In this document: positions 1 through 62,467 of the stretch, piece by piece | Layout: each line of letters opens with the position of its first letter | Position numbering within the stretch: the stretch's first letter is position 1 | Source: an uncultured Candidatus Saccharibacteria bacterium | Lineage (GTDB): Bacteria; Patescibacteriota; Minisyncoccia; Phycocordibacterales; UBA2100 | Direction of reading: 5' to 3' | Assembly (NCBI GenBank): GCA_964399345.1 | Contig: CAYNQE010000002.1 | Span: 1 to 62,467 of the forward strand | DNA length: 62,467 bases | The notes under the pieces: generated by a model | Told to the model about the DNA's origin: nothing | Databases searched by the model: none | The model's input: the letters and a program-made list of their open reading frames with translations, nothing else | Translations under genes and position numbers: made by a program

Positions 1-387
1 ACTATTTTTCTTCTTTTCTATCATTCTTTCAACAATGACCAAAACTTCTGAAGGTATCGCATTTGCTTTAACAATATGCCCTGCTGCACCTAACTCTCTT
101 GCCCGTTCAAGATCTTCTTTCTCACCTTGGTTTGATAATACAATCCATGCAGCATCTGGTACTAACTTTTTTTCTTTAAGTTGCTTTAATAACTCAAATC
201 CATCCATTTTTGGCATAACTAAATCCATAACAACAGCATCTGGTTCATAACCATCTTCTATTTTAGACAAAGCTTCCTGTGTTCCATTAACTGCCTGAAT
301 AGTGTGGCCGGCTTGAGAAAATTTCAAGGCATACATGTCCAACAAAAACTCATCGTCATCTACAAGTAAAATATTATATTTTTCCAT
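1..387 (-). CDS. Response regulator receiver-domain protein (CheY-like); C-terminus runs off the window edge
   Basis: Absent from the ORF track because it has no stop inside the window. Hand translation from ATG (385-387, minus) gives MEKYNILLVDDDEFLLDMYALKF...PDAVVMDLVMPKMDGFELLKQLKE...WIVLSNQGEKEDLERARELGAAGHIVKA. This shows the acidic DD pair, the phospho-acceptor Asp in VMDLVMP and the conserved Lys. It starts 4 nt after the pilB stop. Confidence 0.8.
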   Translation of the reverse strand, partial: MEKYNILLVDDDEFLLDMYALKFSQAGHTIQAVNGTQEALSKIEDGYEPDAVVMDLVMPKMDGFELLKQLKEKKLVPDAAWIVLSNQGEKEDLERARELGAAGHIVKANAIPSEVLVIVERMIEKKKNS

Positions 388-391
388 ATGT

Positions 392-2191
392 TTAGGTTAC
401 CACACTATTAATTTCATCAGCAGAACCAGAACCTTCTGAGCTTGAGGTTATAATTTCCTCTGCCAACAACGCGCCACTTAGTTTATTAGCCTCAGCAAAC
501 GAAACCCTCCCCTTAAATGACTTTATAATTGCATCTTCCTTCATGGTAAGCATTCCATTTCTTCTTGTTATCTCGCTTATCTTGTCTTCAGCTGAATCTG
601 TTAATATTTGACGCTCTAACTCTCCATCCATTGATAATATTTCAAAAACTGCCAATCTTCCTCTTAAGCCGCTTGGGCATTCATCCGTAGGCTTTGATTC
701 AAAAAGAGTTTTTGGAATTTCTGGGCGATATTCCTCTGGTAAATCCGCAAATTGTTTCTCAAGCATCATTCGTGTACTTGCATCAATTTCCTTCTCGTCT
801 TCAGCCCCTTCACATGTCTTTCTAACAAGGCGTTGTGCAACAGCCAAAACAAGAGTTGGCGCAATTAGGTAAGGATCCACCCCCATATCAACAAGTCTTG
901 GAATAACGCCAATTGCTGAGTTTGTGTGAATAGTTGAAAGCACAAGGTGACCAGTTAGTGCGGCTTGGACCGCCAATTTAGCAGTTTCTCCATCTCGAAT
1001 TTCTCCAACCATAATTACATCTGGGTCCTGTCGTAGTGTTGTTCTAAGACCGCTAGCAAAAGTGTAGCCAATCTCAGGCCTTACTTGTGACTGGCTAACT
1101 CCCTCCATAAAGTATTCAACAGGGTCTTCAAGAGAGAGCACATTCTTTGTTTCTCTATCGAGCTCTGCAAGCATTGAATATAGAGTTGTTGATTTACCTG
1201 AACCTGTTGGTCCTGAAATTAGTATCAATCCATGAGGTTTTGCTACCGCTTCCCTTATCTTTCCAAGATGATCTTCTGAAAACCCAATTTCAGAGACTGG
1301 TATAAAACCTCTTTCCCTATCAAGGATTCGCATAACAATCTTTTCCCCATTAGTTGCAGGGAAAGTTGATACACGGAAGTCGATTTTATGCCCTCCTATC
1401 GTTGCTGAAAATCTACCGTCTTGAGGCTTCCTCCTCTCGTCTAGCCTCATTGAAGAAAGTACCTTTATTCTCGCCACAATTGCCTGATGAACTTTAGCAG
1501 GTAGAGTTAGAGAGGTGTGTAATATACCGTCAACTCTAAACCTAACCTTAATTAGCTTGTCCGTGCGCTCAATATGAACGTCTGAAGCCTGTCCGTCTAC
1601 AGCGTAGCGTAGTACGGTTGCAACGATTTTAATAACAGGGGCATCCTCTTTTATAAAAGCCTCCCCGCCACTTTCTTGTTCATTAATTTCTTCCTGAATG
1701 TTTTGCTCATCTTCTGTTAATTCGGTTTCAAGTTCAGTTAGCGCCTGTCCAACCTCACCTCCAAGAGAGTTATACATTTTAAGAACAGCCTGTAGATCAG
1801 CTTCTGAAATTAAAAATACCTTAAAAGGAAGCCCTTTCTTTCTGGTTATAAAATTAAGTGCATCTATTCCTCCAATATTTGAAGGATCAGTCATACCCAC
1901 CTCAAGAACACCGTCGGAAATCGCCAACGGTACCATAGAATAGTGTGTGGCTGACTCCTCAGGAATATTATCCAATATATTAAATGGAATTTGCTCTCCG
2001 CTTAAAACTCTGGTTGGTACTGAAGAACTTCCGGCCTTGGCTGTAAGAATACTTTCTTGAGACACTCCTACTTTTCTCAATACTTCCTCTACTGGTATAC
2101 CTTGAGTTTCTGAATTTTTAAGTACAGTCTCAGCGTCCTCTTTAGAGAGGACCCCTTTCTCAACGAGGCCTTGCATGAGGGAGTTCCCCAT
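392..2191 (-). CDS. pilB: Type IV pilus assembly ATPase (GspE/PilB family)
   Basis: 599 aa. Walker A GPTGSGKSTT, Walker B/Asp box DPDVIMVGEIRD, His box TGHLVLSTIHTN, N-terminal GspE_N-like repeats. Lies in a cluster with pilM/N/O-like genes. Confidence 0.92.
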   Translation of the reverse strand: MGNSLMQGLVEKGVLSKEDAETVLKNSETQGIPVEEVLRKVGVSQESILTAKAGSSSVPTRVLSGEQIPFNILDNIPEESATHYSMVPLAISDGVLEVGMTDPSNIGGIDALNFITRKKGLPFKVFLISEADLQAVLKMYNSLGGEVGQALTELETELTEDEQNIQEEINEQESGGEAFIKEDAPVIKIVATVLRYAVDGQASDVHIERTDKLIKVRFRVDGILHTSLTLPAKVHQAIVARIKVLSSMRLDERRKPQDGRFSATIGGHKIDFRVSTFPATNGEKIVMRILDRERGFIPVSEIGFSEDHLGKIREAVAKPHGLILISGPTGSGKSTTLYSMLAELDRETKNVLSLEDPVEYFMEGVSQSQVRPEIGYTFASGLRTTLRQDPDVIMVGEIRDGETAKLAVQAALTGHLVLSTIHTNSAIGVIPRLVDMGVDPYLIAPTLVLAVAQRLVRKTCEGAEDEKEIDASTRMMLEKQFADLPEEYRPEIPKTLFESKPTDECPSGLRGRLAVFEILSMDGELERQILTDSAEDKISEITRRNGMLTMKEDAIIKSFKGRVSFAEANKLSGALLAEEIITSSSEGSGSADEINSVVT

Positions 2192-2197
2192 AGCTAA

Positions 2198-2545
2198 TTA
2201 TTCTTGAAACGGATCGTTAGCCGATACGTCTCCTTCAAAATTTTCCCCTGATGGTAAGAACGGGTTGTCTCGTCCTACTGGCTCTGGAACAATTTGCTTT
2301 CCGAAATCTTGTAACTTACCAAATGCTGGGTTCTCAAAAATCGAACTATCCAATTGAATAGAGCGCATATCTAATAGCAGCCTAAGAATATCTTGATCCA
2401 CCACTACACTTCCTGAATTTCTAGAATTATTTGTGAGCAATTCCGAGCTTGTTTGGCTACCTGAAAGACCAAACCATCCCAGCCCCGCAATTACAACAAT
2501 AAGTATCACTAGAATTATTTTGTTTTCTTTTAGTGTATCTAACAT
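2198..2545 (-). CDS. Small single-pass membrane protein, PilP-like (RDNPF motif)
   Basis: 115 aa with an N-terminal TM helix (IILVILIVVIAGLGWFGL) and a GRDNPFLP motif resembling the R(D/N)PF motif of PilP-type pilus assembly proteins. Positioned between the PilO-like gene and pilB. Confidence 0.45.
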   Translation of the reverse strand: MLDTLKENKIILVILIVVIAGLGWFGLSGSQTSSELLTNNSRNSGSVVVDQDILRLLLDMRSIQLDSSIFENPAFGKLQDFGKQIVPEPVGRDNPFLPSGENFEGDVSANDPFQE

Positions 2546-2552
2546 ATAAATA

Positions 2553-3116
2553 TTACGGTAACCAGTAAGTCATTAAAGAAACATTGAATGTGTAGTTATC
2601 TTGAATTTCTGCAGAAAGAGGTTGTATGTTAAGAGATACTAAATCTACAACTCTTAAGCTTGACTCTAGGTCTTTAAGTAGAAGAACAAATTCATCGTAG
2701 GTTGATACAACTTCAAATTGTAATGTTAGAGACTTATACGGCAAATTTTGAGTATCTCCACCGTTTAATACGGACCCATCTTCTCCTTCTTTATTAGGTC
2801 CCTCAACTGAAACGCTCTGTATTCGTATTCCATACTTAGAAGCTATCCCGTCCATATCAAGAACTAATCTAACGTTGTCTACATGATCTGGAAGCATTTT
2901 TTGAAGCCTCTCAACATCTGTTTGAGTAAATAGGTTGTATCTTGAAAGCAGGCTACTCTTTAACTCTTGAATTTCACGAGTCTTGCTAAGTGCCTCATCA
3001 TATTGTGCTACCGTATCCTGGCTATTCTGAACATTATCGTAAGTTGGCCCTACGTAATACACAAAGGTTAGTACCGAAACTATTAAAAATATTACTGATA
3101 GTACTGTTTTTGTCAT
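2553..3116 (-). CDS. PilO-like pilus assembly protein
   Basis: 187 aa with an N-terminal TM helix followed by a coiled-coil segment and an alpha/beta C-terminal region. Gene order pilM-pilN-pilO is typical. Confidence 0.55.
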   Translation of the reverse strand: MTKTVLSVIFLIVSVLTFVYYVGPTYDNVQNSQDTVAQYDEALSKTREIQELKSSLLSRYNLFTQTDVERLQKMLPDHVDNVRLVLDMDGIASKYGIRIQSVSVEGPNKEGEDGSVLNGGDTQNLPYKSLTLQFEVVSTYDEFVLLLKDLESSLRVVDLVSLNIQPLSAEIQDNYTFNVSLMTYWLP

Positions 3117-3118
3117 AA

Positions 3119-3790
3119 TTACTGTTCTACCTCATTACTTCCACCAAACTCTCCAAAACTCTCTTCAGCGGGCTCCTCTACAGTCTCAGGAACATATTGC
3201 GAAACATTAGTATAATTTATTGCCGAAGGATTAATATTTGCAGTCACCACAAACGAAACCCCATCACTTATTAAGTCAATCTCAGAAAAGATTGGGTTTC
3301 CAATTGCGTTATGTTGTCCAAATACACTAGCCTGAAGTGCTACTCCATTAACACTTCGCGCTTTTCCTTTCATAATTACAACCATTTCGTTTGTAACTCC
3401 TCCAGATGTATATTCAAACGAGTCATACGAAACGGACTTTAAAGTAGTCTCCTGTAAAACTTTAAATATTTCAGACGGTGCAGTGTGATTTGTTAGTACA
3501 GAATTTGCTGCTATTAATCTAGCGTCTAGTCTAAGCAGCTGTTTAACAGAGTCTTCGTCCAATGCCTGACGCGCCCTATTTAATTGTTCTGCCTTTTTAT
3601 CTACATTTGCAGTTAGAAATCTATCGTAAAGAAATACTCCTGCAGCCAAAGCAAGAGAAGCGGCTAGAATAACCACTGTAATTAATATCAAAATATCACC
3701 CCCTCCCCCTGAAGATTTCTTAGGAGTACGTCCAGGCTGACGCGCTGGCATCTTCTCCGGTATGAACGATGATTTTATTTGTGATTCCAT
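3119..3790 (-). CDS. PilN-like pilus assembly protein
   Basis: 223 aa: short cytoplasmic N-terminus, one TM helix (ILILITVVILAASLALAAGVFLY), then a coiled coil. Immediately downstream of pilM. Confidence 0.55.
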   Translation of the reverse strand: MESQIKSSFIPEKMPARQPGRTPKKSSGGGGDILILITVVILAASLALAAGVFLYDRFLTANVDKKAEQLNRARQALDEDSVKQLLRLDARLIAANSVLTNHTAPSEIFKVLQETTLKSVSYDSFEYTSGGVTNEMVVIMKGKARSVNGVALQASVFGQHNAIGNPIFSEIDLISDGVSFVVTANINPSAINYTNVSQYVPETVEEPAEESFGEFGGSNEVEQ

Positions 3791-3807
3791 AAAAAATATT
3801 CAACGAA

Positions 3808-4941
3808 CTATTCCTGCATTTTTCTCAAAGCCATCCCAACCGCAACTGCAAATTCTGGACCTACTTCATTTAGCACTTCTTCAAGAAATGCTGGCGTTTG
3901 TATCTTTTCAAAAGGATTTCCTTTTTCTACTTCAACACTTACTATCTCGCTAATATACTTAGTAAGACCGTGTAATCCTGACCCTCCTCCTGTCAACACA
4001 ATACGAGAAACATTACGCCCATGCTTCTTCTCGTAACTTAATAGTACGCGATTAACATCTGAAAAAATACGCCCTAGTGTTGATAACAAGGCCTGTTTTA
4101 CCTGATTATCTTGTTCTGCGTCTGTACCTTCACGGACCATAAGACCCAAATCTTTCTTCATACGTTCAGCGTGTTCAAAATTCCACCCCAAAGCTCTTGA
4201 AACAGAAAGAGTCATTTCTTGAGAGCCCAAGTTTATAAGATGAGAAAATCGTATAACACCTCTTTCTACAATATATACTTTTGTTGTAGCTGCCCCAATA
4301 TCAACAATCATAATTGGCGCAATTCCGTGTGCTAAAGAAGACCTAACTGCACCAAAAATTTCTAACTCATAGAATCCAACATTTAATCCTGCGGTTTTAG
4401 ATATTGTTTGTAGATTAGTAAGAACTTCATTATGAATCGCAACAAGAAGAACTTCTGTCTTCTTAACATCATCTTTCTCCTCATCATCGCGAGACCATTC
4501 ACTGTTTGATTGATCTTTTGGAATAATAAACCAGTCTAATAGCACTTCGTTTATATTGGCTGGAATATATTTACGAGCCTCCAATGGAATCATTTGAGCA
4601 AGTTGCTCAGCTGGCATATCTGGCATCTCAATTACCGAAGTTAAACTTGAAAGAAATGGTACTGAAACCCCTGCATTTGTTGCAGTAACATTAGATTCAT
4701 TAACTAAATCCGTTAAAGCTTTTCCTCGCTCGGTTGGAGATAGATGTGTTGCTCTACCTACTTCTGTTCCTGAATACGGCCCCAGAGCAATTTCTCCATA
4801 AGTCTCAAGAACGGCCCTTCCCTTTTCCCGACGCAGCTGCACCACTTTAATTGAAGAAGTTCCTATATCCACCCCCAAAACACTGCTTCCACGGGGATTG
4901 CCTTTGCTTAATGAACCAAGAACTTTATCAAAAATGCCCAT
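3808..4941 (-). CDS. pilM: Type IV pilus assembly protein PilM (actin-like ATPase fold)
   Basis: 377 aa. N-terminal phosphate-1 motif GVDIGTSSIKVVQL, a second motif IMIVDIGAATTKVY, and a C-terminal LTGGGSGLHGL motif. Confidence 0.85.
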   Translation of the reverse strand: MGIFDKVLGSLSKGNPRGSSVLGVDIGTSSIKVVQLRREKGRAVLETYGEIALGPYSGTEVGRATHLSPTERGKALTDLVNESNVTATNAGVSVPFLSSLTSVIEMPDMPAEQLAQMIPLEARKYIPANINEVLLDWFIIPKDQSNSEWSRDDEEKDDVKKTEVLLVAIHNEVLTNLQTISKTAGLNVGFYELEIFGAVRSSLAHGIAPIMIVDIGAATTKVYIVERGVIRFSHLINLGSQEMTLSVSRALGWNFEHAERMKKDLGLMVREGTDAEQDNQVKQALLSTLGRIFSDVNRVLLSYEKKHGRNVSRIVLTGGGSGLHGLTKYISEIVSVEVEKGNPFEKIQTPAFLEEVLNEVGPEFAVAVGMALRKMQE

Positions 4942-4986
4942 ATATTAGTGATATTGTAGCATGTCTACCTAGGTTACAATTAGGAG

Positions 4987-5574
4987 ATGTTAGAAAAATT
5001 GATACAAATACTGTTTCCTGAGACTAATTACGAAAGAATAGTTTCAAATATTGAATACCTAACTCCAGAGGCTAGTATTGGAAGAGTGGTTACGTGCTGT
5101 GATTATAGAAACAGAGAAGTTAAAGCGGCAATCTCTCTTTTAAAAAGAGGAGTGCGATCAAACTCCGACCAACTTCTCTCAACGCTACTCTACGACGTAC
5201 TACTTGAAGAAGTTTCCGAATATGATTTCTGGGACAGGAAGCAGGTGGTAATAATCCCAATGCCCATTTCTAGCAAAAGAAGAAAGGAGCGTGGGTTCAA
5301 CCAAATGGAGCGAATTTGTGAACTACTACCTTCCCCATTAAAAGAATGTGTTGATACCAAGGTGTTAAAACAAGTCAAGAATGTTCCTATGCAGAAAAAA
5401 CTCTCCCGAAAGGAGAGAATTGAAAATGTTAAGGATATTTTTGAAGTTAGCGGTGACCTAAAAGGAAAAACTGTCATTTTAGTTGACGACGTTTTCACAA
5501 CTGGAGCCACAATGAATGAAGCGATTGAAACTCTTGGATGTAATGTTAAGGCATTTGCACTAGCTCGTGCTTAA
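4987..5574 (+). CDS. comF: ComF-family phosphoribosyltransferase-domain protein
   Basis: 195 aa. PRPP-binding motif VILVDDVFTTGATMNEA at the C-terminus and ComFC-like length. TACAAT (4975-4980) lies 6 nt upstream of the ATG. Confidence 0.75.
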   Translation: MLEKLIQILFPETNYERIVSNIEYLTPEASIGRVVTCCDYRNREVKAAISLLKRGVRSNSDQLLSTLLYDVLLEEVSEYDFWDRKQVVIIPMPISSKRRKERGFNQMERICELLPSPLKECVDTKVLKQVKNVPMQKKLSRKERIENVKDIFEVSGDLKGKTVILVDDVFTTGATMNEAIETLGCNVKAFALARA

Positions 5575-6009
5575 TTTATCTACCATCTCAATTTCCTCAT
5601 AAATTCCTTCAATTAAGTCGTAGTTCCTTGCTTCCTCTAGTGTTACCCAAGCATATTCAACACTGTCTTCATCTAAAATAACTTCCCCACTTAAAAAAGG
5701 CGCGTGATAACTTAAGACTATTACAGGAACCCCGTCTGGGCGTATAAAAGTAATATCCAAGAGAAAGTCGAGTTTCCCAACCTCTAAGTTAGACTCTTCT
5801 TTAATTTCTCTTCGTAGAGAGTTCTCAATTGCACCATACCAATGATCCCCTGTTGTCTTTGGCGTATTTATATAATCTTCTGTCTCGAGTCCTCCACCGG
5901 GAACCGTCCACATATTAGGAAATGCCTTCTTGTTGGGTGCGCGTTTTAATATTAGGTATTTTTTATCCTTATGAATTATTGCAGTTGATGTAATTCGGTG
6001 TAGTTCCAT
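5560..6009 (-). CDS. NUDIX hydrolase
   Basis: 149 aa. Nudix box GGGLE...(x)...REIKEESNLEV. Converges on comF with a 15-nt 3' overlap. Confidence 0.85.
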   Translation of the reverse strand: MELHRITSTAIIHKDKKYLILKRAPNKKAFPNMWTVPGGGLETEDYINTPKTTGDHWYGAIENSLRREIKEESNLEVGKLDFLLDITFIRPDGVPVIVLSYHAPFLSGEVILDEDSVEYAWVTLEEARNYDLIEGIYEEIEMVDKLSTS

Positions 6010-6031
6010 ATAAACATACTACCAAACAATT

Positions 6032-6121
6032 TGGCGGAGAGAGAGGGATTCGAACCCTCGAGGGAGTTACCCCCCTACATCCTTAGCAGGGATGCGCTTT
6101 CGACCACTCAGCCATCTCTCC
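6032..6121 (-). tRNA. tRNA-Ser (anticodon GCU), class II with long variable arm, CCA encoded
   Basis: The reverse complement reads GGAGAGA-TG-GCTGAGTGGTCGAAAGC-G-CATCC-CTGCTAA-GGATG-TAGGGGGGTAACTCCCTC-GAGGG-TTCGAAT-CCCTC-TCTCTCC-G-CCA. All four stems pair. It overlaps the spurious 5' extension of the recG ORF in the track. Confidence 0.9.
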
Positions 6122-6159
6122 GTGAGTGCTACGATACCATATTTGATATACTTCAACCA

Positions 6160-8286
6160 ATGAAACCGACAGACAAATTGACCGACCACTTCCGGCTTGT
6201 AAAACAACAAAAGGCAGCTTTAGAGAAGCTAAACATAACTACCTTACAGGACCTTTTGTTCCACTTCCCTAACCGCTATGAAGATGTGGGGGCTGCAAGA
6301 AGAATAATCGACATTAATGGAGACGAGATAGTAACTGTTTATGGAGAACTCTCTAACTTAGAAAAGAAACTAGCATGGAAAACAAAGCGATATATGGTCG
6401 ACGCTACTCTATCTGACGCCACTGGAAGCATAGGGATAAAATGGTTTAACCAACCATACGCCGCAAAGATGTTTGAACACGTAAAGTACGTGAAAGTAAC
6501 TGGAAAACCTACCGGTAAATCTAAAATGTATTTTGCAAATCCAACAATCCACCCAATGCCCTCATTACCTGAAATGGAGAGTCCCGCCGAACTTTTTTCT
6601 GTGTATCCTGAAAGTCGTGGGATAACAAGTAGGTGGATGTATCACACAATTCATAGACTACTAGAAGAAGGTGTTCACGAGGAAATTGAAGACATCATTC
6701 CCAAGAGTATTTTAAAAAAGTACAAACTCCCTTCTATTTCAAGCGCCCTCGTATGGGTTCACACCCCTCAAAAGAAAAAAGACGCCTTCTCTTCAAGAAA
6801 ACGCTTCTCTTTTGAAGAAGTCTTCCTGATCCAAGTAGCACACCAAAAGAACCGTTACGAGAGTACTCAACTTAAGGCTCCACACGTAAGCGCAGACGAA
6901 GACGCCGCACAAAGCTATGTTGACGCACTGCCATACACTCCTACCAAAGCGCAAACTCATTCAATTAAAACTATTCTTGAAGATTTCAAAAGAAATTTTC
7001 CAATGTCTCGCCTATTAGAAGGTGATGTTGGTTCAGGAAAGACAACGGTAGCGGCCGCCACAATGTATTCAATAGCAAGAGGAAGTATTGAAAGTAAAAA
7101 GTACGCAAACCCACAAGTGGCATACATGGTTCCTACTGAAATATTGGCAAAGCAACAGTTTGCAGGATTGATTGAAGCCTTTGAGCACTCACCTATTCCA
7201 ATTGGTCTCATTACAGGAAGTGGCTGCAGAAAATTCCCTTCAAAAGTTAATCCAAAGGAATCAACAAAAATCTCCCGCGCACAGTTAAGCAAGTGGGTTA
7301 AAAACGGAGAGATCCCTATAGTTGTAGGAACCCACGCTCTAATTTCAAAGAATGTAGTCTTTGAAAACCTAGCCTACGTTATCATCGACGAGCAACATCG
7401 TTTTGGAACTAAACAAAGAAAAAAACTTGCACAAAAAGACGGTTCCGCCCCTCACCTACTATCAATGACAGCAACCCCAATTCCAAGAACTCTTGCTCTC
7501 ACCATTTACGGAGACCTAGATCTATCAATTCTTGATGAAAAACCAAAGGGGCGAAAAGAAATACAAACAAAAGTTGTTCCACCAAAGCAACGAGACGAGG
7601 TCTACACCGCCGTACGCAGCGAATTATTAAATGGAAGACAAGCGTACGTAATTTGCCCGCGAATTGACGAGCCTGATCCAGATAAGGCTCTCGCCTTGAG
7701 AGTAAAGTCTGTAAAAGCTGAAGCCAAACGACTTCAAGACGGGCCGTTTTCAGACTACGTTGTAGATATTCTTCACGGAAAAATGACTCCAAAGGAAAAG
7801 GAAGAAGTTATGGACCGTTTTGAAAACAAAGAGGTTGATATATTAATCGCCACCTCAGTAGTTGAAGTTGGTGTTAACGTGCCAAACGCCACCATGATAA
7901 TAATTGAAGGGGCAGAACGTTTCGGGCTTTCACAACTTCATCAACTACGTGGCCGTGTTCAACGCTCAAGCTACCAGCCGTACTGTTACCTTTTCTCAGA
8001 CACTAAAACCCAAACTTCACTTGATAGACTAAAGGCACTTGAAAAGAACTCAGATGGGTTTGCCTTAGCCGAAGAAGACCTAAAGCTTCGTGGAGCAGGT
8101 CAATTAGCAGGAATGCAACAATGGGGAGTCTCCGATATGGGAATGGAAGCTCTACAAAATTTAAAAATGGTTGAAGCTGCAAGAAATGAGGCAACGAAAT
8201 TAATTGAAAGGGATCCTGGACTAAAAAAACACGAACTCATTGCAGAAAGAATCCAAGAAAAGCTCTCGGATTTACACATGGAATAG
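6160..8286 (+). CDS. recG: ATP-dependent DNA helicase RecG
   Basis: Helicase motif I GDVGSGKT and motif II DEQHRFG, an N-terminal wedge/OB region, and C-terminal QLHQLRGRVQR. I moved the start to M44 (6160) because 6031-6121 is a tRNA. TATACT (6147-6152) lies 7 nt upstream. Confidence 0.92.
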   Translation: MKPTDKLTDHFRLVKQQKAALEKLNITTLQDLLFHFPNRYEDVGAARRIIDINGDEIVTVYGELSNLEKKLAWKTKRYMVDATLSDATGSIGIKWFNQPYAAKMFEHVKYVKVTGKPTGKSKMYFANPTIHPMPSLPEMESPAELFSVYPESRGITSRWMYHTIHRLLEEGVHEEIEDIIPKSILKKYKLPSISSALVWVHTPQKKKDAFSSRKRFSFEEVFLIQVAHQKNRYESTQLKAPHVSADEDAAQSYVDALPYTPTKAQTHSIKTILEDFKRNFPMSRLLEGDVGSGKTTVAAATMYSIARGSIESKKYANPQVAYMVPTEILAKQQFAGLIEAFEHSPIPIGLITGSGCRKFPSKVNPKESTKISRAQLSKWVKNGEIPIVVGTHALISKNVVFENLAYVIIDEQHRFGTKQRKKLAQKDGSAPHLLSMTATPIPRTLALTIYGDLDLSILDEKPKGRKEIQTKVVPPKQRDEVYTAVRSELLNGRQAYVICPRIDEPDPDKALALRVKSVKAEAKRLQDGPFSDYVVDILHGKMTPKEKEEVMDRFENKEVDILIATSVVEVGVNVPNATMIIIEGAERFGLSQLHQLRGRVQRSSYQPYCYLFSDTKTQTSLDRLKALEKNSDGFALAEEDLKLRGAGQLAGMQQWGVSDMGMEALQNLKMVEAARNEATKLIERDPGLKKHELIAERIQEKLSDLHME

Positions 8287-8311
8287 TGTATACTCGAAAA
8301 TAGGAGGTACT

Positions 8312-8422
8312 ATGGATCAATTTAATTTAATCCTTGGCGGAGTAATCTGCTTAGGAATCGGCTTTTTAATTCGCGGCATATACGGTCAAATTAAAAAGAC
8401 AAAAATCCGAAGAGCGGGGTGA
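8312..8422 (+). CDS. Small hydrophobic ORF (36 aa)
   Basis: AGGAGG at 8302-8307, 4 nt from the ATG. Sequence MDQFNLILGGVICLGIGFLIRGIYGQIKKTKIRRAG is one TM helix plus a basic tail. The track ORF starting at 8240 would overlap the recG 3' end. Confidence 0.4.
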   Translation: MDQFNLILGGVICLGIGFLIRGIYGQIKKTKIRRAG

Positions 8423-8426
8423 CAAA

Positions 8427-8603
8427 ATGAATGAGATGCTACTGATTGCTTTCGCCACACTTGTGATGATAACATGCATTGCAAGCTGGATTGCGCTGAG
8501 AAAATTCAACAGCTTTTTGAGTGAATTACACAGAAAGCTTGTGAAACTTTCAATCCAATTCGAAGAAATAACGAAGCAATTGGAAAAAGACCTTGCAAAA
8601 TAA
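8427..8603 (+). CDS. Small membrane ORF (58 aa)
   Basis: Below the track length cutoff. Hand translation MNEMLLIAFATLVMITCIASWIALRKFNSFLSELHRKLVKLSIQFEEITKQLEKDLAK gives a TM helix plus an amphipathic helix. It starts 4 nt after the preceding ORF and is followed by a GC hairpin. Confidence 0.4.
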   Translation: MNEMLLIAFATLVMITCIASWIALRKFNSFLSELHRKLVKLSIQFEEITKQLEKDLAK

Positions 8604-8607
8604 TGAA

Positions 8608-8625
8608 GGGCCCGTCACCGGGCCC
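8608..8625. terminator. GC-rich hairpin between convergent genes
   Basis: GGGCCCGTCACCGGGCCC followed by TTTAA. Lies between the small + strand ORFs and the 8632-9231 minus-strand gene. Confidence 0.55.
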
Positions 8626-8631
8626 TTTAAG

Positions 8632-9231
8632 CTATCTAAACAAATTTAAAAAGAATCTCTCGATTGCAACAATCACTGCTGCCAAACTACTCTCAACACT
8701 TTTTCTATAAACCACTTCTCCTTCTGGATTAAACGATGCTTCCACATCACTTTCAAAATACGAATAGCATTGCTGTTTGCCGTAATCCTCACACACACTA
8801 GTAGTACAAGAAGCAACTCCACCAATAGTATCCCTGGTGCAAGTTCCACATCCGTTAGTCCAGCTACTACAAATGCCCGGAACGTAATTAATTGAAGTGT
8901 TAGTCGTAAAATCTTCCACGATTACAGAAACACTATTCTCTTTAAAATCAACGCGTGGATGTTTTTGTATAAGAGTGGCTGAGTATTCTCCGGCATCAAT
9001 ATATGTATGTGTAACCTGCTGATAATATTTCTTCGTAGAAGTACACTCACGCTCACTACTTTCACTACCATCCCCCCAATCTACTCTAGAGGTAAGTCCG
9101 TCTTTACAAAGATCCCCACCAACAAGTACCCTTGCCCTTACTTCAAGCGGAACAGTTCCGTTGGAAGGTTCAACACTAAATCCATGTGCTACTACAGGAA
9201 GAAAAAGAACAACTAGAAGCAAGTACTTCAT
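8632..9231 (-). CDS. Secreted PKD-like domain protein with a C-terminal 6-Cys module and hydrophobic tail
   Basis: 199 aa. Signal peptide MKYLLLVVLFLPVVAHG. PKD-like signature VDWGDGSESS...THTYIDAGEYSATL. Cys module CSSWTNGCGTCTRDTIGGVASCTTSVCEDYGKQQC is homologous to a module in the next gene. Confidence 0.6.
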   Translation of the reverse strand: MKYLLLVVLFLPVVAHGFSVEPSNGTVPLEVRARVLVGGDLCKDGLTSRVDWGDGSESSERECTSTKKYYQQVTHTYIDAGEYSATLIQKHPRVDFKENSVSVIVEDFTTNTSINYVPGICSSWTNGCGTCTRDTIGGVASCTTSVCEDYGKQQCYSYFESDVEASFNPEGEVVYRKSVESSLAAVIVAIERFFLNLFR

Positions 9232-9233
9232 AG

Positions 9234-11180
9234 TTAGTTGCCTCGAATTGTAAACTCAGCTGATACATCTTCCACTAGCGTTTGTGCAGTTTTAGACCCT
9301 GGCGCACAGAATCCGAAGCATGCATCTTTAGGAGTATATATTGCACCTCGAATATTATACTTCAAATGTGCTTTGGTAATTACATTGGTCGTTAGCGAAC
9401 TGCAGCCACCGTCCAATCCATCTGAGAAAAAGCCGTTACAATAATCACTTGTAGAAATAGTTGCCTTACCTGTTGTGTAGTCAACTTTTATCGACTTGAA
9501 CTTCTCTCCTGTAACCGCGTCTTCAAGAATTAAGTACATCCCTACGTCGGACGCCCCAACCGTTGCGTTCCACCACACTCGGATATCGTCCCCAAGAGAA
9601 TACATAGATCCAGCTGGGTTAGTTATATTCAATGTATTTGAGATCCACTGATTCTCACAAGTTCCGGTGTACAAGAAAGTAGCCCCAACCGCATCTAAAT
9701 TACACCGATTACTGTACGTTTTCTTAAGAGGCTGGTTACAAAGAGCGCCAGTAGGGCAAGTAAATGTAGGGCGTCCACAAACAGGAGCGTACTCGGCAGT
9801 ACAGGCCACTCTTGCTACTGATATCTTTGCGGTAGAGATTGCAGTAGCTGAAAGTGAGTATGAGCGAAGCCTCTTGTAGAGAGTTGCAACATAATCTCCT
9901 CCAAAATTATATGTATGCTTTACCACTCCAGGTGCTTGGCAATAGTCTAGTGGTGCATAACACTCAATGTTTTCTTGTGCTGTACCGTCTCCAAAATCAA
10001 TGTAATACCTATATGGACTATACCCACCAACGTTTGCACTGAAAGTAACTTCAAGTGGAGAGCGTCCTGAGGCAGGAGTGGCCGAAAGCACTCCTACTAC
10101 AACACTTTCTCCAACTTTAACTGTAGTTGAGGTTTGTGCCTCGCGTCCTGAAGAGTTTCGTACTGTTATCGTAACAGTGTAGGTACCCGAGGATGAGTAT
10201 GCATGACTAAAGGTAGTACTTTGAACAAAGTTTGATCGAATAAATCCTAAGATTGAGTCATAAGCGCTTGTAGAAGTTCTCTCTCCCCAATCTACTTTAT
10301 AGGTTAGATTTCCTCCCAGAGAATCAGATGCTTTAACCGTCCAAGTTCCACTTTGGTTTGTTCGCAGTGTGGTAGGTCCTGAAAACCCAGAGATAGTTGG
10401 GGCTGTACTTGCTGGAAAATACTCTTCACATTTTGATTTTCCTTTCCACACACATGCGCGCTGAGTACAAACTAACGGTGCTCCAATTGATGATCGGGTA
10501 CAAGTGTTACATCCGTCGTACCATGCCTTACATGTAGCAGGTGCTCCTGTGACAGGAGTTGGTGTAATAACCTTTCCTCCACATTCTCCTTCGTGTAGAA
10601 GTGTTGCGTTTACCCCTCTCAACTGACAAAGGTTACCGTATGTCTTCTCAACCGAGCCCACTCTTCCACAAACAGGAGCGTACTCTAGGGTACATACTAT
10701 TGGATTCCCTACTCCTGGTGTAGTCCCAGCACAAGCTTGCGCTATTATCGAGCGAGTTACAGGGCCAACTGCACCAAAACCTGTGGTGGAAGGTGTTCCA
10801 TATGATATTGGACCATGAACACTCTGCCATGATGCAACTGCGTTTTGAGTTACCGCTCCGTAGTATCCGGTAATTGAAGGATATGTATATGCTCCTTCAC
10901 TTTTTAGAAAGGCCTGTAGTGAGGAAACATCATTTCCTCTTAATCCAATGTATAAATCACGACTAAGCGCAGGACAAGTTGAAACAACCGGCGTTATTAC
11001 TGTAGGTGTAACGGTCGTTGGAGTATTTTGTATTGCATTAAGTTGTTGCTGTAGAGAAGAAACCGTTCGTAAAAGACTTTGAATTTGTGCTAGTAAGTCA
11101 TCTACAAGAGCTGCACTTGATACAGACGGTACCGCGAAAGCGGCAACTAGAGCAATGGTAAGGAATGTTTTTTTATACAT
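9234..11180 (-). CDS. Large secreted multidomain protein: peptidoglycan-binding-like repeat, two Kazal-like modules, a 6-Cys module and two PKD-like domains
   Basis: 648 aa with signal peptide ...AVPSVSSA.
- PG_binding_1-like segment: aa 75-125 (GNDVSSLQAFLKSEG...YYGAVTQNAVASWQ).
- Kazal-like modules: aa 163-200 (CTLEYAPVCG...KTYGNLC...GEC) and aa 460-508 (CTAEYAPVCG...KTYSNRC...GTC).
- WYDGCNTCTR Cys module: aa 217-251.
- PKD signatures: YKVDWGE...FSHAYSSSGTYTVTI and YYIDFGDG...KHTYNFGGDYVATL. Confidence 0.65.
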   Translation of the reverse strand: MYKKTFLTIALVAAFAVPSVSSAALVDDLLAQIQSLLRTVSSLQQQLNAIQNTPTTVTPTVITPVVSTCPALSRDLYIGLRGNDVSSLQAFLKSEGAYTYPSITGYYGAVTQNAVASWQSVHGPISYGTPSTTGFGAVGPVTRSIIAQACAGTTPGVGNPIVCTLEYAPVCGRVGSVEKTYGNLCQLRGVNATLLHEGECGGKVITPTPVTGAPATCKAWYDGCNTCTRSSIGAPLVCTQRACVWKGKSKCEEYFPASTAPTISGFSGPTTLRTNQSGTWTVKASDSLGGNLTYKVDWGERTSTSAYDSILGFIRSNFVQSTTFSHAYSSSGTYTVTITVRNSSGREAQTSTTVKVGESVVVGVLSATPASGRSPLEVTFSANVGGYSPYRYYIDFGDGTAQENIECYAPLDYCQAPGVVKHTYNFGGDYVATLYKRLRSYSLSATAISTAKISVARVACTAEYAPVCGRPTFTCPTGALCNQPLKKTYSNRCNLDAVGATFLYTGTCENQWISNTLNITNPAGSMYSLGDDIRVWWNATVGASDVGMYLILEDAVTGEKFKSIKVDYTTGKATISTSDYCNGFFSDGLDGGCSSLTTNVITKAHLKYNIRGAIYTPKDACFGFCAPGSKTAQTLVEDVSAEFTIRGN

Positions 11181-11236
11181 ACAATATTATATTAACTATG
11201 TTTAATATAATACTACAGAAAAACACTGTATGTTTG

Positions 11237-11311
11237 TCCGCCCACTTGGACTCGAACCAAGAAACCTTCTAGATATAAGCTAGATGCTCTAACCAATTGA
11301 GCTATAGGCGG
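11237..11311 (-). tRNA. tRNA with anticodon UAU (Ile, AUA-reading); CCA not encoded
   Basis: The reverse complement reads CCGCCTA-TA-GCTC-AATTGGTTA-GAGC-A-TCTAG-CTTATAT-CTAGA-AGGTTT-CTTGG-TTCGAGT-CCAAG-TGGGCGG-A. All stems pair (one G-U), with C1-G72 and a 6-nt variable region. The anticodon loop CT-TAT-AT gives UAU. Confidence 0.65.
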
Positions 11312-11339
11312 AGTGGCTAAATATTACTAGAACACAAAG

Positions 11340-13256
11340 CTATATGCCAGCGTGTTCTATATCTTGTTTCTTTTTAATGGGAATGTTGTGCTCTTTAAGC
11401 AGCTCTTCATACTCCTCTCTTTCAAGATTTTCTTTTTCAATCAGGCGCTCTGCTATAGCATTAAGAACACTTCTCTTTTCTGTAAGGATGGTTTCTGCTC
11501 TTTGATAAGCGCCATCCATTATCATCTTAACTTCGGCATCAATTTCAGCTGAAACTTTTTCAGAATGCTCTCTTCCGTGAATACCCTCACCGAACATTGC
11601 CTTTCCATCACTACCTGATAGTGCAACAGTTCCAATTCTGTCAGACATACCCCAACGAGTAACCATGTTTCTTGCTAGATTAGTTGAAACCTGAAGGTCG
11701 TTTGATGGGCCAGTTGTAACATCGTCAAATACCATTTTTTCTGTAATGTATCCGGCTAGAGAAACAGCAATATCATCAAGAAATTCTTTCTTCGATTGCA
11801 TTTTTTTATCTTCAAAAGGAAGTTTCAACATGTATCCAGCAGCGCGCCCACGTGAGATTATAGAAATCTTGTGAACTGGATCTGAGTACGGAAGAACTGA
11901 TGCAACGAGCGCGTGTCCGGCCTCATGATAGGCAGTAATTTCCTTTTCTTTCTTGTTTAGTGCGTGACTCTTTCGCTCCGGGCCAAGCATTACCTTTTCA
12001 ATTGAACGAATTAAATCGTACTGCGTTACTTCTTTTCGCTCTTCGCGTGCGGCAAGAATTGCAGCCTCGTTGGTAAGGCTCGCAAGATCAGCTCCAGAAA
12101 ACCCAGGGGTGCGCTCTGCTATAACCTTAAGGTCAACATCTTCTCCAAGAGGAGTTTTTTTAGCGTGAATTGTAAGTATTCCTTCTCTTCCTTCTCGGTC
12201 TGGAAGGTCAATCGTTACTCTTCGGTCAAAACGCCCCGGCCGAAGAAGAGCAGGGTCCAAAACATCAGGTCGGTTAGTTGCCGCCATTACAATAACCTTC
12301 TCATTAGGCTCAAAACCGTCCATCTCTACAAGTATTTGGTTAAGTGTTTGCTCCCTCTCGTCGTTTCCACCACCTACTCCTGAGCCACGAACACGTCCAA
12401 CTGCATCAATCTCATCGATGAATACAATAGAAGGAGAAACCTTCTTTGCCATCTTGAACAAATCACGAACGCGTGATGCTCCAACTCCAACAAACATCTC
12501 CACAAACTCCGATCCGGAAATTGTAAAGAAAGGAACATTAGCCTCTCCGGCTACAGCGCGTGCTAAAAGCGTCTTACCTGTTCCAGGGCTTCCCATTAGC
12601 ATTACTCCCTTAGGAATCTTTGCACCAATCTGTAGAAACTTTTTTGGATTTCTTAGGAAATCAACGATCTCCGAAAGCTCTTCCTTTGCTTCTTTTGCAC
12701 CAGCCACGTCCTTAAACATAACTTTTTGTGATTTATCATTTGGATCAATCATTCGTGCCTTGCTTTGTCCGAATGTTAGAGCCTGCATACCACCTCCACC
12801 TTTCATTTGTCGGGAAAGATACCAAATTATCAAAATTATTATTATTATTGGAATCATTAACGGAGCTAGTTGTAAGAACCAGAAGCGGAGTCCACTTGGG
12901 TCTACAATATTAATCTCAACATTAGAAAGAGATTCGTTTGTTACTCCGTAATTTACAAGAGTTTCAGTAAGAGATGCTTCATTTTCCTTTTTGGACTTCT
13001 TAATCACCTCTTCTTCATAAGTTACCTCAAGATTTTCTCCACTTACCTTAATTTCAAGCACAAGGCTTGAGTTAACATCTGTTGCAAGTTGGGAAAGAGA
13101 AACCTCTTCACTCTTTTCAAAGGCGGTTGAAAGTGAAGAATACACTGACAGAAGAAAAGCAAAAACAACGAAGGTAATAACCATTTGCACCCAAAAATTC
13201 CCTTGTTGGATTTTCAAAACTTTCTTCTTTTTTCCTTTCTTTTTCTTTGCTGCCAT
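11340..13256 (-). CDS. ftsH: ATP-dependent zinc metalloprotease FtsH
   Basis: Walker [12 protein letters not shown], Walker [13 protein letters not shown] region, Zn motif HEAGHAL, and two N-terminal TM helices. Start set at [10 protein letters not shown] (13256) rather than 13325, which would run into smpB. Confidence 0.93.
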
Positions 13257-13305
13257 AATGGCGCTACTGTAGCATATGAGCACTAAATACGCTAAAGTTT
13301 CCACT

Positions 13306-13734
13306 ATGACACTTATAGATAACAAACGAGGACGCTTTGACTATCAAATCCTTAAAGAGTTTGAAGCAGGTATTGAATTGTTAGGTCAAGAAGTTAAGTC
13401 ACTAAGAAACAAACGCGGCAACCTAACTGGCGCACGTGTTGTAGTGCGCGGTGGAGAAGCGTTCCTTTCTGGGGCAACAATTGAAGCATACCAGCCTGAA
13501 AACACACCAGAATCATACGATCCTGAGAGAGTTCGGAAACTCCTTCTTTCAAAGAAGGAACTACTTGAGCTTTCACAAAGTGATTTGACACTAATACCTC
13601 TTTCGTTGTATAATAAAGGAAGAGTTCTTAAGCTTTCTTTTGGAATTGCAAAAGGGAAAAAGAAGAAAGATAAGCGCGAGATTATAAAAGAAAGAGACAC
13701 AAAGCGTTCAATTGAACGTGATCTAAAGCGATAG
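13306..13734 (+). CDS. smpB: SsrA-binding protein SmpB
   Basis: MTLIDNKRGRFDYQILKEFEAGIELLGQEVKSLR matches the SmpB N-terminus, and the C-terminal tail is basic. TAAAGT lies 7 nt upstream. An alternative ATG exists at 13276. tmRNA is immediately downstream. Confidence 0.9.
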   Translation: MTLIDNKRGRFDYQILKEFEAGIELLGQEVKSLRNKRGNLTGARVVVRGGEAFLSGATIEAYQPENTPESYDPERVRKLLLSKKELLELSQSDLTLIPLSLYNKGRVLKLSFGIAKGKKKKDKREIIKERDTKRSIERDLKR

Positions 13735-13767
13735 CCTCTCCCCACTTGAACTTAAGGAGTTTAATCG

Positions 13768-14151
13768 GGGGGTGACTAGTTTCGACAGTTTGCCCTATGG
13801 CTTTGTGCAAAGTAGAAGTGAATATCTTCTTTAAACTATTCAAAACAATAAGTGTAAATAAACTTACACACGGAGTTCTGTCGCCTTTCCAGGCTAAGGA
13901 TTTCGGTTTCGCTTACGCTACGGCCTAAGTGACCATCGCTCTATTTGACGTTTGATAGAGTAGTCGCGATGTCAAAAATTCGAACTCGAAAAAGTACCTG
14001 ACCTTACACTTTTTTTAAATTATTAGGTATCGATGTAGTGTGATTTTGTCCACTCTTTACACATTACATTTAAATTTAGAGTGAACTAAACTTTGTAGAC
14101 GCATTTTCGTAGACACTCATGGACGGGAGTTCAACCTCCCCACCTCCACCA
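13768..14151 (+). ncRNA. ssrA: tmRNA (ssrA), one-piece
   Basis: 5' end GGGGGTGACTAGTTTCGACAG and 3' end GGACGGGAGTTCAACCTCCCCACCTCCACCA form a tRNA-Ala-like acceptor stem with G3-U70 and a T-arm. The internal frame ends ...GCT AAG GAT TTC GGT TTC GCT TAC GCT ACG GCC TAA (stop 13926-13928). Confidence 0.9.
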
Positions 14152-14156
14152 TATTC

Positions 14157-14180
14157 AAAACCCGCCTTTCGGCGGGTTTT
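14157..14180 (+). terminator. Rho-independent terminator after tmRNA
   Basis: AAAACCCGCC-TTTC-GGCGGGTTTT. Confidence 0.8.
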
Positions 14181-14219
14181 GAAATATCCCTACCCCTTTA
14201 AGTGTATTAAGATAAAGGT

Positions 14220-14756
14220 ATGGAAGATGAACACTTCGCAAAATTATTACAGCAGGGCGACAAGAACGCCTTTGGTACTTTAGTGGAGCGTTACGAAAAG
14301 AAAATAACTCGCTACGCAAACAAGTTTTTGTACAACTACCAAGACCGCGAAGATGCAGTTCAAGACGTTTTTATAAAAGCGTATAAAAACATTCAAAGTT
14401 TCAATACAAAGGAGAAATTCTCTCCATGGATATATAGAATAGCTCACAACACTTTCTTGAATGTAATTAGAAAACAAAAGACGGAGAAAATAACACTCTT
14501 CGACACAGACAAACTCTTTGCAAAACAACTCTCGGATGAGAGTGAAACACGACTACGTGAACAATCGGAAGATCGAGAAGTATTGGAGCAATGTATTTCA
14601 CAATTGGATGTGAAATATCGTGAAGTGTTAGTTCTTTTCTATTTTGAAGAAAAGGATTATGAAGAAATATCTGATATTGTGGGTATTCCCAAGTCCACCG
14701 TGGGCGTCAGGCTCCGGCGCGGACGAGAGAGAATGAAACAAATATACGAAATATGA
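14220..14756 (+). CDS. ECF-type RNA polymerase sigma-70 family factor
   Basis: 178 aa. Region 2 DAVQDVFIKAYKNIQSF...FSPWIYRIAHNTFLN and region 4 HTH YEEISDIVGIPKSTVGVRLRRGRERMK. TAAGAT lies 6 nt upstream of the ATG. Confidence 0.88.
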   Translation: MEDEHFAKLLQQGDKNAFGTLVERYEKKITRYANKFLYNYQDREDAVQDVFIKAYKNIQSFNTKEKFSPWIYRIAHNTFLNVIRKQKTEKITLFDTDKLFAKQLSDESETRLREQSEDREVLEQCISQLDVKYREVLVLFYFEEKDYEEISDIVGIPKSTVGVRLRRGRERMKQIYEI

Positions 14757-15448
14757 AAGAAACAAAAAAACAACTAAATAACTTGAAAGAAACGGTCCTT
14801 AAGGCAATAGAAGAGGATAAGGTTTCTATGCACTCAAAATTGTATTTCCTATCAAGGAGTGCACTGTGGGCTTTAGGCTTCCTACTAACCCTAACTCTAA
14901 CAATATACTTAATTAGTTTTATAACTTTTATCTTCCGCGGAAACTCACTTCACCTACTCCCACAACTTGGACCAGGTGGTTGGTTTAACCTCTTCGTCTC
15001 ACTGCCGTGGGTACTACTACTGATAGTGTTCAGTGTGTTCGTACTTCTACAGGTACTAAGTACTCACTTCTCTTTTGTCTACAAACGACCGCTAGTACAC
15101 ACACTTCTTGCCAGTATCTTCCTTGTTGTAATAGTAGGTGTTGCAATTGCTCAAACCTCTTTCCACGAAAGAGCATACGAAAGACACAAAGAAGGATTTA
15201 TGTATAAAGGAGCACTTAAAGATAAGGGAGAAATTCATATTGGAAGAGTCACCCAAATTAACGGTGCAGGATTTAACATTAGAAATAGAGAAGGTGAAAC
15301 TTACATCGTAAGCGTAACGCCAACTACAAAGATGCCTCCATTTAAAATCTCTACAAGTACAATAATGATCGTGATGGGCGCAGAAGATAACGGTGTTATA
15401 ACAGCGGTTGGTATACGACCAGTACAAAAACAAAGAAGAGTGAAATAA
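14753..15448 (+). CDS. Polytopic membrane protein, putative anti-sigma factor partner
   Basis: 231 aa. ATGA overlap with the sigma gene, about 4 TM helices, then a soluble C-terminal beta-rich domain. The function is inferred from position only. Confidence 0.4.
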   Translation: MKETKKQLNNLKETVLKAIEEDKVSMHSKLYFLSRSALWALGFLLTLTLTIYLISFITFIFRGNSLHLLPQLGPGGWFNLFVSLPWVLLLIVFSVFVLLQVLSTHFSFVYKRPLVHTLLASIFLVVIVGVAIAQTSFHERAYERHKEGFMYKGALKDKGEIHIGRVTQINGAGFNIRNREGETYIVSVTPTTKMPPFKISTSTIMIVMGAEDNGVITAVGIRPVQKQRRVK

Positions 15449-15528
15449 GTTGATTGTTGAGAGTGTAATAGTAGTTAGAACAGCAAATTAGTTCTGTTTT
15501 ATGTCTAGACAACAATTAATTAAATAAA

Positions 15529-16068
15529 ATGAAAATAAGTAAAAAACACATAGCAATAGGAATGGTCGCAATTGGTCTTGCGACAACGGCAGGAGCCGGA
15601 ATTACAGTGGCATCCGAACATAAAGGTAGGGGTCACGCAGAAGTTGCAGCTACCCTATTAGGAATATCCGTTGATGATTTCAAAACTCGAGTACAAAATG
15701 GTGAAAAACCACGAGAAATATTCGAATCAGCAGGAATTAGTCGCGAAGATATTAAGGCTACACACGAACAGCGTATGCAAGAGAGACTAGCGCAAGCTGT
15801 AGAAAGCGGAAGAATTACTCAAGCAGAAGCCGACGAAAAAATGGAAAAAAGAGAAAATATGAAGTCTATAAGAGAAGCAGCACACACGGCAGTAGAGAAC
15901 AACGACTACGACGCATGGGTACTAGCCGTTGCAAACTCACCAAGAGAGGCAACAGTTGATACGTTCAACAAACTCGTTCTTGCTACTCAATTAAGAGAAT
16001 CAGGAGACCATGAAGGAGCAAAGGAAATCATGAAAGAGCTTGGTTTCAACAAGAAGCATAGAAAATAA
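15529..16068 (+). CDS. Secreted or membrane-anchored helical protein, unknown function
   Basis: 179 aa. N-terminal signal/anchor MKISKKHIAIGMVAIGLATTAGAG, a charged helical body, and a strong terminator downstream. Confidence 0.5.
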   Translation: MKISKKHIAIGMVAIGLATTAGAGITVASEHKGRGHAEVAATLLGISVDDFKTRVQNGEKPREIFESAGISREDIKATHEQRMQERLAQAVESGRITQAEADEKMEKRENMKSIREAAHTAVENNDYDAWVLAVANSPREATVDTFNKLVLATQLRESGDHEGAKEIMKELGFNKKHRK

Positions 16069-16086
16069 TTTCCTCGCCTAGGAAAC

Positions 16087-16112
16087 AAAAACCCGCTTAA
16101 AAGCGGGTTTTT
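16087..16112. terminator. Bidirectional rho-independent terminator
   Basis: AAAAACCCGCTT-AA-AAGCGGGTTTTT between convergent transcription units. Confidence 0.8.
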
Positions 16113-16178
16113 GTTATTTCTTTTTATCCTTCTTTGGTTTTTTCTTCTCTTTTTTTCTGTCTTGTCCTTTTGCCATAA

Positions 16179-16601
16179 TTATAATGTTACTTTTTCAAAC
16201 CATAACATTGCCTCAGCCTTATTAGGGAACCAAACGACCTTTTTCCCTTCTCCGACAATGAATGGGGTAATAAACGAAAGCACTTTCAACTGAGCCTTAA
16301 AGTCACCAACAATTGCAACTTTTCTAACCTGCTCTTTTTTTAGAGCTGAAAGATATATTTTGTGAGCCTGCATAGGTATGTGACTCTCTCCCATCAAAGA
16401 CATGTCTACCAAAATTTTAAAATTCGCCTCGGCATCTTTGTCTAAAATTTCAAACACTCCGCCTACTGCAAATTGTGCTCGCCTAACATTCTCTTCAGGA
16501 TCTACTACCTGTTTAAGAAAATTTACAAAAATGATTCCATCATTCTCGGAAATATCTAACGTGGCTTTTAACTCCTCATCAGTTTGCATACTAGCCTTCA
16601 A
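16179..16601 (-). CDS. STAS/SpoIIAA-like domain protein (putative)
   Basis: 140 aa. C-terminal pattern KVAIVGDFKAQLKVLSFITPFIVGEGKKVVWFPNKAEAMLWF resembles SpoIIAA-like STAS_2 proteins. It is the last gene of the FIST-HK-RR operon, overlapping the RR gene by 11 nt. Confidence 0.4.
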   Translation of the reverse strand: MKASMQTDEELKATLDISENDGIIFVNFLKQVVDPEENVRRAQFAVGGVFEILDKDAEANFKILVDMSLMGESHIPMQAHKIYLSALKKEQVRKVAIVGDFKAQLKVLSFITPFIVGEGKKVVWFPNKAEAMLWFEKVTL

Positions 16602-16968
16602 TAATTTCTCGAACTTTTTGTATTATGGCCGAGGGGCTAGAGTGTGCCTTGATTAAAACGTCAGTCGCTCCCTTTTCTTTACATTTTTCAATATCTGCTT
16701 CTTGTCCTAGGTTAGAAAGAATTATTACTGGTATATCTTTAGTTTCTTCTTGTTCTTTCAATTTATCCAAGACATCAAATCCACTCATGCCTGGAAGAAC
16801 TAAGTCTAAAAGAATTGCATCTGGAGTGTTTTCCTTTGCGGCCTCTAATGCACTCTCACCGTCGGCTGCGTACTTAACTTCTATCTCTTCTTGCTTGAAC
16901 TTCATTAAAAGAAGGTCTCGCAAAAACGGCTCGTCTTCCACTACTAGCAAATTAATTTTATTATCCAT
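16591..16968 (-). CDS. Single-domain response regulator (CheY-like)
   Basis: 125 aa. LLVVEDEPFLRDLL, phospho-acceptor in AILLDLVLPGMSG, and conserved Lys in VLIKA. Confidence 0.88.
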   Translation of the reverse strand: MDNKINLLVVEDEPFLRDLLLMKFKQEEIEVKYAADGESALEAAKENTPDAILLDLVLPGMSGFDVLDKLKEQEETKDIPVIILSNLGQEADIEKCKEKGATDVLIKAHSSPSAIIQKVREIIEG

Positions 16969-16973
16969 ACTTA

Positions 16974-17795
16974 CTATTTTATACCTTCCAAAGGAATTGT
17001 GAAATAGAAAGTTGTACCATTGCCTTCTTCGCTCTCAAACCATATCTTTCCACCGTGACGTCTTACAATTTTCTGCGCTATGAACAAACCTAATCCTGAT
17101 CCTTCTGTAACAGTTTTAATTGCATTTTCTCCACGATAGAACTTTTTAAACAACTGGTCCTTTTCCGCTTTTGGAATTCCAATCCCTGTATCTTTTACAG
17201 AAACTACAACCTTTTCTTCTTTTTTAGCTACACCAACGTTTACATCCCCTCCTTTGGGTGTGTATTTAAGCGCATTTTCTATCAGGTTTTGAATAACTGA
17301 ACTAAGCTTCTCATCATCTCCGTTAATATTAGGTATTTCCCCATCACGTTTGAAAACAAGGTTGATATTTCTCTTGGTTGCAACTGGCATTAACTGTTCT
17401 ACAACAGACTCTGCTTGATCAGCCAACGATATTGAATTAAACGAGTACTGAACCTTACCAACTTCGTGAAGATCGACATTCAAAAGATTATCCACTAATC
17501 TAATCATCCTCTCGTTACTCTCTCTTCCGCGAAGAAGTACTCTAACCTCCTCAGGTGTCAGTGTCTTTTTACTAATCTCCCACAGCATATCCAAAGACCA
17601 CTTTGTAACAGAAAGTGGTGTTCTTAACTGATGTGCTACAACTGAAACGAAATCTGATTTCAACTGTCCCAGTTCTTCAAGCTTTTCATAAGCACGAGTT
17701 AACTCTAAATCTCTTCGAACTAACATTTTTGCGCTCACCTCTTGATTCTTTAGAAGCTCTTCCAGTTTCTCTATTTTTGCATCCCTCTCGTCCAT
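16974..17795 (-). CDS. Cytoplasmic sensor histidine kinase (HisKA + HATPase_c, no TM or sensor domain)
   Basis: 273 aa. H-box FVSVVAHQLRTPLS, N-box NLIENALKYTPKGG, G1 DTGIGIP, G2 GSGLGLFIAQKIV. Only a coiled coil precedes the H-box. Confidence 0.88.
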   Translation of the reverse strand: MDERDAKIEKLEELLKNQEVSAKMLVRRDLELTRAYEKLEELGQLKSDFVSVVAHQLRTPLSVTKWSLDMLWEISKKTLTPEEVRVLLRGRESNERMIRLVDNLLNVDLHEVGKVQYSFNSISLADQAESVVEQLMPVATKRNINLVFKRDGEIPNINGDDEKLSSVIQNLIENALKYTPKGGDVNVGVAKKEEKVVVSVKDTGIGIPKAEKDQLFKKFYRGENAIKTVTEGSGLGLFIAQKIVRRHGGKIWFESEEGNGTTFYFTIPLEGIK

Positions 17796-17798
17796 GTT

Positions 17799-18989
17799 CT
17801 ACGCAAGAGTTAGGATAACAACAGTCTCGTTATGGAAAGCTGGATTACATTTTTCAATGTTCCTAACTTCTCCCCCTAGTGGAGCCTGCTCTCCATATGT
17901 GTAGAAGCCAATAAGTGGAGTGTTTGCGCCTACAGCTTTTTGAATTGCTGCAATCTCATCTCCTTTACGTTCTCCAAAGAGTTTACTTCTTGCAATACAG
18001 TTAAAGATTATAACAGCACTTGGTTTTTCACCTTCTAGTTGTTCTACTGCTTTTTCTGCTGCAATTTCTGCTACCTTAACTGCCTCTTCACGTGAACCTA
18101 CCATCAACTGAATTTCAGATCCTTCAGGAATCTCGGCAGCACACGTTATTGAACCGTGCTCATCTACTGTTATGGGATCGCGAATCAACATTTCATCACT
18201 CCCCCCTACCTTCATCCCCAGTGGGTATGTGATTGCAAGTTGAGCTAGAGTTTTCTCTTTCAATTCTTTAGCTTCTTCTTCTCCAAAGTACTCTTCGTAT
18301 ACCTTAATTGCCGGTTCTCCATCGAGCTCGTGTAAAACAGAGCCTTCAGCCTTTGTTACCTTCTTTGGCATACCAATTGGAATCCATCCGTGCTTTACCC
18401 CTATTCCGAACTTAAACTCGCCCGAAAGTCCTACGCCAACTACCGTTCCTGAATACACCTTATCGTTTAGGTATTGGTATGTTTTTTCAAATCTAAAGTC
18501 ATCACCTGAGGCGCCTCCAACTAACGGGAAGTGTTCACCTAGGGATTGTAGTGCCCCTCTTACAATGTCTGCTCCATTTCCGGCAAGCACATCTGGAAAC
18601 ATTATAAAGGACTTTAATTCTTCTGTTGCTTGCACTTTTACAGAATCTGCAACTTTCCTTCCTGCCTCAACGGCACCTTCTGCTATTCCTTCTCCAATTC
18701 CTGCCCAAAAGCTAACTGTGTCTGAAGAAATTAACATAACAACTACTGAGTGACGGTCAGCCGGACCGTTAGTTGTAATCTCACCTGCGGTAGATGAGCC
18801 AACCAAAAGAGTGTCCCCTGTAATAGAGCGAACTCCCTCAAGCATTTCTTCTTGGTTATATTCAACTGAAGAAAGTACTATGGCTAATTTTGCCTCTTCT
18901 CCTAGTTCTTCCTTAGCCTGAAGAGCCGCCTCAACGCCTGCTTTGTGTGAATCGTCTCCTGAACCTATTCCAACGCCTGCTTTCATCAT
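17799..18989 (-). CDS. FIST-domain (FIST_N + FIST_C) sensory protein
   Basis: 396 aa. The length and sequence pattern are typical of stand-alone FIST proteins: N-terminal AIVLSSVEYNQEEMLEGVRS...LVGSSTAGEI and C-terminal ...IIFNCIARSKLFG...IGFYTYGEQAP. Confidence 0.7.
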   Translation of the reverse strand: MMKAGVGIGSGDDSHKAGVEAALQAKEELGEEAKLAIVLSSVEYNQEEMLEGVRSITGDTLLVGSSTAGEITTNGPADRHSVVVMLISSDTVSFWAGIGEGIAEGAVEAGRKVADSVKVQATEELKSFIMFPDVLAGNGADIVRGALQSLGEHFPLVGGASGDDFRFEKTYQYLNDKVYSGTVVGVGLSGEFKFGIGVKHGWIPIGMPKKVTKAEGSVLHELDGEPAIKVYEEYFGEEEAKELKEKTLAQLAITYPLGMKVGGSDEMLIRDPITVDEHGSITCAAEIPEGSEIQLMVGSREEAVKVAEIAAEKAVEQLEGEKPSAVIIFNCIARSKLFGERKGDEIAAIQKAVGANTPLIGFYTYGEQAPLGGEVRNIEKCNPAFHNETVVILTLA

Positions 18990-19059
18990 AATTAATGTTT
19001 TAACCTACTATTGGTCTCAGTATACCGTATATATTATTAGTACTGTATAATATCCACCT

Positions 19060-19698
19060 ATGATAGAAAAAAATAATATGAGTAGAATGATTTTAGACAT
19101 GGCGGCTAAATTCGAAGGTGAATTAATAGATGGATTTGAGGCAGTACAAAAATATCCAAAAACAGTAACCTTTTTTGGATCTGCTAGATTTCAAGAAGAT
19201 AACAAGCACTACCAAGTAGCACAAGATCTTGCAGCAAAGATATGTAAGGAAGGCTACACTGTAATAACAGGCGGTGGAGGCGGAATCATGGAGGCAGGAA
19301 ACCGAGGCTCCAAAGAAGAATGTGGAACTAGCGTTGGGTTCAATATAGAACTTCCTATGGAACAAGCGACCAATGAATATGTAACCCATGGAGTTAGCTT
19401 TAGTTTCTTTGCTTCAAGAAAGATGGCTATGTATTTCTCAGGAGAAGCCTACATCTTCTTCCCTGGAGGTTACGGAACTTTAGACGAATTCTTCCAAATA
19501 TTAACTCTTATACAAACTCAGAAAATAGAGTGTGCTCCAATAATTTGTGTAGGATCTGAATATTGGAACAGCGTTAATGAACTTATAACAAATACTCTCC
19601 TAGAAGAAGGGGCTATCTCAGAAGACGATCCTAGTCTGTATACAATAACGGACGACCTTGAGGAAGTGATGAGTATAATAAAGAATACTTCCCATTAA
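19060..19698 (+). CDS. LOG-family (TIGR00730-type) nucleotide phosphoribohydrolase
   Basis: 212 aa. Motifs TGGGGGIMEAGNRG and PGGYGTLDEFFQ. TATAAT (19046-19051) lies 8 nt upstream of the ATG. Confidence 0.85.
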   Translation: MIEKNNMSRMILDMAAKFEGELIDGFEAVQKYPKTVTFFGSARFQEDNKHYQVAQDLAAKICKEGYTVITGGGGGIMEAGNRGSKEECGTSVGFNIELPMEQATNEYVTHGVSFSFFASRKMAMYFSGEAYIFFPGGYGTLDEFFQILTLIQTQKIECAPIICVGSEYWNSVNELITNTLLEEGAISEDDPSLYTITDDLEEVMSIIKNTSH

Positions 19699-19700
19699 TA

Positions 19701-19961
19701 TTATTTATACACATCATGCGAACCAATAGCAGTGAGTATAACACTGTGTTTGTTCGTGTAAGCAAACACAATACGAATTCTATAGTTAACCGAGAAACTG
19801 TATCGGTTTTTATGAACTCCTTTTAATTTATGTATCTTTAGTTTCTTATGGTTTTCAGGATCTTTGAACTGTACTATTTTATCAAACGCTTCTTCTTTTA
19901 AGTTACTCTCTAGCTTTTTAAACATCCGCTTAAATTGCGGCGTAATTGAAACTGTTAGCAT
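19701..19961 (-). CDS. Type II toxin, RelE/ParE superfamily
   Basis: 86 aa. The pattern HKLKGVHKNRYSFSVNYRIRIVFAYTNKHSVILTAIGSHDVY is typical of RelE-fold toxins. It follows a small RHH-like antitoxin gene. Confidence 0.75.
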   Translation of the reverse strand: MLTVSITPQFKRMFKKLESNLKEEAFDKIVQFKDPENHKKLKIHKLKGVHKNRYSFSVNYRIRIVFAYTNKHSVILTAIGSHDVYK

Positions 19962-19967
19962 ATTTTA

Positions 19968-20180
19968 TTAGTCCATTAGGATCTTTTGCAAGTCACCACG
20001 GAGTATCTTCCCTTCAGAAATTTCACGTTCAGACTTTAAAATAGCATTTATTGCTTCATCCTCACGATAACGCTCAATAGCCTTACGGATTACCGCCACT
20101 CTATTAGCCCCTGTAATATCAACAAGCTCACTTAGGGCTTCTTCTATTTCTGAATTGATTGGAACTGAAATTGTAGTCAT
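19968..20180 (-). CDS. Type II antitoxin (ribbon-helix-helix-like)
   Basis: 70 aa. N-terminal beta strand MTTISVPINSEIEEAL followed by two helices (NRVAVIRKAIERY). Lies 6 nt upstream of the toxin gene. Confidence 0.65.
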   Translation of the reverse strand: MTTISVPINSEIEEALSELVDITGANRVAVIRKAIERYREDEAINAILKSEREISEGKILRGDLQKILMD

Positions 20181-20243
20181 ATAAAAGTATGAGTTTTTAA
20201 TACTTATTTATAGTACACTTCTTTTCTGAATATGCAACAATTA

Positions 20244-21227
20244 CTAGTACCTCCAAATCCTTCTGACCACTACCCACATAACCTTTGCAAATATTGTTAT
20301 ACCAACTAATGCAATTGCTCCTAGAACAATCATCTGAATTCCACCTAGTGCAAATGTTATTAATCCAACACTTAATGCTAGAACTGTTGCATTAAACTTT
20401 GTAAACAACTCTTGAACACCATCATTCCATATATCAGTATCTATGAAAACAACTCTTTGTACGGAAACATTAAAGTGTGCATATTCTATCTGCTCAATCT
20501 GATCTCCCCTGTTCTTTGTTAGTCTATCTATTCTATCTTGTGTGTTTAACAACTGTTGGTTCAATCGATCTACTGTTGAAATTTTATTATTAATCACCTC
20601 AGATAAAGTTGAAGTATCTCCTTCTCTTGTTGCTTGAGCAATAAGTGAATTAAACGAGCTTTCTGCTTGTCTTAGAGTCTCATTAGTAGAAGTTAGTCTT
20701 CTTTGTAACATTTCTAATTCACTATCATTATATTCAATACTTCTTTCAAGAGTACTTGTGTTAATACTGAAGTCTCTTGGGTTAAGATCCTTAAGTGCTG
20801 CAATTATCTCCTCTTCATATTCAACTTCTGCTTGGAAATTATAGCTACACCAGTCCTCACTTTTATTCGAGCTACTAAACACAACATGCTCAAGTGGCTT
20901 TAAGTCACTAACTGCTGTACAAGTTTGTTCAAACTTCCGCGTTTCGTATCGTGCATTGTAATTTCGCCGCTCATATTCTTCAGCATCTGCGCCTGCTTGG
21001 TCAAAAGCTGGTTCCACCATAAACGAACTAACCATTTTCTCCATTCCACCTGCAAATCCATCCATTTGGAATACCTGTTTAGTAAAGTTATCTCCTTTAG
21101 TTAAAAAATTAAATGCCCCTACTGCTATTGAAAGGGCAACTACAACAATTACAAAAGCAATTGATGCTTTCATAATCGATTTAAGTGACCAATCAAAATT
21201 TATTATTTGTTCTTTTAATTTATTCAC
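20244..21227 (-). CDS. Membrane-anchored coiled-coil protein, unknown function (GTG start)
   Basis: 327 aa. One N-terminal TM helix, a long coiled-coil middle and two C-terminal TM helices. The first codon in the track is GTG (21225-21227). TATAAT (21234-21239, minus) lies 6 nt upstream. Confidence 0.55.
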   Translation of the reverse strand: MNKLKEQIINFDWSLKSIMKASIAFVIVVVALSIAVGAFNFLTKGDNFTKQVFQMDGFAGGMEKMVSSFMVEPAFDQAGADAEEYERRNYNARYETRKFEQTCTAVSDLKPLEHVVFSSSNKSEDWCSYNFQAEVEYEEEIIAALKDLNPRDFSINTSTLERSIEYNDSELEMLQRRLTSTNETLRQAESSFNSLIAQATREGDTSTLSEVINNKISTVDRLNQQLLNTQDRIDRLTKNRGDQIEQIEYAHFNVSVQRVVFIDTDIWNDGVQELFTKFNATVLALSVGLITFALGGIQMIVLGAIALVGITIFAKVMWVVVRRIWRY

Positions 21228-21260
21228 GGGGAAATTATATCATGTGCTACACTTATACGT

Positions 21261-22307
21261 ATGCATTTTAAAGCTATCCAAATGGGGCTCTTTATTTTCC
21301 TAATGATCGCTGCAACCTACCTTTTTGGTTGGTTGATAAGCGGATATTTGTTACCTATTTTCTGGGCAATAGTTTTAGCTATTATTTTCCACCCTGTATA
21401 CAAAAAACTACTTTCCTACACTAAAAACAAAGCCTCCCTTTCTTCACTAGTTACAATACTGTTTATTATGACAGTTGTTATCGTTCCTATATATATTTTA
21501 GGGGTTTTAGTTACTGAGGAGGCAGTCTCACTTTATGCACAGCTTACTTTGGATAACGGCTCCGTCAATGTATTAACACAAGTACAAAACGCACTAGCAC
21601 CACTTGAACAATACGGAGTAGACACCACAAAAATTGAAGTAGAGATCCTATCGTTCACTCAAAAGATTAGCGAACAAATAGGAACTTACGCTTTTGACAT
21701 TGGCAGGGCTACGGCCGGAACAATAATTGCTACCCTACTTACTCTATATATATTGTTTTTTACCCTAAGAGACGGTGAGCATATTGGAAAAAGAATAATG
21801 GAAGCACTTCCATTGGGTGATACCAAAGAAAAGATGCTGTTCAACCGTTTTGTTTCAATTGTTCATGCAATGTTTAAGGGGACTTTTATAATAGCCGTCA
21901 TACAAGGTGTCATTGGTGGAATATTGTTCTTAAGTGTTGGAATAGAAAGTGCAGCACTCTGGGCTTTTGTTATGGGACTCTTTGCCTTAATTCCTGCAGT
22001 AGGACCCGCTATTGTTTGGCTACCGGCGGGATTACTTCTTCTTATGTCAGGAAGTACCTGGGAAGGAGTTACGGTGTTAGCCGTTGGAGTAGTTATAATT
22101 AGCTTAATTGATAACCTTCTTCGTCCAGTATTGGTTGCAAAAGAAGCACAAATGTCTGATGTATTAATATTACTTTCAGTTTTGGGAGGACTTTCACTCT
22201 TTGGAATAGCGGGAATAATAATAGGGCCTGTTATAACAGCCTTCTTCCTATCTATGTGGCAACTATTTGAACACGATTTTGCAAAAGAACTGAAAAAGTT
22301 TGGGTAG
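21261..22307 (+). CDS. AI-2E family transporter (PerM/UPF0118-type permease)
   Basis: 348 aa, about 8 TM helices, with the characteristic C-terminal half ...IPAVGPAIVWLPAG...DNLLRPVLV... TACACT lies 7 nt upstream of the ATG. Confidence 0.8.
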   Translation: MHFKAIQMGLFIFLMIAATYLFGWLISGYLLPIFWAIVLAIIFHPVYKKLLSYTKNKASLSSLVTILFIMTVVIVPIYILGVLVTEEAVSLYAQLTLDNGSVNVLTQVQNALAPLEQYGVDTTKIEVEILSFTQKISEQIGTYAFDIGRATAGTIIATLLTLYILFFTLRDGEHIGKRIMEALPLGDTKEKMLFNRFVSIVHAMFKGTFIIAVIQGVIGGILFLSVGIESAALWAFVMGLFALIPAVGPAIVWLPAGLLLLMSGSTWEGVTVLAVGVVIISLIDNLLRPVLVAKEAQMSDVLILLSVLGGLSLFGIAGIIIGPVITAFFLSMWQLFEHDFAKELKKFG

Positions 22308-22355
22308 ACTACACCCTTTCTTTGTGAGACTATAAATACAGGAAGGAGGGTTGTT

Positions 22356-22559
22356 ATGAAAAACGGCTCTATTGTTTACCTGAACGAGGACACCCTAAAT
22401 GCGCTTGCCCGCGCATGTGGGCCAAGTACAAGAAAGCACCCAGACGCAGCGATTCGCTTACTACTTAGAGAGATCGCAAAACCTGGAGGTAACGAATCTG
22501 TCGCACAAACTAAAGCAGATGTGCAAAAAAAGATGATGGAAAAATTTCCCTTGAAATAA
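22356..22559 (+). CDS. Small orphan protein (67 aa), possibly DNA-binding
   Basis: Strong Shine-Dalgarno (SD) sequence GGAAGGAGGG 5 nt upstream. Followed by GC hairpin GACGCCCC-N10-GGGGCGTC (22562-22587). No recognisable family. Confidence 0.5.
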   Translation: MKNGSIVYLNEDTLNALARACGPSTRKHPDAAIRLLLREIAKPGGNESVAQTKADVQKKMMEKFPLK

Positions 22560-22657
22560 CAGACGCCCCTTCTCACGACGGGGCGTCACCTATATTGCAA
22601 CCAATAATACCGCGTGGTATAGTCTTTAAACGTCCATTTGGGCGTTTCTTATATATA

Positions 22658-23200
22658 ATGCAAGACGAAGTACGAATTAATGAAGGTATCCGCGTATCAG
22701 AGGTACGTGTTGTTGGTAATGATGGTGAAAACCTAGATATTATGCCAACTAGTGATGCTATTAAGATGGCCCAAGAGCAAGGATTAGACCTCATTGAAGT
22801 CTCTCCTAAAGCTAAGCCTCCTGTAGCTCGGATTACCGACTACGGACAGTACAAGTACGAGCTTAAAAAGAAAGAAAAAGCCATCAAGGCTAAGTCGCAT
22901 GTTACCGAGACAAAAGTAGTCCAAGTTAAGATCGGTACAGAAGAAGGAGACTTAAATCGTAAGGCTCAAAAGGTAGGAGACTGGCTCGTTCAAGGCCACC
23001 GAGCGAAAATTGATCTCTTCTTATGGGGACGGTACAAATACATGGAACCCAGCTTTCTTAAAGAAAGGCTTGAAAGATTCCTTGCAATCATCCCTGAATC
23101 ATATAAGATAGCCGACGATATAAAGAAAAGCCCAAAAGGGCTAACTGTTGTTATCGAACCAGATAAAAGCGGTAAAAAGAAGGAACATGAAGACAAATAA
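22658..23200 (+). CDS. infC: Translation initiation factor IF-3
   Basis: MQDEVRINEGIRVSEVRVVGNDGENLDIMPTSDAIKMAQEQGLDLIEVSP matches the IF3 N domain, and the C domain is present. The start is uncertain (ATG 22658 chosen) because infC often uses non-ATG starts. Confidence 0.9.
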   Translation: MQDEVRINEGIRVSEVRVVGNDGENLDIMPTSDAIKMAQEQGLDLIEVSPKAKPPVARITDYGQYKYELKKKEKAIKAKSHVTETKVVQVKIGTEEGDLNRKAQKVGDWLVQGHRAKIDLFLWGRYKYMEPSFLKERLERFLAIIPESYKIADDIKKSPKGLTVVIEPDKSGKKKEHEDK

Positions 23201-23372
23201 ATCATTTTCAAAACGAATACGAGTTACTAAGAACGGCAAGTTAGTTGTTCGTAAGCCTGGACAAAACCACTTTAATGCAAAGATGTCTGGAAACCAGAAG
23301 ATGGCTCAGAAACGATCAGCTCTTCTTTCCATGACAAACAAACAAAAGAGTAGATTTCTACCTAACAAATAA
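23187..23372 (+). CDS. rpmI: 50S ribosomal protein L35
   Basis: MKTNKSFSKRIRVTKNGKLVVRKPGQNHF... is the classic L35 pattern. It overlaps the infC end by 14 nt. Confidence 0.9.
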   Translation: MKTNKSFSKRIRVTKNGKLVVRKPGQNHFNAKMSGNQKMAQKRSALLSMTNKQKSRFLPNK

Positions 23373-23375
23373 TAT

Positions 23376-23720
23376 ATGGCAAGAGTAAAAAGAGGAACAA
23401 CTTCATTAAAGACAAGAAAGAACGTACTTAAACGCGTTAAGGGTTACCGCTTTGGCCGTTCAACTAAAGAACGACAAGCGCGTGAGGCAATAGCACACGC
23501 AGGAAACCACGCTTTTTCTCACCGAAGAAAGAAAAAGGGAGACTTCCGTCGTCTTTGGACAGTTAAACTAAACGCTGCACTTCGACCTCTTGAAATGACG
23601 TACAGTAAATTCATTGATGCACTTACAAAAAGAGAGATCACACTAAACCGTAAAGTGCTTTCAGAGATTGCACACTCTGAGCCAGAAACTTTTAAACGAA
23701 TTGTTGAGGTAGTAAAATAA
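23376..23720 (+). CDS. rplT: 50S ribosomal protein L20
   Basis: MARVKRGTTSLKTRKNVLKRVKGYRFGRS... is the classic L20 N-terminus. Confidence 0.95.
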   Translation: MARVKRGTTSLKTRKNVLKRVKGYRFGRSTKERQAREAIAHAGNHAFSHRRKKKGDFRRLWTVKLNAALRPLEMTYSKFIDALTKREITLNRKVLSEIAHSEPETFKRIVEVVK

Positions 23721-23727
23721 CAAAGAG

Positions 23728-23749
23728 CCACCCGTGAGGGTGGTTTTTT
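23728..23749 (+). terminator. Rho-independent terminator after rplT
   Basis: CCACCC-GTGA-GGGTGG followed by TTTTTT. Confidence 0.8.
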
Positions 23750-23819
23750 GTTATTGCATAAAAGACAACCATGCTGTTTACTGTAAACAGGTAAACATTA
23801 AATAAGTGAGGTATCTCAA

Positions 23820-24020
23820 ATGCTGGCATTCGGAATATTAATTGGATTAGCAATTGGATGGTTTCTTTTTTGGGCTATCGTAATCGCAATTCAAACGAAG
23901 GGCAAAATAACAATCCAAGAACTCGCTATTCATGCCTTTGTGGTGGGTGCAACCGTAACAGAAACGAAGAAACTTCCTTCGTTTACACCAAACTGGCGTG
24001 AAGAGATGCGCAAAGAATAA
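23820..24020 (+). CDS. Small membrane ORF (66 aa)
   Basis: GAGG 8 nt upstream. N-terminal TM helix LAFGILIGLAIGWFLFWAIVIAI. Followed by hairpin ATCGCCCG...CGGGCGAT (24020-24053). Confidence 0.45.
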   Translation: MLAFGILIGLAIGWFLFWAIVIAIQTKGKITIQELAIHAFVVGATVTETKKLPSFTPNWREEMRKE

Positions 24021-24057
24021 TCGCCCGGCAGATCCTCCGATCTTTCGGGCGATTCTG

Positions 24058-24927
24058 TTATCTACCAAACATCTCCAACCTAAACGCCTCTATCTCTCTT
24101 TGAGGCAGGTCGTAGAAGTATTTTCCTTGGTTTTTAAGCTCCGTTGCAAGCGCAACTCCAACAAATCTCCAGTGCCAGGGTTCAAATTCGTAATAATCGT
24201 TGTTTTTTGGATATGAGAGCACAAATCCGTGTTTGTACGCATTACTCACAAGCCAATTATACTCGTCTGTGGGCTCAAATTTGAGCAAATCAGCGCTAGT
24301 TCCGATGTCTACTGTGGTTCCTAACTGATGTTCTGAATACCCTTGATCTGCAACGAACTGATTCGCTGTTCCCTCTCCGAATGTAACTACGTTCCTATCC
24401 TTTAGATCTTCTTGATAATTAAAAGAACGGAATGAAGAAACAACGAAAGGTTTCAACCCCGTAGCCTTCATTTTGTTAAGCATATCTACAAGAAAAGGTT
24501 GGACTTCTTTATGAATTTCTAACTTTTTATCTGAGAGAACAAAGTCATCCGGAATGTATGCAAGACTCCCGGGAGTGTAGTGTTCATTTAAGAAAAAGAT
24601 CTTTGAATATTTCGCCAGCAATTCTTTATCTGCTTCTTCAAGTTTTTTAATATCCTCAACTGTCTGAGTTGCACCTTCAATCAAATTCTTCATATATGAA
24701 AAATCGTACGCGGAAGCATCTGATTGTTCTCTTAAAACTCTTATGAATTCTTTGTGAGCTTCGACTTGTTCAATTTGTGCAACCAATCTATCTTCGTAAT
24801 CTAAAAGAAGAACGTCTTTTTGATTAATTTCTTCTTGCAATGAATTAACCTTGGTAAAACCAAGTCCTCCAAGAACTAAAACTAATATTATTGAAATAAT
24901 TATCCTCATATTAGAAATCCATCTCAA
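24058..24927 (-). CDS. Peptidase M15 (VanY-like D-Ala-D-Ala carboxypeptidase) with N-terminal membrane anchor
   Basis: 289 aa. Zn-ligand motifs SEHQLGTTVD and EPWHWRFVG. One N-terminal TM helix plus a coiled coil. Confidence 0.8.
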   Translation of the reverse strand: MRWISNMRIIISIILVLVLGGLGFTKVNSLQEEINQKDVLLLDYEDRLVAQIEQVEAHKEFIRVLREQSDASAYDFSYMKNLIEGATQTVEDIKKLEEADKELLAKYSKIFFLNEHYTPGSLAYIPDDFVLSDKKLEIHKEVQPFLVDMLNKMKATGLKPFVVSSFRSFNYQEDLKDRNVVTFGEGTANQFVADQGYSEHQLGTTVDIGTSADLLKFEPTDEYNWLVSNAYKHGFVLSYPKNNDYYEFEPWHWRFVGVALATELKNQGKYFYDLPQREIEAFRLEMFGR

Positions 24928-26257
24928 CTACCTCTCCCTGTTCAGGCGCCCGTGCGTTGACTCCAAGGAAATCCCTAAGTCTTTGAACTAAGAAGAGTGA
25001 CGACTTTGGCTCTCCCATTGCAACAAACACTTCCTCCAATGAATCTTTTGAGTTTTCAACGAATTCGATAAGACCTTCTCTGTCTTTGTGAGCAGAAAAT
25101 CCTCGAATCGTTTCTTTCTTTGCTCTTATAACAACCTTTTTCTTGTTTATCCTAACGGGAGACTCTCCATCTTGAATTCTTCTTCCAAGGGTTCCAGCAC
25201 CTTGATAGCCCACAAAGAGAATTGTATTGTTGGCGTCTCCTAGTAGATCGCTCTCGTGCATTAATACCCTTCCTCCAACAGACATACCAGAACCTGCAAT
25301 TATTACTTTAGGCGAAGGTGCCTTTAATAGTCCTTTTGATTCCCTAGCCTCATCGATAACCTTAAAACGAGGAAAATCAAAAATATCATCCCCTCCTTCT
25401 ATTTCTTTAATAACACGTTCGTTAAATAGATGTGTATAGTTTCTGTATACATCTGTTACCTTACTCGCCAATGGTGAGTCTAAATATACAGGAATTTCTG
25501 GAACCTCTCCGCTTTCTATCATCTTGTTTATCTCATAAACCAAAAGCTGTGTTCTTTGCATTGCAAAAGAAGGTATTAGTAATGTCCCTTTTATGTTTAA
25601 CAAAGATTGTTTTAACAATTCCACCCTATCATCACGGTTTTCATGAACACGATCACCATATACACTCTCCATTAAAATATAGTTTGCGTCTTTAACCACA
25701 AAAGTATCTTTTAAAAGTGGTGCCGGAGAGTTTCCTAAGTCCCCCGTTGCTACAAACTTCCTTCCACCGCGAACAAACTCAACCATTGAAGCTCCAAGAA
25801 TGTGTCCTGCATCTAAAAATGTTACCTCTATATTATCTCCAATATTAAACTCTTTATGATAGTCGTGAGTTTTCCAAAGCGAAAGTGCTAAGTTAGAGTC
25901 TTCAGTTTTGTACAAGGGTTCAATCCCTATTTTTTTTGCCTCTTGTGAAAGAATTCGAACAGCATCTTCAAACATAACCTCAGTTAAATCAAGTGTAGCT
26001 GGAGTTGAAAATATCTCTCCTCTAAATCCGTCTTTAACTAATTTTGGAATACGCCCAATGTGATCGGAGTGAGCGTGGGTTACAAACAAAATATCTATAT
26101 TAGAAGGATCGTATTCAAAATCGTCGTAATTCTTTTCCTTTCCAATTCCTTGAAGCATTCCACAGTCTATTAAGATTCTCTTTCCCCCTGTTTCGAACAG
26201 AAAATTAGCACCCGTTACTGTTCCTGCACCTCCTACGAACGTCAATTTGGATTTCAT
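24911..26257 (-). CDS. MBL-fold beta-CASP ribonuclease-like hydrolase
   Basis: 448 aa. HAHSDHIG motif, a beta-CASP-sized insert and a C-terminal RMMBL-like region. TAATAT (26264-26269, minus) lies 6 nt upstream of the ATG. Confidence 0.8.
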   Translation of the reverse strand: MKSKLTFVGGAGTVTGANFLFETGGKRILIDCGMLQGIGKEKNYDDFEYDPSNIDILFVTHAHSDHIGRIPKLVKDGFRGEIFSTPATLDLTEVMFEDAVRILSQEAKKIGIEPLYKTEDSNLALSLWKTHDYHKEFNIGDNIEVTFLDAGHILGASMVEFVRGGRKFVATGDLGNSPAPLLKDTFVVKDANYILMESVYGDRVHENRDDRVELLKQSLLNIKGTLLIPSFAMQRTQLLVYEINKMIESGEVPEIPVYLDSPLASKVTDVYRNYTHLFNERVIKEIEGGDDIFDFPRFKVIDEARESKGLLKAPSPKVIIAGSGMSVGGRVLMHESDLLGDANNTILFVGYQGAGTLGRRIQDGESPVRINKKKVVIRAKKETIRGFSAHKDREGLIEFVENSKDSLEEVFVAMGEPKSSLFLVQRLRDFLGVNARAPEQGEVVEMDF

Positions 26258-26276
26258 AGCTAAATATTAACACACA

Positions 26277-26304
26277 CAAAAACCCGTTACATGAACGGGC
26301 TTTT
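26277..26304. terminator. Hairpin flanked by A-run and T-run (bidirectional terminator shape)
   Basis: AAAAA-CCCGTT-ACATGA-AACGGG-CTTTT. It lies about 130 nt downstream of the ndk stop and 25 nt upstream of the beta-CASP start. Confidence 0.6.
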
Positions 26305-26430
26305 GTATGCAGTGGGCAAACCTGGAAAGACCAGGTGGGTGATCTCAGAATGATACGAAGTATCAAACGATTCGATCTCCCTGAAAAGTGCAATTAAGCA
26401 GGAATGCCCTACTGCTTTTTCATTATATCA

Positions 26431-27033
26431 CTACTCAAGAATTCCGTCTAAGTTAACGTCGTAGAGCATTTGCTCTTGTACTAATTTGTAGTCTATAAGC
26501 TCTCCTTCTTCAAACCAGTGTGCTAATTCTTTCTCCGCTTCCTCTGGTGATCCTGAAGCGTGGATTAAGTTACGTAACGCTCTTTCGTCTGTGTCTGCAA
26601 GTTGGTATGAATCCAAAACGTAGTCTCCGCGAATTGTTCCCACATCAGATGATAGAGGTTCAGTTCCACCAACAATCTTTCGCACGATTTCAACTGCGTG
26701 TACTCCTTCAAAAACAAAAAATACAACAGGACCACTTGTCATGTATTTTTTAAGTCCTTCTAGAATCTTTGCTGTAATTTCAAGCGGATCCTCTGAAGGT
26801 GGCTCTAAGTCTCTTGCTTTGTATCCTGCAATAGTTTTCTCCCCGGTAACTCGTCTCCATTCTGGATCTAGAGTGTAGTGCTGTTCAATCTTCTCCTCAG
26901 TTGGAACAAGCATTTTAGTACCTACCAACTTCAGGCCGATCGCTTCGTGTCGCTTTAAAATCTCCCCTATTAAAGAGCGTTGTACTCCATCGGGTTTTAT
27001 TATAACCAGTGTTCTTTCGTTCTTGTTTGCCAT
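26431..27033 (-). CDS. ndk: Nucleoside diphosphate kinase with internal insertions
   Basis: ERTLVIIKPDGVQRSLIGEIL, TIRGDY and the active-site His in LIHASGSPEEAEKELAHWF. At 200 aa it is longer than the usual 140-150 aa because of extra segments. Confidence 0.88.
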   Translation of the reverse strand: MANKNERTLVIIKPDGVQRSLIGEILKRHEAIGLKLVGTKMLVPTEEKIEQHYTLDPEWRRVTGEKTIAGYKARDLEPPSEDPLEITAKILEGLKKYMTSGPVVFFVFEGVHAVEIVRKIVGGTEPLSSDVGTIRGDYVLDSYQLADTDERALRNLIHASGSPEEAEKELAHWFEEGELIDYKLVQEQMLYDVNLDGILE

Positions 27034-27093
27034 ATTGAAATTCTTAAAAATATAGAGGGTACTTTAGCATATCTTTAGAGTTCCGCCCATAAG

Positions 27094-27122
27094 TTGACAG
27101 AGATTGATATCTATATTAAAGT
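27094..27122 (+). promoter_or_regulatory. Candidate sigma-70 promoter for the 27162 ORF
   Basis: TTGACA (27094-27099), 17-nt spacer, TAAAGT (27117-27122). Confidence 0.35.
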
Positions 27123-27161
27123 CTCATTAGACAAACGGCTAATAGAAAAGGATAGGCCACA

Positions 27162-27569
27162 ATGCACGATAAAAATCACGTAACAAATCCAGATATCGCT
27201 CAACAAATTTTGTGGACGTTAAACGGCGAGGCCCTGCACGAAAATTTCACAAACACTTTTCCAAAACTTATGCAAAGTGATGAGATTCTTGGTGAATTAC
27301 CGGATCATTTGAAGAATCTTGCGCGCTTCCTATGCGTTCTTGAAGCGCGTGTTCTTAAGTGCATGGACCAAGAGGCGCTTAGTCGATCCATGAATGAACA
27401 TGGCGCCGTAAAAAATGTTTTAGATGTTTCAACGATAAGCATCTTCGGCAGCCTCGGTTCAGATAAACCAATTGGTATTCGTTCAGAATTTCAGGTGGTA
27501 ACCTGGGATATGAAAGGGCCGGAAATCGCAGCCTTTGAAGAAATTGCAAAAAAAATTGGCTTAATTTAA
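27162..27569 (+). CDS. Orphan cytoplasmic protein (135 aa)
   Basis: AAGGA 9 nt upstream and no recognisable motif. A terminator hairpin is shared with the convergent ATPase gene. Confidence 0.5.
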   Translation: MHDKNHVTNPDIAQQILWTLNGEALHENFTNTFPKLMQSDEILGELPDHLKNLARFLCVLEARVLKCMDQEALSRSMNEHGAVKNVLDVSTISIFGSLGSDKPIGIRSEFQVVTWDMKGPEIAAFEEIAKKIGLI

Positions 27570-27580
27570 GTCAGCCAGAG

Positions 27581-27601
27581 CCCCCGCCCAAAAGACGGGG
27601 G
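27581..27601. terminator. GC hairpin between convergent genes
   Basis: CCCCCG-CCCAAAAGA-CGGGGG followed by TTCTCTATTT. Confidence 0.6.
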
Positions 27602-27605
27602 TTCT

Positions 27606-30332
27606 CTATTTATACTTCATCGCAATTTCTGCTTCAACCTCCTCCCTATTACGTCCATATTTCTGATAAGACATTTGTTTTAACTGTTCTACTTTTTCAA
27701 AATCCACTTCCATAGGAGGAAGTGTAACCATATTAAATGGTCTTACGGGCTTACCGCCAACCAAAAGTGAAATGTATGCGTTAAAGTTATCTAACCCTGC
27801 TATGTCTGGTGCATTAAACTCTGGTTGAAACTGGCTTTCAAGAAATTGAGCGTCTTCATTTCCAACGCGAAAGACACATTTCGTTCCAACGTTTCCAAAA
27901 ACTGAATCTTTTATCCGATCATCAAGCTGTGAGATGAATTGGTGAGCAATGTTTAAAGACAACCTATACTTTCGTGCTTCAGACAGGATAGTTGCAATTG
28001 AAGGAGTGGTAAAGTTTTGGAATTCATCTATGTATAGATAGAAATCTGAAATTTGCCCGCCTGAGGCTACTACATCTACGCGAGAGAGTGCAGCTTGTAA
28101 GAACTTTCCTACAATTATCAGCCCAAGAAGTTCTGAGTTTAACTCTCCAAGCCTTCCTTTTGAAAGATTGACCAGAAGAATCTTCTTGTTATCCATTATA
28201 TCTCTAAAATTAAATGCAGATGTTGATTGAGCTATTATCGGACGCATTGTGTCGTTACTCAAGAAGATATCCGTCTTTGCAGTAATGTAGGGAACAATGT
28301 TTTCAAGAGAAGCATCGCCTCCTGCTTGTTCTGCTATTTCATTCCAGAACTGATTAATCATTACATTTTTAGAATTAGCGATAAGGGAGCGCCTAAATTC
28401 GGTATTAGCTAACACTCTTGGAATATCTGCCATCGTTGCAGTACCTGCCGGCATTCCTTCAAGAACAAGCATGGCAGCGTTTCTGAAGTATTGTTCAAAC
28501 ATTGGCCCAAGCGACTCTGGAGACTTTTCCAAAAACAACTTCTCAAAGATACTGAAGATTTCATTAACAACAAATGTCTTCTGTTCGGGAAATTCTGGAT
28601 TAAATTCCATCATATTAAGTCCCATCGGTGCTTCCATGTGTGCAGGATCGAAATATATAACATCGTCGTAGCGTTCAGGTGGAACTGCAGCTAAGACATC
28701 AACAATATCTGACCCGTGAGGATCGATATAGCAACAACCTTCTCCATTTTGGATATCTTGAATAATCATATTCTTCATCAGGTTAGTTTTACCTGTTCCT
28801 GTTTGTCCAATTTCATAGAAATGACGCATTCGGTCTTCACGAGAAAAGTGCACAGGGGTTTCTCCTCCTCCAAACATGTTCTTTCCTAAGATTATCCCTT
28901 CAGAATTAACTTCAATTGGTGCAGCGACCTGTTTTGATCGAGCTTGCTTTAATTCTCTTGAAGAAGATACTCCCTTGCCTGTTAGGTGATACATTCCCGT
29001 GAGTTCACTAATTGAAAGTGGTAAAACTTTTTTAGTATTAAGCGTTCTAAAAGTAAACGCGTGTAAAAATTCTCGTAAGGCCGCCCCATTTTGCTGAACA
29101 AAGCTTAATGAATTACCCTGAGGTTCTTCAAACTGATTAAACGCCGAAGATATAGTTTCCATAATCTCCTCCGCACGTTGTGCTTCATGTGCTGAGGCTA
29201 TAATTCGAATGTTAACTGGAACAATACGGCTATTAACCTTTCTTGTTATGTTCTCTAAGGCGATTTCATCCACAACCTTCTCTTTGTTTGGATCTTTCTT
29301 TGTATTAAAAACTGCATCTTTAAGAGACGCTCCTGCAACATCCATTGCCTCAGAGAACGGAGACATGCCGTGCTTAATGGCCTTGCCTGCTTTTTTACCC
29401 CCTCGAATATTATCTAATATGCTTTTGTATTGTTTGCTGTAAACATCTCCGTCGTCTCCGATAACAAACTGGATGGCAGCTCCTTCTCCGTGTTTTTTTA
29501 ACTTACTAAATGCCGAAAGAATTATATTCAATGGATCGTGTGAAAATTCCTCATAGCCTTTGATTGGGTACACTGGTGCTTTTTCAAGTTGTCCGTAAGA
29601 GCCAACATGGAACCCTCCGTCAGTAAATATATTGTAATCTCCTCGGGATTCTTCAATGTGTGCGTTGGGGAAAGTTGCAATAATATGTTTTTGGAATAAG
29701 TCTGCGTTTTTTCTTGGGACAGCAACATAGAATATGACCTCTTCACCGCCTTCTGCTACTGCAATTTCAACTGTAAAGCTTCCGCCTTTGTGAATTGCAC
29801 TCAACATTCCTAAATAGAACTGCTCCATTGCAGCCAAAAGCCGTTCAAGCTCTTTGTCTTGATCTTCAACTGTTTGTGAAGCCAGAGAGACTTCATATAA
29901 AACGGTGTCGATTGATTTATGAACTTCAGAACTTGATTTTAACTCTGAAGGAAGGCCTTCTGCAACGTAGCGAACTAATGCGCGGTGTAAATCATCTTCA
30001 AGATGCGCGCTATTCATCTTGCTCACCACTTTCATGGTGTTTTTTATTCCTCTTTCTTGAACAATTCGTAGTAACTCATCAACTTGAACATCGTGTTCTT
30101 CAGGTTCAAGCCGCAGAGTCTCTTGGAGTATTGTTGTTTCGGGCATTTCGTACTTTTCTTCCAGAACATGTTCTGAAGGAACATCCTGGTAGTGACTAAC
30201 CTCACGCTTTGCTAAGCGCTCCTTTTCAAAAGGATCTTTATCGACTTCTAGTTCAGTTTCTTTTATTCGAACTCTCTCTCGAAGGTATTCGAGTTCTTGT
30301 TCAGGTGTAGAAAAACGCTCAAGGGTTGCCAT
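27606..30332 (-). CDS. Soluble VirD4/TraD/TrwB-like (FtsK-HerA superfamily) P-loop ATPase with a roughly 480-aa uncharacterised N-terminal region
   Basis: 908 aa. Walker A GQTGTGKTN, Walker B LYIDEFQNF, and a C-terminal AHQFISQL...GTKCVFRVG pattern typical of type IV coupling-protein ATPase domains. No TM helices seen. TATAAT (30339-30344, minus) lies 6 nt upstream of the ATG. Confidence 0.7.
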   Translation of the reverse strand: MATLERFSTPEQELEYLRERVRIKETELEVDKDPFEKERLAKREVSHYQDVPSEHVLEEKYEMPETTILQETLRLEPEEHDVQVDELLRIVQERGIKNTMKVVSKMNSAHLEDDLHRALVRYVAEGLPSELKSSSEVHKSIDTVLYEVSLASQTVEDQDKELERLLAAMEQFYLGMLSAIHKGGSFTVEIAVAEGGEEVIFYVAVPRKNADLFQKHIIATFPNAHIEESRGDYNIFTDGGFHVGSYGQLEKAPVYPIKGYEEFSHDPLNIILSAFSKLKKHGEGAAIQFVIGDDGDVYSKQYKSILDNIRGGKKAGKAIKHGMSPFSEAMDVAGASLKDAVFNTKKDPNKEKVVDEIALENITRKVNSRIVPVNIRIIASAHEAQRAEEIMETISSAFNQFEEPQGNSLSFVQQNGAALREFLHAFTFRTLNTKKVLPLSISELTGMYHLTGKGVSSSRELKQARSKQVAAPIEVNSEGIILGKNMFGGGETPVHFSREDRMRHFYEIGQTGTGKTNLMKNMIIQDIQNGEGCCYIDPHGSDIVDVLAAVPPERYDDVIYFDPAHMEAPMGLNMMEFNPEFPEQKTFVVNEIFSIFEKLFLEKSPESLGPMFEQYFRNAAMLVLEGMPAGTATMADIPRVLANTEFRRSLIANSKNVMINQFWNEIAEQAGGDASLENIVPYITAKTDIFLSNDTMRPIIAQSTSAFNFRDIMDNKKILLVNLSKGRLGELNSELLGLIIVGKFLQAALSRVDVVASGGQISDFYLYIDEFQNFTTPSIATILSEARKYRLSLNIAHQFISQLDDRIKDSVFGNVGTKCVFRVGNEDAQFLESQFQPEFNAPDIAGLDNFNAYISLLVGGKPVRPFNMVTLPPMEVDFEKVEQLKQMSYQKYGRNREEVEAEIAMKYK

Positions 30333-30355
30333 GAACGTATTATACCGTGCTCCGT

Positions 30356-31111
30356 CTATTCTTCGTGTGCTGTTAACACCTGCGGTTCGTTCTTTCCAAC
30401 AATTACAGTATGTTCAAACTGTGCACTCCTTGAACCATCAATCGTCTCGTAGAGCCATTGATCATCCATTAGTTTTACATCCCCCTTACCGCCAACGAGT
30501 ATCGGCTCAAGTGCTAAAACCATTCCTTCTTCTAATACAAGTCCTGTACCAGGAGCCCCGTATGTTGAAACAAACGGAGGTTCGTGAACTTCCTTTCCTA
30601 CTCCGTGTCCTCCTAATTCCTGTGGAGAATTGAATCCGTGTTTTTTTAATACTTGCTCTGATGCGTAACCAATATCACCAACGGTGTTTCCAACAATTGC
30701 AGCAGAAACTTGTGCATCGCGTGTCTCAAGGGCAGCATAAATTAATTTTTGATCCTTATCCGAGATATTCCCAACCCCTATTGTTATCGCTGAATCAGTA
30801 CAAAGATCTTTATGCCAAATTCCAGTGTCTAGCGTTAAAATATCTCCCTCTTTAAGATCATAACTTCCTGGAATACCGTGAACCACACCTTCATTTACTG
30901 AAATACAAATTACAGCGGGAAACGGCGGACTTCCAATACCTAAAAAAGAAGGCTTAACGGAATTCTCTTCCATTAATTCACGAGTGTAAGAGTCTAGTTC
31001 AATTAACGTGGTTCCTACAGTACATCTCTCTCCTACTTTAAAAAGTATCTCCGCTAATATCTTTCCTCCTTCAACTAAAGCTTCTCTTTCTTGTTGTGTT
31101 TTAACTATCAT
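30356..31111 (-). CDS. map: Type I methionine aminopeptidase
   Basis: Metal-ligand pattern ...DILTLDTG..., ...GHGVGKEVHEPP..., ...LALEPIL..., ...AQFEHTVIV. Start set at MIVKTQQEREAL (31111), overlapping the adk end by 11 nt. Confidence 0.9.
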   Translation of the reverse strand: MIVKTQQEREALVEGGKILAEILFKVGERCTVGTTLIELDSYTRELMEENSVKPSFLGIGSPPFPAVICISVNEGVVHGIPGSYDLKEGDILTLDTGIWHKDLCTDSAITIGVGNISDKDQKLIYAALETRDAQVSAAIVGNTVGDIGYASEQVLKKHGFNSPQELGGHGVGKEVHEPPFVSTYGAPGTGLVLEEGMVLALEPILVGGKGDVKLMDDQWLYETIDGSRSAQFEHTVIVGKNEPQVLTAHEE

Positions 31112-31691
31112 GTAGTTTTTTGACAATGTCTTTGTGAATTTCTTCAATTGAAGGTGCTCCATCGACATGATGTATCTTACAATCAAAGCTTTCAAACTTT
31201 TCTAGAATGGCTTTTGTGTGTTCTTTTGACCAACCTATTCTCTTTCGTATGTTTTCTTCAGAATCATCTCCTCTTCCCCTACCTAAGAGTCTCTCTGTTG
31301 CAGTATCTTCGTCTAGGTCGATAGTAACAACGTGATAGGGATTACGTTTGTATAATCTCATCATTGAATCGATCATTACGGTCTGGTTTTCGCGCCTTGC
31401 CGCCCCATCAAAAATCAAGTTCTCTTCCCCTGTGAAGTTTTCAACCATTTCCTGCCCTAATACGTAAACCGGCATGAAAGAAGGGAGTAGCTCTCCATCG
31501 GAAATTTCCTTTTTCACAATCTCGTTTGTGAATCCGCTCTGGGACATAAACTCACGAAGAAGTTGCCCTGTTTCAAGATACAGAGTATTAGTCTCTGTAT
31601 GCTCATCTAGATACTTCTTTAGAAGCCTGGCCTGAGTTCCCTTTCCTGAACCTTGTATTCCAAAAAATATTACTGTTATTGGTGTTTTCAT
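31101..31691 (-). CDS. adk: Adenylate kinase (short lid)
   Basis: P-loop GIQGSGKGTQ, LIFDGAARR, and lid RGRGDDSEENIRKR without a Cys4 zinc motif. Confidence 0.9.
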   Translation of the reverse strand: MKTPITVIFFGIQGSGKGTQARLLKKYLDEHTETNTLYLETGQLLREFMSQSGFTNEIVKKEISDGELLPSFMPVYVLGQEMVENFTGEENLIFDGAARRENQTVMIDSMMRLYKRNPYHVVTIDLDEDTATERLLGRGRGDDSEENIRKRIGWSKEHTKAILEKFESFDCKIHHVDGAPSIEEIHKDIVKKLHDS

Positions 31692-31695
31692 TGAC

Positions 31696-32259
31696 CTAAA
31701 GATACTTCTCTTTACTAAGAATGTCCATAACTTCGCTAATTGTTTCTTCTAGCTTTCCTTCTTTGTTTTCGACTATGTAATCATACGCATCAGTGTGGTG
31801 TAGCCACTCCTTCGTATATTTCATACGCTTTGCAATATGCTCTTCTGTAGCTCGATCGCGACGTCGAATTCGAGCCTCCAGAACGTCCGGCGTCGCGGTT
31901 ATCATAATTGAAATAATTTCAGGAAACTTTTCTTTTGCAGTTAGTACTCCTTTGTATTCAATCTTCCATACGCCAATTCCAGGTGCTTTATTAACCCTTT
32001 CAAGTTCCTCGCGTGTTACACCGTAGAGATTGTCATTATATTCACGCGCCCATTCAACCATTTCGCCATCCTTAATCTTTTCTTCAAACTCTTCAACTGA
32101 AATATAGTGATACGGATTACCTTCAGATTCTCCTTCTCTTTTTTTCCTTGTAGTTGTTGTTATGACCCGTGTTATTGTTGTAAGTTTTTGAAGACCTTCA
32201 ATTACAGAATCCTCCCCCGCACCAGATGGGCCTGAGATAATAACAATGTTTGTTTTCAT
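31696..32259 (-). CDS. gmk: Guanylate kinase homologue with a non-canonical P-loop (GPSGAGEDS)
   Basis: 187 aa. TTTRKKREGESEGNPYHYIS, YGVT, and overall Gmk-like collinearity. However, the Walker A Lys-Ser/Thr positions read Glu-Asp (codons GAG GAT confirmed on the DNA). Confidence 0.75.
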   Translation of the reverse strand: MKTNIVIISGPSGAGEDSVIEGLQKLTTITRVITTTTRKKREGESEGNPYHYISVEEFEEKIKDGEMVEWAREYNDNLYGVTREELERVNKAPGIGVWKIEYKGVLTAKEKFPEIISIMITATPDVLEARIRRRDRATEEHIAKRMKYTKEWLHHTDAYDYIVENKEGKLEETISEVMDILSKEKYL

Positions 32260-32271
32260 GAGAGTAGTATA

Positions 32272-32489
32272 TCAAAAGCCCCGCGAAAGAAATACGCGGG
32301 GCTTAAAATCAAGTGTGAACATCGGACCTGGTAGATCCAAGAATGCGGGTCCATCTCTGGACTCGCGTTCGCGGCTCTCCTGGAGGCGATCTATTGCCTC
32401 CTGATTGCAATCAGGACAAGGTCCGCAATTGCCATCTCAGGCCAGACGTATTTAACGTCTCCGCATGTGTTGCACATCTTAGTTACCAT
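32272..32489 (-). pseudogene. Possible frameshifted small zinc-ribbon gene
   Basis: Frame A (32391-32489) reads MVTKMCNTCGDVKYVWPEMAIADLVLIAIRRQ*. The -1 frame continues GNCGPCPDCNQEAIDRLQESRERESRDGPAFLDLPGPMF...*. Joining the frames near 32436 gives CxxC-x12-CxxCxxC. Confidence 0.35.
32278..32302 (-). terminator. Strong intrinsic terminator shape directly upstream of gmk
   Basis: Minus strand reads GCCCCGCG-TATTTCTTT-CGCGGGGC followed by TTTTGATAT. The gmk ATG is 18 nt further downstream. Confidence 0.7.
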
Positions 32490-32490
32490 C

Positions 32491-32691
32491 TTACTCTTGT
32501 GCTGCGGTCTTGTGTGTCAACACTTTCACTAGAACAATCGGCGCAAACAAAGAGATTAGAGTAGCTCCGATTACCCTCTCTGCCATATTCAGGCTTTGGG
32601 GAGCCGAAGAGATTACTGGCACAAACACAATTACTGAACATAATGCCCATCCTGCTGCAAAAATCGCTAAGAAGGTCCTTCGAAAATCCAT
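32491..32691 (-). CDS. Small two-TM membrane protein (66 aa)
   Basis: MDFRRTFLAIFAAGWALCSVIVFVPV...VIGATLISLFAPIVLVKVL. Start set at the internal Met, since the longer track ORF would overlap the secY 3' end. Confidence 0.45.
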   Translation of the reverse strand: MDFRRTFLAIFAAGWALCSVIVFVPVISSAPQSLNMAERVIGATLISLFAPIVLVKVLTHKTAAQE

Positions 32692-32749
32692 AACGTGCCC
32701 TTTCGCACTTGTTTCAACTGCCTTATATACCTTAAAATATAGAAAATAT

Positions 32750-34024
32750 CTAGTACTCCCGAATAGAAATCTGCGCTTCAACTCTCTTAACAATGTCTAG
32801 AATAACAGAAACTGCAATCAGTAACGCTGTTCCACCAATAGTTAGTGTAGTTATACCTGTAACTCCCTGCATGATAACGGGAAGAACGGCAATACCTCCT
32901 AGGAAGAGAGCTCCAACTAATGTAATGCGAGTTACAATGTCGGCAACATGACTTGTAGTTTGCTCACCCGGACGAATCCCAGGGATAAAGGCACCACTTT
33001 TTTGTAAGTTATTTGAAATACGGTTTGGATCAAATGTAACTGCTGTATAGAAATATGTGAAGAAGAACACCATTGCAAAGTATAGAGCACCGTAGATCCA
33101 CTGATTAGCAAGGCCATTAACTACAGCATTTGCCGCATTTGCTACAAATGGAACTACACTGTTTGCAAAGAAAGCGGCTATCACTTGTGGAAATAGTAAT
33201 ATTGAAAGTGCGAAAATAATTGGAATAACACCAGCTTGGTTTACTCTAATCGGTAAGTACGTAGAAACTCCACCAGATTGTTTTGATCCTCTAGTTTGAC
33301 GAGCGTACGTTATTGGAATTGGGCGTTCGGCTTCTGTTATAAACACAACTCCTGCAACAACAGCAGTAGATGCAACAGCAAATCCTAGATAAAGTGGAAT
33401 CTGTGATACATCAAATGTAAATACCAACTGACTAACAGCACCAGGAAGACTTGAAACGATTCCTGCGAAAATTATCAAAGAAACTCCGTTTCCAATACCA
33501 AATTCGGTGATAAGTTCACCAATCCACATAAGAAGGATGGATCCTGCTGCAATAACCAGCACGTTAGTCATCATTGCTGAGAATTCAAGTGGCGGAACGA
33601 TTCCGTTTTGTTGTAATAGTGTTAAAAAGGCAAATGACTGCATAAACGCAAGAGGTACCGTTAGATAACGTGACCATTGCGTGAACTTAGCGCGTCCTGC
33701 CTCACCCTCTTCTTGGTGCATAGCCTTCATTTTTGGAGAAAGTACCGTCATCAACTGCATAATGATTGACGCAGTAATAAACGGACCTACTCCGATCATA
33801 ACTATCGAAAGGTTTGATAGACCACCTCCTGAGAACAGGTTAAGAAGTCCTAAAAATTGGTTGTTTGAAAAGAATTCTTCAAGTCTTAATACATCTACTC
33901 CTGGAATTGGAATTGTAGCTAAAATACGAAACACGATTAATGCTCCTAACATGAATAGGATACGCTTACGCAATGATTCGTCTTTTACTACTAGCTTTAG
34001 TTTTCTGAAAAAAGTATTAATCAT
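32750..34024 (-). CDS. secY: Preprotein translocase subunit SecY
   Basis: 424 aa, 10 TM helices, with conserved GGLSNLSIVMIGVGPFITASIIMQL and a position after rplO. Confidence 0.95.
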   Translation of the reverse strand: MINTFFRKLKLVVKDESLRKRILFMLGALIVFRILATIPIPGVDVLRLEEFFSNNQFLGLLNLFSGGGLSNLSIVMIGVGPFITASIIMQLMTVLSPKMKAMHQEEGEAGRAKFTQWSRYLTVPLAFMQSFAFLTLLQQNGIVPPLEFSAMMTNVLVIAAGSILLMWIGELITEFGIGNGVSLIIFAGIVSSLPGAVSQLVFTFDVSQIPLYLGFAVASTAVVAGVVFITEAERPIPITYARQTRGSKQSGGVSTYLPIRVNQAGVIPIIFALSILLFPQVIAAFFANSVVPFVANAANAVVNGLANQWIYGALYFAMVFFFTYFYTAVTFDPNRISNNLQKSGAFIPGIRPGEQTTSHVADIVTRITLVGALFLGGIAVLPVIMQGVTGITTLTIGGTALLIAVSVILDIVKRVEAQISIREY

Positions 34025-34475
34025 GTTTTATCTCACCCCCTGCTTTTTCAATTGCAGCTATTGCAGTCTTAGATACTGCACATTTTTCAATTGTAAGTTT
34101 TATCTTAAGTTCTCCTGTTCCTAGGATTTTCACTTTTGGTGCTCTTCCTGCACTATTACTCACTATTCCCTTTTCTACAAGTGTAGTTGGGCTAACTACC
34201 TCTCCTGCCTTAAAGGCCTCTTCTAGTTTAGTTAGGTTAACTGGAGTGTGTGCTACTTTAGAGCTGTTTACCGTTCGAGAGCGGTTAATACCGTGTCCAC
34301 GTAGTTTAGGAAGCTTCTTGATCATGTCACGAAGCTCTGGTCGAACACCGTGTCCTCCGTGTTGCATCTGCCCTTTGTGACCACGTCCTGCAGTTTTACC
34401 ACACTTTCCACCGCGACCTATTCGTCGCTTTGTTTTTTGAGATGGGCTTTTTGTAAGTGAATTTAATCCAGTCAT
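34017..34475 (-). CDS. rplO: 50S ribosomal protein L15
   Basis: RRIGRGGKCGKTAGRGHKGQ motif. It directly follows rpsE with a 1-nt gap and no L30 gene between them. Confidence 0.95.
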   Translation of the reverse strand: MTGLNSLTKSPSQKTKRRIGRGGKCGKTAGRGHKGQMQHGGHGVRPELRDMIKKLPKLRGHGINRSRTVNSSKVAHTPVNLTKLEEAFKAGEVVSPTTLVEKGIVSNSAGRAPKVKILGTGELKIKLTIEKCAVSKTAIAAIEKAGGEIKHD

Positions 34476-34476
34476 A

Positions 34477-35004
34477 TTATTTTTCTAGTTTTTGTAACGC
34501 AATAATCGTAGCGCGTGCAATGTTTGTCTTGTTTTTACTTCGGGAAAGAATCTTTGAAGTAATATCAGTAACCCCTCCTAATTCAAGTACGGTTCGAACT
34601 GACGCTCCTGCAACAAGACCTCTACCTTGTGCTGGTCGAATCTGAATTAAGGTTGAGCCATACTTTGCATCAACATTGTGTGCAATGGAGTTTGATTCTG
34701 TTCTCTTTACAGTAATCATATTCTTTTTAGCATTTCGAATTGCTTTTTCGATTGCAAGAGCCGTGTCTCCTGCTTTTCCGGTTCCAACTCCAACTCTTCC
34801 TTTCTTGTCTCCGATAACCATAGCAACAGAGAAGCTAAATCGACGACCACCGGCCATCACACGAGTAACACGACGAATACCAATTATCTTCTGAGCAAAC
34901 TCAGGAGTACGGTCAAAACGTTCGCTCTTCTTGCGCCTATTAGTAGGACGCTTACGAGGCATTCGCTTTTCTACTTCTTTTGTTGATGTTTTCTCGTCTG
35001 TCAT
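34477..35004 (-). CDS. rpsE: 30S ribosomal protein S5
   Basis: IGIRRVTRVMAGGRRFSFSVAMVIGDKKGRVGVGTGKA is the classic S5 pattern. Confidence 0.95.
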   Translation of the reverse strand: MTDEKTSTKEVEKRMPRKRPTNRRKKSERFDRTPEFAQKIIGIRRVTRVMAGGRRFSFSVAMVIGDKKGRVGVGTGKAGDTALAIEKAIRNAKKNMITVKRTESNSIAHNVDAKYGSTLIQIRPAQGRGLVAGASVRTVLELGGVTDITSKILSRSKNKTNIARATIIALQKLEK

Positions 35005-35007
35005 ATA

Positions 35008-35355
35008 TTAAAATTTAAGTCCTGCTTCTCTTGCCGCGTCCGCAAAAGCTTTAATGTTACCTGTATAAAGATATCCTCCGCGGTCAAAAACCACTTCCTT
35101 TATCTTTTTGCCTTTAGCAAGTTCAGCAATAGCGGCTCCTGCTTCAATTGTTCGCTCTTTCTGAGTCTTCCCTTTCTGGATTGAAGTACTAACGGCTGCA
35201 AGAGTCACTTCCTTACCATCATCAATTAACTGAGCGTCAATCTTTGTGTTTGAACGAAAGATAGCAAGACGTGGACGTTTAGCAGTACCGATAACTTTTG
35301 ATCGAACTCTATTGTGTCGCCTAACTCTTCGTAATGTTTTTTCTTTAGTATCCAT
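35008..35355 (-). CDS. rplR: 50S ribosomal protein L18
   Basis: [35 protein letters not shown] and C-terminal [28 protein letters not shown]. Confidence 0.95.
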
Positions 35356-35358
35356 ATA

Positions 35359-35895
35359 TTAAGCAGCTGCCTTCTTACCTTCTTTACGTCGTACTATTTC
35401 GTCAACGTATCGAATTCCCTTTCCTTTGTAAGGTTCAGGCTTCTTAACGGCACGAATCTCAGAAGCAAATTGTCCAACATTTTCTTTACTCACTCCTTTA
35501 ACGCTGATTTGGTTCTTTTCAACCTCAACAGTTATGTCTTCAGGTACTGTAAGTTCAACTGGGTGTGAAAATCCTACTTGAAGCTTTAATGTATTCCCTT
35601 CAAGGGCTACCTTATATCCAATCCCTTCAACTGAAAGCTTCTTTTCAAAAGGTTCATTCACTCCTGCAACCATGTTTGAAACGTGAGATGCAAAAGTTCC
35701 CCAAAGTGCTTGTGAGAGTCTTGTTTCATTTTTTGGAGTAACTATTACCTCAGTTTCCTTAACTTCAATAGAAACAGCCTCGTGAATCTTTTTGGTAAGT
35801 TCACCTCCCTTTCCTTTTACGGTAAGAATATTATCCGAAACAGTTACTTCTGTTCCCTCTGGGATTATAATAGGTTGTTTTCCGATTCTGCTCAT
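35359..35895 (-). CDS. rplF: 50S ribosomal protein L6
   Basis: MSRIGKQPIIIPEGTEVTV... Start set at this Met rather than the 11-codon extension in the track. Confidence 0.95.
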   Translation of the reverse strand: MSRIGKQPIIIPEGTEVTVSDNILTVKGKGGELTKKIHEAVSIEVKETEVIVTPKNETRLSQALWGTFASHVSNMVAGVNEPFEKKLSVEGIGYKVALEGNTLKLQVGFSHPVELTVPEDITVEVEKNQISVKGVSKENVGQFASEIRAVKKPEPYKGKGIRYVDEIVRRKEGKKAAA

Positions 35896-35896
35896 A

Positions 35897-36292
35897 TTAG
35901 TAAATTTCAAATAAAGCCTCACCACCAACTTTCTCCTTACGAGCCTGTATGTTAGTCATAATCCCTTTAGGTGTTGAAAGGACAAGATGTCCGTTTCCGT
36001 ATCGTACTGGGAAAAGCTCATTGGATGCTTTGTAAACACGGCGCCCAGGCTTTGAAATTCTTTTAACGTCATCAATGCGATGAGTTCCGTCTTCTTTGTA
36101 CGCTAATTCGACGTGAATAGTCTTTCGAACCTTCTTTCCTTGTTTTTCAACATTCTTGATGTATCCGTTCTCTTTAAGAGTCTCAGCTACTGCCATTTTC
36201 ATTTTAGAAAATGGTATAGAAACAGTCTCGTGCTTTACGGCACCTGCATTCTTTAGACGAATTATGAAGTCTCCTATTGGGTCTCCTACCAT
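35897..36292 (-). CDS. rpsH: 30S ribosomal protein S8
   Basis: [16 protein letters not shown]... and C-terminal GGEALFEIY. Start set at M22 of the track ORF. Confidence 0.95.
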
Positions 36293-36471
36293 GATGATTT
36301 TTTTATTCCGGGAATGTGTCCTTCTAACGCTTCCTCTCGGAAACAAATACGACACAGGTCAAACGCTCGCATATAGCCTCGTGGACGTCCACACTTAAAG
36401 CAACGACGAACGACACGCGAATTGAACTTCGGTGTCTTTTCTGCTCTTGCGATCATTGACTTTTTTGCCAT
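36286..36471 (-). CDS. rpsN: 30S ribosomal protein S14, type Z (zinc-binding, 61 aa)
   Basis: [16 protein letters not shown]...[23 protein letters not shown], with CxxC...CxxC. Confidence 0.95.
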
Positions 36472-36481
36472 AAATTAAAAT

Positions 36482-36502
36482 TGACCCATTTTTAAAGGGT
36501 CA
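36482..36502 (-). promoter_or_regulatory. Leader hairpin with U-rich tail 10 nt upstream of the rpsN start
   Basis: Minus strand reads TGACCC-TTTAAAAAT-GGGTCA-ATTTTAATTT-ATG. Confidence 0.4.
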
Positions 36503-36566
36503 TTCATTCAAGTGTTTGTGTAATCCTGCTTACACTATGAATTGTCGACTCCTTTTAGGTGCGAGC

Positions 36567-36595
36567 ATATTACCTAAAATGGAGTGGGAAGTCAA
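36567..36595 (-). promoter_or_regulatory. Near-consensus sigma-70 promoter feeding rpsN and the distal spc genes
   Basis: Minus strand reads TTGACT (36590-36595), 17-nt spacer TCCCACTCCATTTTAGG, TAATAT (36567-36572). Confidence 0.6.
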
Positions 36596-36628
36596 CGGGT
36601 ATATGCCTACATATATCTTAAAGAAAAG

Positions 36629-37249
36629 TTAAAAACCAATTCCTTTTACTGCCTCCTTAAGTTTATTTTCAACTTCTCTAAAATCTACTTCACTACCCAC
36701 AGTAAACTTAATCGGTTCCTTTATAACATCTTCAAAAAAAACTAAACTTTTCAATACAACGTTCTCATCTAAACTTGGGAACTTTTGCTTTGTAAGTGTA
36801 AGTAACTCTGATAACGAAAATTCCTTAAGTAAGAAAAATATATCTATATAGTCTTTTTGTGTAGCACGTGAAGTAATAGCAGAGAGCTTCATACAAGCGA
36901 TATCTTCTTTTGAGGCTATGTTTATATATTGTTCTTTGATAAGGGGACTTAAAAGTGAGTACTTAAATGTCATGAAGCTCAACTTTATTGAACCGTCTAT
37001 AATCACTGACAACGTATTCTTTTCTTCTTGTGTTTTTAATAATTCGTGATCCTGAAACACTTCTCTTAATTCCTCAAAAAGTACATTCGTATCAATATCT
37101 TGATCGATAAAAAAATCAAAATCTACACTATCGCGATGACCTATTTGTAGAGCCAGTGCAGTACCTCCTGCAAGATAAAAACCTGCTGGTAATTTAGCCA
37201 AAAGTGGAAGAATTTCTTGCCTCTCTTTATCTAAAATATTATAAAACAT
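36629..37249 (-). CDS. Nucleotidyltransferase of the AbiEii/AbiGii (DUF1814-like) toxin family
   Basis: 206 aa from MFYNILDKERQEILPLL. Motif YLAGGTALALQIGHRDSVDFDFF matches the GGTAL...R.S.D.D signature. The start is 1 nt after the stop of a small upstream partner ORF. Confidence 0.65.
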   Translation of the reverse strand: MFYNILDKERQEILPLLAKLPAGFYLAGGTALALQIGHRDSVDFDFFIDQDIDTNVLFEELREVFQDHELLKTQEEKNTLSVIIDGSIKLSFMTFKYSLLSPLIKEQYINIASKEDIACMKLSAITSRATQKDYIDIFFLLKEFSLSELLTLTKQKFPSLDENVVLKSLVFFEDVIKEPIKFTVGSEVDFREVENKLKEAVKGIGF

Positions 37250-37250
37250 C

Positions 37251-37526
37251 TCAAGAAAATCTAGCTTCCCGCACTGGAGAAACTCCAAATATAAAAGACC
37301 AGAGAGCAAGAGATTTTTTGCTCCACACACTTTCAGGCGTAGTACTTAGTACTTCTTGAATATCATTATTGCTATATACACTAAAAAGCCAGTCAGTTGA
37401 CCTCTTAGAGCCAAAATTAAGTATGTTGTATATTATCAACTGTCTGTGGGTTTGTGTATCCAATTTTTTAATATCGTAAGACCAGAGAAACGGAGCCACA
37501 AATTTAGGTATTTCACTATTTTGCAT
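37251..37526 (-). CDS. Small partner ORF of the nucleotidyltransferase (putative antitoxin or adaptor)
   Basis: 91 aa from MQNSEIPKFVAPFLWSYDIKKLD... Extended -10 TGGTATAAT (TATAAT 37533-37538, minus) lies 6 nt upstream of this ATG. Confidence 0.5.
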   Translation of the reverse strand: MQNSEIPKFVAPFLWSYDIKKLDTQTHRQLIIYNILNFGSKRSTDWLFSVYSNNDIQEVLSTTPESVWSKKSLALWSFIFGVSPVREARFS

Positions 37527-37574
37527 ACGTATATTATACCACAATACTTAGGTTATTAGGCTCAAATAAAGGCT

Positions 37575-37605
37575 CGGTCGGGCAGAAAATAATAATGCCC
37601 GACCG
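37575..37605 (-). terminator. Terminator hairpin after the 32-aa ORF
   Basis: Minus strand reads CGGTCGGGCA-TTATTATTTTC-TGCCCGACCG (10-bp stem) followed by AGCCTTTATTT. Confidence 0.6.
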
Positions 37606-37608
37606 ATG

Positions 37609-37707
37609 TTATTCTGGAAGTTCGTGCTTTTTGTCGTGATCTTTGGGTCTCTTCCAAAGATCACCTTCCAGATCTTCGTCCCACACAGGACGTATAGGAT
37701 TCGTCAT
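37609..37707 (-). CDS. Mini-ORF (32 aa) with a very strong SD
   Basis: GAGGAGGAGGAATAA-ATG. Peptide MTNPIRPVWDEDLEGDLWKRPKDHDKKHELPE. Bracketed by a 34-nt palindrome upstream and a 10-bp-stem hairpin downstream. Below the track length cutoff. Confidence 0.45.
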   Translation of the reverse strand: MTNPIRPVWDEDLEGDLWKRPKDHDKKHELPE

Positions 37708-37765
37708 TTATTCCTCCTCCTCTAAATAAATGTACTTTTAGGATATATATATGTTGTAAGTCAAA

Positions 37766-37799
37766 TTCTAAACGGCTCAACCGGTTGAGCCGTTTAGAA
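37766..37799. repeat. Perfect 34-nt palindrome (17-bp arms)
   Basis: TTCTAAACGGCTCAACC|GGTTGAGCCGTTTAGAA. Could be a terminator, a processing site or a protein-binding site. Confidence 0.8.
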
Positions 37800-37929
37800 A
37801 TACGGCTGAAATTCATCATTAAATCGGAAAATTCTCTCTTTAACACTTTTAATCTCTTTATTCAAAATAGTCACGTCAATCATTAAACCAGTTGAAGTCT
37901 CTTCTGAGAAATTCTGATCAAAAATGAAA

Positions 37930-38016
37930 TTACCTAAGCTTGCTTGTATCCAACCTTCTTTTTGAAATACGCTTAAAGTCCCGAATGTAGTGGCTTGTAG
38001 GTCTTACTACTCTCAT
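37930..38016 (-). pseudogene. Truncated YafQ/RelE-like toxin remnant (28 codons)
   Basis: ATGA overlap with the dinJ-like stop. MRVVRPTSHYIRDFKRISKRRLDTSKLR* resembles the N-terminus of YafQ-type toxins (..F.KD.KR..KRG.D..KL). None of the three frames of the next 130 nt that I read shows a YafQ-like C-terminal half. Confidence 0.4.
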
Positions 38017-38273
38017 ATTTTACCAGACAAAATATCTGAGTGCATTTTGTCTACATCCTTATAACTCGAAAGCGTTTTTGTGTCTTCGTTAAAGGCTTTC
38101 AGCGTTTCCTTATTGGGAATAGAAACACTAAACGGTATACCTTGATGTAGAATCGTACTCTTCAAGAACACCCTAAAAGCGTCTGTGGTAGAAAGTCCAA
38201 TCTCACTAAAGATACGTTCTGCATCACGCTTTAACTTAGGCTCAACACGAGCTTGAATTATTTGAGTTTTCAT
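38013..38273 (-). CDS. dinJ: RelB/DinJ-family antitoxin
   Basis: 86 aa. IQARVEPKLKRDAERIFSEIGLSTTDAFRVFLKSTILHQGIPFSV matches the DinJ RHH pattern (ARVD..LK..A..V...LGL..S.A...FL......G.PF). Confidence 0.75.
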   Translation of the reverse strand: MKTQIIQARVEPKLKRDAERIFSEIGLSTTDAFRVFLKSTILHQGIPFSVSIPNKETLKAFNEDTKTLSSYKDVDKMHSDILSGKI

Positions 38274-38311
38274 AATTACAGTGCACTACACCTGACGTAC
38301 AATGCAAGAAT

Positions 38312-38851
38312 TTACTCTTCTTTCTTTATCGGCAATCCTAACTCTCGAAGGAGTGCTTCAGCTTCTTCTTTAGTCTTTGCTGTAGTTACAAATGTAATTC
38401 CAAAACCAAATACATCCCTTAGTTCTTCATCTGCCGCCTCCGGGAAGATGGTATGTTCTTTAATTCCGATTGAGTAGTTACCCATCTCATCAATTCCACT
38501 AACGTTTAATCCTCTAAAGTCTCGAGTACGTGGAAGAGCTATGTGAATTAATTTATCTAAAAAGTCTCCCATTCTTTTACCTCTAAGGGTAACTGAGTGT
38601 CCAATTACAGTTCCCTCTCTTAACTTAAAGGTAGCAATTGATTTCTTTGCAACGTTTGCTTTAGGTTTTTGTCCTGTGATTTGTGCTAATCGGTCAATTA
38701 CAAGTTCAATCTTGTTCTTCTCTTTCATAGAACCAACCTTTGCCGCAACTACAATCTTAGTAAGCTTAGGAGTTTGCATTTTGTTAGTGTAGCCAAACTG
38801 CTTCTTTAGGGTATCGAACATCTTTATTTGTTTTTCTGTTGTTGTTTGCAT
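38312..38851 (-). CDS. rplE: 50S ribosomal protein L5
   Basis: PKLTKIVVAAKVGS..., GHSVTLRGKRMGDFLDKLI, ALPRTRDFRGL. Confidence 0.95.
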   Translation of the reverse strand: MQTTTEKQIKMFDTLKKQFGYTNKMQTPKLTKIVVAAKVGSMKEKNKIELVIDRLAQITGQKPKANVAKKSIATFKLREGTVIGHSVTLRGKRMGDFLDKLIHIALPRTRDFRGLNVSGIDEMGNYSIGIKEHTIFPEAADEELRDVFGFGITFVTTAKTKEEAEALLRELGLPIKKEE

Positions 38852-38852
38852 A

Positions 38853-39161
38853 TTACTTTATTACTGTTCCGCTGTTTTTTGCAACACGAACTCTTTTACC
38901 GCTCTCTCGCTTAATACCAATTCTAGTTGGCTTTCCGCTCTTTGGATCAACCAAGGATACGTTTGATACGTGAATCGGAAGAGTCTTGTCTACAATCTGT
39001 CCACTTTGTCCTCTCGTACGAGACTTTTGGTGACGCTTTGCAACACTTACTCCTTCAACGATAACCTTATCTTGTGTAGGAAGTGCTCGTAAAACAGTCC
39101 CAGACTTTCCTTTGTCCTTTCCTGCGATAACTATTACTTTGTCTCCTTTTTTGATTTTCAT
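38853..39161 (-). CDS. rplX: 50S ribosomal protein L24
   Basis: MKIKKGDKVIVIAGKDKGKSGTV is the KOW motif. Start set at this Met, 4 nt after the rplN stop. Confidence 0.95.
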   Translation of the reverse strand: MKIKKGDKVIVIAGKDKGKSGTVLRALPTQDKVIVEGVSVAKRHQKSRTRGQSGQIVDKTLPIHVSNVSLVDPKSGKPTRIGIKRESGKRVRVAKNSGTVIK

Positions 39162-39165
39162 ATAT

Positions 39166-39537
39166 TTATACAACCTCAGGGGCTAAGTTAACGATCTTTT
39201 GATATCCACGCTCAGCTAATTCACGAGGAACTGGGCCGAAAACACGTGTTCCGCGAGGCTCTTTCTTGTCTTTTTCAACAATAACAACAGCGTTTTCATC
39301 AAAACGAATGTATGAACCATCACGACGACGGAAAGGCTGTACCTGTCGAACAACAACTCCACGTAGCACGTCTTTCTTCTTTACTTGCTTTCGTGGTTCT
39401 ACTGATTGTATTGAAAGTACTACTTCGTCTCCGATACGGGCGTATCGACGCTTTGAACCTCCTAGGACCTTGAATACGCGCCCAATCTTTCCACCGGCGT
39501 TATCGGCAACTTTCACTATTGTTTGTGGTTGAATCAT
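39166..39537 (-). CDS. rplN: 50S ribosomal protein L14
   Basis: MIQPQTIVKVADNAGGK... Confidence 0.96.
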   Translation of the reverse strand: MIQPQTIVKVADNAGGKIGRVFKVLGGSKRRYARIGDEVVLSIQSVEPRKQVKKKDVLRGVVVRQVQPFRRRDGSYIRFDENAVVIVEKDKKEPRGTRVFGPVPRELAERGYQKIVNLAPEVV

Positions 39538-39538
39538 A

Positions 39539-39772
39539 TTAGCTTTCTATTACGAAGTTCTTATTCTTTGAAATTGGTCGAGACTCTCGTATTACAACCT
39601 TATCTCCAAGTACGGCAGTATTCTCAGGATCGTGCACAAGATATTTCTTAACTTGCTTAACAAACTTCTTGTACTTAGGATGCTTAACGTAGCGAGAAAC
39701 AGCAACCTTTGCGGTTTTTTCCATTGAGGTTCCTACAACGGTTCCACGTAGTGTTTTTCCTTTTGTTTCCAT
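39539..39772 (-). CDS. rpsQ: 30S ribosomal protein S17
   Basis: LRGTVVGTSMEKTAKVAVSRYVKHPKYKKFV. Confidence 0.95.
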   Translation of the reverse strand: METKGKTLRGTVVGTSMEKTAKVAVSRYVKHPKYKKFVKQVKKYLVHDPENTAVLGDKVVIRESRPISKNKNFVIES

Positions 39773-39773
39773 A

Positions 39774-39965
39774 TTAATTTTCTAACTTACTCCGCATATT
39801 AAGTTCCGTCAAGATCTTTGCTACTGCATGGCGTGTATTTCGTCCCTCTTTAACATTACGAACACGGGATCCAGCGTTCTTGAATCGAAATTCACGAAGC
39901 TCCTCTCGTTTTTCTTTAACAAGCTTCTCCAAGTCTTTAACGCTTTTTTTCTTTAAATCAATCAT
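39774..39965 (-). CDS. rpmC: 50S ribosomal protein L29
   Basis: KSVKDLEKLVKEKREELREFRFKNA. ATG at 39963-39965, 1 nt after the rplP stop. The track start at 39977 is a TTG. Confidence 0.92.
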   Translation of the reverse strand: MIDLKKKSVKDLEKLVKEKREELREFRFKNAGSRVRNVKEGRNTRHAVAKILTELNMRSKLEN

Positions 39966-39966
39966 A

Positions 39967-40386
39967 TTATCGTTCAACTATCTTAGTCTTCATGGACATT
40001 TTCATGCCAGCTTTGCGCAAAGCAGAGCGTGCAGTTTCTTCATCTACTCCGTCTACTTCAAACAAAACGCGCCCTGCACGAACTTCACTCACGTAGCCTA
40101 CAGGATCTCCTTTTCCTTTTCCCATACCTACTTCGGCTGCTTTTCTTGTTATAGGTCGGTCTGGGAAAATACGTATCCACATTTTTCCAGTCTTTCCTAC
40201 TGTTCGTACAATTACTTTACGCGCTGCTTCAATTTGATTTGAAGTAACTCTAGCTTGAGCCATTGCCTTAAGTCCGTATGACCCAAAAGAGACAGTAACT
40301 CCTCGTGTATCAGGACGTGCGAGTTTCTTAGGGTTCTTACGCCTAGTCTGCCACTTTCGATGTTTTGCTTTCTTTGGGAATAACAT
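39967..40386 (-). CDS. rplP: 50S ribosomal protein L16
   Basis: MLFPKKAKHRKWQTRR... Start set at M19 of the track ORF. Confidence 0.95.
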   Translation of the reverse strand: MLFPKKAKHRKWQTRRKNPKKLARPDTRGVTVSFGSYGLKAMAQARVTSNQIEAARKVIVRTVGKTGKMWIRIFPDRPITRKAAEVGMGKGKGDPVGYVSEVRAGRVLFEVDGVDEETARSALRKAGMKMSMKTKIVER

Positions 40387-40387
40387 A

Positions 40388-41056
40388 TTATTTTTTATCT
40401 TCGAATACGTCTCCTCGGTATATCCACACCTTAATACCAACTACTCCGTATGGTAGGTATGCCTGTTCCTTAACGTAATCAATATCTGCTCTAAAAGTCT
40501 GCAAAGGAACTCGCCCTCTCTTGATTTGCTCACGACGAGCCATTTCAGCACCTCCCAAACGTCCTGAAAGAAGTATTCTAACTCCCTTAACATCGCGATT
40601 TGCCATAACCTTCTCTACTGTTTGCTTAAGAATACGTCGGTGAGGCATTCTTTTTTCAAGCCCTTCGGCTATCATGTATGCAACAACTGCAGCGTGAGAC
40701 TCAGGAGATCGTACTTCTTCAACATCAATCTTTACTTTTGGCTTATCTTCTCCAAGCTTTAGTTTCTTAAGCTGTTTGTTTATATCAACTAAAAGAGATT
40801 GTGTTCCTTCTCCTGAACGTCCGATAACCATACCAGGACGTGAAGTTTTAATAGTTAGTCGTAGCTCTTTCTCTCCTCTTTCTATTTCAAGAGATGTTAC
40901 GTAAAATCCACGCAACCTTTTCTTAAGGTAAGCACGTAAAAAAGTATCGATTTTAAGATTCTCTCTGTATTGTTTTGGTGTAGCACCAAACCATCGTGAC
41001 TTCCAGTCACGGATAATTCCTAGTCTATGTGCGTATGGGTGTACTGTGTGTGTCAT
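40388..41056 (-). CDS. rpsC: 30S ribosomal protein S3
   Basis: VHPYAHRLGIIRDWKSRWF and a KH domain (GMVIGRSGEG). Confidence 0.96.
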   Translation of the reverse strand: MTHTVHPYAHRLGIIRDWKSRWFGATPKQYRENLKIDTFLRAYLKKRLRGFYVTSLEIERGEKELRLTIKTSRPGMVIGRSGEGTQSLLVDINKQLKKLKLGEDKPKVKIDVEEVRSPESHAAVVAYMIAEGLEKRMPHRRILKQTVEKVMANRDVKGVRILLSGRLGGAEMARREQIKRGRVPLQTFRADIDYVKEQAYLPYGVVGIKVWIYRGDVFEDKK

Positions 41057-41059
41057 ATA

Positions 41060-41383
41060 TTATTTGTCTCCTAAAACCAACGTTACTTTACTCTTTCGAC
41101 GTCGAAATGGTGTTGCACGCCCGAAAGCTCGTGGTCGCCATCTTCGTAGCTCCATACCTTGATCTACTCGAATGTCTTTAACAATCAAGTTCTCAGTATC
41201 TTTCTTCAAATCTTTAGCGTTTGCCACTGCTGATTCAAGAAGTTTCTTAAGAGCAGGAGCTGACTTCTTATCGATAAACGTTAGAAGCGCTTTTGCCTTT
41301 TCAACATCCTTACCACGAATAAGATCCGCTACTAAACGTACCTTTCTAGGTGATTGAGAGTAATTTTTAAGAAATGCTTTCAT
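41060..41383 (-). CDS. rplV: 50S ribosomal protein L22
   Basis: SPRKVRLVADLIRGKDVEKA. Confidence 0.95.
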   Translation of the reverse strand: MKAFLKNYSQSPRKVRLVADLIRGKDVEKAKALLTFIDKKSAPALKKLLESAVANAKDLKKDTENLIVKDIRVDQGMELRRWRPRAFGRATPFRRRKSKVTLVLGDK

Positions 41384-41385
41384 AA

Positions 41386-41712
41386 TTATGCGGCTTTGGC
41401 TGCTTTGGCTGCTTGGATCTCAGCATCTTTCTTTTTCTGCTCCATTTCCTTTTGCATCTTTCCACCGTGTCGACGGAAAGTTTTGGTAGGAGAAAATTCT
41501 CCAAGCTTGTGTCCTACCATGTCTTCAGTAACAAAAACTTCTGTGTGAACACGTCCGTTGTGTACTCCAAAAACAAATCCAACCATCTCAGGTGAGATGT
41601 CGCTTCTCCGTGCCCATGTCTTAATAACACCAGCAGAATCTGGAGTCTTTCCTTCAATTTTTTTAAGTAATTTGGGGTCAACGTATGGCCCTTTTTTAAG
41701 TGATCTTGTCAT
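41386..41712 (-). CDS. rpsS: 30S ribosomal protein S19 with a Lys/Ala-rich C-terminal tail
   Basis: [19 protein letters not shown]...[18 protein letters not shown], followed by the extra tail [24 protein letters not shown]. Start set at M26 of the track ORF. Confidence 0.93.
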
Positions 41713-41787
41713 ATTGTATGTAATATTGCCTGTGTTAAGTACGTGTCTTACTTTGCAATAAAAAGCCGCCCTAATGGCGTGGGCCAT

Positions 41788-41816
41788 ATACTATTGCATT
41801 TGAAGTTATAAGTCAA
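41788..41816 (-). promoter_or_regulatory. Near-consensus sigma-70 promoter upstream of rpsS
   Basis: Minus strand reads TTGACT (41811-41816), 17-nt spacer TATAACTTCAAATGCAA, TAGTAT (41788-41793). Confidence 0.6.
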
Positions 41817-41822
41817 TGGTGT

Positions 41823-41850
41823 TTGCGTTATCTCTATATATTAGTAATAT
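41823..41850 (+). promoter_or_regulatory. Candidate promoter for the + strand 91-aa ORF
   Basis: TTGCGT (41823-41828), 16-nt spacer, TAATAT (41845-41850), then SD AAAGGAGG 5 nt before the ATG. Confidence 0.45.
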
Positions 41851-41871
41851 TCAGACAGAAAGGAGGCAATC

Positions 41872-42147
41872 ATGCCCAAATCCGTACAAACACTTTTTGA
41901 AGTATCTCAGATGGGTGTAATCACAGCCTGTAAAGTGCCTCATGATTTTGATTATGCAGATCCTGAACTTACACATAAGTATGTGGGACCTGAAGAGGCT
42001 ATTACTCTTGCAATAGTATTTACTCAAAGAGCCTTGAACACGCCCACCCAGTGGGAAAAGTTCCCTGAATTAAGGGGCCGACTAAAGGCTCTTCAAACCG
42101 GTCCGGACTCAGTAATCACAGAAGCTGAGGCTAGAGTCCCCGCTTAA
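41872..42147 (+). CDS. Orphan 91-aa protein encoded antisense to the ribosomal operon
   Basis: Strong SD and its own promoter-like hexamers. A GC hairpin overlaps the stop codon. No recognisable family. Confidence 0.55.
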   Translation: MPKSVQTLFEVSQMGVITACKVPHDFDYADPELTHKYVGPEEAITLAIVFTQRALNTPTQWEKFPELRGRLKALQTGPDSVITEAEARVPA

Positions 42148-42157
42148 TCGCGGGGAC
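42136..42157 (+). terminator. Orientation-biased terminator hairpin
   Basis: GTCCCCGC-TTAATC-GCGGGGAC followed by CGTTCTTTT on the + strand. There is no U-run on the minus-strand side, which faces rplB to rpsS read-through. Confidence 0.6.
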
Positions 42158-42164
42158 CGTTCTT

Positions 42165-43007
42165 TTACTTCCTCTTTCCAACTTTTCGTCGTTTAACGAT
42201 AAGCTTGTTTGAATATTTCTTTGGTTTTCGCGTCTTCTGACCCTTTCCTGTAGGCTTACCCCACTTAGAACGAGCTCTTCGGTGACCACGTCCGGCTTTT
42301 CCTTCACCACCACCATGAGGGTGATCTACGGCGTTCATGGCAGATCCGCGAACTGTTGGGCGTATACCCATGTGCCGAGCACGTCCGGCTTTTCCAATTT
42401 TCATTAGTTTGTGTTCGTCATTTGAAACCTCCCCAATACATGCCCAAGAAGTACTCAAAACTTTTCGAACTTCACTTGAAGGCATTTTTAGTTGAGTGTA
42501 ACCTGCGTCGTGTGCGATAACTTCAGCGTAGTTACCAGCTGAACGTACTAATTTAGCGCCCCCTTCAGGCTTTATCTCAATGTTGTATACAAAAGTACCA
42601 ATTGGAATCTTTCCAAGAGGAAGACGACTTGCTGGCTTAACAGGGGCATCATCGGCCACTAAGAAAGTATCGTTAACTTCAACAGACTTAGGAATTACAA
42701 CGTATCGTCTCTCTCCATCGGCATAAAGTGCAAGACCAATGTATGCTGTTCGGTTTGGATCGTACTCAATAGTTTCAATCTTTGCGGGAATTCCTTTTTT
42801 ATTATACAAAAAGTCCATTTCTCGCCACTTTCTTTTGTGTCCTCCACCTTTGTGACGAGTAGTTATTCGCCCTTGTGAGTTACGTCCAACTCCTCTTTTC
42901 ATTCCCTTAGTTAAAGACTTAAGTGGCTTACTTGCTGTTACTTTTTCTTTATATGAAACGACTGTCATTCCTCGGCGTCCTGGTGTTGTTGGTTTATATT
43001 TTTTCAT
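42165..43007 (-). CDS. rplB: 50S ribosomal protein L2
   Basis: GRNSQGRITTRHKGGGHKR and NAVDHPHGGGEGK. Confidence 0.96.
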   Translation of the reverse strand: MKKYKPTTPGRRGMTVVSYKEKVTASKPLKSLTKGMKRGVGRNSQGRITTRHKGGGHKRKWREMDFLYNKKGIPAKIETIEYDPNRTAYIGLALYADGERRYVVIPKSVEVNDTFLVADDAPVKPASRLPLGKIPIGTFVYNIEIKPEGGAKLVRSAGNYAEVIAHDAGYTQLKMPSSEVRKVLSTSWACIGEVSNDEHKLMKIGKAGRARHMGIRPTVRGSAMNAVDHPHGGGEGKAGRGHRRARSKWGKPTGKGQKTRKPKKYSNKLIVKRRKVGKRK

Positions 43008-43009
43008 AC

Positions 43010-43360
43010 TTACATTAGAGTGATCTTATCTCCCTTGGCAAGGTATACGTAGGCTTTCTTACCTCCTGATTTAACCCCTTTAATACCTGTTCGGACATTT
43101 CTCTTTGTCTTTTTGGCAATAGTAGTTACGTGAACCTTAACTGGATCTACTTTGTAGATTAGCTTTATTGCTTCTTTAATCTGTTTCTTGTTAGCATCAG
43201 GGGCTACATCGAAAACATAAACGCCTCTTTCAATACCCATGGTAGCCTTTTCGGTAATACGAGGGTGTGTTAAAACTCTAGCGATATTTTCTTTACCACT
43301 GGTAGTAACTTCAGCTACCGCCCCCTTCTTCTCTTCTTCTTTTTTTCCAAATAGTGCCAT
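43010..43360 (-). CDS. rplW: 50S ribosomal protein L23
   Basis: LTHPRITEKATMGIERGVYVFDVAPDANKKQIKEAI. Confidence 0.93.
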   Translation of the reverse strand: MALFGKKEEEKKGAVAEVTTSGKENIARVLTHPRITEKATMGIERGVYVFDVAPDANKKQIKEAIKLIYKVDPVKVHVTTIAKKTKRNVRTGIKGVKSGGKKAYVYLAKGDKITLM

Positions 43361-43364
43361 AAAA

Positions 43365-44027
43365 TTATTTTGATCGCTCTTCTAACTCTTTAACTCCTTC
43401 TGCCGGATTAACAATTACGATTGTCTTGTATCGTAGTGCCTCAACCGGGTTAAGGTTTCGAACCTCACCTAGTTTAACGTTTGCGAAGTTACTAAAACTC
43501 TTTTGTGCTAATACATCCTTCTCTGGTGTTGCAATGTATGCTGCATTAAATTTCTTTGAAGAAAGAGTCTCGAATCCTTTAATTGAAGAGAGTTTTGCTA
43601 GTACCGCTTTAGCCTCAGACGTCTTAGGTGCCTTAAATTCTAGTGAATCTAGGAAAAGAATCTCTCCATCTTTGTGCTTCTTTGAAAGAACACTGTATAG
43701 TGCCTTCGCACGCATCTTTTTGTTGATCTTCTTTGCAAAGTTTCGATCGTTTCGTGGACCAAAGGTAACTCCCCCTCCTCTCCAGATTGGTGAACGGCTT
43801 GAACCATGTCGCGCTCGTCCAGTTCCTTTCTGCTTCCAAGGCTTTTTACCTCCACCCTTTACTTCTCCACGCATTTTTGTGTGGGCAATAGCACTTCGAG
43901 CGTTTGCCTGCATACCTACAACCACCTGATGTACTAGATCAGCATTCCACTTTGTATCGAAAACAATGTCAGATACTTCAATCTGTGTTCCTTTCTTTCC
44001 TGTTTGTGTGTATACGTCTATTTTCAT
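43365..44027 (-). CDS. rplD: 50S ribosomal protein L4
   Basis: GGGKKPWKQKGTGRARHGSSRSPIWRGGGVTFGP. Confidence 0.95.
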   Translation of the reverse strand: MKIDVYTQTGKKGTQIEVSDIVFDTKWNADLVHQVVVGMQANARSAIAHTKMRGEVKGGGKKPWKQKGTGRARHGSSRSPIWRGGGVTFGPRNDRNFAKKINKKMRAKALYSVLSKKHKDGEILFLDSLEFKAPKTSEAKAVLAKLSSIKGFETLSSKKFNAAYIATPEKDVLAQKSFSNFANVKLGEVRNLNPVEALRYKTIVIVNPAEGVKELEERSK

Positions 44028-44031
44028 AATA

Positions 44032-44634
44032 TTATCCGCGTATTTCTACGAGTGTTCCAGGGCGACCGGGTATTGCCCCTGAAATTACCAATGTGTTGGT
44101 ATCTTTATCAATTTGTAGAACCTTTAAGTTCTTTACGGTAATTCTGTCAGACCCCATTCTTCCTGCCATTCTTAGTCCCTTAAGAACTCTCTGTGGTCCA
44201 GTTGATCCAATTGATCCAGGACGACGCTCTGAGTGCTTGTTACCGTGAGTACGTGGTCCTCCTGCAAAGTTGTGTCGTTTAACAACACCCTGGTTACCTT
44301 TACCTTTGCTTATAGCGCTAACCGTTACGTTATCACCAACTTCAAAAGAAGTAACATCGATAACATCTCCTTTGTTAGTCTCACCTGTTTCCATTCGGAA
44401 TTCTCGTACTGTTTTAAAAGCTCCAAGATCACCAAAGTGTCCCTTTTGCGCTTTCTTTAAGTTCTTTTCTTTTTGAGTTTCGAATCCAACTTGGACAGAT
44501 TCATACCCGTCAGTTTCTCCTTTAACCTGAGTTATAGTTATCGGTCCTGATGAAACAACTGTTGCAGGAAAAACCTTTCCGGCTTCGTCGAAAATTTGAG
44601 TCATCTTTTGTTTTCTTCCAAGAATGAATTTCAT
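44032..44634 (-). CDS. rplC: 50S ribosomal protein L3
   Basis: MKFILGRKQKMTQIFDEAGKVFPATVV...GKGNQGVVKRHNFAGGPRTHG. Start set at M6 of the track ORF. Confidence 0.95.
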   Translation of the reverse strand: MKFILGRKQKMTQIFDEAGKVFPATVVSSGPITITQVKGETDGYESVQVGFETQKEKNLKKAQKGHFGDLGAFKTVREFRMETGETNKGDVIDVTSFEVGDNVTVSAISKGKGNQGVVKRHNFAGGPRTHGNKHSERRPGSIGSTGPQRVLKGLRMAGRMGSDRITVKNLKVLQIDKDTNTLVISGAIPGRPGTLVEIRG

Positions 44635-44645
44635 ATGTATAAAAA

Positions 44646-44663
44646 TCACGGCAGGTAAGCCGT
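44646..44663 (-). promoter_or_regulatory. Attenuator-like hairpin in the rplC leader
   Basis: Minus strand reads CACGGC-TTACCT-GCCGTG followed by ATTTTATACAT-ATG. A second hairpin GTTCC-CTCG-GGAAC lies further upstream in the same leader. Confidence 0.4.
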
Positions 44664-44722
44664 GTGTTAACAGTGCATACCATTGGTTCCCGAGGGAACT
44701 TAGCCATCCTTAAGACTCAAAG

Positions 44723-44750
44723 AGTATACATGAGAGTTTTGTTTGTGCAA
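44723..44750 (-). promoter_or_regulatory. Sigma-70-like promoter upstream of rplC
   Basis: Minus strand reads TTGCAC (44745-44750), 16-nt spacer, TATACT (44723-44728). It sits immediately after the terminator hairpin of the inserted gene. Confidence 0.55.
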
Positions 44751-44757
44751 GAGTTAA

Positions 44758-44785
44758 CCCTCGCCAAGACAAATCCCGGCGAGGG
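44758..44785 (-). terminator. Terminator hairpin after the inserted 146-aa gene
   Basis: Minus strand reads CCCTCGCC-GGGATTTGTCTT-GGCGAGGG. Confidence 0.5.
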
Positions 44786-44807
44786 CCATTTTCACTAGTA
44801 CCAGTTC

Positions 44808-45248
44808 TTACAGAACTCGTCCTTTTCGCATGCGGATCGTTATCTCGCAATTCAAAGAACTCATCCTAAAGCTGATTTTAGCGTTTTTTCTCAGAAGGCT
44901 GAGTGTTTTCTTTTTCGCCACAATTATTGCGGCTGGAAAACTCGCCTTTGATGCACCGTAAGTTGGGAATTTCGTCGTTCCCTTCCCAATGGTACATACA
45001 CCCCCCACTAAATACTGACCGTGAGGTGCTTTGACAAGAAAGGCACTGCAATGCCCCTTGTCTCGAACACCCTTGGAGGTGCTGGAGCATTTCGCGGCAG
45101 CCTTCCTCACTGCCACCTCCACACTGTCGGCAGTGGCTCCACCTTGCCCAGTAACACTGACCGCGATGACATCGATTTTGCCGGCACCTGCAAAAGATGG
45201 AGCAAGTAAGAGAAGGCTAAATAATGCCGTAAAAATTAACCGGGACAT
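44808..45248 (-). CDS. Secreted orphan protein (146 aa), G+C-richer than its neighbours
   Basis: Signal peptide MSRLIFTALFSLLLLAPSFAGAG and SD AAAGGA 6 nt upstream. My hand count of 44881-45180 gives 156/300 G+C, against 23/60 for a line of rplC. Confidence 0.55.
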   Translation of the reverse strand: MSRLIFTALFSLLLLAPSFAGAGKIDVIAVSVTGQGGATADSVEVAVRKAAAKCSSTSKGVRDKGHCSAFLVKAPHGQYLVGGVCTIGKGTTKFPTYGASKASFPAAIIVAKKKTLSLLRKNAKISFRMSSLNCEITIRMRKGRVL

Positions 45249-45319
45249 TTGACATCCTTTCTATGCAACACAGAGTCACATATATACACTTGTACCACGT
45301 TCAAACAAAATGTCAACAC

Positions 45320-45351
45320 AAAAAACCGCCCTCTTATGAGGGCGGTTTTTT
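45320..45351. terminator. Strong bidirectional rho-independent terminator immediately after rpsJ
   Basis: AAAAAACCGCCCTC-TTAT-GAGGGCGGTTTTTT. Confidence 0.8.
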
Positions 45352-45361
45352 GCAAAACGGA

Positions 45362-45718
45362 TTAAACCATCTTTACATCAATTGAAACTCCTGCCGGCAA
45401 ACTAATGTTTGTGAGGGCTTCAATGACTTTTGGAGTCGGGTGAAGAATCTCGATAAGACGCTTGTGTACTCGCATCTCAAATTGTTCTCGCGCATCCTTA
45501 TGAACGAATGCTGCTCGGTTAACAGTATACTTCTTAATTTCTGTAGGAAGTGGTACTGGTCCTCGAACTTCTGCTTCATAACGAAAAGCGGTATCGATTA
45601 TTTGCTTCACTGAAACATCAAGCAGTTTGTGCTCGTAGGCACGAACGCGAATTCGTAGGCGCTCGGTACTTACTTTTTTCGCCGTTGCTTTCTTTGTTGT
45701 TTTCTTAGTTTCTGTCAT
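45362..45718 (-). CDS. rpsJ: 30S ribosomal protein S10
   Basis: RLRIRVRAYEHKLLDVSVKQIIDTA...GPVPLPT...HKDAREQFEMRVHKRLIEI. Confidence 0.95.
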   Translation of the reverse strand: MTETKKTTKKATAKKVSTERLRIRVRAYEHKLLDVSVKQIIDTAFRYEAEVRGPVPLPTEIKKYTVNRAAFVHKDAREQFEMRVHKRLIEILHPTPKVIEALTNISLPAGVSIDVKMV

Positions 45719-45751
45719 AGAACGTAGCGTACAATACGCTGAATACGTGTT

Positions 45752-46948
45752 TTATGCAACAACTTTAGTTACAACTCCGGCTCCTACTGTACGTCCACCT
45801 TCACGAACTGTGAACTTCATTTTCTCATCAAGGGCAACTGGAGTTACCAATTTAACCTTAAAGGTTGAGGTGTCTCCTGGCATTACCATTTCTGTTCCAT
45901 CTGGAAGAGTAACCTCTCCAGTCACGTCTGTTGTTCGCATGTAGAACTGAGGCTTGTATCCACTAAAGAATGGAGTGTGTCGTCCACCTTCTTCTTTTGA
46001 AAGAACGTAAACTTCTGCTTCAAACTCAGTGTGAGGTGTAATTGATCCGCTTGCGGCCAATACTTGTCCTCGGTGAACATCCTCTTTCTTTGTTCCTCGT
46101 AGAAGAATTCCAGCGTTGTCTCCAGCAAGTCCCTCATCAAGGTTCTTGTTGAACATTTCAATACCAGTAATTGTTGTCTTTGTTGTTTCTTTAATACCAA
46201 CGATTTCAACTTCTTCTCCTAGTTTAACTTTTCCTTGTTCGATTCGTCCAGTGACCACAGTTCCTCGTCCTTCGATTGAGAAGATATCCTCAATAGGCAT
46301 TAGGAAAGGCTTTTCTGTGTCACGTGCTGGAACTTCAAACCATTCGTCCATGGCTGTAGTAAGTTCAAGAATCTTCTTTGTCCATTCATCATCAACTGAA
46401 GTTGATTCAGTTCCCTTAAGAGCTGATCCTCGGATGAAAGGAGTGTTTTCTCCGTCAAACTCGTATTGAGTTAGAGTCTCTCGGATCTCTTCCTCTACTA
46501 GTTCGATCATTTCGTCGTCCACATCAGGCATGTCTGTCTTGTTCAAGAAGACAATTATCTTAGGAACACCAACTTGCTTAGCAAGAAGGATGTGCTCACG
46601 TGTTTGTGGCATAAGTCCATCAGTTGCGGCAACTACAAGAATAGCACCGTCCATTTGGGCTGCTCCTGTGATCATGTTTTTAATGTAATCGGCGTGACCA
46701 GGCGCATCAATGTGTGCGTAGTGACGCTTTTCTGTCTCGTACTCTTGGTGAGACAGGGCGATTGTAATTCCTCGCTCCTTTTCTTCAGGTGCGTTATCGA
46801 TATCATCGATATTCTTCATCGTTACGTTTTGTCCCGCAAGATGAAGTGAGTTCAAAATAGCAGCAGTAAGTGTTGTTTTACCGTGGTCAACGTGACCAAT
46901 AGTACCAACATTCATGTGCGGCTTTGAACGGTCAAAATTTTCAGCCAT
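45752..46948 (-). CDS. tuf: Elongation factor Tu
   Basis: [39 protein letters not shown]. Start set at M44 of the track ORF (46948). Confidence 0.97.
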
Positions 46949-47083
46949 ATAAATATTATGGTTAGTTGTAATTATCAAGTGTAGAGTCGCGAGAACTGCT
47001 ACCCTATAGTTAATAATTACGTTATTAAATACACTGTGTACGCAATATAAAAAAGCGCACAACACGCGTGGGACCATGGTATC

Positions 47084-47113
47084 AAAAGAGCGCTTGTAGT
47101 CAAGCGCTCTTTT
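47084..47113 (-). terminator. Rho-independent terminator after the 347-aa secreted protein gene
   Basis: AAAAGAGCGCTTG-TAGT-CAAGCGCTCTTTT (palindromic, so it works on either strand). Confidence 0.75.
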
Positions 47114-47125
47114 GTGTTTTTGATG

Positions 47126-48169
47126 TTAGATCTCCTGCCAGGCCGGAGAAATATAGACTGTTTCCACGTCTCTTATATTTTCCCCTCTAGAATCAGTACA
47201 AGAGAGGGTAAATACTGTCTTTTCAGTTATCGGAGAGGTGTCTACTCTTCCCGAACGACCACTCCAAGAATCGCCGTTCGTACCAGTAACGCTACAGTTT
47301 GTTGATTCAACTGATGCCCATGTAATTGTAGTAGTCTGTCCGTCTCCAACTAAAGTAGGTTTTGCTTTCAGAGAAATGTCAGTGTCCCCAAGAGTAGGAG
47401 GTGAGACAATTGAACAACTTGGGTACTGCCCTGAGAAGCCTGAAGGACACGTCCCACAATCTGGATATGTTCCTGAAGTACCTGAAGGACATACACTTAC
47501 GTCACATATATTATTGCTAACCACCTCTGGATATCCTGAAACTGATATAACACACGTGTTGTTACAGTTTCTTGAACCAAACGCCGTTCTTGGAACACTC
47601 TCTCCACAAATAGTTTCTGTGAATGATTGAGAACAAGCGGTCCCTAAGTATGAAGGAAGTGCCGGGATTGTTGCAGTACAGGCGTACGATCCTGATCCTC
47701 CGGTACATTTATTACCGGTCCCTGAGAATCCACATGCATTTATTGCAGATGGGCAACTAGAAACCGTGCAAGAGCCTCCTGTAATTGGAGGATCGCCGGG
47801 ACCTGGACCATCTCCTCCAACTCCGACTTCAAACCCATTCCCTCCACCTGAATATACGGCACGGCCCTGGTTATCATAATCCACAAAATCACCAACTGGA
47901 TTTGCAACCTCTGTTGCATTATTTACCAAAGATTGAAATGCCTGATCTTCTGGAGACATATTATTACTACCTCCCCCTCCAAAAACATCACCTATTGCAT
48001 CACTTATTGCATCAAAAAAGTCTCCTATTGCTTCAACAAAGCCACCACCGCCTTCACCTCCTTCACCTCCTTCACCCTCGGCCGAAGTTATAAGTGGTGC
48101 AGAAAAAGCTACAAGTAAACTTATAAAAAAGACAAGTACCACTTTGTTAGAGAGTTGTAATGAGAACAT
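47126..48169 (-). CDS. Secreted Cys-rich protein, the Hint-less paralogue of 49737-51455
   Basis: 347 aa. Signal peptide MFSLQLSNKVVLVFFISLLVAFSAPLITSA, Gly/Glu linker, AIGD repeats, many Cys motifs, and a C-terminal module ending PAWQEI. Confidence 0.7.
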   Translation of the reverse strand: MFSLQLSNKVVLVFFISLLVAFSAPLITSAEGEGGEGGEGGGGFVEAIGDFFDAISDAIGDVFGGGGSNNMSPEDQAFQSLVNNATEVANPVGDFVDYDNQGRAVYSGGGNGFEVGVGGDGPGPGDPPITGGSCTVSSCPSAINACGFSGTGNKCTGGSGSYACTATIPALPSYLGTACSQSFTETICGESVPRTAFGSRNCNNTCVISVSGYPEVVSNNICDVSVCPSGTSGTYPDCGTCPSGFSGQYPSCSIVSPPTLGDTDISLKAKPTLVGDGQTTTITWASVESTNCSVTGTNGDSWSGRSGRVDTSPITEKTVFTLSCTDSRGENIRDVETVYISPAWQEI

Positions 48170-48256
48170 ATTAGTTTAATTAAAAGTATTTACTAAATAA
48201 TACACTACAAAATATCTCCGTATTCTATATATCCACATATTTGCTATTATTCGGCT

Positions 48257-49774
48257 ATGAAAAAACTCGCTATTCTTGCTGGATTATCTGCAGCCATATC
48301 CTTTAACGCCACATATCTATGGCCTTTAGGAGTACTTTCGTTTGCTCTATTTATATATTTACTTAAAAAGGACGAAGAAACCATTAAAATTAGCTGGATT
48401 TACGGCTTTATATTTATGGGAAGTAGCATTCTTTGGGGTTTTTCGGCTTTTCCTCTTTCAAGTATTGGTATTAGTGACCCAATAATAAGTGCTGTACTAC
48501 TTCTTTTTATATGGACATTGAGTTCACTCCTTCTAGCTTTACCAATAGCACTATTTGGTTATTTGTTCGTAAAATTTAAGCAAAATTCAAATATTGACCT
48601 TCTTTTTATCCCAGCATTGTGGGTATTACTAGAAATACTACGATCCTTACTTTTCTTTATCCTAACTCTAGCTCCACAATCTGTTATCGGACCGCACTGG
48701 ACCTTTGGCTACAGTGGCTACATTCTTGCAGGAAGTCCACTACTACTACAATTAGCATCCTTTGGAGGTGTGTATCTCTTAGGTTTTATCTTTGCGCTCG
48801 CTGGAACTGCTTTAGCTTACAATTATAAGAATAAATATGTTCTTTTTTCTTTTGTAATTCTCTCAATTCTATTCTACACTCCAATTAATGGAGAGATTGG
48901 TGGGGAGACACTAACTATTGCTGCATTAAAAACAACAGAATCTTCGTATTTCTCATCTGGAGGAATAGATAGAGAGTCTCGCTTACAAAGAATCGCTGAA
49001 TTAATTACCCTGGCATCCAAAGAAGATTCTTTGGACCTTATCGTAATCCCCGAAGATGCGCGGTTTATAAAACTACTCTCCGAAGAACAACTTAGTAAGG
49101 TACCAATAAGAAATGAATCTTTTCTTTTGGGATCTTCTAGGCTTGATACCCAAAATGAACCTGCTAAGTCACGAGTAATGACGTACTCCCACACAACCGG
49201 TAAGCAAGAACACTACACCAAGCTACTTCTTGTACCTGAGAGTGAATATCTATCCATTTTTTACCAACTCCTCTTTACCATTGTAGGACTAGGGGAAAGA
49301 GTGGATAATTTTAGTAACTTTAAAGAATACGGAAGAGGTAAAAAGGCAACTCCGACTTTACTGGGGGATATAAACGTAGCAGCCTCTCTGTGTTCTGAAA
49401 TATATTCTCCACTTATTCAAAGAGACCTATCTAAAGACTCTGGAATTATAATAAACTTAGCATCTCACTCTAGATTAAAAGGATCTAAGATTTTATTTAA
49501 TCAAATAATTGCAATGAGTAAAGTCAGGGCAGTTGAAAACAACAAATACGTGGTGCAGGCAACGAACTTTGCAAACTCCTTTGTCATATCAAATACTGGA
49601 GAAGTAGTTGAAATGACTTCATCAGATAATGACTTTAGTTACTCTCTTGCTGAAGTTCCAATAATTTACAAACAAACAATATTCTCTAAGTTACCGTACT
49701 TAGTTCCAGTACTCTCCATTCTTTTAATACTCCTTTTTAGAATTCTTGCCAGGCGGGAGCAACTTGAACTGTAG
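48257..49774 (+). CDS. lnt: Apolipoprotein N-acyltransferase
   Basis: 505 aa. Polytopic N-terminal half plus a CN-hydrolase domain with the triad context IVIPEDA (Glu), YTKLLLVPESEYL (Lys) and AASLCSEIYSP (Cys), then a final TM helix. TATTAT lies 6 nt upstream of the ATG. Confidence 0.8.
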   Translation: MKKLAILAGLSAAISFNATYLWPLGVLSFALFIYLLKKDEETIKISWIYGFIFMGSSILWGFSAFPLSSIGISDPIISAVLLLFIWTLSSLLLALPIALFGYLFVKFKQNSNIDLLFIPALWVLLEILRSLLFFILTLAPQSVIGPHWTFGYSGYILAGSPLLLQLASFGGVYLLGFIFALAGTALAYNYKNKYVLFSFVILSILFYTPINGEIGGETLTIAALKTTESSYFSSGGIDRESRLQRIAELITLASKEDSLDLIVIPEDARFIKLLSEEQLSKVPIRNESFLLGSSRLDTQNEPAKSRVMTYSHTTGKQEHYTKLLLVPESEYLSIFYQLLFTIVGLGERVDNFSNFKEYGRGKKATPTLLGDINVAASLCSEIYSPLIQRDLSKDSGIIINLASHSRLKGSKILFNQIIAMSKVRAVENNKYVVQATNFANSFVISNTGEVVEMTSSDNDFSYSLAEVPIIYKQTIFSKLPYLVPVLSILLILLFRILARREQLEL

Positions 49775-51455
49775 TGGTGTCAGTAAAGTCCCCTTCAACA
49801 CAATATAGTGTGTATGTAGTTTCTTCTGTTATCGCACCTGTTGTTTCATTACCACTTACTCCAGTCCAGTTATCTCCGTTTGTTCCTGACACTGAACAAT
49901 CAAGAGCAAGTTGAGTTGTCCATGTAATTGAAGTTGTACCTCCTGAGAGAACTAGTAGTGGTTGTGCTGCAACACTTCCTGTTGCAGGATCACACGTTGG
50001 AGCAGCCTCACTACAGGATCCATCACATTGTTGAGTTCCAACACTTCCAGATCCGCACCTATTAGATTCCTGACAAGAAGTCCCATATCCTGGAGGATTT
50101 GGTGGTGCTGTTGTACTACATGTGCCACCACACGTATACGTTCCTGGATTTTGAGAACCGCAGCTATTTTCTGGAACTGGATTACATGCTTGTCCGTAAT
50201 TTGAAGGAACAGAGGCACCAGAAGTACTACAAGAACCACTACATTGAATGGTCCCTGTGTCAGGCCCACACGCACTTGTTTCAGTACACGAATCTCCATA
50301 ATCAGAAGGAATTGTTGCTCCAGTTACGCTACACTGGCCATTACATTGAATTGTTCCTGTTCCTACACCACATGCATTTGTCTCGGTGCAAGAATCTCCT
50401 AAATTGGAAGGTGCGGAATTAGTAGCATTACATGAGTATGAACCGATTCCATTTACACATTCTTGACCTGTGCTTGACCCACAAGCGTTAGATATTGTGC
50501 AAGATTGTACTGTACATAATCCTCCGGGTCCATCAGGTCCTTCCCCTTCGTCCCCTTCGTTAACACCACCATAGTTATACCCAATTGAATCATCATAGTA
50601 ATAATCCACACCGTCTTGAGTGAAGGAGTAGCTCCCAACAGTATTTGTTAATTCGGTTGCAAACATTGCATGAAGTTCATTTCCACTAACAGTACTCCCT
50701 CCAGTATTTGTATCTCCTCCTAAGAAATCGCCAATCGTGTCAACAACATCTACAACAACATCCACGACGTCGTTTGCTACGTCTACTACAACATCTACAA
50801 CATCATTCGCTACATCCCCTATAGTATCTACAACCCCGTCAACTACGTCACCAATAGCGTCCACAACATCATTCACTACATCAACTACTGCATCTACAAT
50901 ACCTCCGCCATGATTTTTATTGTGCGCCAAAACACCGTCTGCAAAGAAGGCGTTGTATTTATCAACTGTCTTTAAGTTATAAGTTCGTAATTCTCCTTCA
51001 ACATATTCAATTGATTCAACTTCAACCCATCCATCTTCTGTGAATACCTCAGCTCCAATCTCTAATTGTGCAATTGGCCTTAGCTTTGTATCTTCGTAAG
51101 TAACTTCAGGAACGATAGATGCCCATCCCTTTTTGGTATAAAGAGGGTGTTCGTTTGTAACTCTAAGTAAGTCTCCATTAATTTCATAATACCCTTCTCT
51201 AATTGGGGATTCTAACTCTAAAACCTTTGCCTCAACAAAAGAATTTGTCTTAACATCATATGACCTTACAACATCTCCAACCTTAACTTCTTCGATGTTA
51301 ACAGAATCTCCATCTGGAAGAGAAATCTGAGTACCTGCTGGAAAACAAGAATCTCCACCACCTTCTCCACCGGCTGAAGAAACTACAGGAACTGCCAAAA
51401 GAGCAGCCGAAAACATTAGAAAAATCAGTTTTCTAGAAAGTTGTAAAGAAATCAT
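49737..51455 (-). CDS. Secreted protein: signal peptide, Hint (intein-like) domain, Val/Asp repeat, Cys-rich modules, conserved C-terminal module
   Basis: 572 aa.
- Signal peptide MISLQLSRKLIFLMFSAALLAVPVVSSA.
- Hint domain aa 37-179, from CFPAGTQISLPDG through VTNEHPL to FFADGVLAHN.
- VD-rich repeats aa 186-243.
- About 5 copies of a ...YG.SC.E.N.CG.G.GT.QC.G.CS... module.
- The protein ends in PAWQEF. Confidence 0.8.
   Translation of the reverse strand: MISLQLSRKLIFLMFSAALLAVPVVSSAGGEGGGDSCFPAGTQISLPDGDSVNIEEVKVGDVVRSYDVKTNSFVEAKVLELESPIREGYYEINGDLLRVTNEHPLYTKKGWASIVPEVTYEDTKLRPIAQLEIGAEVFTEDGWVEVESIEYVEGELRTYNLKTVDKYNAFFADGVLAHNKNHGGGIVDAVVDVVNDVVDAIGDVVDGVVDTIGDVANDVVDVVVDVANDVVDVVVDVVDTIGDFLGGDTNTGGSTVSGNELHAMFATELTNTVGSYSFTQDGVDYYYDDSIGYNYGGVNEGDEGEGPDGPGGLCTVQSCTISNACGSSTGQECVNGIGSYSCNATNSAPSNLGDSCTETNACGVGTGTIQCNGQCSVTGATIPSDYGDSCTETSACGPDTGTIQCSGSCSTSGASVPSNYGQACNPVPENSCGSQNPGTYTCGGTCSTTAPPNPPGYGTSCQESNRCGSGSVGTQQCDGSCSEAAPTCDPATGSVAAQPLLVLSGGTTSITWTTQLALDCSVSGTNGDNWTGVSGNETTGAITEETTYTLYCVEGDFTDTTTVQVAPAWQEF
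50727..50900 (-). repeat. Coding imperfect tandem repeat (Val/Asp-rich, roughly 12-15 nt sub-units)
   Basis: Encodes IVDAVVDVVNDVVDAIGDVVDGVVDTIGDVANDVVDVVVDVANDVVDVVVDVVDTIGDF. The DNA shows reiterated GTnGAY/ACATC-type units. Confidence 0.7.
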
Positions 51456-51531
51456 GAATAATTTATGTTAAATATAATGTACATTCATTGTACACCCTAC
51501 AAATTCAACTCTTTTCCGTTATGTGAACAAC

Positions 51532-51559
51532 AAAAAACCCGTCTTTCGACGGGTTTTTT
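51532..51559. terminator. Rho-independent terminator after fusA
   Basis: AAAAAACCCGTC-TTTC-GACGGGTTTTTT. Confidence 0.8.
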
Positions 51560-51560
51560 G

Positions 51561-53696
51561 TTAGTTTCTTGCGGCTTGTATGTCGTCTGCGATATTACGT
51601 GGAACCACCGCATAGTGAGAGAATTCCATAGTCGCATTTGCGCGCCCTTCTGTCATAGATCGTAGCGTAGTGGTATATCCAAACATCTCAGAAAGCGGAA
51701 CTTTAGCAGTAACTACCTTTGCATTACCTCGATCGTCCATTCCCTCAACTTGTCCACGCATTGAACTTAAGTTTCCGTTAACATCTCCCATAAACTGCTC
51801 AGGGGTTGTTACTTCTACCTTCATAACAGGCTCAAGAAGCACAGGTTGTGCACCTTTAGCTGCTTGCTGGAAAGCTTGAGATGCTGCAATCTTGAAAGCA
51901 ATTTCTGAGGAGTCAACATCGTGGAAAGAACCGTCGAATAGGTCAACTGAAATGTCTGCCATTGCGTATCCGGCAACAATTCCTCGCTCCATAGCCTCCT
52001 TAATACCCTTCTTAATTGCAGGAATGTATTCTGCTGGGATAATTCCACCCTTAATGTTGTTAATAAACTCAAAGTGATCTTCTCTATCAGTATTTTTTGC
52101 AATTTTTGCTCCCTCTTCAATTTCTTCAAGAGGTTTAATTCTAATTTTAACGTGTCCGTATTGTCCACGACCACCAGTTTGTTTGATGTATTTAACTTCA
52201 GCAGAATTTTCTCCTTGGATAGTCTCTCGGTAGGCAACTTGTGGCTTACCTAGCTCTGCTTCAACATTAAATTCTCTCTTCATACGGTCAACTAGAATTT
52301 CAAGGTGAAGTTCTCCCATTCCTGAGATAATAGTTTCAAGAGTTTCCGGGTCGGAAGAAACTTTAAAGGTAGGGTCTTCGTCTGAAAGTTTGTTTAGTGC
52401 AATACCCATCTTTTCTTGGTCTTGCTTAGTCTTAGGTTCAATTCGTGCGGCAACAACAGGCTCAGGGAATGTCATTTCCTCAAGAATTATAGGGTTCTCT
52501 TCGTCACAAAGTGTGTGACTAGTCTTTGTCTCCTTTAATCCTACGGCTGCTGCAATTTCTCCGGTGTAAACTTCTTCAACTTCCTCTCGCTTATCAGCTT
52601 GAAGACGAACAATACGTCCGATTCGTTCTTTTTTCTTTGTTGTTGCGTTATACACGTACGATCCAGCCTTAACAACTCCTGAATATACTCGGAAGAATGT
52701 AAGCTGTCCTACAAATGGGTCGGTTTGAAGTTTAAAGGCAAGGGATGCTAGAGGCTCATCATCTGATGGTGCTCTTTCAATCTCCTCTTCTGTCTTAGGA
52801 TCAATTCCTTTAACTGAAGGAAGGTCAAGCGGACTTGGAAGGAAGTCTACAACACCGTCTAGTACTAATTGAACTCCTTTGTTCTTTAGTGCTGAACCAC
52901 AGTAGACAAGAAATACATCGTTTGCGATAACCGCCTTACGTAGCAGTACCTTAAGTTCATCATATGATGGTTCGTTTCCTTCAAGATATGCATTCATAGC
53001 ATCCTCATCTTGTTCAACAATCTTTTCTACAAGCTCGTCGTGATATTTCTTGGCGTCTTCCTTAAGATTTTCTGGAATTTCTCCCTCGATTACATTCATT
53101 CCCATTTCACCATCAAATGTGTAGGCCTTCATCTTTAAAAGATCTACCGCTCCTTCATGATTTTCCTCCTCTCCAATTGGGATTTGGAAACGAATAGCTT
53201 TGTCAGACAGTCGCTCTACAATACTTGCGTATGATCGCTCAAATGACGCTCCTGTTCGGTCTAGCTTGTTTATAAAACAGATGCGCGCAACGTTTGCCTC
53301 TTCAGCGTAGCGCCAGTTTGTTTCTGATTGTGGTTCAACTCCGGCTACGGCGTCAAAAACTACAACAGCACCATCAAGCACTCTCATAGATCGCTTAACT
53401 TCGGCTGTGAAGTCGATGTGTCCTGGTGTATCAATAATGTTTAGAGGGTATTTGTCTTCCCCTTCTGAGTAAGTAGGTTGCCAATCACACGAAATAGCAG
53501 CGGCCGTAATTGTAATACCACGTTCTCTTTCTTGCTCCATCCAGTCAGTAACAGTCTCACCATCGTGAACTTCTCCAATCTTGTGACTCATTCCAGTATA
53601 AAAAAGAACACGTTCGCTGGTTGTTGTTTTACCAGCGTCGACGTGTGCTACGATTCCGAAATTTCGGAGTTTTTCTAGTGGATAGTTACGAGCCAT
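51561..53696 (-). CDS. fusA: Elongation factor G
   Basis: 711 aa. NFGIVAHVDAGKTTTSERVL, DTPGHIDF, NKLDR, and domains III-V present. Confidence 0.97.
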   Translation of the reverse strand: MARNYPLEKLRNFGIVAHVDAGKTTTSERVLFYTGMSHKIGEVHDGETVTDWMEQERERGITITAAAISCDWQPTYSEGEDKYPLNIIDTPGHIDFTAEVKRSMRVLDGAVVVFDAVAGVEPQSETNWRYAEEANVARICFINKLDRTGASFERSYASIVERLSDKAIRFQIPIGEEENHEGAVDLLKMKAYTFDGEMGMNVIEGEIPENLKEDAKKYHDELVEKIVEQDEDAMNAYLEGNEPSYDELKVLLRKAVIANDVFLVYCGSALKNKGVQLVLDGVVDFLPSPLDLPSVKGIDPKTEEEIERAPSDDEPLASLAFKLQTDPFVGQLTFFRVYSGVVKAGSYVYNATTKKKERIGRIVRLQADKREEVEEVYTGEIAAAVGLKETKTSHTLCDEENPIILEEMTFPEPVVAARIEPKTKQDQEKMGIALNKLSDEDPTFKVSSDPETLETIISGMGELHLEILVDRMKREFNVEAELGKPQVAYRETIQGENSAEVKYIKQTGGRGQYGHVKIRIKPLEEIEEGAKIAKNTDREDHFEFINNIKGGIIPAEYIPAIKKGIKEAMERGIVAGYAMADISVDLFDGSFHDVDSSEIAFKIAASQAFQQAAKGAQPVLLEPVMKVEVTTPEQFMGDVNGNLSSMRGQVEGMDDRGNAKVVTAKVPLSEMFGYTTTLRSMTEGRANATMEFSHYAVVPRNIADDIQAARN

Positions 53697-53794
53697 AATA
53701 ATTTTTTAAAATAAAAACGCCACGACATGTGAGCGTGGCATTAGAGTATCCCAAAATGGGAAAAGTGCAAGGAAACTATCATGATATTATGTAA

Positions 53795-54407
53795 ATGATG
53801 GACAATCCAACAATATATTGTGAGTGGTTAAGTGGAGCGATTCATCAACCAATTAATACTATTTCCAGTATTGTATTTTTAATTGTCGCAGTACTTCTGT
53901 ACAGATTAATAAGGAAAACAGGAACTCAAGATTGGCTGTTAAAACTATTACCATACTCTATTGCACTAATCGGATTGAGTAGTGCTTTTTGGCACTATAG
54001 CGTTAGGTGATGTATTAGATACAGTTTCAATTGGGATATTTGCTCTTTTAATCAGTTTAATACTGGCGCAAAAGTTGTTTACTAGAATTTCTTATCAAGT
54101 TGTTTCAATACTGGGGATATTCTCTATAGCATTTTTACTAGAGCAACTACCGTATTTAAACGGTTCTCTCGTATATCTTTTCTTGTTTATCACCTTAGGT
54201 TTGATTTTGTATTTGCTGTCACATAAAACTTCTGTAGCAACAATTATTATGTGCTTACTGTTTTTGGGTTTGTTAGCACGAATTCTTGATATCCAAGCTT
54301 GTAATACACTAGTAATCGGAACGCATTTTATTTGGCATATTGCTGTTGCTCTGGCAGTGTTTTTTATAGTCAAGATTGTTATTCAATCTCCACGTACAAT
54401 GCATTGA
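53795..54407 (+). pseudogene. Seven-TM CREST-superfamily (ceramidase/PAQR-like) membrane hydrolase gene split by a frameshift
   Basis: ORF 53795-54010 carries the SxxxH motif (SAFWH). The overlapping ORF 53982-54407, in another frame, carries the TM3 Asp (GDVLD) and the HxxxH motif (HFIWH). The frames must be joined between 53996 and 54008. Confidence 0.5.
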
Positions 54408-54432
54408 CACCGATTTGTACAAAATGTACAAT
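54404..54432 (+). promoter_or_regulatory. Consensus sigma-70 promoter of the Phd/MazF module, with a leaderless start
   Basis: TTGACA (54404-54409), 17-nt spacer, TACAAT (54427-54432), then 6 nt to the ATG at 54439. Two TGTACA palindromes (54416-54421, 54425-54430) lie in the spacer. Confidence 0.7.
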
Positions 54433-54438
54433 ATCAAT

Positions 54439-54693
54439 ATGAAAACAATTTCAACAACAAATGCACGTAAATCACTCAGTACGATAGTAGATTCTGTTAA
54501 AACAACAGGCCGATCTGTTGCTATCGGAAGAAGAAACAAGCCAGAAGTTGTTATTTCCCCCTACCCTAATACTTATAATAAGGATGTAAGTGATGCAGTT
54601 AACCTTGCAGCAGCGTCTGGAACATTCGACTTTCTTTACGACGAACCCGATCTATATAGTGAAAAAGACATCAAATGGCGTTATGAAGCATAA
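54439..54693 (+). CDS. Phd/YefM-family antitoxin
   Basis: 84 aa. MKTISTTNARKSLSTIVDSVKTTGRSVAIGRRNKPEVVISPY is the typical Phd/YefM N-terminal fold pattern. Confidence 0.75.
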   Translation: MKTISTTNARKSLSTIVDSVKTTGRSVAIGRRNKPEVVISPYPNTYNKDVSDAVNLAAASGTFDFLYDEPDLYSEKDIKWRYEA

Positions 54694-55006
54694 AAAGGGA
54701 GATCTTATATTAGTGGACTTTCCATTTACAGATTTCTCGGGAGAAAAGCGTAGACCAGCTCTTATTATAGGAGTGTCTGGGGATCACGTAGTTATTGCTT
54801 TTATAACTACCAGACGAATAGATAACTCGCATTGGTTTTTATCAATTGAACCAACGCCGAAAAACGGCTTACTAGCTAAATCTTTCGTGCGTTGTGACAA
54901 AATCCTATCGCTTGATATAAAACTTGCACAAAATGCACTAGGAAACACTTCTAAGACTATTACCGACAAAGTAGACGTTAAAATACGGAAGCTTCTTAAA
55001 ATATAG
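54683..55006 (+). CDS. MazF/PemK-family toxin endoribonuclease
   Basis: 107 aa. KKGDLILVDFPFTDFSGEKRRPALII...SFVRCDKILSLD is the typical PemK pattern. It overlaps the antitoxin gene by 11 nt. Confidence 0.78.
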   Translation: MKHKKGDLILVDFPFTDFSGEKRRPALIIGVSGDHVVIAFITTRRIDNSHWFLSIEPTPKNGLLAKSFVRCDKILSLDIKLAQNALGNTSKTITDKVDVKIRKLLKI

Positions 55007-55008
55007 GG

Positions 55009-55473
55009 TTACCACGCAAAGTGTGCAAAAGCCTTGTTGGCTTCAGCCATCTTGTGAGTGTTAACTTTCTTTGTAAATGCTTCTCCTTCTTCAACAGATG
55101 CCTTCTTTATCTCTTCTGCTAGTCGTTTATACATTTCATTTCCTTTTCCTGACTTGGCTGATGCTACGATCCATCGTAGTGCAAGAGAAAGACGTCGCTC
55201 TGGACGAACTTCTCGCGGAACCTGGTAGTTAGCACCACCAACACGTCGTGAGCGTACTTCCATTAAAGGAGCTACGTTTTTAATAGCTGTTTCAAATATA
55301 ACAAGAGGATCGTCTCCCTTTGCCTTTAGTTCGTCAAAGGCACTGTAAACAATCTTTCGTGCAGTATCCTTCTTTCCTCGCTCCATTATGTAGTTAATAA
55401 GCTTGGTTACTTTAACAGACCCATATACTGAGTCTTCTACAATGTTGTGCTTTTTCTTAAGTGGTCGTCTCAT
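55009..55473 (-). CDS. rpsG: 30S ribosomal protein S7
   Basis: PLMEVRSRRVGGANYQVPREVRPERR, C-terminal AFAHFAW. Confidence 0.96.
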   Translation of the reverse strand: MRRPLKKKHNIVEDSVYGSVKVTKLINYIMERGKKDTARKIVYSAFDELKAKGDDPLVIFETAIKNVAPLMEVRSRRVGGANYQVPREVRPERRLSLALRWIVASAKSGKGNEMYKRLAEEIKKASVEEGEAFTKKVNTHKMAEANKAFAHFAW

Positions 55474-55478
55474 ATATA

Positions 55479-55892
55479 TTATTCTGCTTTAGGCTTAGGG
55501 TTTCCGTATTTAGATCGTGCGCTTCGTCGTGCACCAACTCCTTCGGCATCTAGTCGTCCTCGAACAACTGTGTATCGAACACCAATGTCTTTTACTCGCC
55601 CACCTCTGATCATTACAACTGAGTGTTCTTGTAGGTTGTGTCCCATTCCTGGAATGTAGGCTGTAACTTCCATTCCGTTTGTAAGTCGAACACGTGCAAT
55701 CTTACGAATAGCTGAGTTAGGCTTACGTGGAGTCTTTGTAGTTACCTTTACACATACTCCTCTCTTGAATGGAGACGGGTACTTAGACGGCTTGTTCTTC
55801 AAACTATTAAAACCACGACGAAGTGCCACCGTCTTGCTTGTTTTAGCGATGTTTTTTCGTCCTTTTTTTACTAGTTGATTTATTGTTGCCAT
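55479..55892 (-). CDS. rpsL: 30S ribosomal protein S12
   Basis: [13 protein letters not shown]...[19 protein letters not shown]. Confidence 0.97.
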
Positions 55893-55925
55893 AATGCAAA
55901 AGCCGCCTCTCTGGGCAGTGGCAAA

Positions 55926-55954
55926 AATATACTACGGTGCGGAGATAAAAGCAA
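55926..55954 (-). promoter_or_regulatory. Sigma-70-like promoter upstream of rpsL
   Basis: Minus strand reads TTGCTT (55949-55954), 17-nt spacer, TATATT (55926-55931). Confidence 0.5.
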
Positions 55955-55957
55955 CAG

Positions 55958-56917
55958 CTATGCTGCCCTTTTTATAGGACTATTCGCTGGAACTTTTTCA
56001 ATAGCTCTACGAAGTTCTTCCTTATCCAATATCCTACCTACCTGCTCTGAAACTTCTGGATCATTTATAAGATTCTTTATATCCATAATGTATCCTCTCT
56101 CCATTGTGTCATTCAAAACCTCTACTTTCTCATTTTCTGGAACAGGCTTATCCTCTAACGAAGGTACCAGATCCTTTTTCTCTACAACCAAAGGCTCTAA
56201 TGGTTTTATTGATCCTGCAACTCCATCAAACTGCCTAGCCTTCGGAACCATTGGTGCATCTTTTTGCATCTGCACAAGCCCTTTGTGGTACTCCTTGTCA
56301 GTAATCAAACCTTCTGCCTTCTTTCTCCTCTCCTCTTTAGCTCTTGGGTCCGTATCTAAAATAATATTCTGAGACATTTCTTCTTTTGGTAAATCTTCTT
56401 CTACTGCATCCACTACGTCTTCGATAATATCCATTGCGGAATCATCTTTTGTGGCCGCTGCCATTTTTATCCTTTCATCTAAAGAAGTCCCCTCCCTAAC
56501 ATTTGCCTTGATTTCAGGAGCTTTATTCAAATTTGCTGGAATAATTTCAGCTGGTATCTCTTGAGGTTCTGCAAAAATATCCTCAGAAACCTTTGGTTCC
56601 TCTTTAGCCTTACTCATACTAAGAGCGTTTGGGGTATTCTCATCCACAGGAACCTCCTCTCTATATTTATCAAGCGTTGGCATAGATTGCTCAACTATTT
56701 GTGTAGGAGCTTCTTTCATTTTTGGCTCAGGCGTCGATTCTGCCATTGGAGCAGAGTTAGCAACCGGAGTATCATCCGTCATGCTAGCCATTGCAGCCTC
56801 AACTGGATCCACTTCTGCAGCTCTTCCTTTTATACGTGCTTCGACGTCTGCTAATCTGCCGACAGCTTTGTCCATTCCAGTTTCCTTTTTTGGTTTTCTT
56901 TTTAAAAATTCCAACAT
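55958..56917 (-). CDS. Acidic, low-complexity protein of unknown function
   Basis: 319 aa, rich in E/D/P/K, with no TM helix and no recognisable motif. Follows the M50 protease gene after a 3-nt gap. Confidence 0.5.
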   Translation of the reverse strand: MLEFLKRKPKKETGMDKAVGRLADVEARIKGRAAEVDPVEAAMASMTDDTPVANSAPMAESTPEPKMKEAPTQIVEQSMPTLDKYREEVPVDENTPNALSMSKAKEEPKVSEDIFAEPQEIPAEIIPANLNKAPEIKANVREGTSLDERIKMAAATKDDSAMDIIEDVVDAVEEDLPKEEMSQNIILDTDPRAKEERRKKAEGLITDKEYHKGLVQMQKDAPMVPKARQFDGVAGSIKPLEPLVVEKKDLVPSLEDKPVPENEKVEVLNDTMERGYIMDIKNLINDPEVSEQVGRILDKEELRRAIEKVPANSPIKRAA

Positions 56918-56920
56918 ACT

Positions 56921-57547
56921 TTAAGCACCCACGATTAAATGAGTAAGGTAGGAAATGAATGAAAAGAAGTACGGACCGAAAATCATTAGCGTTAGGATTA
57001 TAATCCCGAACCCTAAGAAAATATTATGCTCCAACAAACCACGCAGCTGATCATATTTAAGTGCTAAGTTTCTAGGTAATATTTGTGAGAATATTTTCGA
57101 TCCATCAAGAGGTGGAATTGGGATAAGATTAAATACTGCAAGAAGTACGTTTAAAAATACAATTGAAACGGCGAGCCCTGATGCATTTTCTGGAATTATT
57201 CCCATCTGTAAAAGAAGTCCAAAAACCAATGCTATTAATATGTTTGATGCGGGTCCTGCTATTGCTACTATAGACTCCCCCCATATTCCTCCCTTCCTTA
57301 AGTTGTATGGATTGTACGGAACTGGCTTTGCCCATCCAAATAGAAACGGTGAGCCTGAAATAGCTAAAATCGCTGGCAAAATGACTGAGCCCATGGGATC
57401 AACGTGACTTATTGGATTTAGTGTTAATCTTCCTGCCAGTTTTGCAGTTGGATCCCCCAGCCAATTAGCAGCAAAGCCATGAGAAACCTCATGGATAACG
57501 ACTGATACTACTAATATTGCGATAAGAAAAATAATGTCTACGCCCAT
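56921..57547 (-). CDS. Site-2 protease family (peptidase M50) membrane metalloprotease
   Basis: 208 aa. HEVSHG (HExxH) in TM1 and a later NLIPIPPLDG motif. Confidence 0.85.
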   Translation of the reverse strand: MGVDIIFLIAILVVSVVIHEVSHGFAANWLGDPTAKLAGRLTLNPISHVDPMGSVILPAILAISGSPFLFGWAKPVPYNPYNLRKGGIWGESIVAIAGPASNILIALVFGLLLQMGIIPENASGLAVSIVFLNVLLAVFNLIPIPPLDGSKIFSQILPRNLALKYDQLRGLLEHNIFLGFGIIILTLMIFGPYFFSFISYLTHLIVGA

Positions 57548-57634
57548 AAGGTTTAGATTTAAAAATTAAGGTTAATTTCCACTAAGACAATTATATTGCC
57601 TTCCCTAATCATTAATGTTAGCATGCCCCACTAT

Positions 57635-57877
57635 ATGGCAAAGGAATGCATGGTGACAGGAAAAAAATCTCAAGTAGGAGGACGCTACAGTAACCGTACG
57701 CGTGCTACGGAATTTAACAGTGGAGGAAAGAAAAGGAGGTTTGTTAACCTACAAAAGAAAACTCTATACATTCCTGAACTTGCAAAAAGCATAACTATTA
57801 AAGTTTCAACAAAAGCTCTTAAAACTATCAACAAGAACGGAGCATACAAGACACTCAAGAAGACAGGAATGATTTAA
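57635..57877 (+). CDS. rpmB: 50S ribosomal protein L28
   Basis: MAKECMVTGKKSQVGGRYSNRTRATEF...VSTKALKTINK. Start set at M14 of the track ORF. Confidence 0.9.
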   Translation: MAKECMVTGKKSQVGGRYSNRTRATEFNSGGKKRRFVNLQKKTLYIPELAKSITIKVSTKALKTINKNGAYKTLKKTGMI

Positions 57878-57887
57878 AGGCAAGGGG

Positions 57888-57916
57888 AAAGGCCAAGCAT
57901 TGCTGCTTGGCCTTTT
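57888..57916. terminator. Rho-independent terminator after rpmB
   Basis: AAAGGCCAAGCA-TTGC-TGCTTGGCCTTTT. Confidence 0.8.
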
Positions 57917-57923
57917 CTATTTG

Positions 57924-58151
57924 CTACCCGTCCTTCAGATCTTTTTGCAGAATCTGGAAAACGGCTGTTCTCGCGCCACGATATTGTGGGCGAGGAGTAT
58001 CCTTATTTGGTACAAGTACCAAAATTGCCGGACGGGGCTTGGGACGGATCTTTGAAAGATCCGATGTGCCTAGTGAAGTGGCAAAAACGGCCACACCAAA
58101 TGCAAGGCAAGACAAGCTTGCCACGATACCCAGTGAAAAAAGTGCTCTCAT
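57924..58151 (-). CDS. Small secreted orphan protein (75 aa)
   Basis: GAGGAG 7 nt upstream of the ATG at 58151. Signal peptide MRALFSLGIVASLSCLAFGVAVFA. Pro/Lys/Arg-rich mature part. Confidence 0.45.
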   Translation of the reverse strand: MRALFSLGIVASLSCLAFGVAVFATSLGTSDLSKIRPKPRPAILVLVPNKDTPRPQYRGARTAVFQILQKDLKDG

Positions 58152-58211
58152 TTCTCTTCTCCTCAATTTCCCGCTCCTTCATGGGCGAGTTGTACAGAAT
58201 ATGCTACCACT

Positions 58212-59057
58212 CTACCTGCCTCTTGTCAAGGTCTGCCCATCTGACTTGAATACCACACTTCCCTTCAGGCACGTATCTATAGTATCAACACCAAAGTCTT
58301 TAAATGTTTGAACGACTTCCTCACTTGGATGTCCGTAACTATTATCACACCCTCTTGAAAAGACTGTGTACTGGGGATCAGTAAATCCCACAAATAGAGC
58401 GTCACTTGAAGTCTTTGATCCGTGGTGGCCTGCTTTTAGAACATCCGCCTTTAATTCGTCCGGGTTAAGACTAATTAAATATTTCTCTATGTGTTTAGGA
58501 GAGTCTCCAGTTAAGAGAAAAGCATTCTCTCCATAGTTAACTTTTAAAATTATAGAGGCCGCATTACTCTCAAATTCTTCCACATCTCTATCAGGAAATA
58601 GGATTGAGATGTTCACTCCATCACCAAAATCATAGACCTGACCACGCCGAGCTAAAATTTCATTGGCGTTTTCTTTTTCTAATTCACGAAAAAGCGCTTT
58701 CATAACAGGAGTGTCGTGTAATACCCCTGGAGAAACGAAAGTCTCCACATTAAATCTCTTTAAGACCTCGACTAGCCCTGCTATATGGTCTGCATCTGGG
58801 TGTGTTGCGATCACAACATCTATTCTTCTGTCCCAAAAAGACATCGACTTGGATAACTCTTTTAAAACCGTGTTGTCTCTGCCGCCGTCGATAAGGATTT
58901 GTCTGCCTGAAGGGGTTTCAACCAATATTGAATCGCCCTGTCCTACATCTAGGAAGGTAACCGTTAAGTCATTAGAAGTGGCATTGATAACAGGAGTCCA
59001 TATTGTTATCACTACAAAAAGAAGTAGAAAAAGAAGTGTGTATGGTTTGCTTAACAT
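58212..59057 (-). CDS. Stand-alone ComEC-type MBL (beta-lactamase fold) domain protein with an N-terminal membrane anchor
   Basis: FLDVGQGDSILVETPSGRQILIDGG and ATHPDADHIAGL, then KAGHHGSKTSS. TATAGT lies 7 nt upstream of the ATG at 59057 (the track start at 59066 is a GTG). Confidence 0.8.
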   Translation of the reverse strand: MLSKPYTLLFLLLFVVITIWTPVINATSNDLTVTFLDVGQGDSILVETPSGRQILIDGGRDNTVLKELSKSMSFWDRRIDVVIATHPDADHIAGLVEVLKRFNVETFVSPGVLHDTPVMKALFRELEKENANEILARRGQVYDFGDGVNISILFPDRDVEEFESNAASIILKVNYGENAFLLTGDSPKHIEKYLISLNPDELKADVLKAGHHGSKTSSDALFVGFTDPQYTVFSRGCDNSYGHPSEEVVQTFKDFGVDTIDTCLKGSVVFKSDGQTLTRGR

Positions 59058-59095
59058 TTGGTACACTATATCAACTAATACAATAAAAAATATTT

Positions 59096-59677
59096 ATGAA
59101 ATACGAAGCACAAACTTTTAACGTTCCAGAAATGGAAGGAATATCCAAAGAGCAAATAGACATGCACCTTGGTCTATACAACGGATATGTAACACATATT
59201 AATGTCCTAAGAGATCAAATAGCATCTCTTGATTCTGAGAAAGATAAATTCGCAATCGAATCAGTTCGAAGACGAATGGGGTTTGAATTTAACGGAATGC
59301 GAATGCATGAATTCTATTTCCCACAATTTGAAGGTGGAGCAACAGATGAACCAAGAGAGACACCATTAGGAGAAGCACTTTCTGAAAAATACGGTTCCTG
59401 GGATGAATTCATTACACACTTTAAAAGTGTAGGGATGAGTAGGGGTAGCGGTTGGACCGTACTTTCATGGGACAAGAAAGTAAACACTCCTCACGTTACA
59501 TGGACGACTGATCACGAACTAGGGACTCTTGCTGATGTTGAAGTGCTTCTTGCTATGGACATGTGGGAACACGCCTACATGGTTGACTATCTTCCAGCTG
59601 AAAAAGGAAAGCATGTTGAAGCGTTTCTAAAGAACCTTAATTGGAGCGTTATAACGGGTCGTTTTGACTCAATTTAA
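59096..59677 (+). CDS. sodA: Fe/Mn-family superoxide dismutase (divergent N-terminal half)
   Basis: 193 aa. C-terminal signature AMDMWEHAYMVDY. The other candidate metal ligands are in DMHLGLYNGYV and RMHEFYF. Confidence 0.75.
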   Translation: MKYEAQTFNVPEMEGISKEQIDMHLGLYNGYVTHINVLRDQIASLDSEKDKFAIESVRRRMGFEFNGMRMHEFYFPQFEGGATDEPRETPLGEALSEKYGSWDEFITHFKSVGMSRGSGWTVLSWDKKVNTPHVTWTTDHELGTLADVEVLLAMDMWEHAYMVDYLPAEKGKHVEAFLKNLNWSVITGRFDSI

Positions 59678-59761
59678 CCCCTTAAAACTGGGTGCCATTT
59701 TAGGGTGAGATAACTCTTGACATATATAGGGGGTTTGGTATTCGCGTCTCCATACTAATTA

Positions 59762-59792
59762 AACAGACAGCCCCTAAAAAGGCTGCCTGTTT
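59762..59792. terminator. Hairpin shared by convergent sod and comEC
   Basis: AACAGACAGCC-CCTAAAAA-GGCTGCCTGTT followed by TTT. It overlaps the comEC stop codon. Confidence 0.5.
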
Positions 59793-61177
59793 TCATTTGC
59801 CCACCACCACAGAAGCAAATACATAACTACAATATACAAAAAAGAAATTTCTGGAATTTTAACTGTTGCAAATGAGAGAGATGAAAACGATTCCACTATA
59901 AATATTACGTAGCGAAGAAGAATTTCAGAAAAATACGCAAAGACCATAGCTAACACTCCACTAAACATTCCAACAACCCCTGTTAAAAACACTCCGAGCA
60001 TCGCAAGAGGGATAATTGGGAGAGTAATTAGGTTAACAATTAGTGCAACTACCGAAACTTCCCCCATCATATATATAAGAAGAGGAAGAACTGCTATTTG
60101 AGTAGTGATTGATGCTGCTGTTAACTCCCTTAATGCAAACTTATCAGTTACAAACTCAAGATACGGCAATATTATCGGCGTACCAACTAGCAATCCAAGA
60201 GTAGCAACAAAGCTTAACTGGAATGAAGGATCAAATATCAATAAATAGGGGTTCCACAACAACATCAAGAATGCTGCTATAAACAACGCATGGAGTGCGT
60301 CGTAACTTCTTCCAACCATTACACCTAACGCTCCAATAGTTCCCATCAAGGCAGCTCGAACAACGGTAGAAGACGCCCCTACAAATATAGTGAAGAGTAC
60401 TACTACCAAAATGGAAGCGAGGGCCCTCCATTTTGGAGGTAGAAATATTAAAACAGCAGAAATTGCCATTACTATAATTGCTATGTTGTATCCTGAGAGA
60501 ACAACAATATGAATCAATCCAGTTCTACGGAAATCTTTAGTTAGCTCTTCTCCTAATGAGCGCTGTTCACCAACCGTGATTCCTCCGGCGAGTGCTGCGT
60601 ATGGTTCTCTAATGTTTTCTTTAAGCGAATTTAAATACCTACCCTTTAAAGAAAGAAGTGCTCCCACAAAAGTTTTCTCACTTGAAACTATTTCTATCTC
60701 AGGAAAAGGGCTAATTAAACTCACTCCGCTTTTTGCTAAATATCCACGATAGTTAAACACCCTCCCACCTTCCCCTTCAAAGTTTTCTACCGATTCTAAG
60801 TCTCCTGTAAAAATAACTTCATCCTGATAGGAAAACTTTTGATATGAATCTGCTCGAACCAAAATCTTTTCTTCTTCAACTAAAACAAATAGGTTCGTAT
60901 AGCTGCCACGAACATCTGGCTCACTAACTATGACACCAGTGTATGAATCACTACTTTTTAATACATCACCTATAGGAGATGCCATATGCATTCTTAGAAC
61001 TCCAAACGAAAAGGAGAGTACCACTATTAAAAATAGTATTTTGTTCTTTTTTATTAAAAGTGAAACTAAACTAAGGGTGAGTAATAAAAAAAGAAAACTC
61101 CATCCAAAATCATGGAAGGAGCGGAGTGCAATTCCCAAAGAAAGTGCTAACAAACTGATTAGCACATACCTTTGCAT
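59774..61177 (-). CDS. comEC: ComEC/Rec2 DNA-uptake channel (DUF4131-like + Competence domain) lacking the MBL domain
   Basis: 467 aa, polytopic, with an OB-like periplasmic insert after TM3 and the conserved GLIHIVVLSGYNIAI segment. Confidence 0.8.
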   Translation of the reverse strand: MQRYVLISLLALSLGIALRSFHDFGWSFLFLLLTLSLVSLLIKKNKILFLIVVLSFSFGVLRMHMASPIGDVLKSSDSYTGVIVSEPDVRGSYTNLFVLVEEEKILVRADSYQKFSYQDEVIFTGDLESVENFEGEGGRVFNYRGYLAKSGVSLISPFPEIEIVSSEKTFVGALLSLKGRYLNSLKENIREPYAALAGGITVGEQRSLGEELTKDFRRTGLIHIVVLSGYNIAIIVMAISAVLIFLPPKWRALASILVVVLFTIFVGASSTVVRAALMGTIGALGVMVGRSYDALHALFIAAFLMLLWNPYLLIFDPSFQLSFVATLGLLVGTPIILPYLEFVTDKFALRELTAASITTQIAVLPLLIYMMGEVSVVALIVNLITLPIIPLAMLGVFLTGVVGMFSGVLAMVFAYFSEILLRYVIFIVESFSSLSFATVKIPEISFLYIVVMYLLLWWWANENRQPF

Positions 61178-61179
61178 AT

Positions 61180-61584
61180 TTATCTATTATCTATCGCTTC
61201 ATTTGCAAGTCTGTCCGCGTATGTATTTTTCTCTCGAGGAACGTGAACGTAAATAACGCTTTCAAAATCTTTTAAAATTTCCGTAACTTTTCTGTGCTGC
61301 TCTCGTATAGTATCTGATTTAATCTTCCAGTTTCCACTGAGTTGCTCTGCAACTAACTTACTATCTAAACGAATCTCTATTTCTCTATCCATAAGGTTTA
61401 ACTCATGTGCTTTTTCTAAAACTTGGGCTACAGCTTCGTATTCCGCCCAGTTATTAGTCTGTTCACCAAGGAAATTTCGTAATTCCGCCAAGACTTTTTC
61501 TCCATCAAAAATAACCGCACCAACTGCGGCTAATCCCGGGTTCCCACGGGATGCTCCATCTGTATAAATTATTATTTTTTCCAT
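61180..61584 (-). CDS. rnhA: Ribonuclease HI
   Basis: 134 aa. IIIYTDGASRGNPGLAAVGAVI, NNWAEYEAV, NTYADRLAN (DEDD residues in context). Confidence 0.88.
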   Translation of the reverse strand: MEKIIIYTDGASRGNPGLAAVGAVIFDGEKVLAELRNFLGEQTNNWAEYEAVAQVLEKAHELNLMDREIEIRLDSKLVAEQLSGNWKIKSDTIREQHRKVTEILKDFESVIYVHVPREKNTYADRLANEAIDNR

Positions 61585-62467
61585 TACTCTCCTGCCCCAA
61601 GGTCTAATCCAAACTCACAATAGAACCCGTCAATATCTTCTATCGCTTCAAAGGTTGTGCAGATCTCATAGTCTACACCTCCTGCTAGCATTGTATAGGC
61701 ATAATGTTCTTTCGTACTTGGATCCTTTGGCAAAGAGCTGATATATCCTGGTGTTAAATCTCTCTGATTCTCAGGATAAAATCCTTTATCATCAAAATAT
61801 ACTGAAGCTGCTGCTTTTATCTCTTTTAGATGAGTAACCCTCTGTATATCTCTGCCCTCAGCGCTTCCCCTCTCTGAAGTCCCACCAAACGCAAGAACAA
61901 GTAATGTGGCAAAGACAAATAGAAGAGCGATTGTAACTGATGCAAACATTTTTGAAGGTGCGCCAAGTTCTATTCCTTTCTCCTTCTGAGGATTAAGCAA
62001 CCATCTATATACATGAACGGTAGCAAGCCCTGAAACTGGAATAGTTACCAAGAGACCTACCCCAAAAGCAAGGGCTCCGAGTATGTTTACAAAAAAGATT
62101 AACAATCCGAAGATAAGAAGATTCCACCTGTGTCCGTTGGTTATATTTAAACTCTCTTTCATAGCCTCCACCGGCCCCATGTCACGATCTATAACTAAAT
62201 ATGCTGCAAATGAAAGCCCTATAATTGCAATAATTCCTGGAATAATAAACAAAGCAAAACCAATTATTACAACAATCAAAATTAGAATTGTCATTACAAG
62301 ATAATTGAAAAACAAGTGAAATGGTTCAAACAAATCTGTGTAATCGGTGTCCACTTCGTCGTACACCCTTAGAAGTATTAGTGTCATTCCCATACCAAGA
62401 ACAATTTGTACTGCAAAATCAAATAGATTTACAATGGAAGAGTCTGGTAGTAGTGGGAGTACTTTTA
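61584..62467 (-). CDS. Polytopic membrane protein fused to a C-terminal pilin-like globular domain; the 5' end may lie beyond the window
   Basis: The track ORF starts at 62393, but the frame stays open to the window edge (...KVLPLLPDSSIVNLFDFAVQIVLG-MGM...). There are 4-5 TM helices, followed by DIQRVTHLKEIKAAASVYFDDKGFYPENQRDLTPGYISSLPKDPSTKEHYAYT, which resembles the post-helix region of type IV pilin or pseudopilin proteins. Confidence 0.6.
   Translation of the reverse strand, partial: KVLPLLPDSSIVNLFDFAVQIVLGMGMTLILLRVYDEVDTDYTDLFEPFHLFFNYLVMTILILIVVIIGFALFIIPGIIAIIGLSFAAYLVIDRDMGPVEAMKESLNITNGHRWNLLIFGLLIFFVNILGALAFGVGLLVTIPVSGLATVHVYRWLLNPQKEKGIELGAPSKMFASVTIALLFVFATLLVLAFGGTSERGSAEGRDIQRVTHLKEIKAAASVYFDDKGFYPENQRDLTPGYISSLPKDPSTKEHYAYTMLAGGVDYEICTTFEAIEDIDGFYCEFGLDLGAGE

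Follow-up and report, generated by a model that had tools for sequence, protein, structure and literature searches.

A ribosomal-protein array divided into blocks with predicted promoters, and gene turnover at a fixed set of its junctions, in Paceibacteria

Across Paceibacteria, a class of tiny-genome Patescibacteria, the normally unbroken ribosomal-protein array appears to be split into blocks with promoters of their own, and unrelated genes are gained and lost between these blocks. We analyzed a window of 62,467 nucleotides, probably part of a Paceibacteria (Kaiserbacteria-like) chromosome, and describe its gene identities, the junction specificity of insertions across relatives, the diversity and turnover of the cargo, the exact cassette borders, and the conservation of promoters and leaders. 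The comparison covered about 160 related loci, all from Paceibacteria, in two independent samples (a genome set and a metagenome set). Promoters and terminators are predictions throughout, called solely by consensus or conservation.

Array order and assembly

A preliminary description of the window had read a canonical str-S10-spc-secY-adk-map order interrupted at six junctions, and this was borne out. The core genes lie on the minus strand in the order rpsL-rpsG-fusA-tuf-rpsJ-rplCDWB-rpsS…rplE-rpsN…secY-adk-map, every one confirmed by Pfam or NCBIfam, and non-ribosomal DNA is present at all six junctions (rpsG-fusA, fusA-tuf, rpsJ-rplC, rplB-rpsS, rplE-rpsN and secY-adk). In the window, no rpmD was identified between rpsE and rplO, infA, rpmJ and rpsM were not found 3' of the array, and no integrase, transposase or bounding repeats were found. 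A chimeric assembly, raised at the outset as a competing explanation, is argued against because positions 37770 to 42326 and 44683 to 56599 are 100% identical to four independent contigs (assemblies) that jointly span the rplB-rpsS, rpsJ-rplC, fusA-tuf and rpsG-fusA junctions in full. At rplE-rpsN these contigs extend only into that side of the islet where RelB lies, and secY-adk lies outside their coverage.

Junction specificity among relatives

Scored as intervals of >300 bp, gaps in the genome set were found in 108 of 211 cases at five hot junctions, all among these six, versus 9 of 1029 elsewhere (Fisher p=8e-84), and in the metagenome set in 61 of 124 versus 10 of 397 (p=6e-34), all counts being inflated by kinship among loci, since many events are shared by descent. 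Contigs of the genome set continued without the next gene only after rplB, rplE, secY or map, or before tuf, rplC or fusA. Inserts at cold junctions were rare: 3.1 kb at rplC-rplD (L075), 2.2 kb at rplX-rplE (L141), and 6 of 77 at tuf-rpsJ. The density of insertions, initially judged unusual, is the norm within the class. The idea that the array is a tolerated landing zone held for five junctions, variable in both samples, but only this fixed set is permissive.

From rpsL to rpsJ

The features of the first three blocks and of the cassettes between them are as follows.

55479 to 55892, minus: rpsL (S12), first gene of block 1 (NCBIfam TIGR00981, E=4e-53)
55009 to 55473, minus: rpsG (S7), end of block 1 (NCBIfam TIGR01029, E=2.6e-54)
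54404 to 55006, plus: Phd/MazF type II toxin-antitoxin module with its own predicted promoter (Pfam)
54683 to 55006, plus: mazF (Pfam PemK_toxin, E=9.6e-12)
54439 to 54693, plus: phd (Pfam PhdYeFM_antitox, E=3.7e-9)
54404 to 54432, plus: predicted phd/mazF promoter, TTGACA-17-TACAAT (11/12 match)
53795 to 54407, plus: ceramidase/CREST-like membrane gene with a +1 frameshift (Pfam Ceramidase, weak)
53697 to 53775, minus: fusA promoter-like region (TTGCAC…TACTCT) and leader hairpin (sequence)
51561 to 53696, minus: fusA (EF-G), block 2 (NCBIfam TIGR00484, 1056 bits)
51529 to 51562, no strand assigned: predicted bidirectional intrinsic terminator after fusA (15-pair stem and T-run)
49737 to 51455, minus: 572-aa secreted protein (translation; weak Pfam Hint-family matches)
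48257 to 49774, plus: Lnt-like apolipoprotein N-acyltransferase (Pfam LNT_N, E=2.6e-15; CN_hydrolase, E=5e-9)
47126 to 48169, minus: 347-aa secreted Cys-rich paralogue (BLASTP against the 572-aa protein, E=2e-23)
46946 to 47114, minus: predicted terminator of the 347-aa gene, tuf promoter and structured tuf leader (sequence)
45362 to 46945, minus: block 3, tuf and rpsJ (NCBIfam EF-Tu, S10)
45320 to 45351, minus: predicted intrinsic terminator after rpsJ (hairpin AAAAAACCGCCC…GGGCGGTTTTTT)

The near-consensus promoter proposed for rpsL was not convincing, a TAGTAT -10-like box alone being present. The content proposed for the rpsG-fusA cassette was confirmed. By direct reading, rpsG and mazF converge, with their stop codons 2 bp from each other. 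The ceramidase-like gene, split into ORFs at 53795 to 54010 (N-terminal; Pfam Ceramidase, E=2.7e-5) and 53982 to 54407, is probably a pseudogene; the joined protein covers profile positions 22 to 230 of 259 at E=2.1e-5, below the gathering score. The fusA leader hairpin (GCCACG…CGTGGC plus U-tract; fold z=-3.45) ends about 25 nt before the ATG, and the promoter/leader layout recurs in L002, L004, L013 and L016.

At fusA-tuf, the two Cys-rich secreted paralogues and lnt were found as described. Besides its signal peptide, the 572-aa protein has a Hint/intein-like domain, repeats rich in Asp/Val and others rich in Cys, and at the C-terminus a domain in common with the 347-aa paralogue; it has a 56%-identical orthologue at the same place in GCA_002401495.1, and the 347-aa protein a 70%-identical one in L161/L165. 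The Lnt-like gene (NCBIfam lnt, 110.5 bits, short of its cutoff of 132.9) is convergent with the 572-aa gene and overlaps it. The terminators suggested after fusA, rpsJ and the 347-aa gene (47083 to 47114) are all present in the sequence. The predicted tuf promoter (TTGACT-16-TACCAT, 47076 to 47103) precedes a leader with a 5' hairpin and U6 (fold z=-3.37), conserved in L161, L164, L002, L005, L006 and L016. Within block 3, tuf (45752 to 46945) and rpsJ (45362 to 45718) are separated by 33 nt, a junction that is cold in relatives.

From rplC to map

The remainder of the array contains the following features.

44808 to 45248, minus: 146-aa secreted ORF at rpsJ-rplC (signal-peptide-like N-terminus, judged by eye)
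44635 to 44750, minus: predicted rplC promoter (TTGCAC-16-TATACT) and conserved leader (sequence, conservation)
42165 to 44634, minus: block 4, rplC-rplD-rplW-rplB, spacers 2-4 nt (NCBIfam)
41872 to 42157, plus: 91-aa antisense ORF at rplB-rpsS, with predicted terminator (AGGAGG ribosome-binding site)
41788 to 41816, minus: predicted rpsS promoter, TTGACT-17-TAGTAT (consensus match 9/12)
38312 to 41712, minus: block 5, rpsS-rplV-rpsC-rplP-rpmC-rpsQ-rplN-rplX-rplE (Pfam and NCBIfam)
37930 to 38273, minus: RelB/DinJ antitoxin and RelE/YafQ-like toxin remnant (Pfam, TIGR02384, ORFs)
37766 to 37799, no strand assigned: perfect 17+17-nt palindrome, then TTTGACT (sequence)
36629 to 37526, minus: DUF6922 and AbiEii nucleotidyltransferase toxin (Pfam; PADLOC AbiEii, E=9e-8)
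36472 to 36595, minus: predicted rpsN promoter and structured leader (consensus 9/12, fold)
32750 to 36471, minus: block 6, rpsN-rpsH-rplF-rplR-rpsE-rplO-secY, without rpmD (NCBIfam, Pfam)
31696 to 32749, minus: secY-adk filler (about 490 bp and gmk)
31696 to 32259, minus: gmk (Pfam Guanylate_kin, E=3e-33)
30356 to 31691, minus: adk and map, array end (Pfam ADK, Peptidase_M24)
27606 to 30332, minus: TraG/VirD4-like ATPase after map (Pfam TraG-D_C, E=1.7e-6)

The secreted ORF expected at rpsJ-rplC is present and is a compositional outlier (GC 0.49, GC3 0.48); at this junction L161 carries a 168-aa secreted ORF that cannot be aligned to it. The near-consensus promoter claimed for rplC is present and conserved, but weaker by consensus than those of rpsS and rpsN. 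Its leader forms a GCUAAGUUCCC…GGGAACCAAUGG helix followed by a hairpin, CACGGC…GCCGUG, with U-tract; it had no Rfam match, and is 90.8% paired with a covariation score of 0.246 versus 0.127. The plus-strand ORF reported at rplB-rpsS has its own predicted terminator hairpin (42136 to 42157) and homologues in the same orientation at this junction in L005 (E=1e-7), L006 (E=3e-5) and L164 (E=3e-7), and is a conserved resident there.

The toxin-antitoxin islet at rplE-rpsN was likewise recovered. It holds the RelB/DinJ antitoxin (38013 to 38273; Pfam RelB, E=4e-12; TIGR02384, E=2e-19), a 28-codon RelE/YafQ-like remnant assigned by eye (37930 to 38016), a 32-aa ORF, and DUF6922 (37251 to 37526) and AbiEii (36629 to 37249), both of low GC (0.32-0.36); a 53%-identical DUF6922/AbiEii pair lies directly upstream of tuf in L054. 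Only 38 nt and no terminator separate the rplE stop codon from the start of relB, so that at least one cassette is part of a transcription unit instead of lying between two. The palindrome is probably the terminator of block 5 plus relB. The predicted rpsN promoter (TTGACT-17-TAATAT, 36567 to 36595) precedes a 95-nt leader ending in GACCC…GGGUC and a U-tract (fold z=-2.4), whose helix is 94.8% paired with 7 compensatory pairs, a result reached by 0 of 500 shuffles.

At secY-adk, the membrane ORF and gmk were identified as described, the former being a 66-aa two-helix protein (32491 to 32691) accompanied by short broken ORFs; gmk occupies this position also in L003, L004 and L164. The adk gene spans 31101 to 31691, and map probably starts at about 31114. 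The VirD4-like ATPase indeed follows map in place of infA-rpmJ-rpsM; with orthologues after map in L164 (62% identical) and L064 (38%), it is a conserved neighbour rather than a mobile insert.

Promoters and leaders across relatives

The pattern TTGAC[AT]-16..18-TAnnnT, searched within 200 nt upstream of each gene, was found before rpsS in 87 of 99 loci, before rpsN in 36 of 49 and before tuf in 48 of 97, against a background of 4.5%; before every other gene it reached at most 21%. Upstream of rplC (7%) and fusA (8%) this stringent pattern showed no enrichment; the conserved TTGCAy/TAyaCT boxes there were identified by eye. The promoters described for rpsS and rpsN, each a 9/12 match, are therefore conserved in relatives, and at least three permissive junctions have lineage-wide predicted internal promoters. 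The leaders of tuf and fusA are also conserved, and their predicted folds are better than those of shuffled sequences. Loci of clade 3 have the rpsS promoter but usually no cargo, which suggests from sequence comparison that this promoter predates the insertions, and indicates that a promoter alone is insufficient to make a junction busy.

Cargo diversity and turnover

Clustering of the 290 gap ORFs gave 221 clusters, of which 191 were singletons, and 134 cluster representatives matched 102 Pfam families. Besides dgkA, pyrF and pyruvate kinase, the cargo of relatives includes ATP-grasp ligases and ABC transporters; the landing zone suggested for selfish or accessory genes thus includes selfish ones but is not mainly selfish, housekeeping genes being found in relatives. 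L076 and L078, with 98% identical flanks, differ by 1.6 kb at rplB-rpsS. Between L035 and L036 the difference is a clean insert of 1183 bp, bordered exactly by the terminator hairpin of rplE on one side and the -35 box of rpsN on the other.

Collinearity with the nearest relative (L161/L162/L165, about 91% DNA identity) stops at window positions 45281/44760, 42137/41826 and 38312/36595, which are cassette borders, the last pair being the rplE stop codon and the rpsN -35 box. In place of the toxin-antitoxin islet, this relative carries two unrelated genes, of 296 and 125 aa. An ancient architecture with the same inserts in all relatives, the other explanation considered at the outset, does not fit this difference. 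Several of the window's foreign-looking cassettes are not recent arrivals: gmk, the 91-aa antisense ORF and the lnt/Cys-rich trio are older residents, as is the TraG-like gene after map.

Discussion

We consider it likely that promoters inside the array turn these junctions into neutral docking sites, at which the cargo turns over. In Paceibacteria gene order is kept, while two or three long operons would have been replaced by autonomous transcription blocks, namely, [rpsL-rpsG], [fusA], [tuf-rpsJ], [rplC-D-W-B], [rpsS…rplE], [rpsN…secY] and [adk-map]. Each downstream block would have its own predicted sigma-70-type promoter and, in the window's clade, also a structured 5' leader running into a hairpin and U-tract, presumably a ribosomal-protein-responsive attenuator. 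If the predicted promoters are active, as their conservation leads us to infer, the next block's expression would be independent of read-through and translational coupling, so that inserts between a stop codon or terminator and the next -35 box would be nearly neutral. Within blocks, neighbouring genes overlap or are spaced by 0-5 nt, and insertion would be lethal or costly. Such neutrality would be the cause of the junction specificity.

Block boundaries would then be long-lived docking sites for genes of any kind (toxin-antitoxin modules, secreted proteins, lnt and gmk here; dgkA, pyrF and pyruvate kinase added in relatives), presumably gained by illegitimate or homology-facilitated recombination with conserved ribosomal genes as anchors. 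Docked genes may accumulate, diverge fast, and be swapped or lost, and the cargo may sometimes grow until blocks separate. Docking junctions of this type are a form of the already known behaviour of operon-cluster invasion and gene-transfer hotspots.

Gene order in the window

Pfam and NCBIfam matches recovered 27 of 27 core genes in the canonical order rpsL…secY-adk-map, all on one strand. Read on the minus strand, the order is rpsL, rpsG, fusA, tuf, rpsJ, rplC, rplD, rplW, rplB, rpsS, rplV, rpsC, rplP, rpmC, rpsQ, rplN, rplX, rplE, rpsN (type Z), rpsH, rplF, rplR, rpsE, rplO, secY, gmk, adk, and map. The type Z form of rpsN is the short zinc-ribbon one. The rpmD gene (L30) was absent from the genes identified between rpsE and rplO (34477-35004 and 34017-34475), a lack known from Candidate Phyla Radiation bacteria. 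The array is not contiguous: other DNA of 0.38 to 4.5 kb lies at six junctions, and the preliminary description of these junctions was accurate in both gene order and cassette contents. Where no junction is interrupted (20 cases), neighbouring genes overlap or stand at most 5 nt apart, the exception being tuf/rpsJ with 33 nt (measured with corrected starts, the ORF starts of tuf, rpsS, rplC, rpsH, rplF, rplP, and map being over-extended).

Downstream of map, the usual continuation infA-rpmJ-rpsM-rpsK-rpsD-rpoA-rplQ is missing. Using E. coli InfA, L36, S13, and S11 as tblastn queries, we found infA, rpmJ, rpsM, and rpsK neither in the window nor in any comparison locus, and Pfam confirmed the earlier observation that a VirD4-like ATPase gene stands in their place. 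Its product also matches the PADLOC model mad8 (E=9e-15), and by appearance the ATPase serves the chromosome in housekeeping or defence and does not belong to a conjugative element.

Other features of the window
8632-11180, minus strand: in addition to the fusA/tuf pair, two secreted proteins rich in Cys (199 and 648 aa) that lie beyond the array and carry CxTCTR-like motifs
11236-11311, minus strand: tRNA-Ile (anticodon TAT), adjoining ftsH (ftsH recognized by eye from N-terminal sequence only)
13768-14151, plus strand: tmRNA, adjoining an smpB-like gene (smpB recognized by eye from N-terminal sequence only)
19701-20180, minus strand: two-gene pair resembling a RelE/ParE-type toxin-antitoxin module (by eye, N-terminal sequences only)
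27606-30332, minus strand: TraG/VirD4-like protein of 908 aa, 3' of map
45710-45731 and 51648-51669: 22-nt direct repeat (21/22 identical), at the rpsJ start codon and inside the fusA 3' end, unlikely to have arisen by chance and the one pair of note in the repeat search
Window flanks: ComEC-like and type IV pilus-like ORFs (judged from N-terminal sequences only)

Since the pair at 19701-20180 lies outside the array, toxin-antitoxin modules are not confined to it.

Cassettes at the six junctions

The contents of each junction are listed here, promoters and terminators being predictions from sequence.

Cassettes in the window
rpsG/fusA, 53697-55008: ceramidase-like 7-TM gene (plus strand), then Phd/MazF
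fusA/tuf: strong bidirectional terminator; 572-aa secreted protein (signal peptide, Hint domain, Cys-rich repeats); convergent Lnt-like gene; 347-aa paralogue of the 572-aa protein (E=2e-23); terminator with the -35 box of the tuf promoter in its loop
rpsJ/rplC: terminator; 146-aa secreted ORF; hairpin; rplC promoter and leader
rplB/rpsS: antisense 91-aa ORF that has AGGAGG as ribosome-binding site and a terminator of its own; promoter TTGACT-17-TAGTAT
rplE/rpsN: RelB, starting 38 nt past rplE; 28-codon toxin remnant; perfect 34-nt palindrome; 32-codon ORF; DUF6922 and AbiEii; TTGACT-17-TAATAT with a 95-nt leader
secY/adk: spacer of about 490 bp containing one small membrane ORF besides broken ORFs; gmk

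At rpsG/fusA, the ceramidase-like gene is broken by a +1 frameshift, and its Pfam match is weak (E about 2e-5, likewise with the halves joined). Both genes of the adjacent Phd/YefM-MazF/PemK pair matched Pfam; they overlap by 11 nt and have their own promoter (11/12 consensus), and the mazF stop lies 2 bp from the convergent rpsG stop. In the rplE/rpsN islet, RelB of the RelB/DinJ-RelE/YafQ pair is intact (TIGR02384, E=2e-19) but the toxin is not, the downstream ORF stopping after 28 codons. The AbiEii nucleotidyltransferase toxin was recognized by both Pfam (E=4.6e-15) and PADLOC (E=9e-8), while the gene upstream is not of the AbiEi antitoxin family; it encodes DUF6922, which had no PADLOC match and may be an alternative antitoxin to AbiEi. 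The 32-codon ORF of the same islet (37609-37707, minus strand, sequence MTNPIRPVWDEDLEGDLWKRPKDHDKKHELPE) has a strong ribosome-binding site, AGGAGGAGG, and a hairpin downstream, and is possibly a small protein gene. At secY/adk, two comparison loci carry tandem guanylate kinase paralogues (L003, 15868-17038; L164, 16359-17533) and the window carries one; the ORF-poor secY-gmk spacer of about 490 bp, compared with the second L003/L164 copy as a possible remnant of it, showed no similarity.

The preliminary description had called this DNA foreign-looking and proposed to check its composition. The mean cassette GC was 0.39, against 0.40 to 0.41 for flanks and core, and the only outliers were of low GC in two cases (AbiEii/DUF6922, ceramidase-like pseudogene) and of high GC in one (146-aa ORF). 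Three outliers were thus found, but the cassettes overall are native-like and, with GC so near that of flanks and core, composition does not divide foreign from native.

The same junctions are open across the class

We examined the junctions in two sets of comparison loci (handles L001 to L165 denote loci from related Paceibacteria genomes and metagenome contigs; numbered clades are groups among them). The genome set comprised 80 loci around L2, with one genome per GTDB species, and the metagenome set 80 loci around S10 from metagenome contigs. Window proteins were placed on the loci by tblastn, and a gap was counted if more than 300 bp separated adjacent core genes. The counts, which cover Paceibacteria only, do not represent independent events, the loci being phylogenetically related; in addition, L081 and L005, identical in gene order and gap sizes, are apparently one contig.

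Gaps of more than 300 bp between adjacent core genes
rpsG/fusA: genome set 8/12; metagenome set 8/14
fusA/tuf: genome set 18/24; metagenome set 17/24
rpsJ/rplC: genome set 12/63; metagenome set 18/50
rplB/rpsS: genome set 45/71; metagenome set 17/28
rplE/rpsN: genome set 25/41; metagenome set 1/8, plus 6 open-ended loci (rplE the last array gene found, with more than 600 bp of contig beyond)
These five hot junctions pooled: genome set 108/211; metagenome set 61/124
All other junctions pooled: genome set 9/1029 (p=8e-84); metagenome set 10/397 (p=6e-34)

Contigs of the genome set ran on for more than 600 bp without the next gene only after rplB (6), rplE (12), secY (4), and map (8), and without the preceding gene only before tuf (24), rplC (3), fusA (3), and rpsL (8). 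The classical E. coli boundaries were cold: gaps exceeded 300 bp at tuf/rpsJ in 1/59 genome and 6/77 metagenome loci and at rpsQ/rplN in 0/63 and 0/19. By clade, fusA/tuf and rplE/rpsN were open nearly everywhere and rplB/rpsS in every clade except one, and rpsJ/rplC was open in just four clades, that of the window included. Insert sizes ranged from 0.3 to 8.5 kb over the two sets, and gap sizes from 0 to more than 8 kb within single clades.

The preliminary description had judged this density of insertions unusual. Because gaps in relatives concentrate at the same junctions throughout the class, the window's layout is in fact typical, and L013, L004, L097, and L098 also have five or six occupied junctions.

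Many loci extend for more than 5 to 10 kb without the next block, L068 after rplB and L053 after rplE among them. The next block is missing from the entire fetched flank in L068 (10 kb after rplB) and in L053, L032, and L075 (more than 6 kb after rplE), so that the blocks there are either fully separated or parted by a very large insert.

Integrity of the assembly

Metagenomic assemblies can mis-join or break at hairpins and conserved genes, and one Logan contig terminates within the palindrome at 37766-37799, as would be expected if the window were a chimera of ribosomal fragments and foreign DNA generated during assembly or binning. Four contigs from other assemblies are nonetheless 100% identical to the window: three from Logan SRR5211068, covering 46185-53337, 37770-42326, and 53310-56586, and one from ENA ERZ27249630, whose fetched stretch corresponds to 44683-56599. 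Together they cover 37770-42326 and 44683-56599 and fully cross four of the six junctions (rplB/rpsS, rpsJ/rplC, fusA/tuf, and rpsG/fusA); the rplE/rpsN islet is reached only at its RelB end, and secY/adk lies outside their cover. The same junction layout recurs in about 160 independent loci, and both the GC content (about 40%) and the GC skew (negative throughout) are uniform over the whole window. An artefact is thus exceedingly improbable.

Turnover and persistence of the cargo

The closest relatives of the window are MAGs named Kaiserbacteria, Paceibacteria, or Patescibacteria. No exact match to the window's L2 was found, and the metagenome S10 scan yielded no relative closer than those of the genome scan. 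A homologue of the window's L5 with 99% amino-acid identity occurs in L161 (ENA TULL18-1 scaffold_1198), L162 (GCA_002401495.1), and L163, which we counted as one organism since their identities and break points relative to the window are the same; L165 is a second contig of GCA_002401495.1. The core DNA of L161 is about 91% identical to that of the window, and no other relative that close was found. The collinear blocks (window 47827-45281, 44760-42137, 41826-38312, and 36595-33825) end at the cassette borders, 38312 being the rplE stop codon and 36595 the first base of the rpsN -35 box. In L161, the 1716-nt toxin-antitoxin islet between the latter two gives way to unrelated genes, 1418 nt in all, for a secreted protein of 296 aa and a membrane protein of 125 aa on the opposite strand. 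The positional counterparts of the 146-aa and 91-aa ORFs in L161 (168 and 85 aa) are no longer alignable.

Exchange was also seen between other close pairs. L035 and L036 are 90.5% identical, and L036 carries a clean 1183-bp insertion reaching exactly from the rplE terminator hairpin (AAAATCCCCGAAAGGGGATTTT) to the rpsN -35 box. At rplB/rpsS, L076 and L078 have flanks 98% identical and differ by 1.6 kb, with paralogues rearranged. Overall, the 290 gap ORFs of at least 60 aa formed 221 clusters, 191 of them singletons, and 134 cargo representatives matched 102 Pfam families, including HepT/MNT toxin-antitoxin pairs, methyltransferases, NUDIX, DHO dehydrogenase, OMP decarboxylase, pyruvate kinase, ABC transporters, and protein O-mannosyltransferase.

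Some residents are older. The gmk gene lies between secY and adk also in L003, L004, and L164, the last (83% L5 identity) with the order secY, 558-aa gene, gmk, gmk, adk, map, TraG-like gene. Orthologues of the TraG-like protein, one with DUF8128 and TraG-D_C domains, follow map in L164 (18910-20543, 62% identical) and L064 (13479-14132). Since both genes are kept in L164, and gmk also in L003, we regard them as family-level fixtures. Homologues of the 91-aa antisense ORF occupy the same junction in L005, L006, and L164, and the 572-aa/lnt/347-aa trio is in place in GCA_002401495.1, its paralogues being 56% and 70% identical in amino acids. In clade 5, dgkA (18 loci), a phosphoribosyltransferase-like gene, and pyrF recur at rplB/rpsS; pyruvate kinase recurs in L007, L008, and L010 and an ATP-grasp gene in L011, L012, and L025. 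The alignment with relatives that the preliminary description had called for thus revealed variable cassettes at rplE/rpsN but long-standing residents in gmk and the trio of lnt and Cys-rich genes.

The gmk, 91-aa, trio, dgkA/pyrF, and TraG-like residents are what would be expected of an ancient, fixed architecture, in which a single ancestral insertion was inherited vertically with no ongoing turnover. We consider this quite unlikely, given the predominance of singleton clusters, the complete replacement of the rplE/rpsN cargo at about 91% DNA identity, the indels between L035 and L036 and between L076 and L078, and the range of gap sizes inside single clades; at rplE/rpsN, rpsG/fusA, and rpsJ/rplC it is already contradicted.

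Certain cargo families appear at more than one hot junction. Members of the 572/347-aa family, some with an N- or C-terminal Hint/intein-like domain, were found at rpsJ/rplC in L001 (1073-3295), L006 (4092-5975), and L156 and at rplB/rpsS in L062 (11423-19281), as well as in L165 (1-1617); the family evolves fast, with orthologues 56 to 70% identical when core proteins are about 99% identical. Likewise, a DUF6922-AbiEii pair, 53% identical, lies immediately upstream of tuf in L054. Such dispersal, the hairpins that the inserts adjoin, and the presence of toxin-antitoxin modules, which are typical passengers of mobile DNA, raise the possibility that integrative, transposon, or homing systems recognize junction sequences (terminator hairpins, promoters) and deliver the cargo there. 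The attributes of an integrative mobile element or genomic island (integrase or transposase, flanking repeats, tRNA/att target) were nevertheless lacking: no integrase, transposase, or relaxase domain was detected in any window cassette, no recombinase-type domain appeared among the strongest Pfam matches of the 134 cargo representatives, neither direct nor inverted repeats bound the window cassettes (repeat search over 30 to 56.5 kb) or the L036 insert, and there is no tRNA within 30 to 56 kb of the window. As much of the cargo is, moreover, ordinary metabolism with a mostly native-like composition, site-specific delivery seems unlikely.

It could also be that the cargo is selected for co-expression with the translation apparatus, its genes being members of a regulon, not neutral passengers; growth-rate-coupled envelope or nucleotide-metabolism genes and toxin-antitoxin modules tuning translation would be examples. 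In line with this, 68% of cargo ORFs of at least 100 aa are co-oriented with the array, gmk adjoins adk, RelB directly follows rplE without a terminator, MazF and RelE-family toxins target translation, and stable residents are known among the cargo. Yet the 102 unrelated Pfam families share no common theme, the frameshifted gene and the truncated toxin of the window point to decay, not maintenance, several cassettes run antisense to the array and carry a promoter and terminator of their own, and turnover is rapid. Functional recruitment is accordingly, in our estimation, very unlikely.

Predicted internal promoters and candidate leader RNAs

We searched up to 200 nt upstream of array genes for at least five of six matches to TTGACA, a spacer of 16 to 18, and TAnnnT, a pattern with a background expectation of 4.5%. 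It was present upstream of rpsS in 87/99 loci, of rpsN in 36/49, and of tuf in 48/97, and upstream of every other array gene in at most 21%. The window's clade has, in addition, conserved TTGCAy…TAyaCT boxes before rplC and fusA that the stringent pattern missed. Of the near-consensus promoters previously read at rpsL, rplC, rpsS, and rpsN, the latter two are thus conserved; that of rplC is only moderately consensus-like, and that of rpsL is unconvincing.

In clade 3, rplB/rpsS usually measures about 105 nt and is essentially the promoter alone, its -10 box lying about 11 nt before the ATG; at one locus, stop codon, promoter, and ATG all fit inside 35 nt. The presence of the promoter without cargo suggests that it predates the cargo. 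Because the promoter ends so close to the ATG, the rpsS block of this clade may be transcribed as a leaderless or near-leaderless mRNA. The clade 3 promoter TTGACT-17-TAGTAT was read in L019, L023, L027, L030, L034, L038, L043, L044, L053, L060, L064, and L029.

Four hot junctions of the window end in a leader, which folds more stably than shuffled sequences (z of -3.5 for fusA, -3.4 for tuf, -2.4 for rpsN, and -2.0 for rplC).

Leaders in the window
36472-36595, minus strand: conserved rpsN promoter and leader
44635-44750, minus strand: rplC leader
46946-47103, minus strand: tuf leader, with a hairpin and U6 at its 5' end and a AGCAGUUCUCGCGCCUCUAC box, conserved across the window's clade
53697-53775, minus strand: fusA leader, with a hairpin and U-tract 20 to 60 nt before the AUG, conserved across the window's clade

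The rpsN leader has three clade-specific architectures. In clade 5 (alignment of L035, L036, L047, L049, L052, L056, L059, L061, L066, L074, and L080), it forms two helices of 16 pairs, 94.8% paired, 7 of which show compensatory changes; the covariation score was 0.353 against 0.148 for shuffles (0/500 reached the score) and at most 0.12 for slid controls. The leaders of clade 3 and of the window's clade are different and also conserved. This is a candidate autoregulatory leader of the S8/S14 type. The rplC leader, found wherever rpsJ/rplC is open (20 loci listed), contains a GCUAyGUCCC…GGGACCAAUGG helix, followed by a G+C hairpin and U-tract directly ahead of the AUG. Over 17 loci, the helix is 90.8% paired; its covariation was 0.246 against 0.127 for shuffles (0/500 reached the score), with double changes in 3 pairs only. 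The 5' arm of the hairpin includes CCAUUGG, to which a CCAAUGG stretch is complementary at several loci; this hints at an antiterminator/terminator switch, and the leader is possibly an attenuator responsive to L4/L3. Conserved, covarying 5' leaders thus precede two ribosomal-protein blocks, those of rpsN and rplC. In the window's clade, the rpsN, rplC, and fusA leaders all have a G+C hairpin and U-tract ending shortly before the AUG. Rfam contained no family matching any leader, at the gathering score or at E<=1. We hypothesize that the leaders are ribosomal-protein-responsive attenuators.

A proposed re-partitioning of the array

We tentatively propose, as a real possibility, that this class has re-partitioned the array into six to seven autonomous units, with their own promoters and undescribed attenuator-type leaders, whose boundaries are class-wide, recombinase-free exchange hotspots. 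The proposal includes the non-classical positions of the boundaries, the GCUAyGUCCC…GGGACCAAUGG core of the rplC leader, the clade-specific rpsN leaders, the tuf and fusA leaders, and near-leaderless rpsS transcripts in one clade. The simplest account, which we consider likely, is that the blocks are uncoupled by internal promoters that look ancestral to the Paceibacteria sampled; from the end of a block to the next -35 box, insertion would then be selectively neutral, and DNA could accumulate there, as it could not at tightly coupled junctions. We infer that DNA would enter by illegitimate or homology-facilitated recombination, the conserved ribosomal genes serving as anchors. The promoter account fits the precision of the cassette borders (L161 against the window, L035 against L036), the lack of both recombinases and flanking repeats, and a composition that is partly native-like and partly outlying. 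A full-text literature search found no paper describing the junction pattern in the Candidate Phyla Radiation, although one may exist.

The S10-spc array is the textbook case of a gene order frozen by selection, and both 16-ribosomal-protein phylogenies and MAG quality checks use it as their backbone. That a large bacterial class carries kilobases of variable DNA at fixed internal junctions indicates that the constraint acts on blocks and not on the whole array, and the variable junctions also locate that constraint. A testable rule follows, namely, that an internal promoter may render a junction in an essential operon permissive to insertion. In practice, ribosomal contigs of this class break or recruit foreign genes at predictable points. 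The junctions also point to accessory genes of episymbionts (secreted Cys-rich and Hint-domain proteins, Lnt, and toxin-antitoxin modules) and to candidate new ribosomal-protein leader RNAs. If the proposed re-partitioning is true, it would provide a natural map of the positions at which essential operons can be split and would reveal, in the Candidate Phyla Radiation, a new group of regulatory RNAs for ribosomal proteins.

Comparison with known systems

In E. coli, the S10-operon leader mediates L4-dependent transcription attenuation and the spc operon has an S8 operator. Like the E. coli ribosomal-protein leaders (surveyed by Fu et al. 2013, PMC3616713), the leaders described here are structured, with a hairpin and U-tract near the first start codon, and this shared layout would by analogy be that of an autogenous attenuator. 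They differ in standing before other genes (rplC, rpsN, tuf, and fusA) and in having no sequence or Rfam similarity to the E. coli leaders.

In archaea, the S10 gene closes the S12-S7-EF2-EF1alpha-S10 cluster and L3 opens the next. The tight tuf-rpsJ unit and the boundary between rpsJ and rplC recall this organization, but the host is bacterial and rplB/rpsS and rplE/rpsN have no archaeal counterpart; the resemblance may be coincidental.

The invasion of operon clusters described in 2019 (PMC6735719) is similar in that a conserved translation cluster is invaded by a few genes at an operon boundary, may later separate, and takes up ordinary genes without any need for long-distance transfer. Its worked examples of insertion lie mostly between classical operons (rpoBC/str, str/S10), whereas here the classical str/S10 (tuf/rpsJ) and S10/spc (rpsQ/rplN) boundaries are cold, the breaks at rpsG/fusA, fusA/tuf, rpsJ/rplC, rplB/rpsS, and rplE/rpsN fall inside operons as defined in E. 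coli, and occupancy of junctions is the rule in the class, not a rarity. The internal-promoter account corresponds to the invasion-separation route for operon concatenations (Brandis 2021, PMC8046335): small gene sets sit at predicted transcription-unit boundaries, and loci that run on without the next block may reflect later separation. The breaks, however, are not at the classical str/S10, S10/spc, and spc/alpha boundaries.

Hotspots flanked by core genes (Oliveira, Touchon, Cury, and Rocha 2017, PMC5635113) concentrate gene gain and loss in a few intervals with rapid turnover; many lack recognizable mobile elements, and homologous recombination in the flanking core genes is thought responsible. 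The junctions behave likewise, the same five gene pairs bounding the intervals in many genomes of two sets and diverse cassettes differing at 91 to 98% flank identity. What sets the present case apart from both invasion-separation and these hotspots is its very high occupancy and its non-classical break points, which fall within the S10 and spc operons. The published hotspots were, moreover, defined in the pan-genomes of species, while the intervals described here stay hot over an entire class and belong to the most syntenic of known gene arrays.

Follow-up and report, generated by a model that had tools for sequence, protein, structure and literature searches.

A predicted A-type bacterial intein-like domain behind the signal peptide of a Cys-rich secreted protein from a candidate phyla radiation bacterium

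In the window (the whole 62,467-nt stretch of DNA that was analysed), two related genes for predicted secreted proteins flank an lnt-like gene, and an intein-like segment follows the signal peptide in only one of them. What is this segment, how did it come to be in one copy of the pair, and what would it do to the protein that carries it? An earlier note, made from the letters of the DNA, had called it a Hint (intein-like) domain at aa 37-179 of a 572-aa protein. Its gene map holds: both open reading frames are exact, nt 50919-51347 encode aa 37-179, and an lnt-like ORF does lie between the two genes. The features of the locus, from the fusA side to the tuf side, are as follows (BIL, bacterial intein-like).

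51529..51562, no strand: terminator-like hairpin, 15-bp palindrome, between fusA and the BIL gene
49737..51455, minus strand: gene of the BIL-bearing predicted secreted protein, 572 aa (ORF list)
51372..51455, minus strand: predicted Sec signal peptide, aa 1-28, reading MISLQLSRK, LIFLMFSAALLAVPVV, SSA↓G
51348..51371, minus strand: Gly-rich N-flank GGEGGGDS, aa 29-36 (sequence reading)
50919..51347, minus strand: predicted A-type BIL (Hint-fold) domain, aa 37-179, 143 aa (profiles, AF2, Foldseek)
51147..51158, minus strand: block-B motif T100-N-E-H103 (conservation in related domains)
50916..50918, minus strand: Lys180, the +1 residue after the terminal His-Asn (+1 census of related domains)
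50520..50915, minus strand: Gly linker and acidic Val/Asp-rich "AIGD" repeat region, aa 181-312 (sequence, alignment)
49995..50519, minus strand: Cys-rich body, aa 313-487 (~30-aa modules)
49740..49994, minus strand: C-terminal module, aa 488-572, last residues ...APAWQEF (common to the paralogue)
48257..49774, plus strand: lnt-like gene (apolipoprotein N-acyltransferase family; LNT_N, CN_hydrolase), between the paralogues
47126..48169, minus strand: BIL-less paralogue, 347 aa (ORF list, alignment)
47083..47114, no strand: terminator-like hairpin, 14-bp palindrome, between the paralogue and tuf

The host is a lineage-specific, Cys-rich, predicted secreted protein of a candidate phyla radiation (CPR) bacterium. 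Read by eye, aa 1-28 show a 16-aa hydrophobic core with a basic n-region before it, the residues at -3/-1 are small, and the N-terminus aligns with that of the paralogue. The domain begins 8 residues past the predicted signal-peptidase site, inside the Gly-rich linker, and GGEGGGDS would be an 8-residue N-extein once the predicted signal peptide is removed. Gly-rich flanks are usual among related domains, with G predominating at positions -2 to -4. With the signal peptide cleaved, an N-terminal reaction would act on a mere 8-residue peptide, and its conservation is hard to explain. Further along, the Cys-rich body is built of a ~30-aa module (C..N.CG..GT.QC.G.CS...P.N..YG..C) that is common to many CPR proteins (e.g. 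P0013, P0018, P0020, P0029, P0033), and the C-terminal module also occurs at 17 CPR loci, every one ending P-x-[FWY]-x-E-x.

The catalytic motifs of the domain stand at the residues that the earlier note had assigned to them: C37 in CFPAGTQISLPDG, the block-B motif T100-N-E-H103, and FFADGVLAH178-N179, followed by K180. Seven Hint-clan Pfam families match aa 37-179, every one below its gathering cut-off (cut-offs tested for PF01079, PF07591, PF14623, PF14890, PF13403 and PF05203). The best E-values are 1.1e-5 for AXH, 5.2e-5 for Hint (23.4 bits against a cut-off of 29.7) and 1.3e-4 for PT-HINT (22.6 against 27.7), other bit scores being lower, and single-family NCBIfam matches likewise fall under the curated cut-offs. 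By profile, the segment is placed within the Hint clan, yet no single Pfam model captures it. Matches to known BILs are strong. A phmmer search of the PDB matched BIL domains over their full length (3e-5), and a 24-sequence profile searched against PDB sequences recovered BIL2 of Tetrahymena thermophila BUBL1 at 1.3e-25 and the Clostridium thermocellum BIL (2lwy) at 6.4e-21, against 4.4e-12 for the best intein and 1.7e-4 for hedgehog; by these E-values known BILs, rather than inteins or Hog domains, are the nearest to it in sequence. Structure prediction agrees. An AF2 model built with the 24-sequence alignment has pLDDT 90 and pTM 0.85 (a single-sequence AF2 run of aa 1-200 gave only pLDDT 36) and adopts a Hint fold, with BIL structures first in Foldseek (BIL2 E 8.5e-11, TM 0.78-0.86; 2lwy 1e-8, TM 0.73/0.85), then mini-inteins such as gp41-1 and Npu/Ssp DnaB (2e-7 to 1e-6, TM ~0.65-0.8), which share the fold and blocks A/B/G, and then hedgehog (1at0, 9e-5), which shares the fold and the Cys1 thioester step. 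A Hog reading was rejected on the domain's N-terminal position, its His-Asn and the lack of an additional region within it: Hog domains are C-terminal, have no terminal His-Asn, carry a sterol-recognition region and pass a large N-terminal domain on to a sterol, whereas the window domain has a tiny N-flank and a conserved His-Asn.

A-type BILs are defined by a C-terminal His-Asn (PMC4031507, PMC7765530) together with Cys1 and the lack of a +1 nucleophile (PMC4031507), and BILs occupy hypervariable stretches of bacterial proteins that are not conserved (PMC7765530). A Ser may also serve as the N-terminal nucleophile of an A-type BIL, and block B reads Thr-x-x-His. We assign aa 37-179 to the A-type BIL domains, as a predicted new example of an already known type, because Cys1, TxxH and the terminal His-Asn are present, the +1 residue is Lys (K180) rather than Cys, Ser or Thr, and the 143-aa domain has no endonuclease insert, all of which resembles the ~140-aa Hint fold of 2lwy. 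Its setting is also that of an A-type BIL, namely a variable stretch of a secreted protein that is not itself conserved (predicted signal, one close ortholog, fast-evolving flanks). Known A-type BILs differ in that the present host is a CPR protein and the domain lies so close behind a predicted signal-peptidase site. A six-frame HMM scan of the whole window found no further BIL copy.

The 347-aa paralogue, as the earlier note had seen, is without exactly this segment. BLASTP aligns the two proteins (2e-23) on either side of it, aa 1-28 with 1-30 and aa 186-571 with 44-346, and neither BLASTP nor pairwise alignment found a counterpart of aa 37-179; in the paralogue and its ortholog the Gly linker runs directly into the AIGD region. 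A second genome, from a Candidatus Kaiserbacteria bacterium (L004), has the same locus with the occupied and empty copies in the same states. Its ortholog of the BIL protein (P0004, the single close ortholog found) aligns over 99% of the length at 56% identity, and its ortholog of the paralogue (3187-4272, 361 aa) is 75% identical and without BIL. As both genomes share this arrangement, the insertion is an old one that has become fixed. The pair had been taken for occupied and empty versions of the same protein, a description that does not survive: these are old paralogues, ~30-44% identical and both conserved in L004. As to gain versus precise loss, polarity is given by parsimony only, with no BIL found within 6 kb of the 17 distant CPR loci that have the same C-terminal module. 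A genome contig scan returned no further orthologs of the host body, other CPR genomes having only the C-terminal module, and no direct repeats or target-site duplication were seen beside the BIL-coding segment when the DNA was read by eye.

Against the ortholog, the whole BIL protein has a dN/dS of 0.29. The BIL domain is its best-conserved part (88.8% aa identity, dS 0.71, dN/dS 0.086), on a par with lnt (0.087) and tuf (0.089), and the repeat region, aa 181-312, is the least conserved (34% identity, dN/dS 0.35). A low dN/dS is no proof of benefit to the host, since a self-removing element would also be constrained because failed excision would harm the host protein.

We consider it probable that the A-type BIL in the Gly linker behind the Sec signal removes itself after export, and that, once gained by one of the two old copies, it has stayed active. 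We infer catalytic activity from the conserved residues and the purifying selection, and the self-excision of the domain most likely follows export. The protein would be exported, its signal peptide cut after SSA28, and the domain would then fold. Cys37 would undergo an N-to-S acyl shift at the Ser36-Cys37 bond to give a thioester, and Asn179, helped by His178, would cyclise to a succinimide, with cutting of the Asn179-Lys180 bond. Removal of the domain would leave as main product the mature protein from Lys180 (KNHGGG-IVDAVVD...), possibly with a minor "spliced" product in which GGEGGGDS is re-joined to the Lys180 amine. This minor form would follow the route described for A-type BILs, in which cleavage products predominate and some splicing occurs via attack by the freed amine (PMC4031507). 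To the earlier note canonical splicing had looked impossible; the +1 Lys does exclude the class 1 reaction, but it does not bar splicing as such, which A-type BILs reportedly perform at low yield (PMC4031507). For the host, the benefit could be timed maturation or a defined Lys N-terminus, or the BIL could be a tolerated self-removing passenger.

The related domains bear on what the +1 residue may do. A word-index search for homologues of the Hint segment by itself gave only 2 relatives; profile and exhaustive searches gave more. The domain belongs to a large prokaryotic clade of 496 representative clusters at E <= 1e-30, from CPR bacteria, DPANN archaea and Bacteroidota. The match listing covered the best 150 of 4405 matches at E <= 1e-10. 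Among 277 closely related domains, Cys1 is present in 99%, the block-B T in 97% and H in 100%, the terminal His in 91% and Asn in 95%. The +1 residue is Lys in 186 of these 277 (67%), and C, S or T in only ~7%. Simple cleavage does not account for a conserved +1 Lys. The BIL is N-terminal, C-terminal, mid-protein or in tandem arrays among the relatives listed, with an N-flank of <= 60 aa in 24 of 159, and the order signal peptide, short Gly linker, BIL recurs in many unrelated proteins among these matches. Unlike known A-type BILs, the clade of the window domain strongly conserves Lys at +1, with Gly after it, a feature for which we found no description in the BIL reviews consulted; this conservation may be new and hints at lysine-directed chemistry.

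Such chemistry could take the form of isopeptide splicing, in which the epsilon-amine of the +1 Lys, rather than water or the alpha-amine, attacks the Ser36-Cys37 thioester and, once Asn has cyclised, the N-flank ends up on the side chain of Lys180 through an isopeptide bond. The Lys would then have the part that a +1 Cys, Ser or Thr has in inteins. The share of +1 Lys is similar in every context among the matches listed (internal, 106/156; tandem array, 52/75; terminal, 27/40), and five proteins end exactly in ...HN-K while others end in KQ, KL, KW or KGM. The closest solved relative in both sequence and structure, BUBL BIL2 (6tmm, 6y75; TM up to 0.86), has the same FFA(N/D)GVLAHN C-terminus and reportedly forms an isopeptide bond to lysine (PMC8616854). 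That domain is a eukaryotic, cytoplasmic one with ubiquitin-like domains on its flanks, the C-terminus of which it activates, whereas the N-flank of the window domain is a signal peptide and Gly linker on an exported protein, and the group transferred in the 572-aa protein would be an 8-residue peptide only. Moreover, one third of the relatives listed are without the +1 Lys, the gene calls of some "terminal" proteins may be cut short, and the Lys may instead tune Asn cyclisation or belong to a mobile cassette (K plus Gly linker). We regard isopeptide splicing of the window protein as unlikely. The broader idea, a prokaryotic BIL clade whose conserved +1 Lys captures the N-terminal thioester to give isopeptide-linked or "lysine-capped" products, extracellularly and without ATP, is just as unlikely, although it would explain the ...HN-K ends, the tandem spacers K, KG and KC, and the BIL-only surface proteins.

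The earlier note had suggested that the BIL releases the body from its signal anchor, that is, that an uncleaved signal acts as membrane anchor and C-terminal cleavage by the BIL frees an adhesin-like body. The BIL does sit between the hydrophobic N-terminus and the body, some small relatives (P0001, P0083, P0090) have a membrane anchor, a stalk and a BIL and nothing else, and A-type BILs react mainly by C-terminal cleavage through Asn cyclisation (PMC4031507, PMC7765530). Both proteins, however, have predicted Sec signals of the ordinary cleavable kind, with a normal small-x-small site (SSA↓G) in the BIL protein and TSA↓E in the paralogue, which has no BIL and so would need no release. In P0008 the signal-plus-BIL arrangement is accompanied by a hydrophobic C-terminal tail, which we read as a membrane anchor, so release would not be the general role, and the BIL occurs at all positions among the relatives listed. 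Anchor release thus seems quite improbable.

It is very unlikely that the domain is a catalytically silent Hint fold, retained at the mature protein's N-terminus for a structural or binding role. BIL-only small proteins and tandem arrays with 1-6-residue spacers exist among the relatives listed, which points to a possible function of the domain itself, and it is conserved above the rest of its host, but all catalytic residues are intact and near-invariant in the family, unlike in a purely structural module. Still less can be said for a PT-HINT domain (PF07591) releasing the C-terminal toxin of a polymorphic toxin system, which we rate as highly improbable. PT-HINT is likewise a Hint autoprocessing domain of secreted bacterial proteins, and it does match below threshold, but it precedes a C-terminal toxin and is followed by an immunity gene. 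Here the domain is N-terminal, the downstream 393 aa have no toxin-domain match in Pfam or NCBIfam and are common to the BIL-less paralogue, and the next gene is the convergent lnt rather than one of immunity type. A canonical class 1 mini-intein that splices the host protein is hardly credible: it would have the right fold, Cys1, TxxH and His-Asn, but the reading fails on the +1 residue, which in class 1 inteins is Cys, Ser or Thr and serves trans-esterification, and these inteins occupy conserved sites of essential cytoplasmic proteins, whereas the window domain lies in a flexible linker of a non-conserved secreted protein and is nearer to BILs in sequence and structure. Class 1 inteins also often carry a homing endonuclease.

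The domain call alone is ordinary, BILs in variable secreted proteins having been described since 2003; A-type BILs were reportedly the subject of Amitai et al. 2003 and Dassa et al. 2004. To our knowledge, CPR cell-surface biology is almost unknown, and a full-text literature search found no paper that joins "Hint domain" and "candidate phyla radiation". The locus adds a well-supported intein-like autoprocessing domain to the predicted CPR cell-surface proteome, and the pair of paralogues with and without BIL, kept in two genomes, is a natural control for the effect of a BIL on its host protein. Conservation of the +1 Lys across the hundreds of protein clusters in this clade makes lysine-directed ligation by prokaryotic BILs a testable hypothesis. 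If true, it would extend the single eukaryotic report on BUBL BIL2 to prokaryotes and might be useful for protein engineering.

The end of the lnt-like gene overlaps that of the BIL gene, convergently, by 38 nt. This adjacency had prompted a lipoprotein reading with Cys37 as the lipobox Cys, which was rejected: Cys37, in the context G-D-S-C, comes ~12 residues after the hydrophobic core, and no Cys stands at that position in the paralogue. The lnt-like ORF matches LNT_N (2.6e-15) and CN_hydrolase (5.3e-9) in Pfam, scores 110.5 bits against TIGR00546, under the cut-off of 132.9, and aligns over its full length with Pseudomonas aeruginosa Lnt (5n6m). Read from that alignment, the paired motifs PED/PET, YTK/YLK and LCSEI/ICYEV are what we take to be the Glu/Lys/Cys triad of Lnt.

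By sequence features, aa 37-179 of the 572-aa secreted, Cys-rich protein is an A-type intein-like Hint domain (BIL), with autocleavage itself predicted. The motifs quoted in an earlier note all lie at their residues in the ORF translation, and nt 50919-51347 is the correct range for the segment. Seven Pfam families that belong to the Hint clan or are linked to it match the segment (AXH, Hint, PT-HINT, Vint, Hom_end_hint, Intein_splicing and Hint_2; E 1e-5 to 1e-2), all under their gathering cut-offs, so the Hint call from Pfam alone would be no more than suggestive. In phmmer searches of PDB sequences it aligned end-to-end with Tetrahymena BUBL1 BIL2 (3e-5) and with the Clostridium thermocellum "bacterial intein-like domain" 2lwy (5e-5), the C-terminal FFANGVLAH(N>A) included. 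A 24-sequence family profile run against the PDB gave 1.3e-25 for BIL2 and 6.4e-21 for 2lwy, and 4e-12 for the best true intein and 2e-4 for hedgehog. AlphaFold2 modelled the domain with pLDDT 90 and pTM 0.85 from an alignment (pLDDT 36 without), and Foldseek placed BIL2 first in the PDB (E 8.5e-11, TM 0.78-0.86, rmsd 2.1-2.3 Å), followed by 2lwy (1e-8), mini-inteins and hedgehog 1at0 (9e-5). Both profile matches and a Hint fold were thus found, bearing out the earlier claim of a Hint/intein-like domain, and all sequence-testable defining features of an A-type BIL are present. A-type BILs have been known as a kind since 2003, and this one is a real, clean case.

The defining features tested for a class-1 intein, a PT-HINT toxin cassette and a Hog domain were in no case found here. 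The AXH domain of ataxin-1/HBP1 is likewise matched by the BIL profile (Pfam 1.1e-5; PDB profile 1.5e-10 over ~105 residues), apparently a cross-hit to the fold's N-terminal half.

The neighbouring genes place the BIL gene, an lnt-like gene and a BIL-less paralogue between EF-G and EF-Tu of the str/S10 cluster.

Three-gene insert and its surroundings (nucleotide positions, strand)
51561-53696, minus: fusA, neighbour of the insert
51529-51562: long perfect palindromic hairpin, terminator-like, at one edge of the insert
49737-51455, minus: ORF of the 572-aa protein
48257-49774, plus: lnt-like ORF, 505 aa, between the 572-aa and 347-aa genes
47126-48169, minus: ORF of the 347-aa protein, the BIL-less paralogue
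47083-47114: long perfect palindromic hairpin, terminator-like, at the other edge
45752-c.46950, minus: tuf, neighbour of the insert
minus strand: rpsJ, rplC and rplD, further neighbours

The paralogue serves as an internal control for the BIL-bearing protein. BLASTP aligned the two (E 2e-23) over aa 1-28 with 1-30 and aa 186-571 with 44-346, and pairwise alignment found no counterpart of aa 37-179 in the shorter protein, as the earlier note had said. The long protein reads ...VVSSA, then GGEGGGDS-BIL-KNHGGG-IVDAVVD..., and the short one ...LITSA, then EGEGGEGGEGGGG-FVEAIGD...; the BIL and a K-x-H-G-G stub thus lie in a Gly-rich linker. The BIL starts 8 residues past the signal-peptidase site, predicted by eye from the -3/-1 rule.

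The 572-aa protein has its closest relative in P0004, a hypothetical protein encoded by a Candidatus Kaiserbacteria MAG (56% identical across 99% of the length; EF-Tu of the two genomes is 96.5% identical), and the window is accordingly assigned to a CPR bacterium of this group. The locus of P0004, L004 (contig NVTG01000081), repeats the gene order of the window: BIL protein, opposite-strand lnt, 361-aa BIL-less paralogue, tuf and rpsJ. The two copies had been described as occupied and empty versions of the same protein; one does carry the BIL and the other does not, but with both states also in L004 they are old paralogues rather than alleles, each state fixed. When 185,579 species genomes were searched with the host body, 17 loci were found, each matching the C-terminal module only, and in none of the 17 did a BIL lie within 6 kb. 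The parsimonious, though not the proven, reading is therefore that one paralogue gained the BIL.

When window and L004 were compared codon by codon, by region and gene, the BIL was the most constrained part of the protein (88.8% amino-acid identity, dS 0.71, dN/dS 0.086). The repeat region (aa 180-312, 34% identity) and the Cys-rich body (58%) each had a dN/dS of 0.35, the C-terminal module (82%) 0.19, lnt 0.087 and tuf 0.089. The low dN/dS shows that the BIL is kept intact, and the sizeable dS argues against its recent transfer between the two genomes. Such purifying selection is no proof of benefit to the host, because a self-excising element is constrained in any case, as failed excision would harm the host protein.

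For a domain with an established Hint fold and complete catalytic set, held under purifying selection, inserted in a linker and placed in a secretory context, the most likely working would begin with Sec export and then signal-peptide cleavage. Cys37 would then form a thioester with Ser36, and Asn179 would cyclise and cut the Asn179-Lys180 bond, so that the BIL departs and the mature protein begins at Lys180. According to reviews of the primary work (PMC4031507; also PMC7664689, PMC7765530), A-type BILs give mainly cleavage products, and their flanks can also be ligated through attack on the thioester by the amine that Asn cyclisation sets free. The earlier argument that Lys at +1 (the residue after the terminal His-Asn) makes canonical splicing impossible thus stands for class-1 splicing, but it does not extend to all ligation.

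Residue statistics from the 277 complete domains delimited among the relatives retrieved bear on that lysine. The first residue is Cys in 99%, block B has Thr in 97% and His in 100%, and the domain ends in His (91%) and Asn (95%). Position +1 is Lys in 67%, whatever the context, Arg in 5% and Cys, Ser or Thr in ~7%; +2 is Gly in 40%, and -1, the residue before Cys1, is Ser in 38%, Cys in 19% and Gly in 15%. Five proteins end exactly in ...HN-K and several others in KQ, KL, KW or KGM. Since release would be an odd purpose for cutting off one lysine, the +1 Lys looks, from this pattern, like part of the domain's chemistry. Together with the isopeptide bond that PMC8616854 reports for BUBL BIL2, the nearest solved relative, between the activated C-terminus of the N-flank and a lysine epsilon-amine, the pattern led us to consider lysine-directed transfer, with Lys taking the role of the intein +1 Cys/Ser/Thr. 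We think this improbable. One third of relatives lack the lysine, and some of the terminal cases may be truncated gene calls. The earlier proposal that the body is released from its signal anchor is not supported, because the signal seems to be cleavable, an equivalent one is present in the BIL-less paralogue, and relatives such as P0008 join the same signal and BIL N-terminus to a hydrophobic C-terminal tail read as a membrane anchor. The chief value of the case lies in its CPR surface-protein context and in the testable +1 Lys hypothesis.

When 1.84 billion representative proteins were searched exhaustively by HMM, 17,142 clusters passed E <= 1e-3, 4,405 passed 1e-10 and 496 passed 1e-30; members with a named source belong to Kaiserbacteria, Nanoarchaeota and Mucilaginibacter. 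Among the relatives retrieved, 83 proteins have one BIL and 76 have two to seven complete copies, and the counts of HMMER stretches reach 8 in P0034 and 9 in P0099. The BIL follows a signal peptide and short Gly linker directly (N-flank <=60 aa) in 24/159 proteins and stands at the extreme C-terminus (C-flank <=20 aa) in 37/159. The arrangement in the window is thus one recurring layout of a cassette (Gly linker, BIL, Lys and Gly linker) that is widespread and looks mobile. The BIL is nearly the whole content of four small membrane-anchored proteins (P0001, P0083, P0090 and P0150), and proteins with little besides anchor, stalk and BIL suggest that it may function on its own at the cell surface.

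These four (P0001 at locus L001, 8001-8777) begin with an N-terminal membrane anchor or a signal of lipoprotein type and otherwise consist only of a Pro/Thr stalk, poly-Gly, one BIL and a Gly-rich tail of 6-21 residues whose first residue is Lys. In tandem arrays (P0034, P0005, P0017, P0006 and P0007) spacers are usually 1-6 residues (K, KG, KGG, KC); if each BIL cleaves itself, free BIL domains and tiny peptides would result.

The three-gene insert separates fusA from tuf in an otherwise conserved str/S10 cluster, and both hairpins, flanked by A/T runs on each side, look like bidirectional terminators. The lnt-like ORF matches LNT_N (2.6e-15) and CN_hydrolase (5.3e-9) in Pfam and aligns full-length with Pseudomonas aeruginosa Lnt (PDB 5n6m); in the printed alignment PED/PET, YTK/YLK and LCSEI/ICYEV line up, which we take to be the Glu/Lys/Cys catalytic triad. 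In L004 the gene (1568-3097) also lies between two paralogues, and in the 644-kb Paceibacterota genome of L017 ~2 kb separate an lnt homolog (925-2568) from a further protein that carries the C-terminal module of the paralogues. A functional link is possible, but the proximity could be chance; neither window paralogue has a lipobox.

The shared C-terminal module (~85 aa; window 49740-49994 and 47129-47404; loci L005-L021) has the pattern ...ITW...C.V.GTNGD.W.G..G...T.PITE.T.[FY]TL.C... and occurs in Saccharibacteria, Paceibacterota, Kaiserbacteria and other CPR genomes. Its place is invariably the extreme C-terminus, and its last residues always follow P-x-[F/W/Y]-x-E-x-COOH (for example PAWQEF, PIFQEF, PFWRER, PKFEEI). 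The module has no membrane segment and resembles a conserved C-terminal signal for sorting or attachment; we know of no description of it. A ~30-aa Cys-rich module, C..x.N.CG..xxGT.QC.G.CS...P.NP..YG..C (window 49995-50519 and 47405-47780), occurs as 2-10 repeats in many secreted proteins from metagenomes (P0013, P0018, P0020, P0029, P0033), a few of which have the MopE-type metal-binding motif PF11617 (Pfam). An F-C-C-G-A-T-S motif directly follows the Gly linker in both L004 proteins (aa ~185 of P0004, aa ~44 of its paralogue) and is missing from both window proteins. Inside the S10 operon, between rpsJ and rplC, a 146-aa ORF (44808-45248, minus strand) without a match in Pfam has a signal-peptide-like N-terminus, MSRLIFTALFSLLLLAPSFAGAG...
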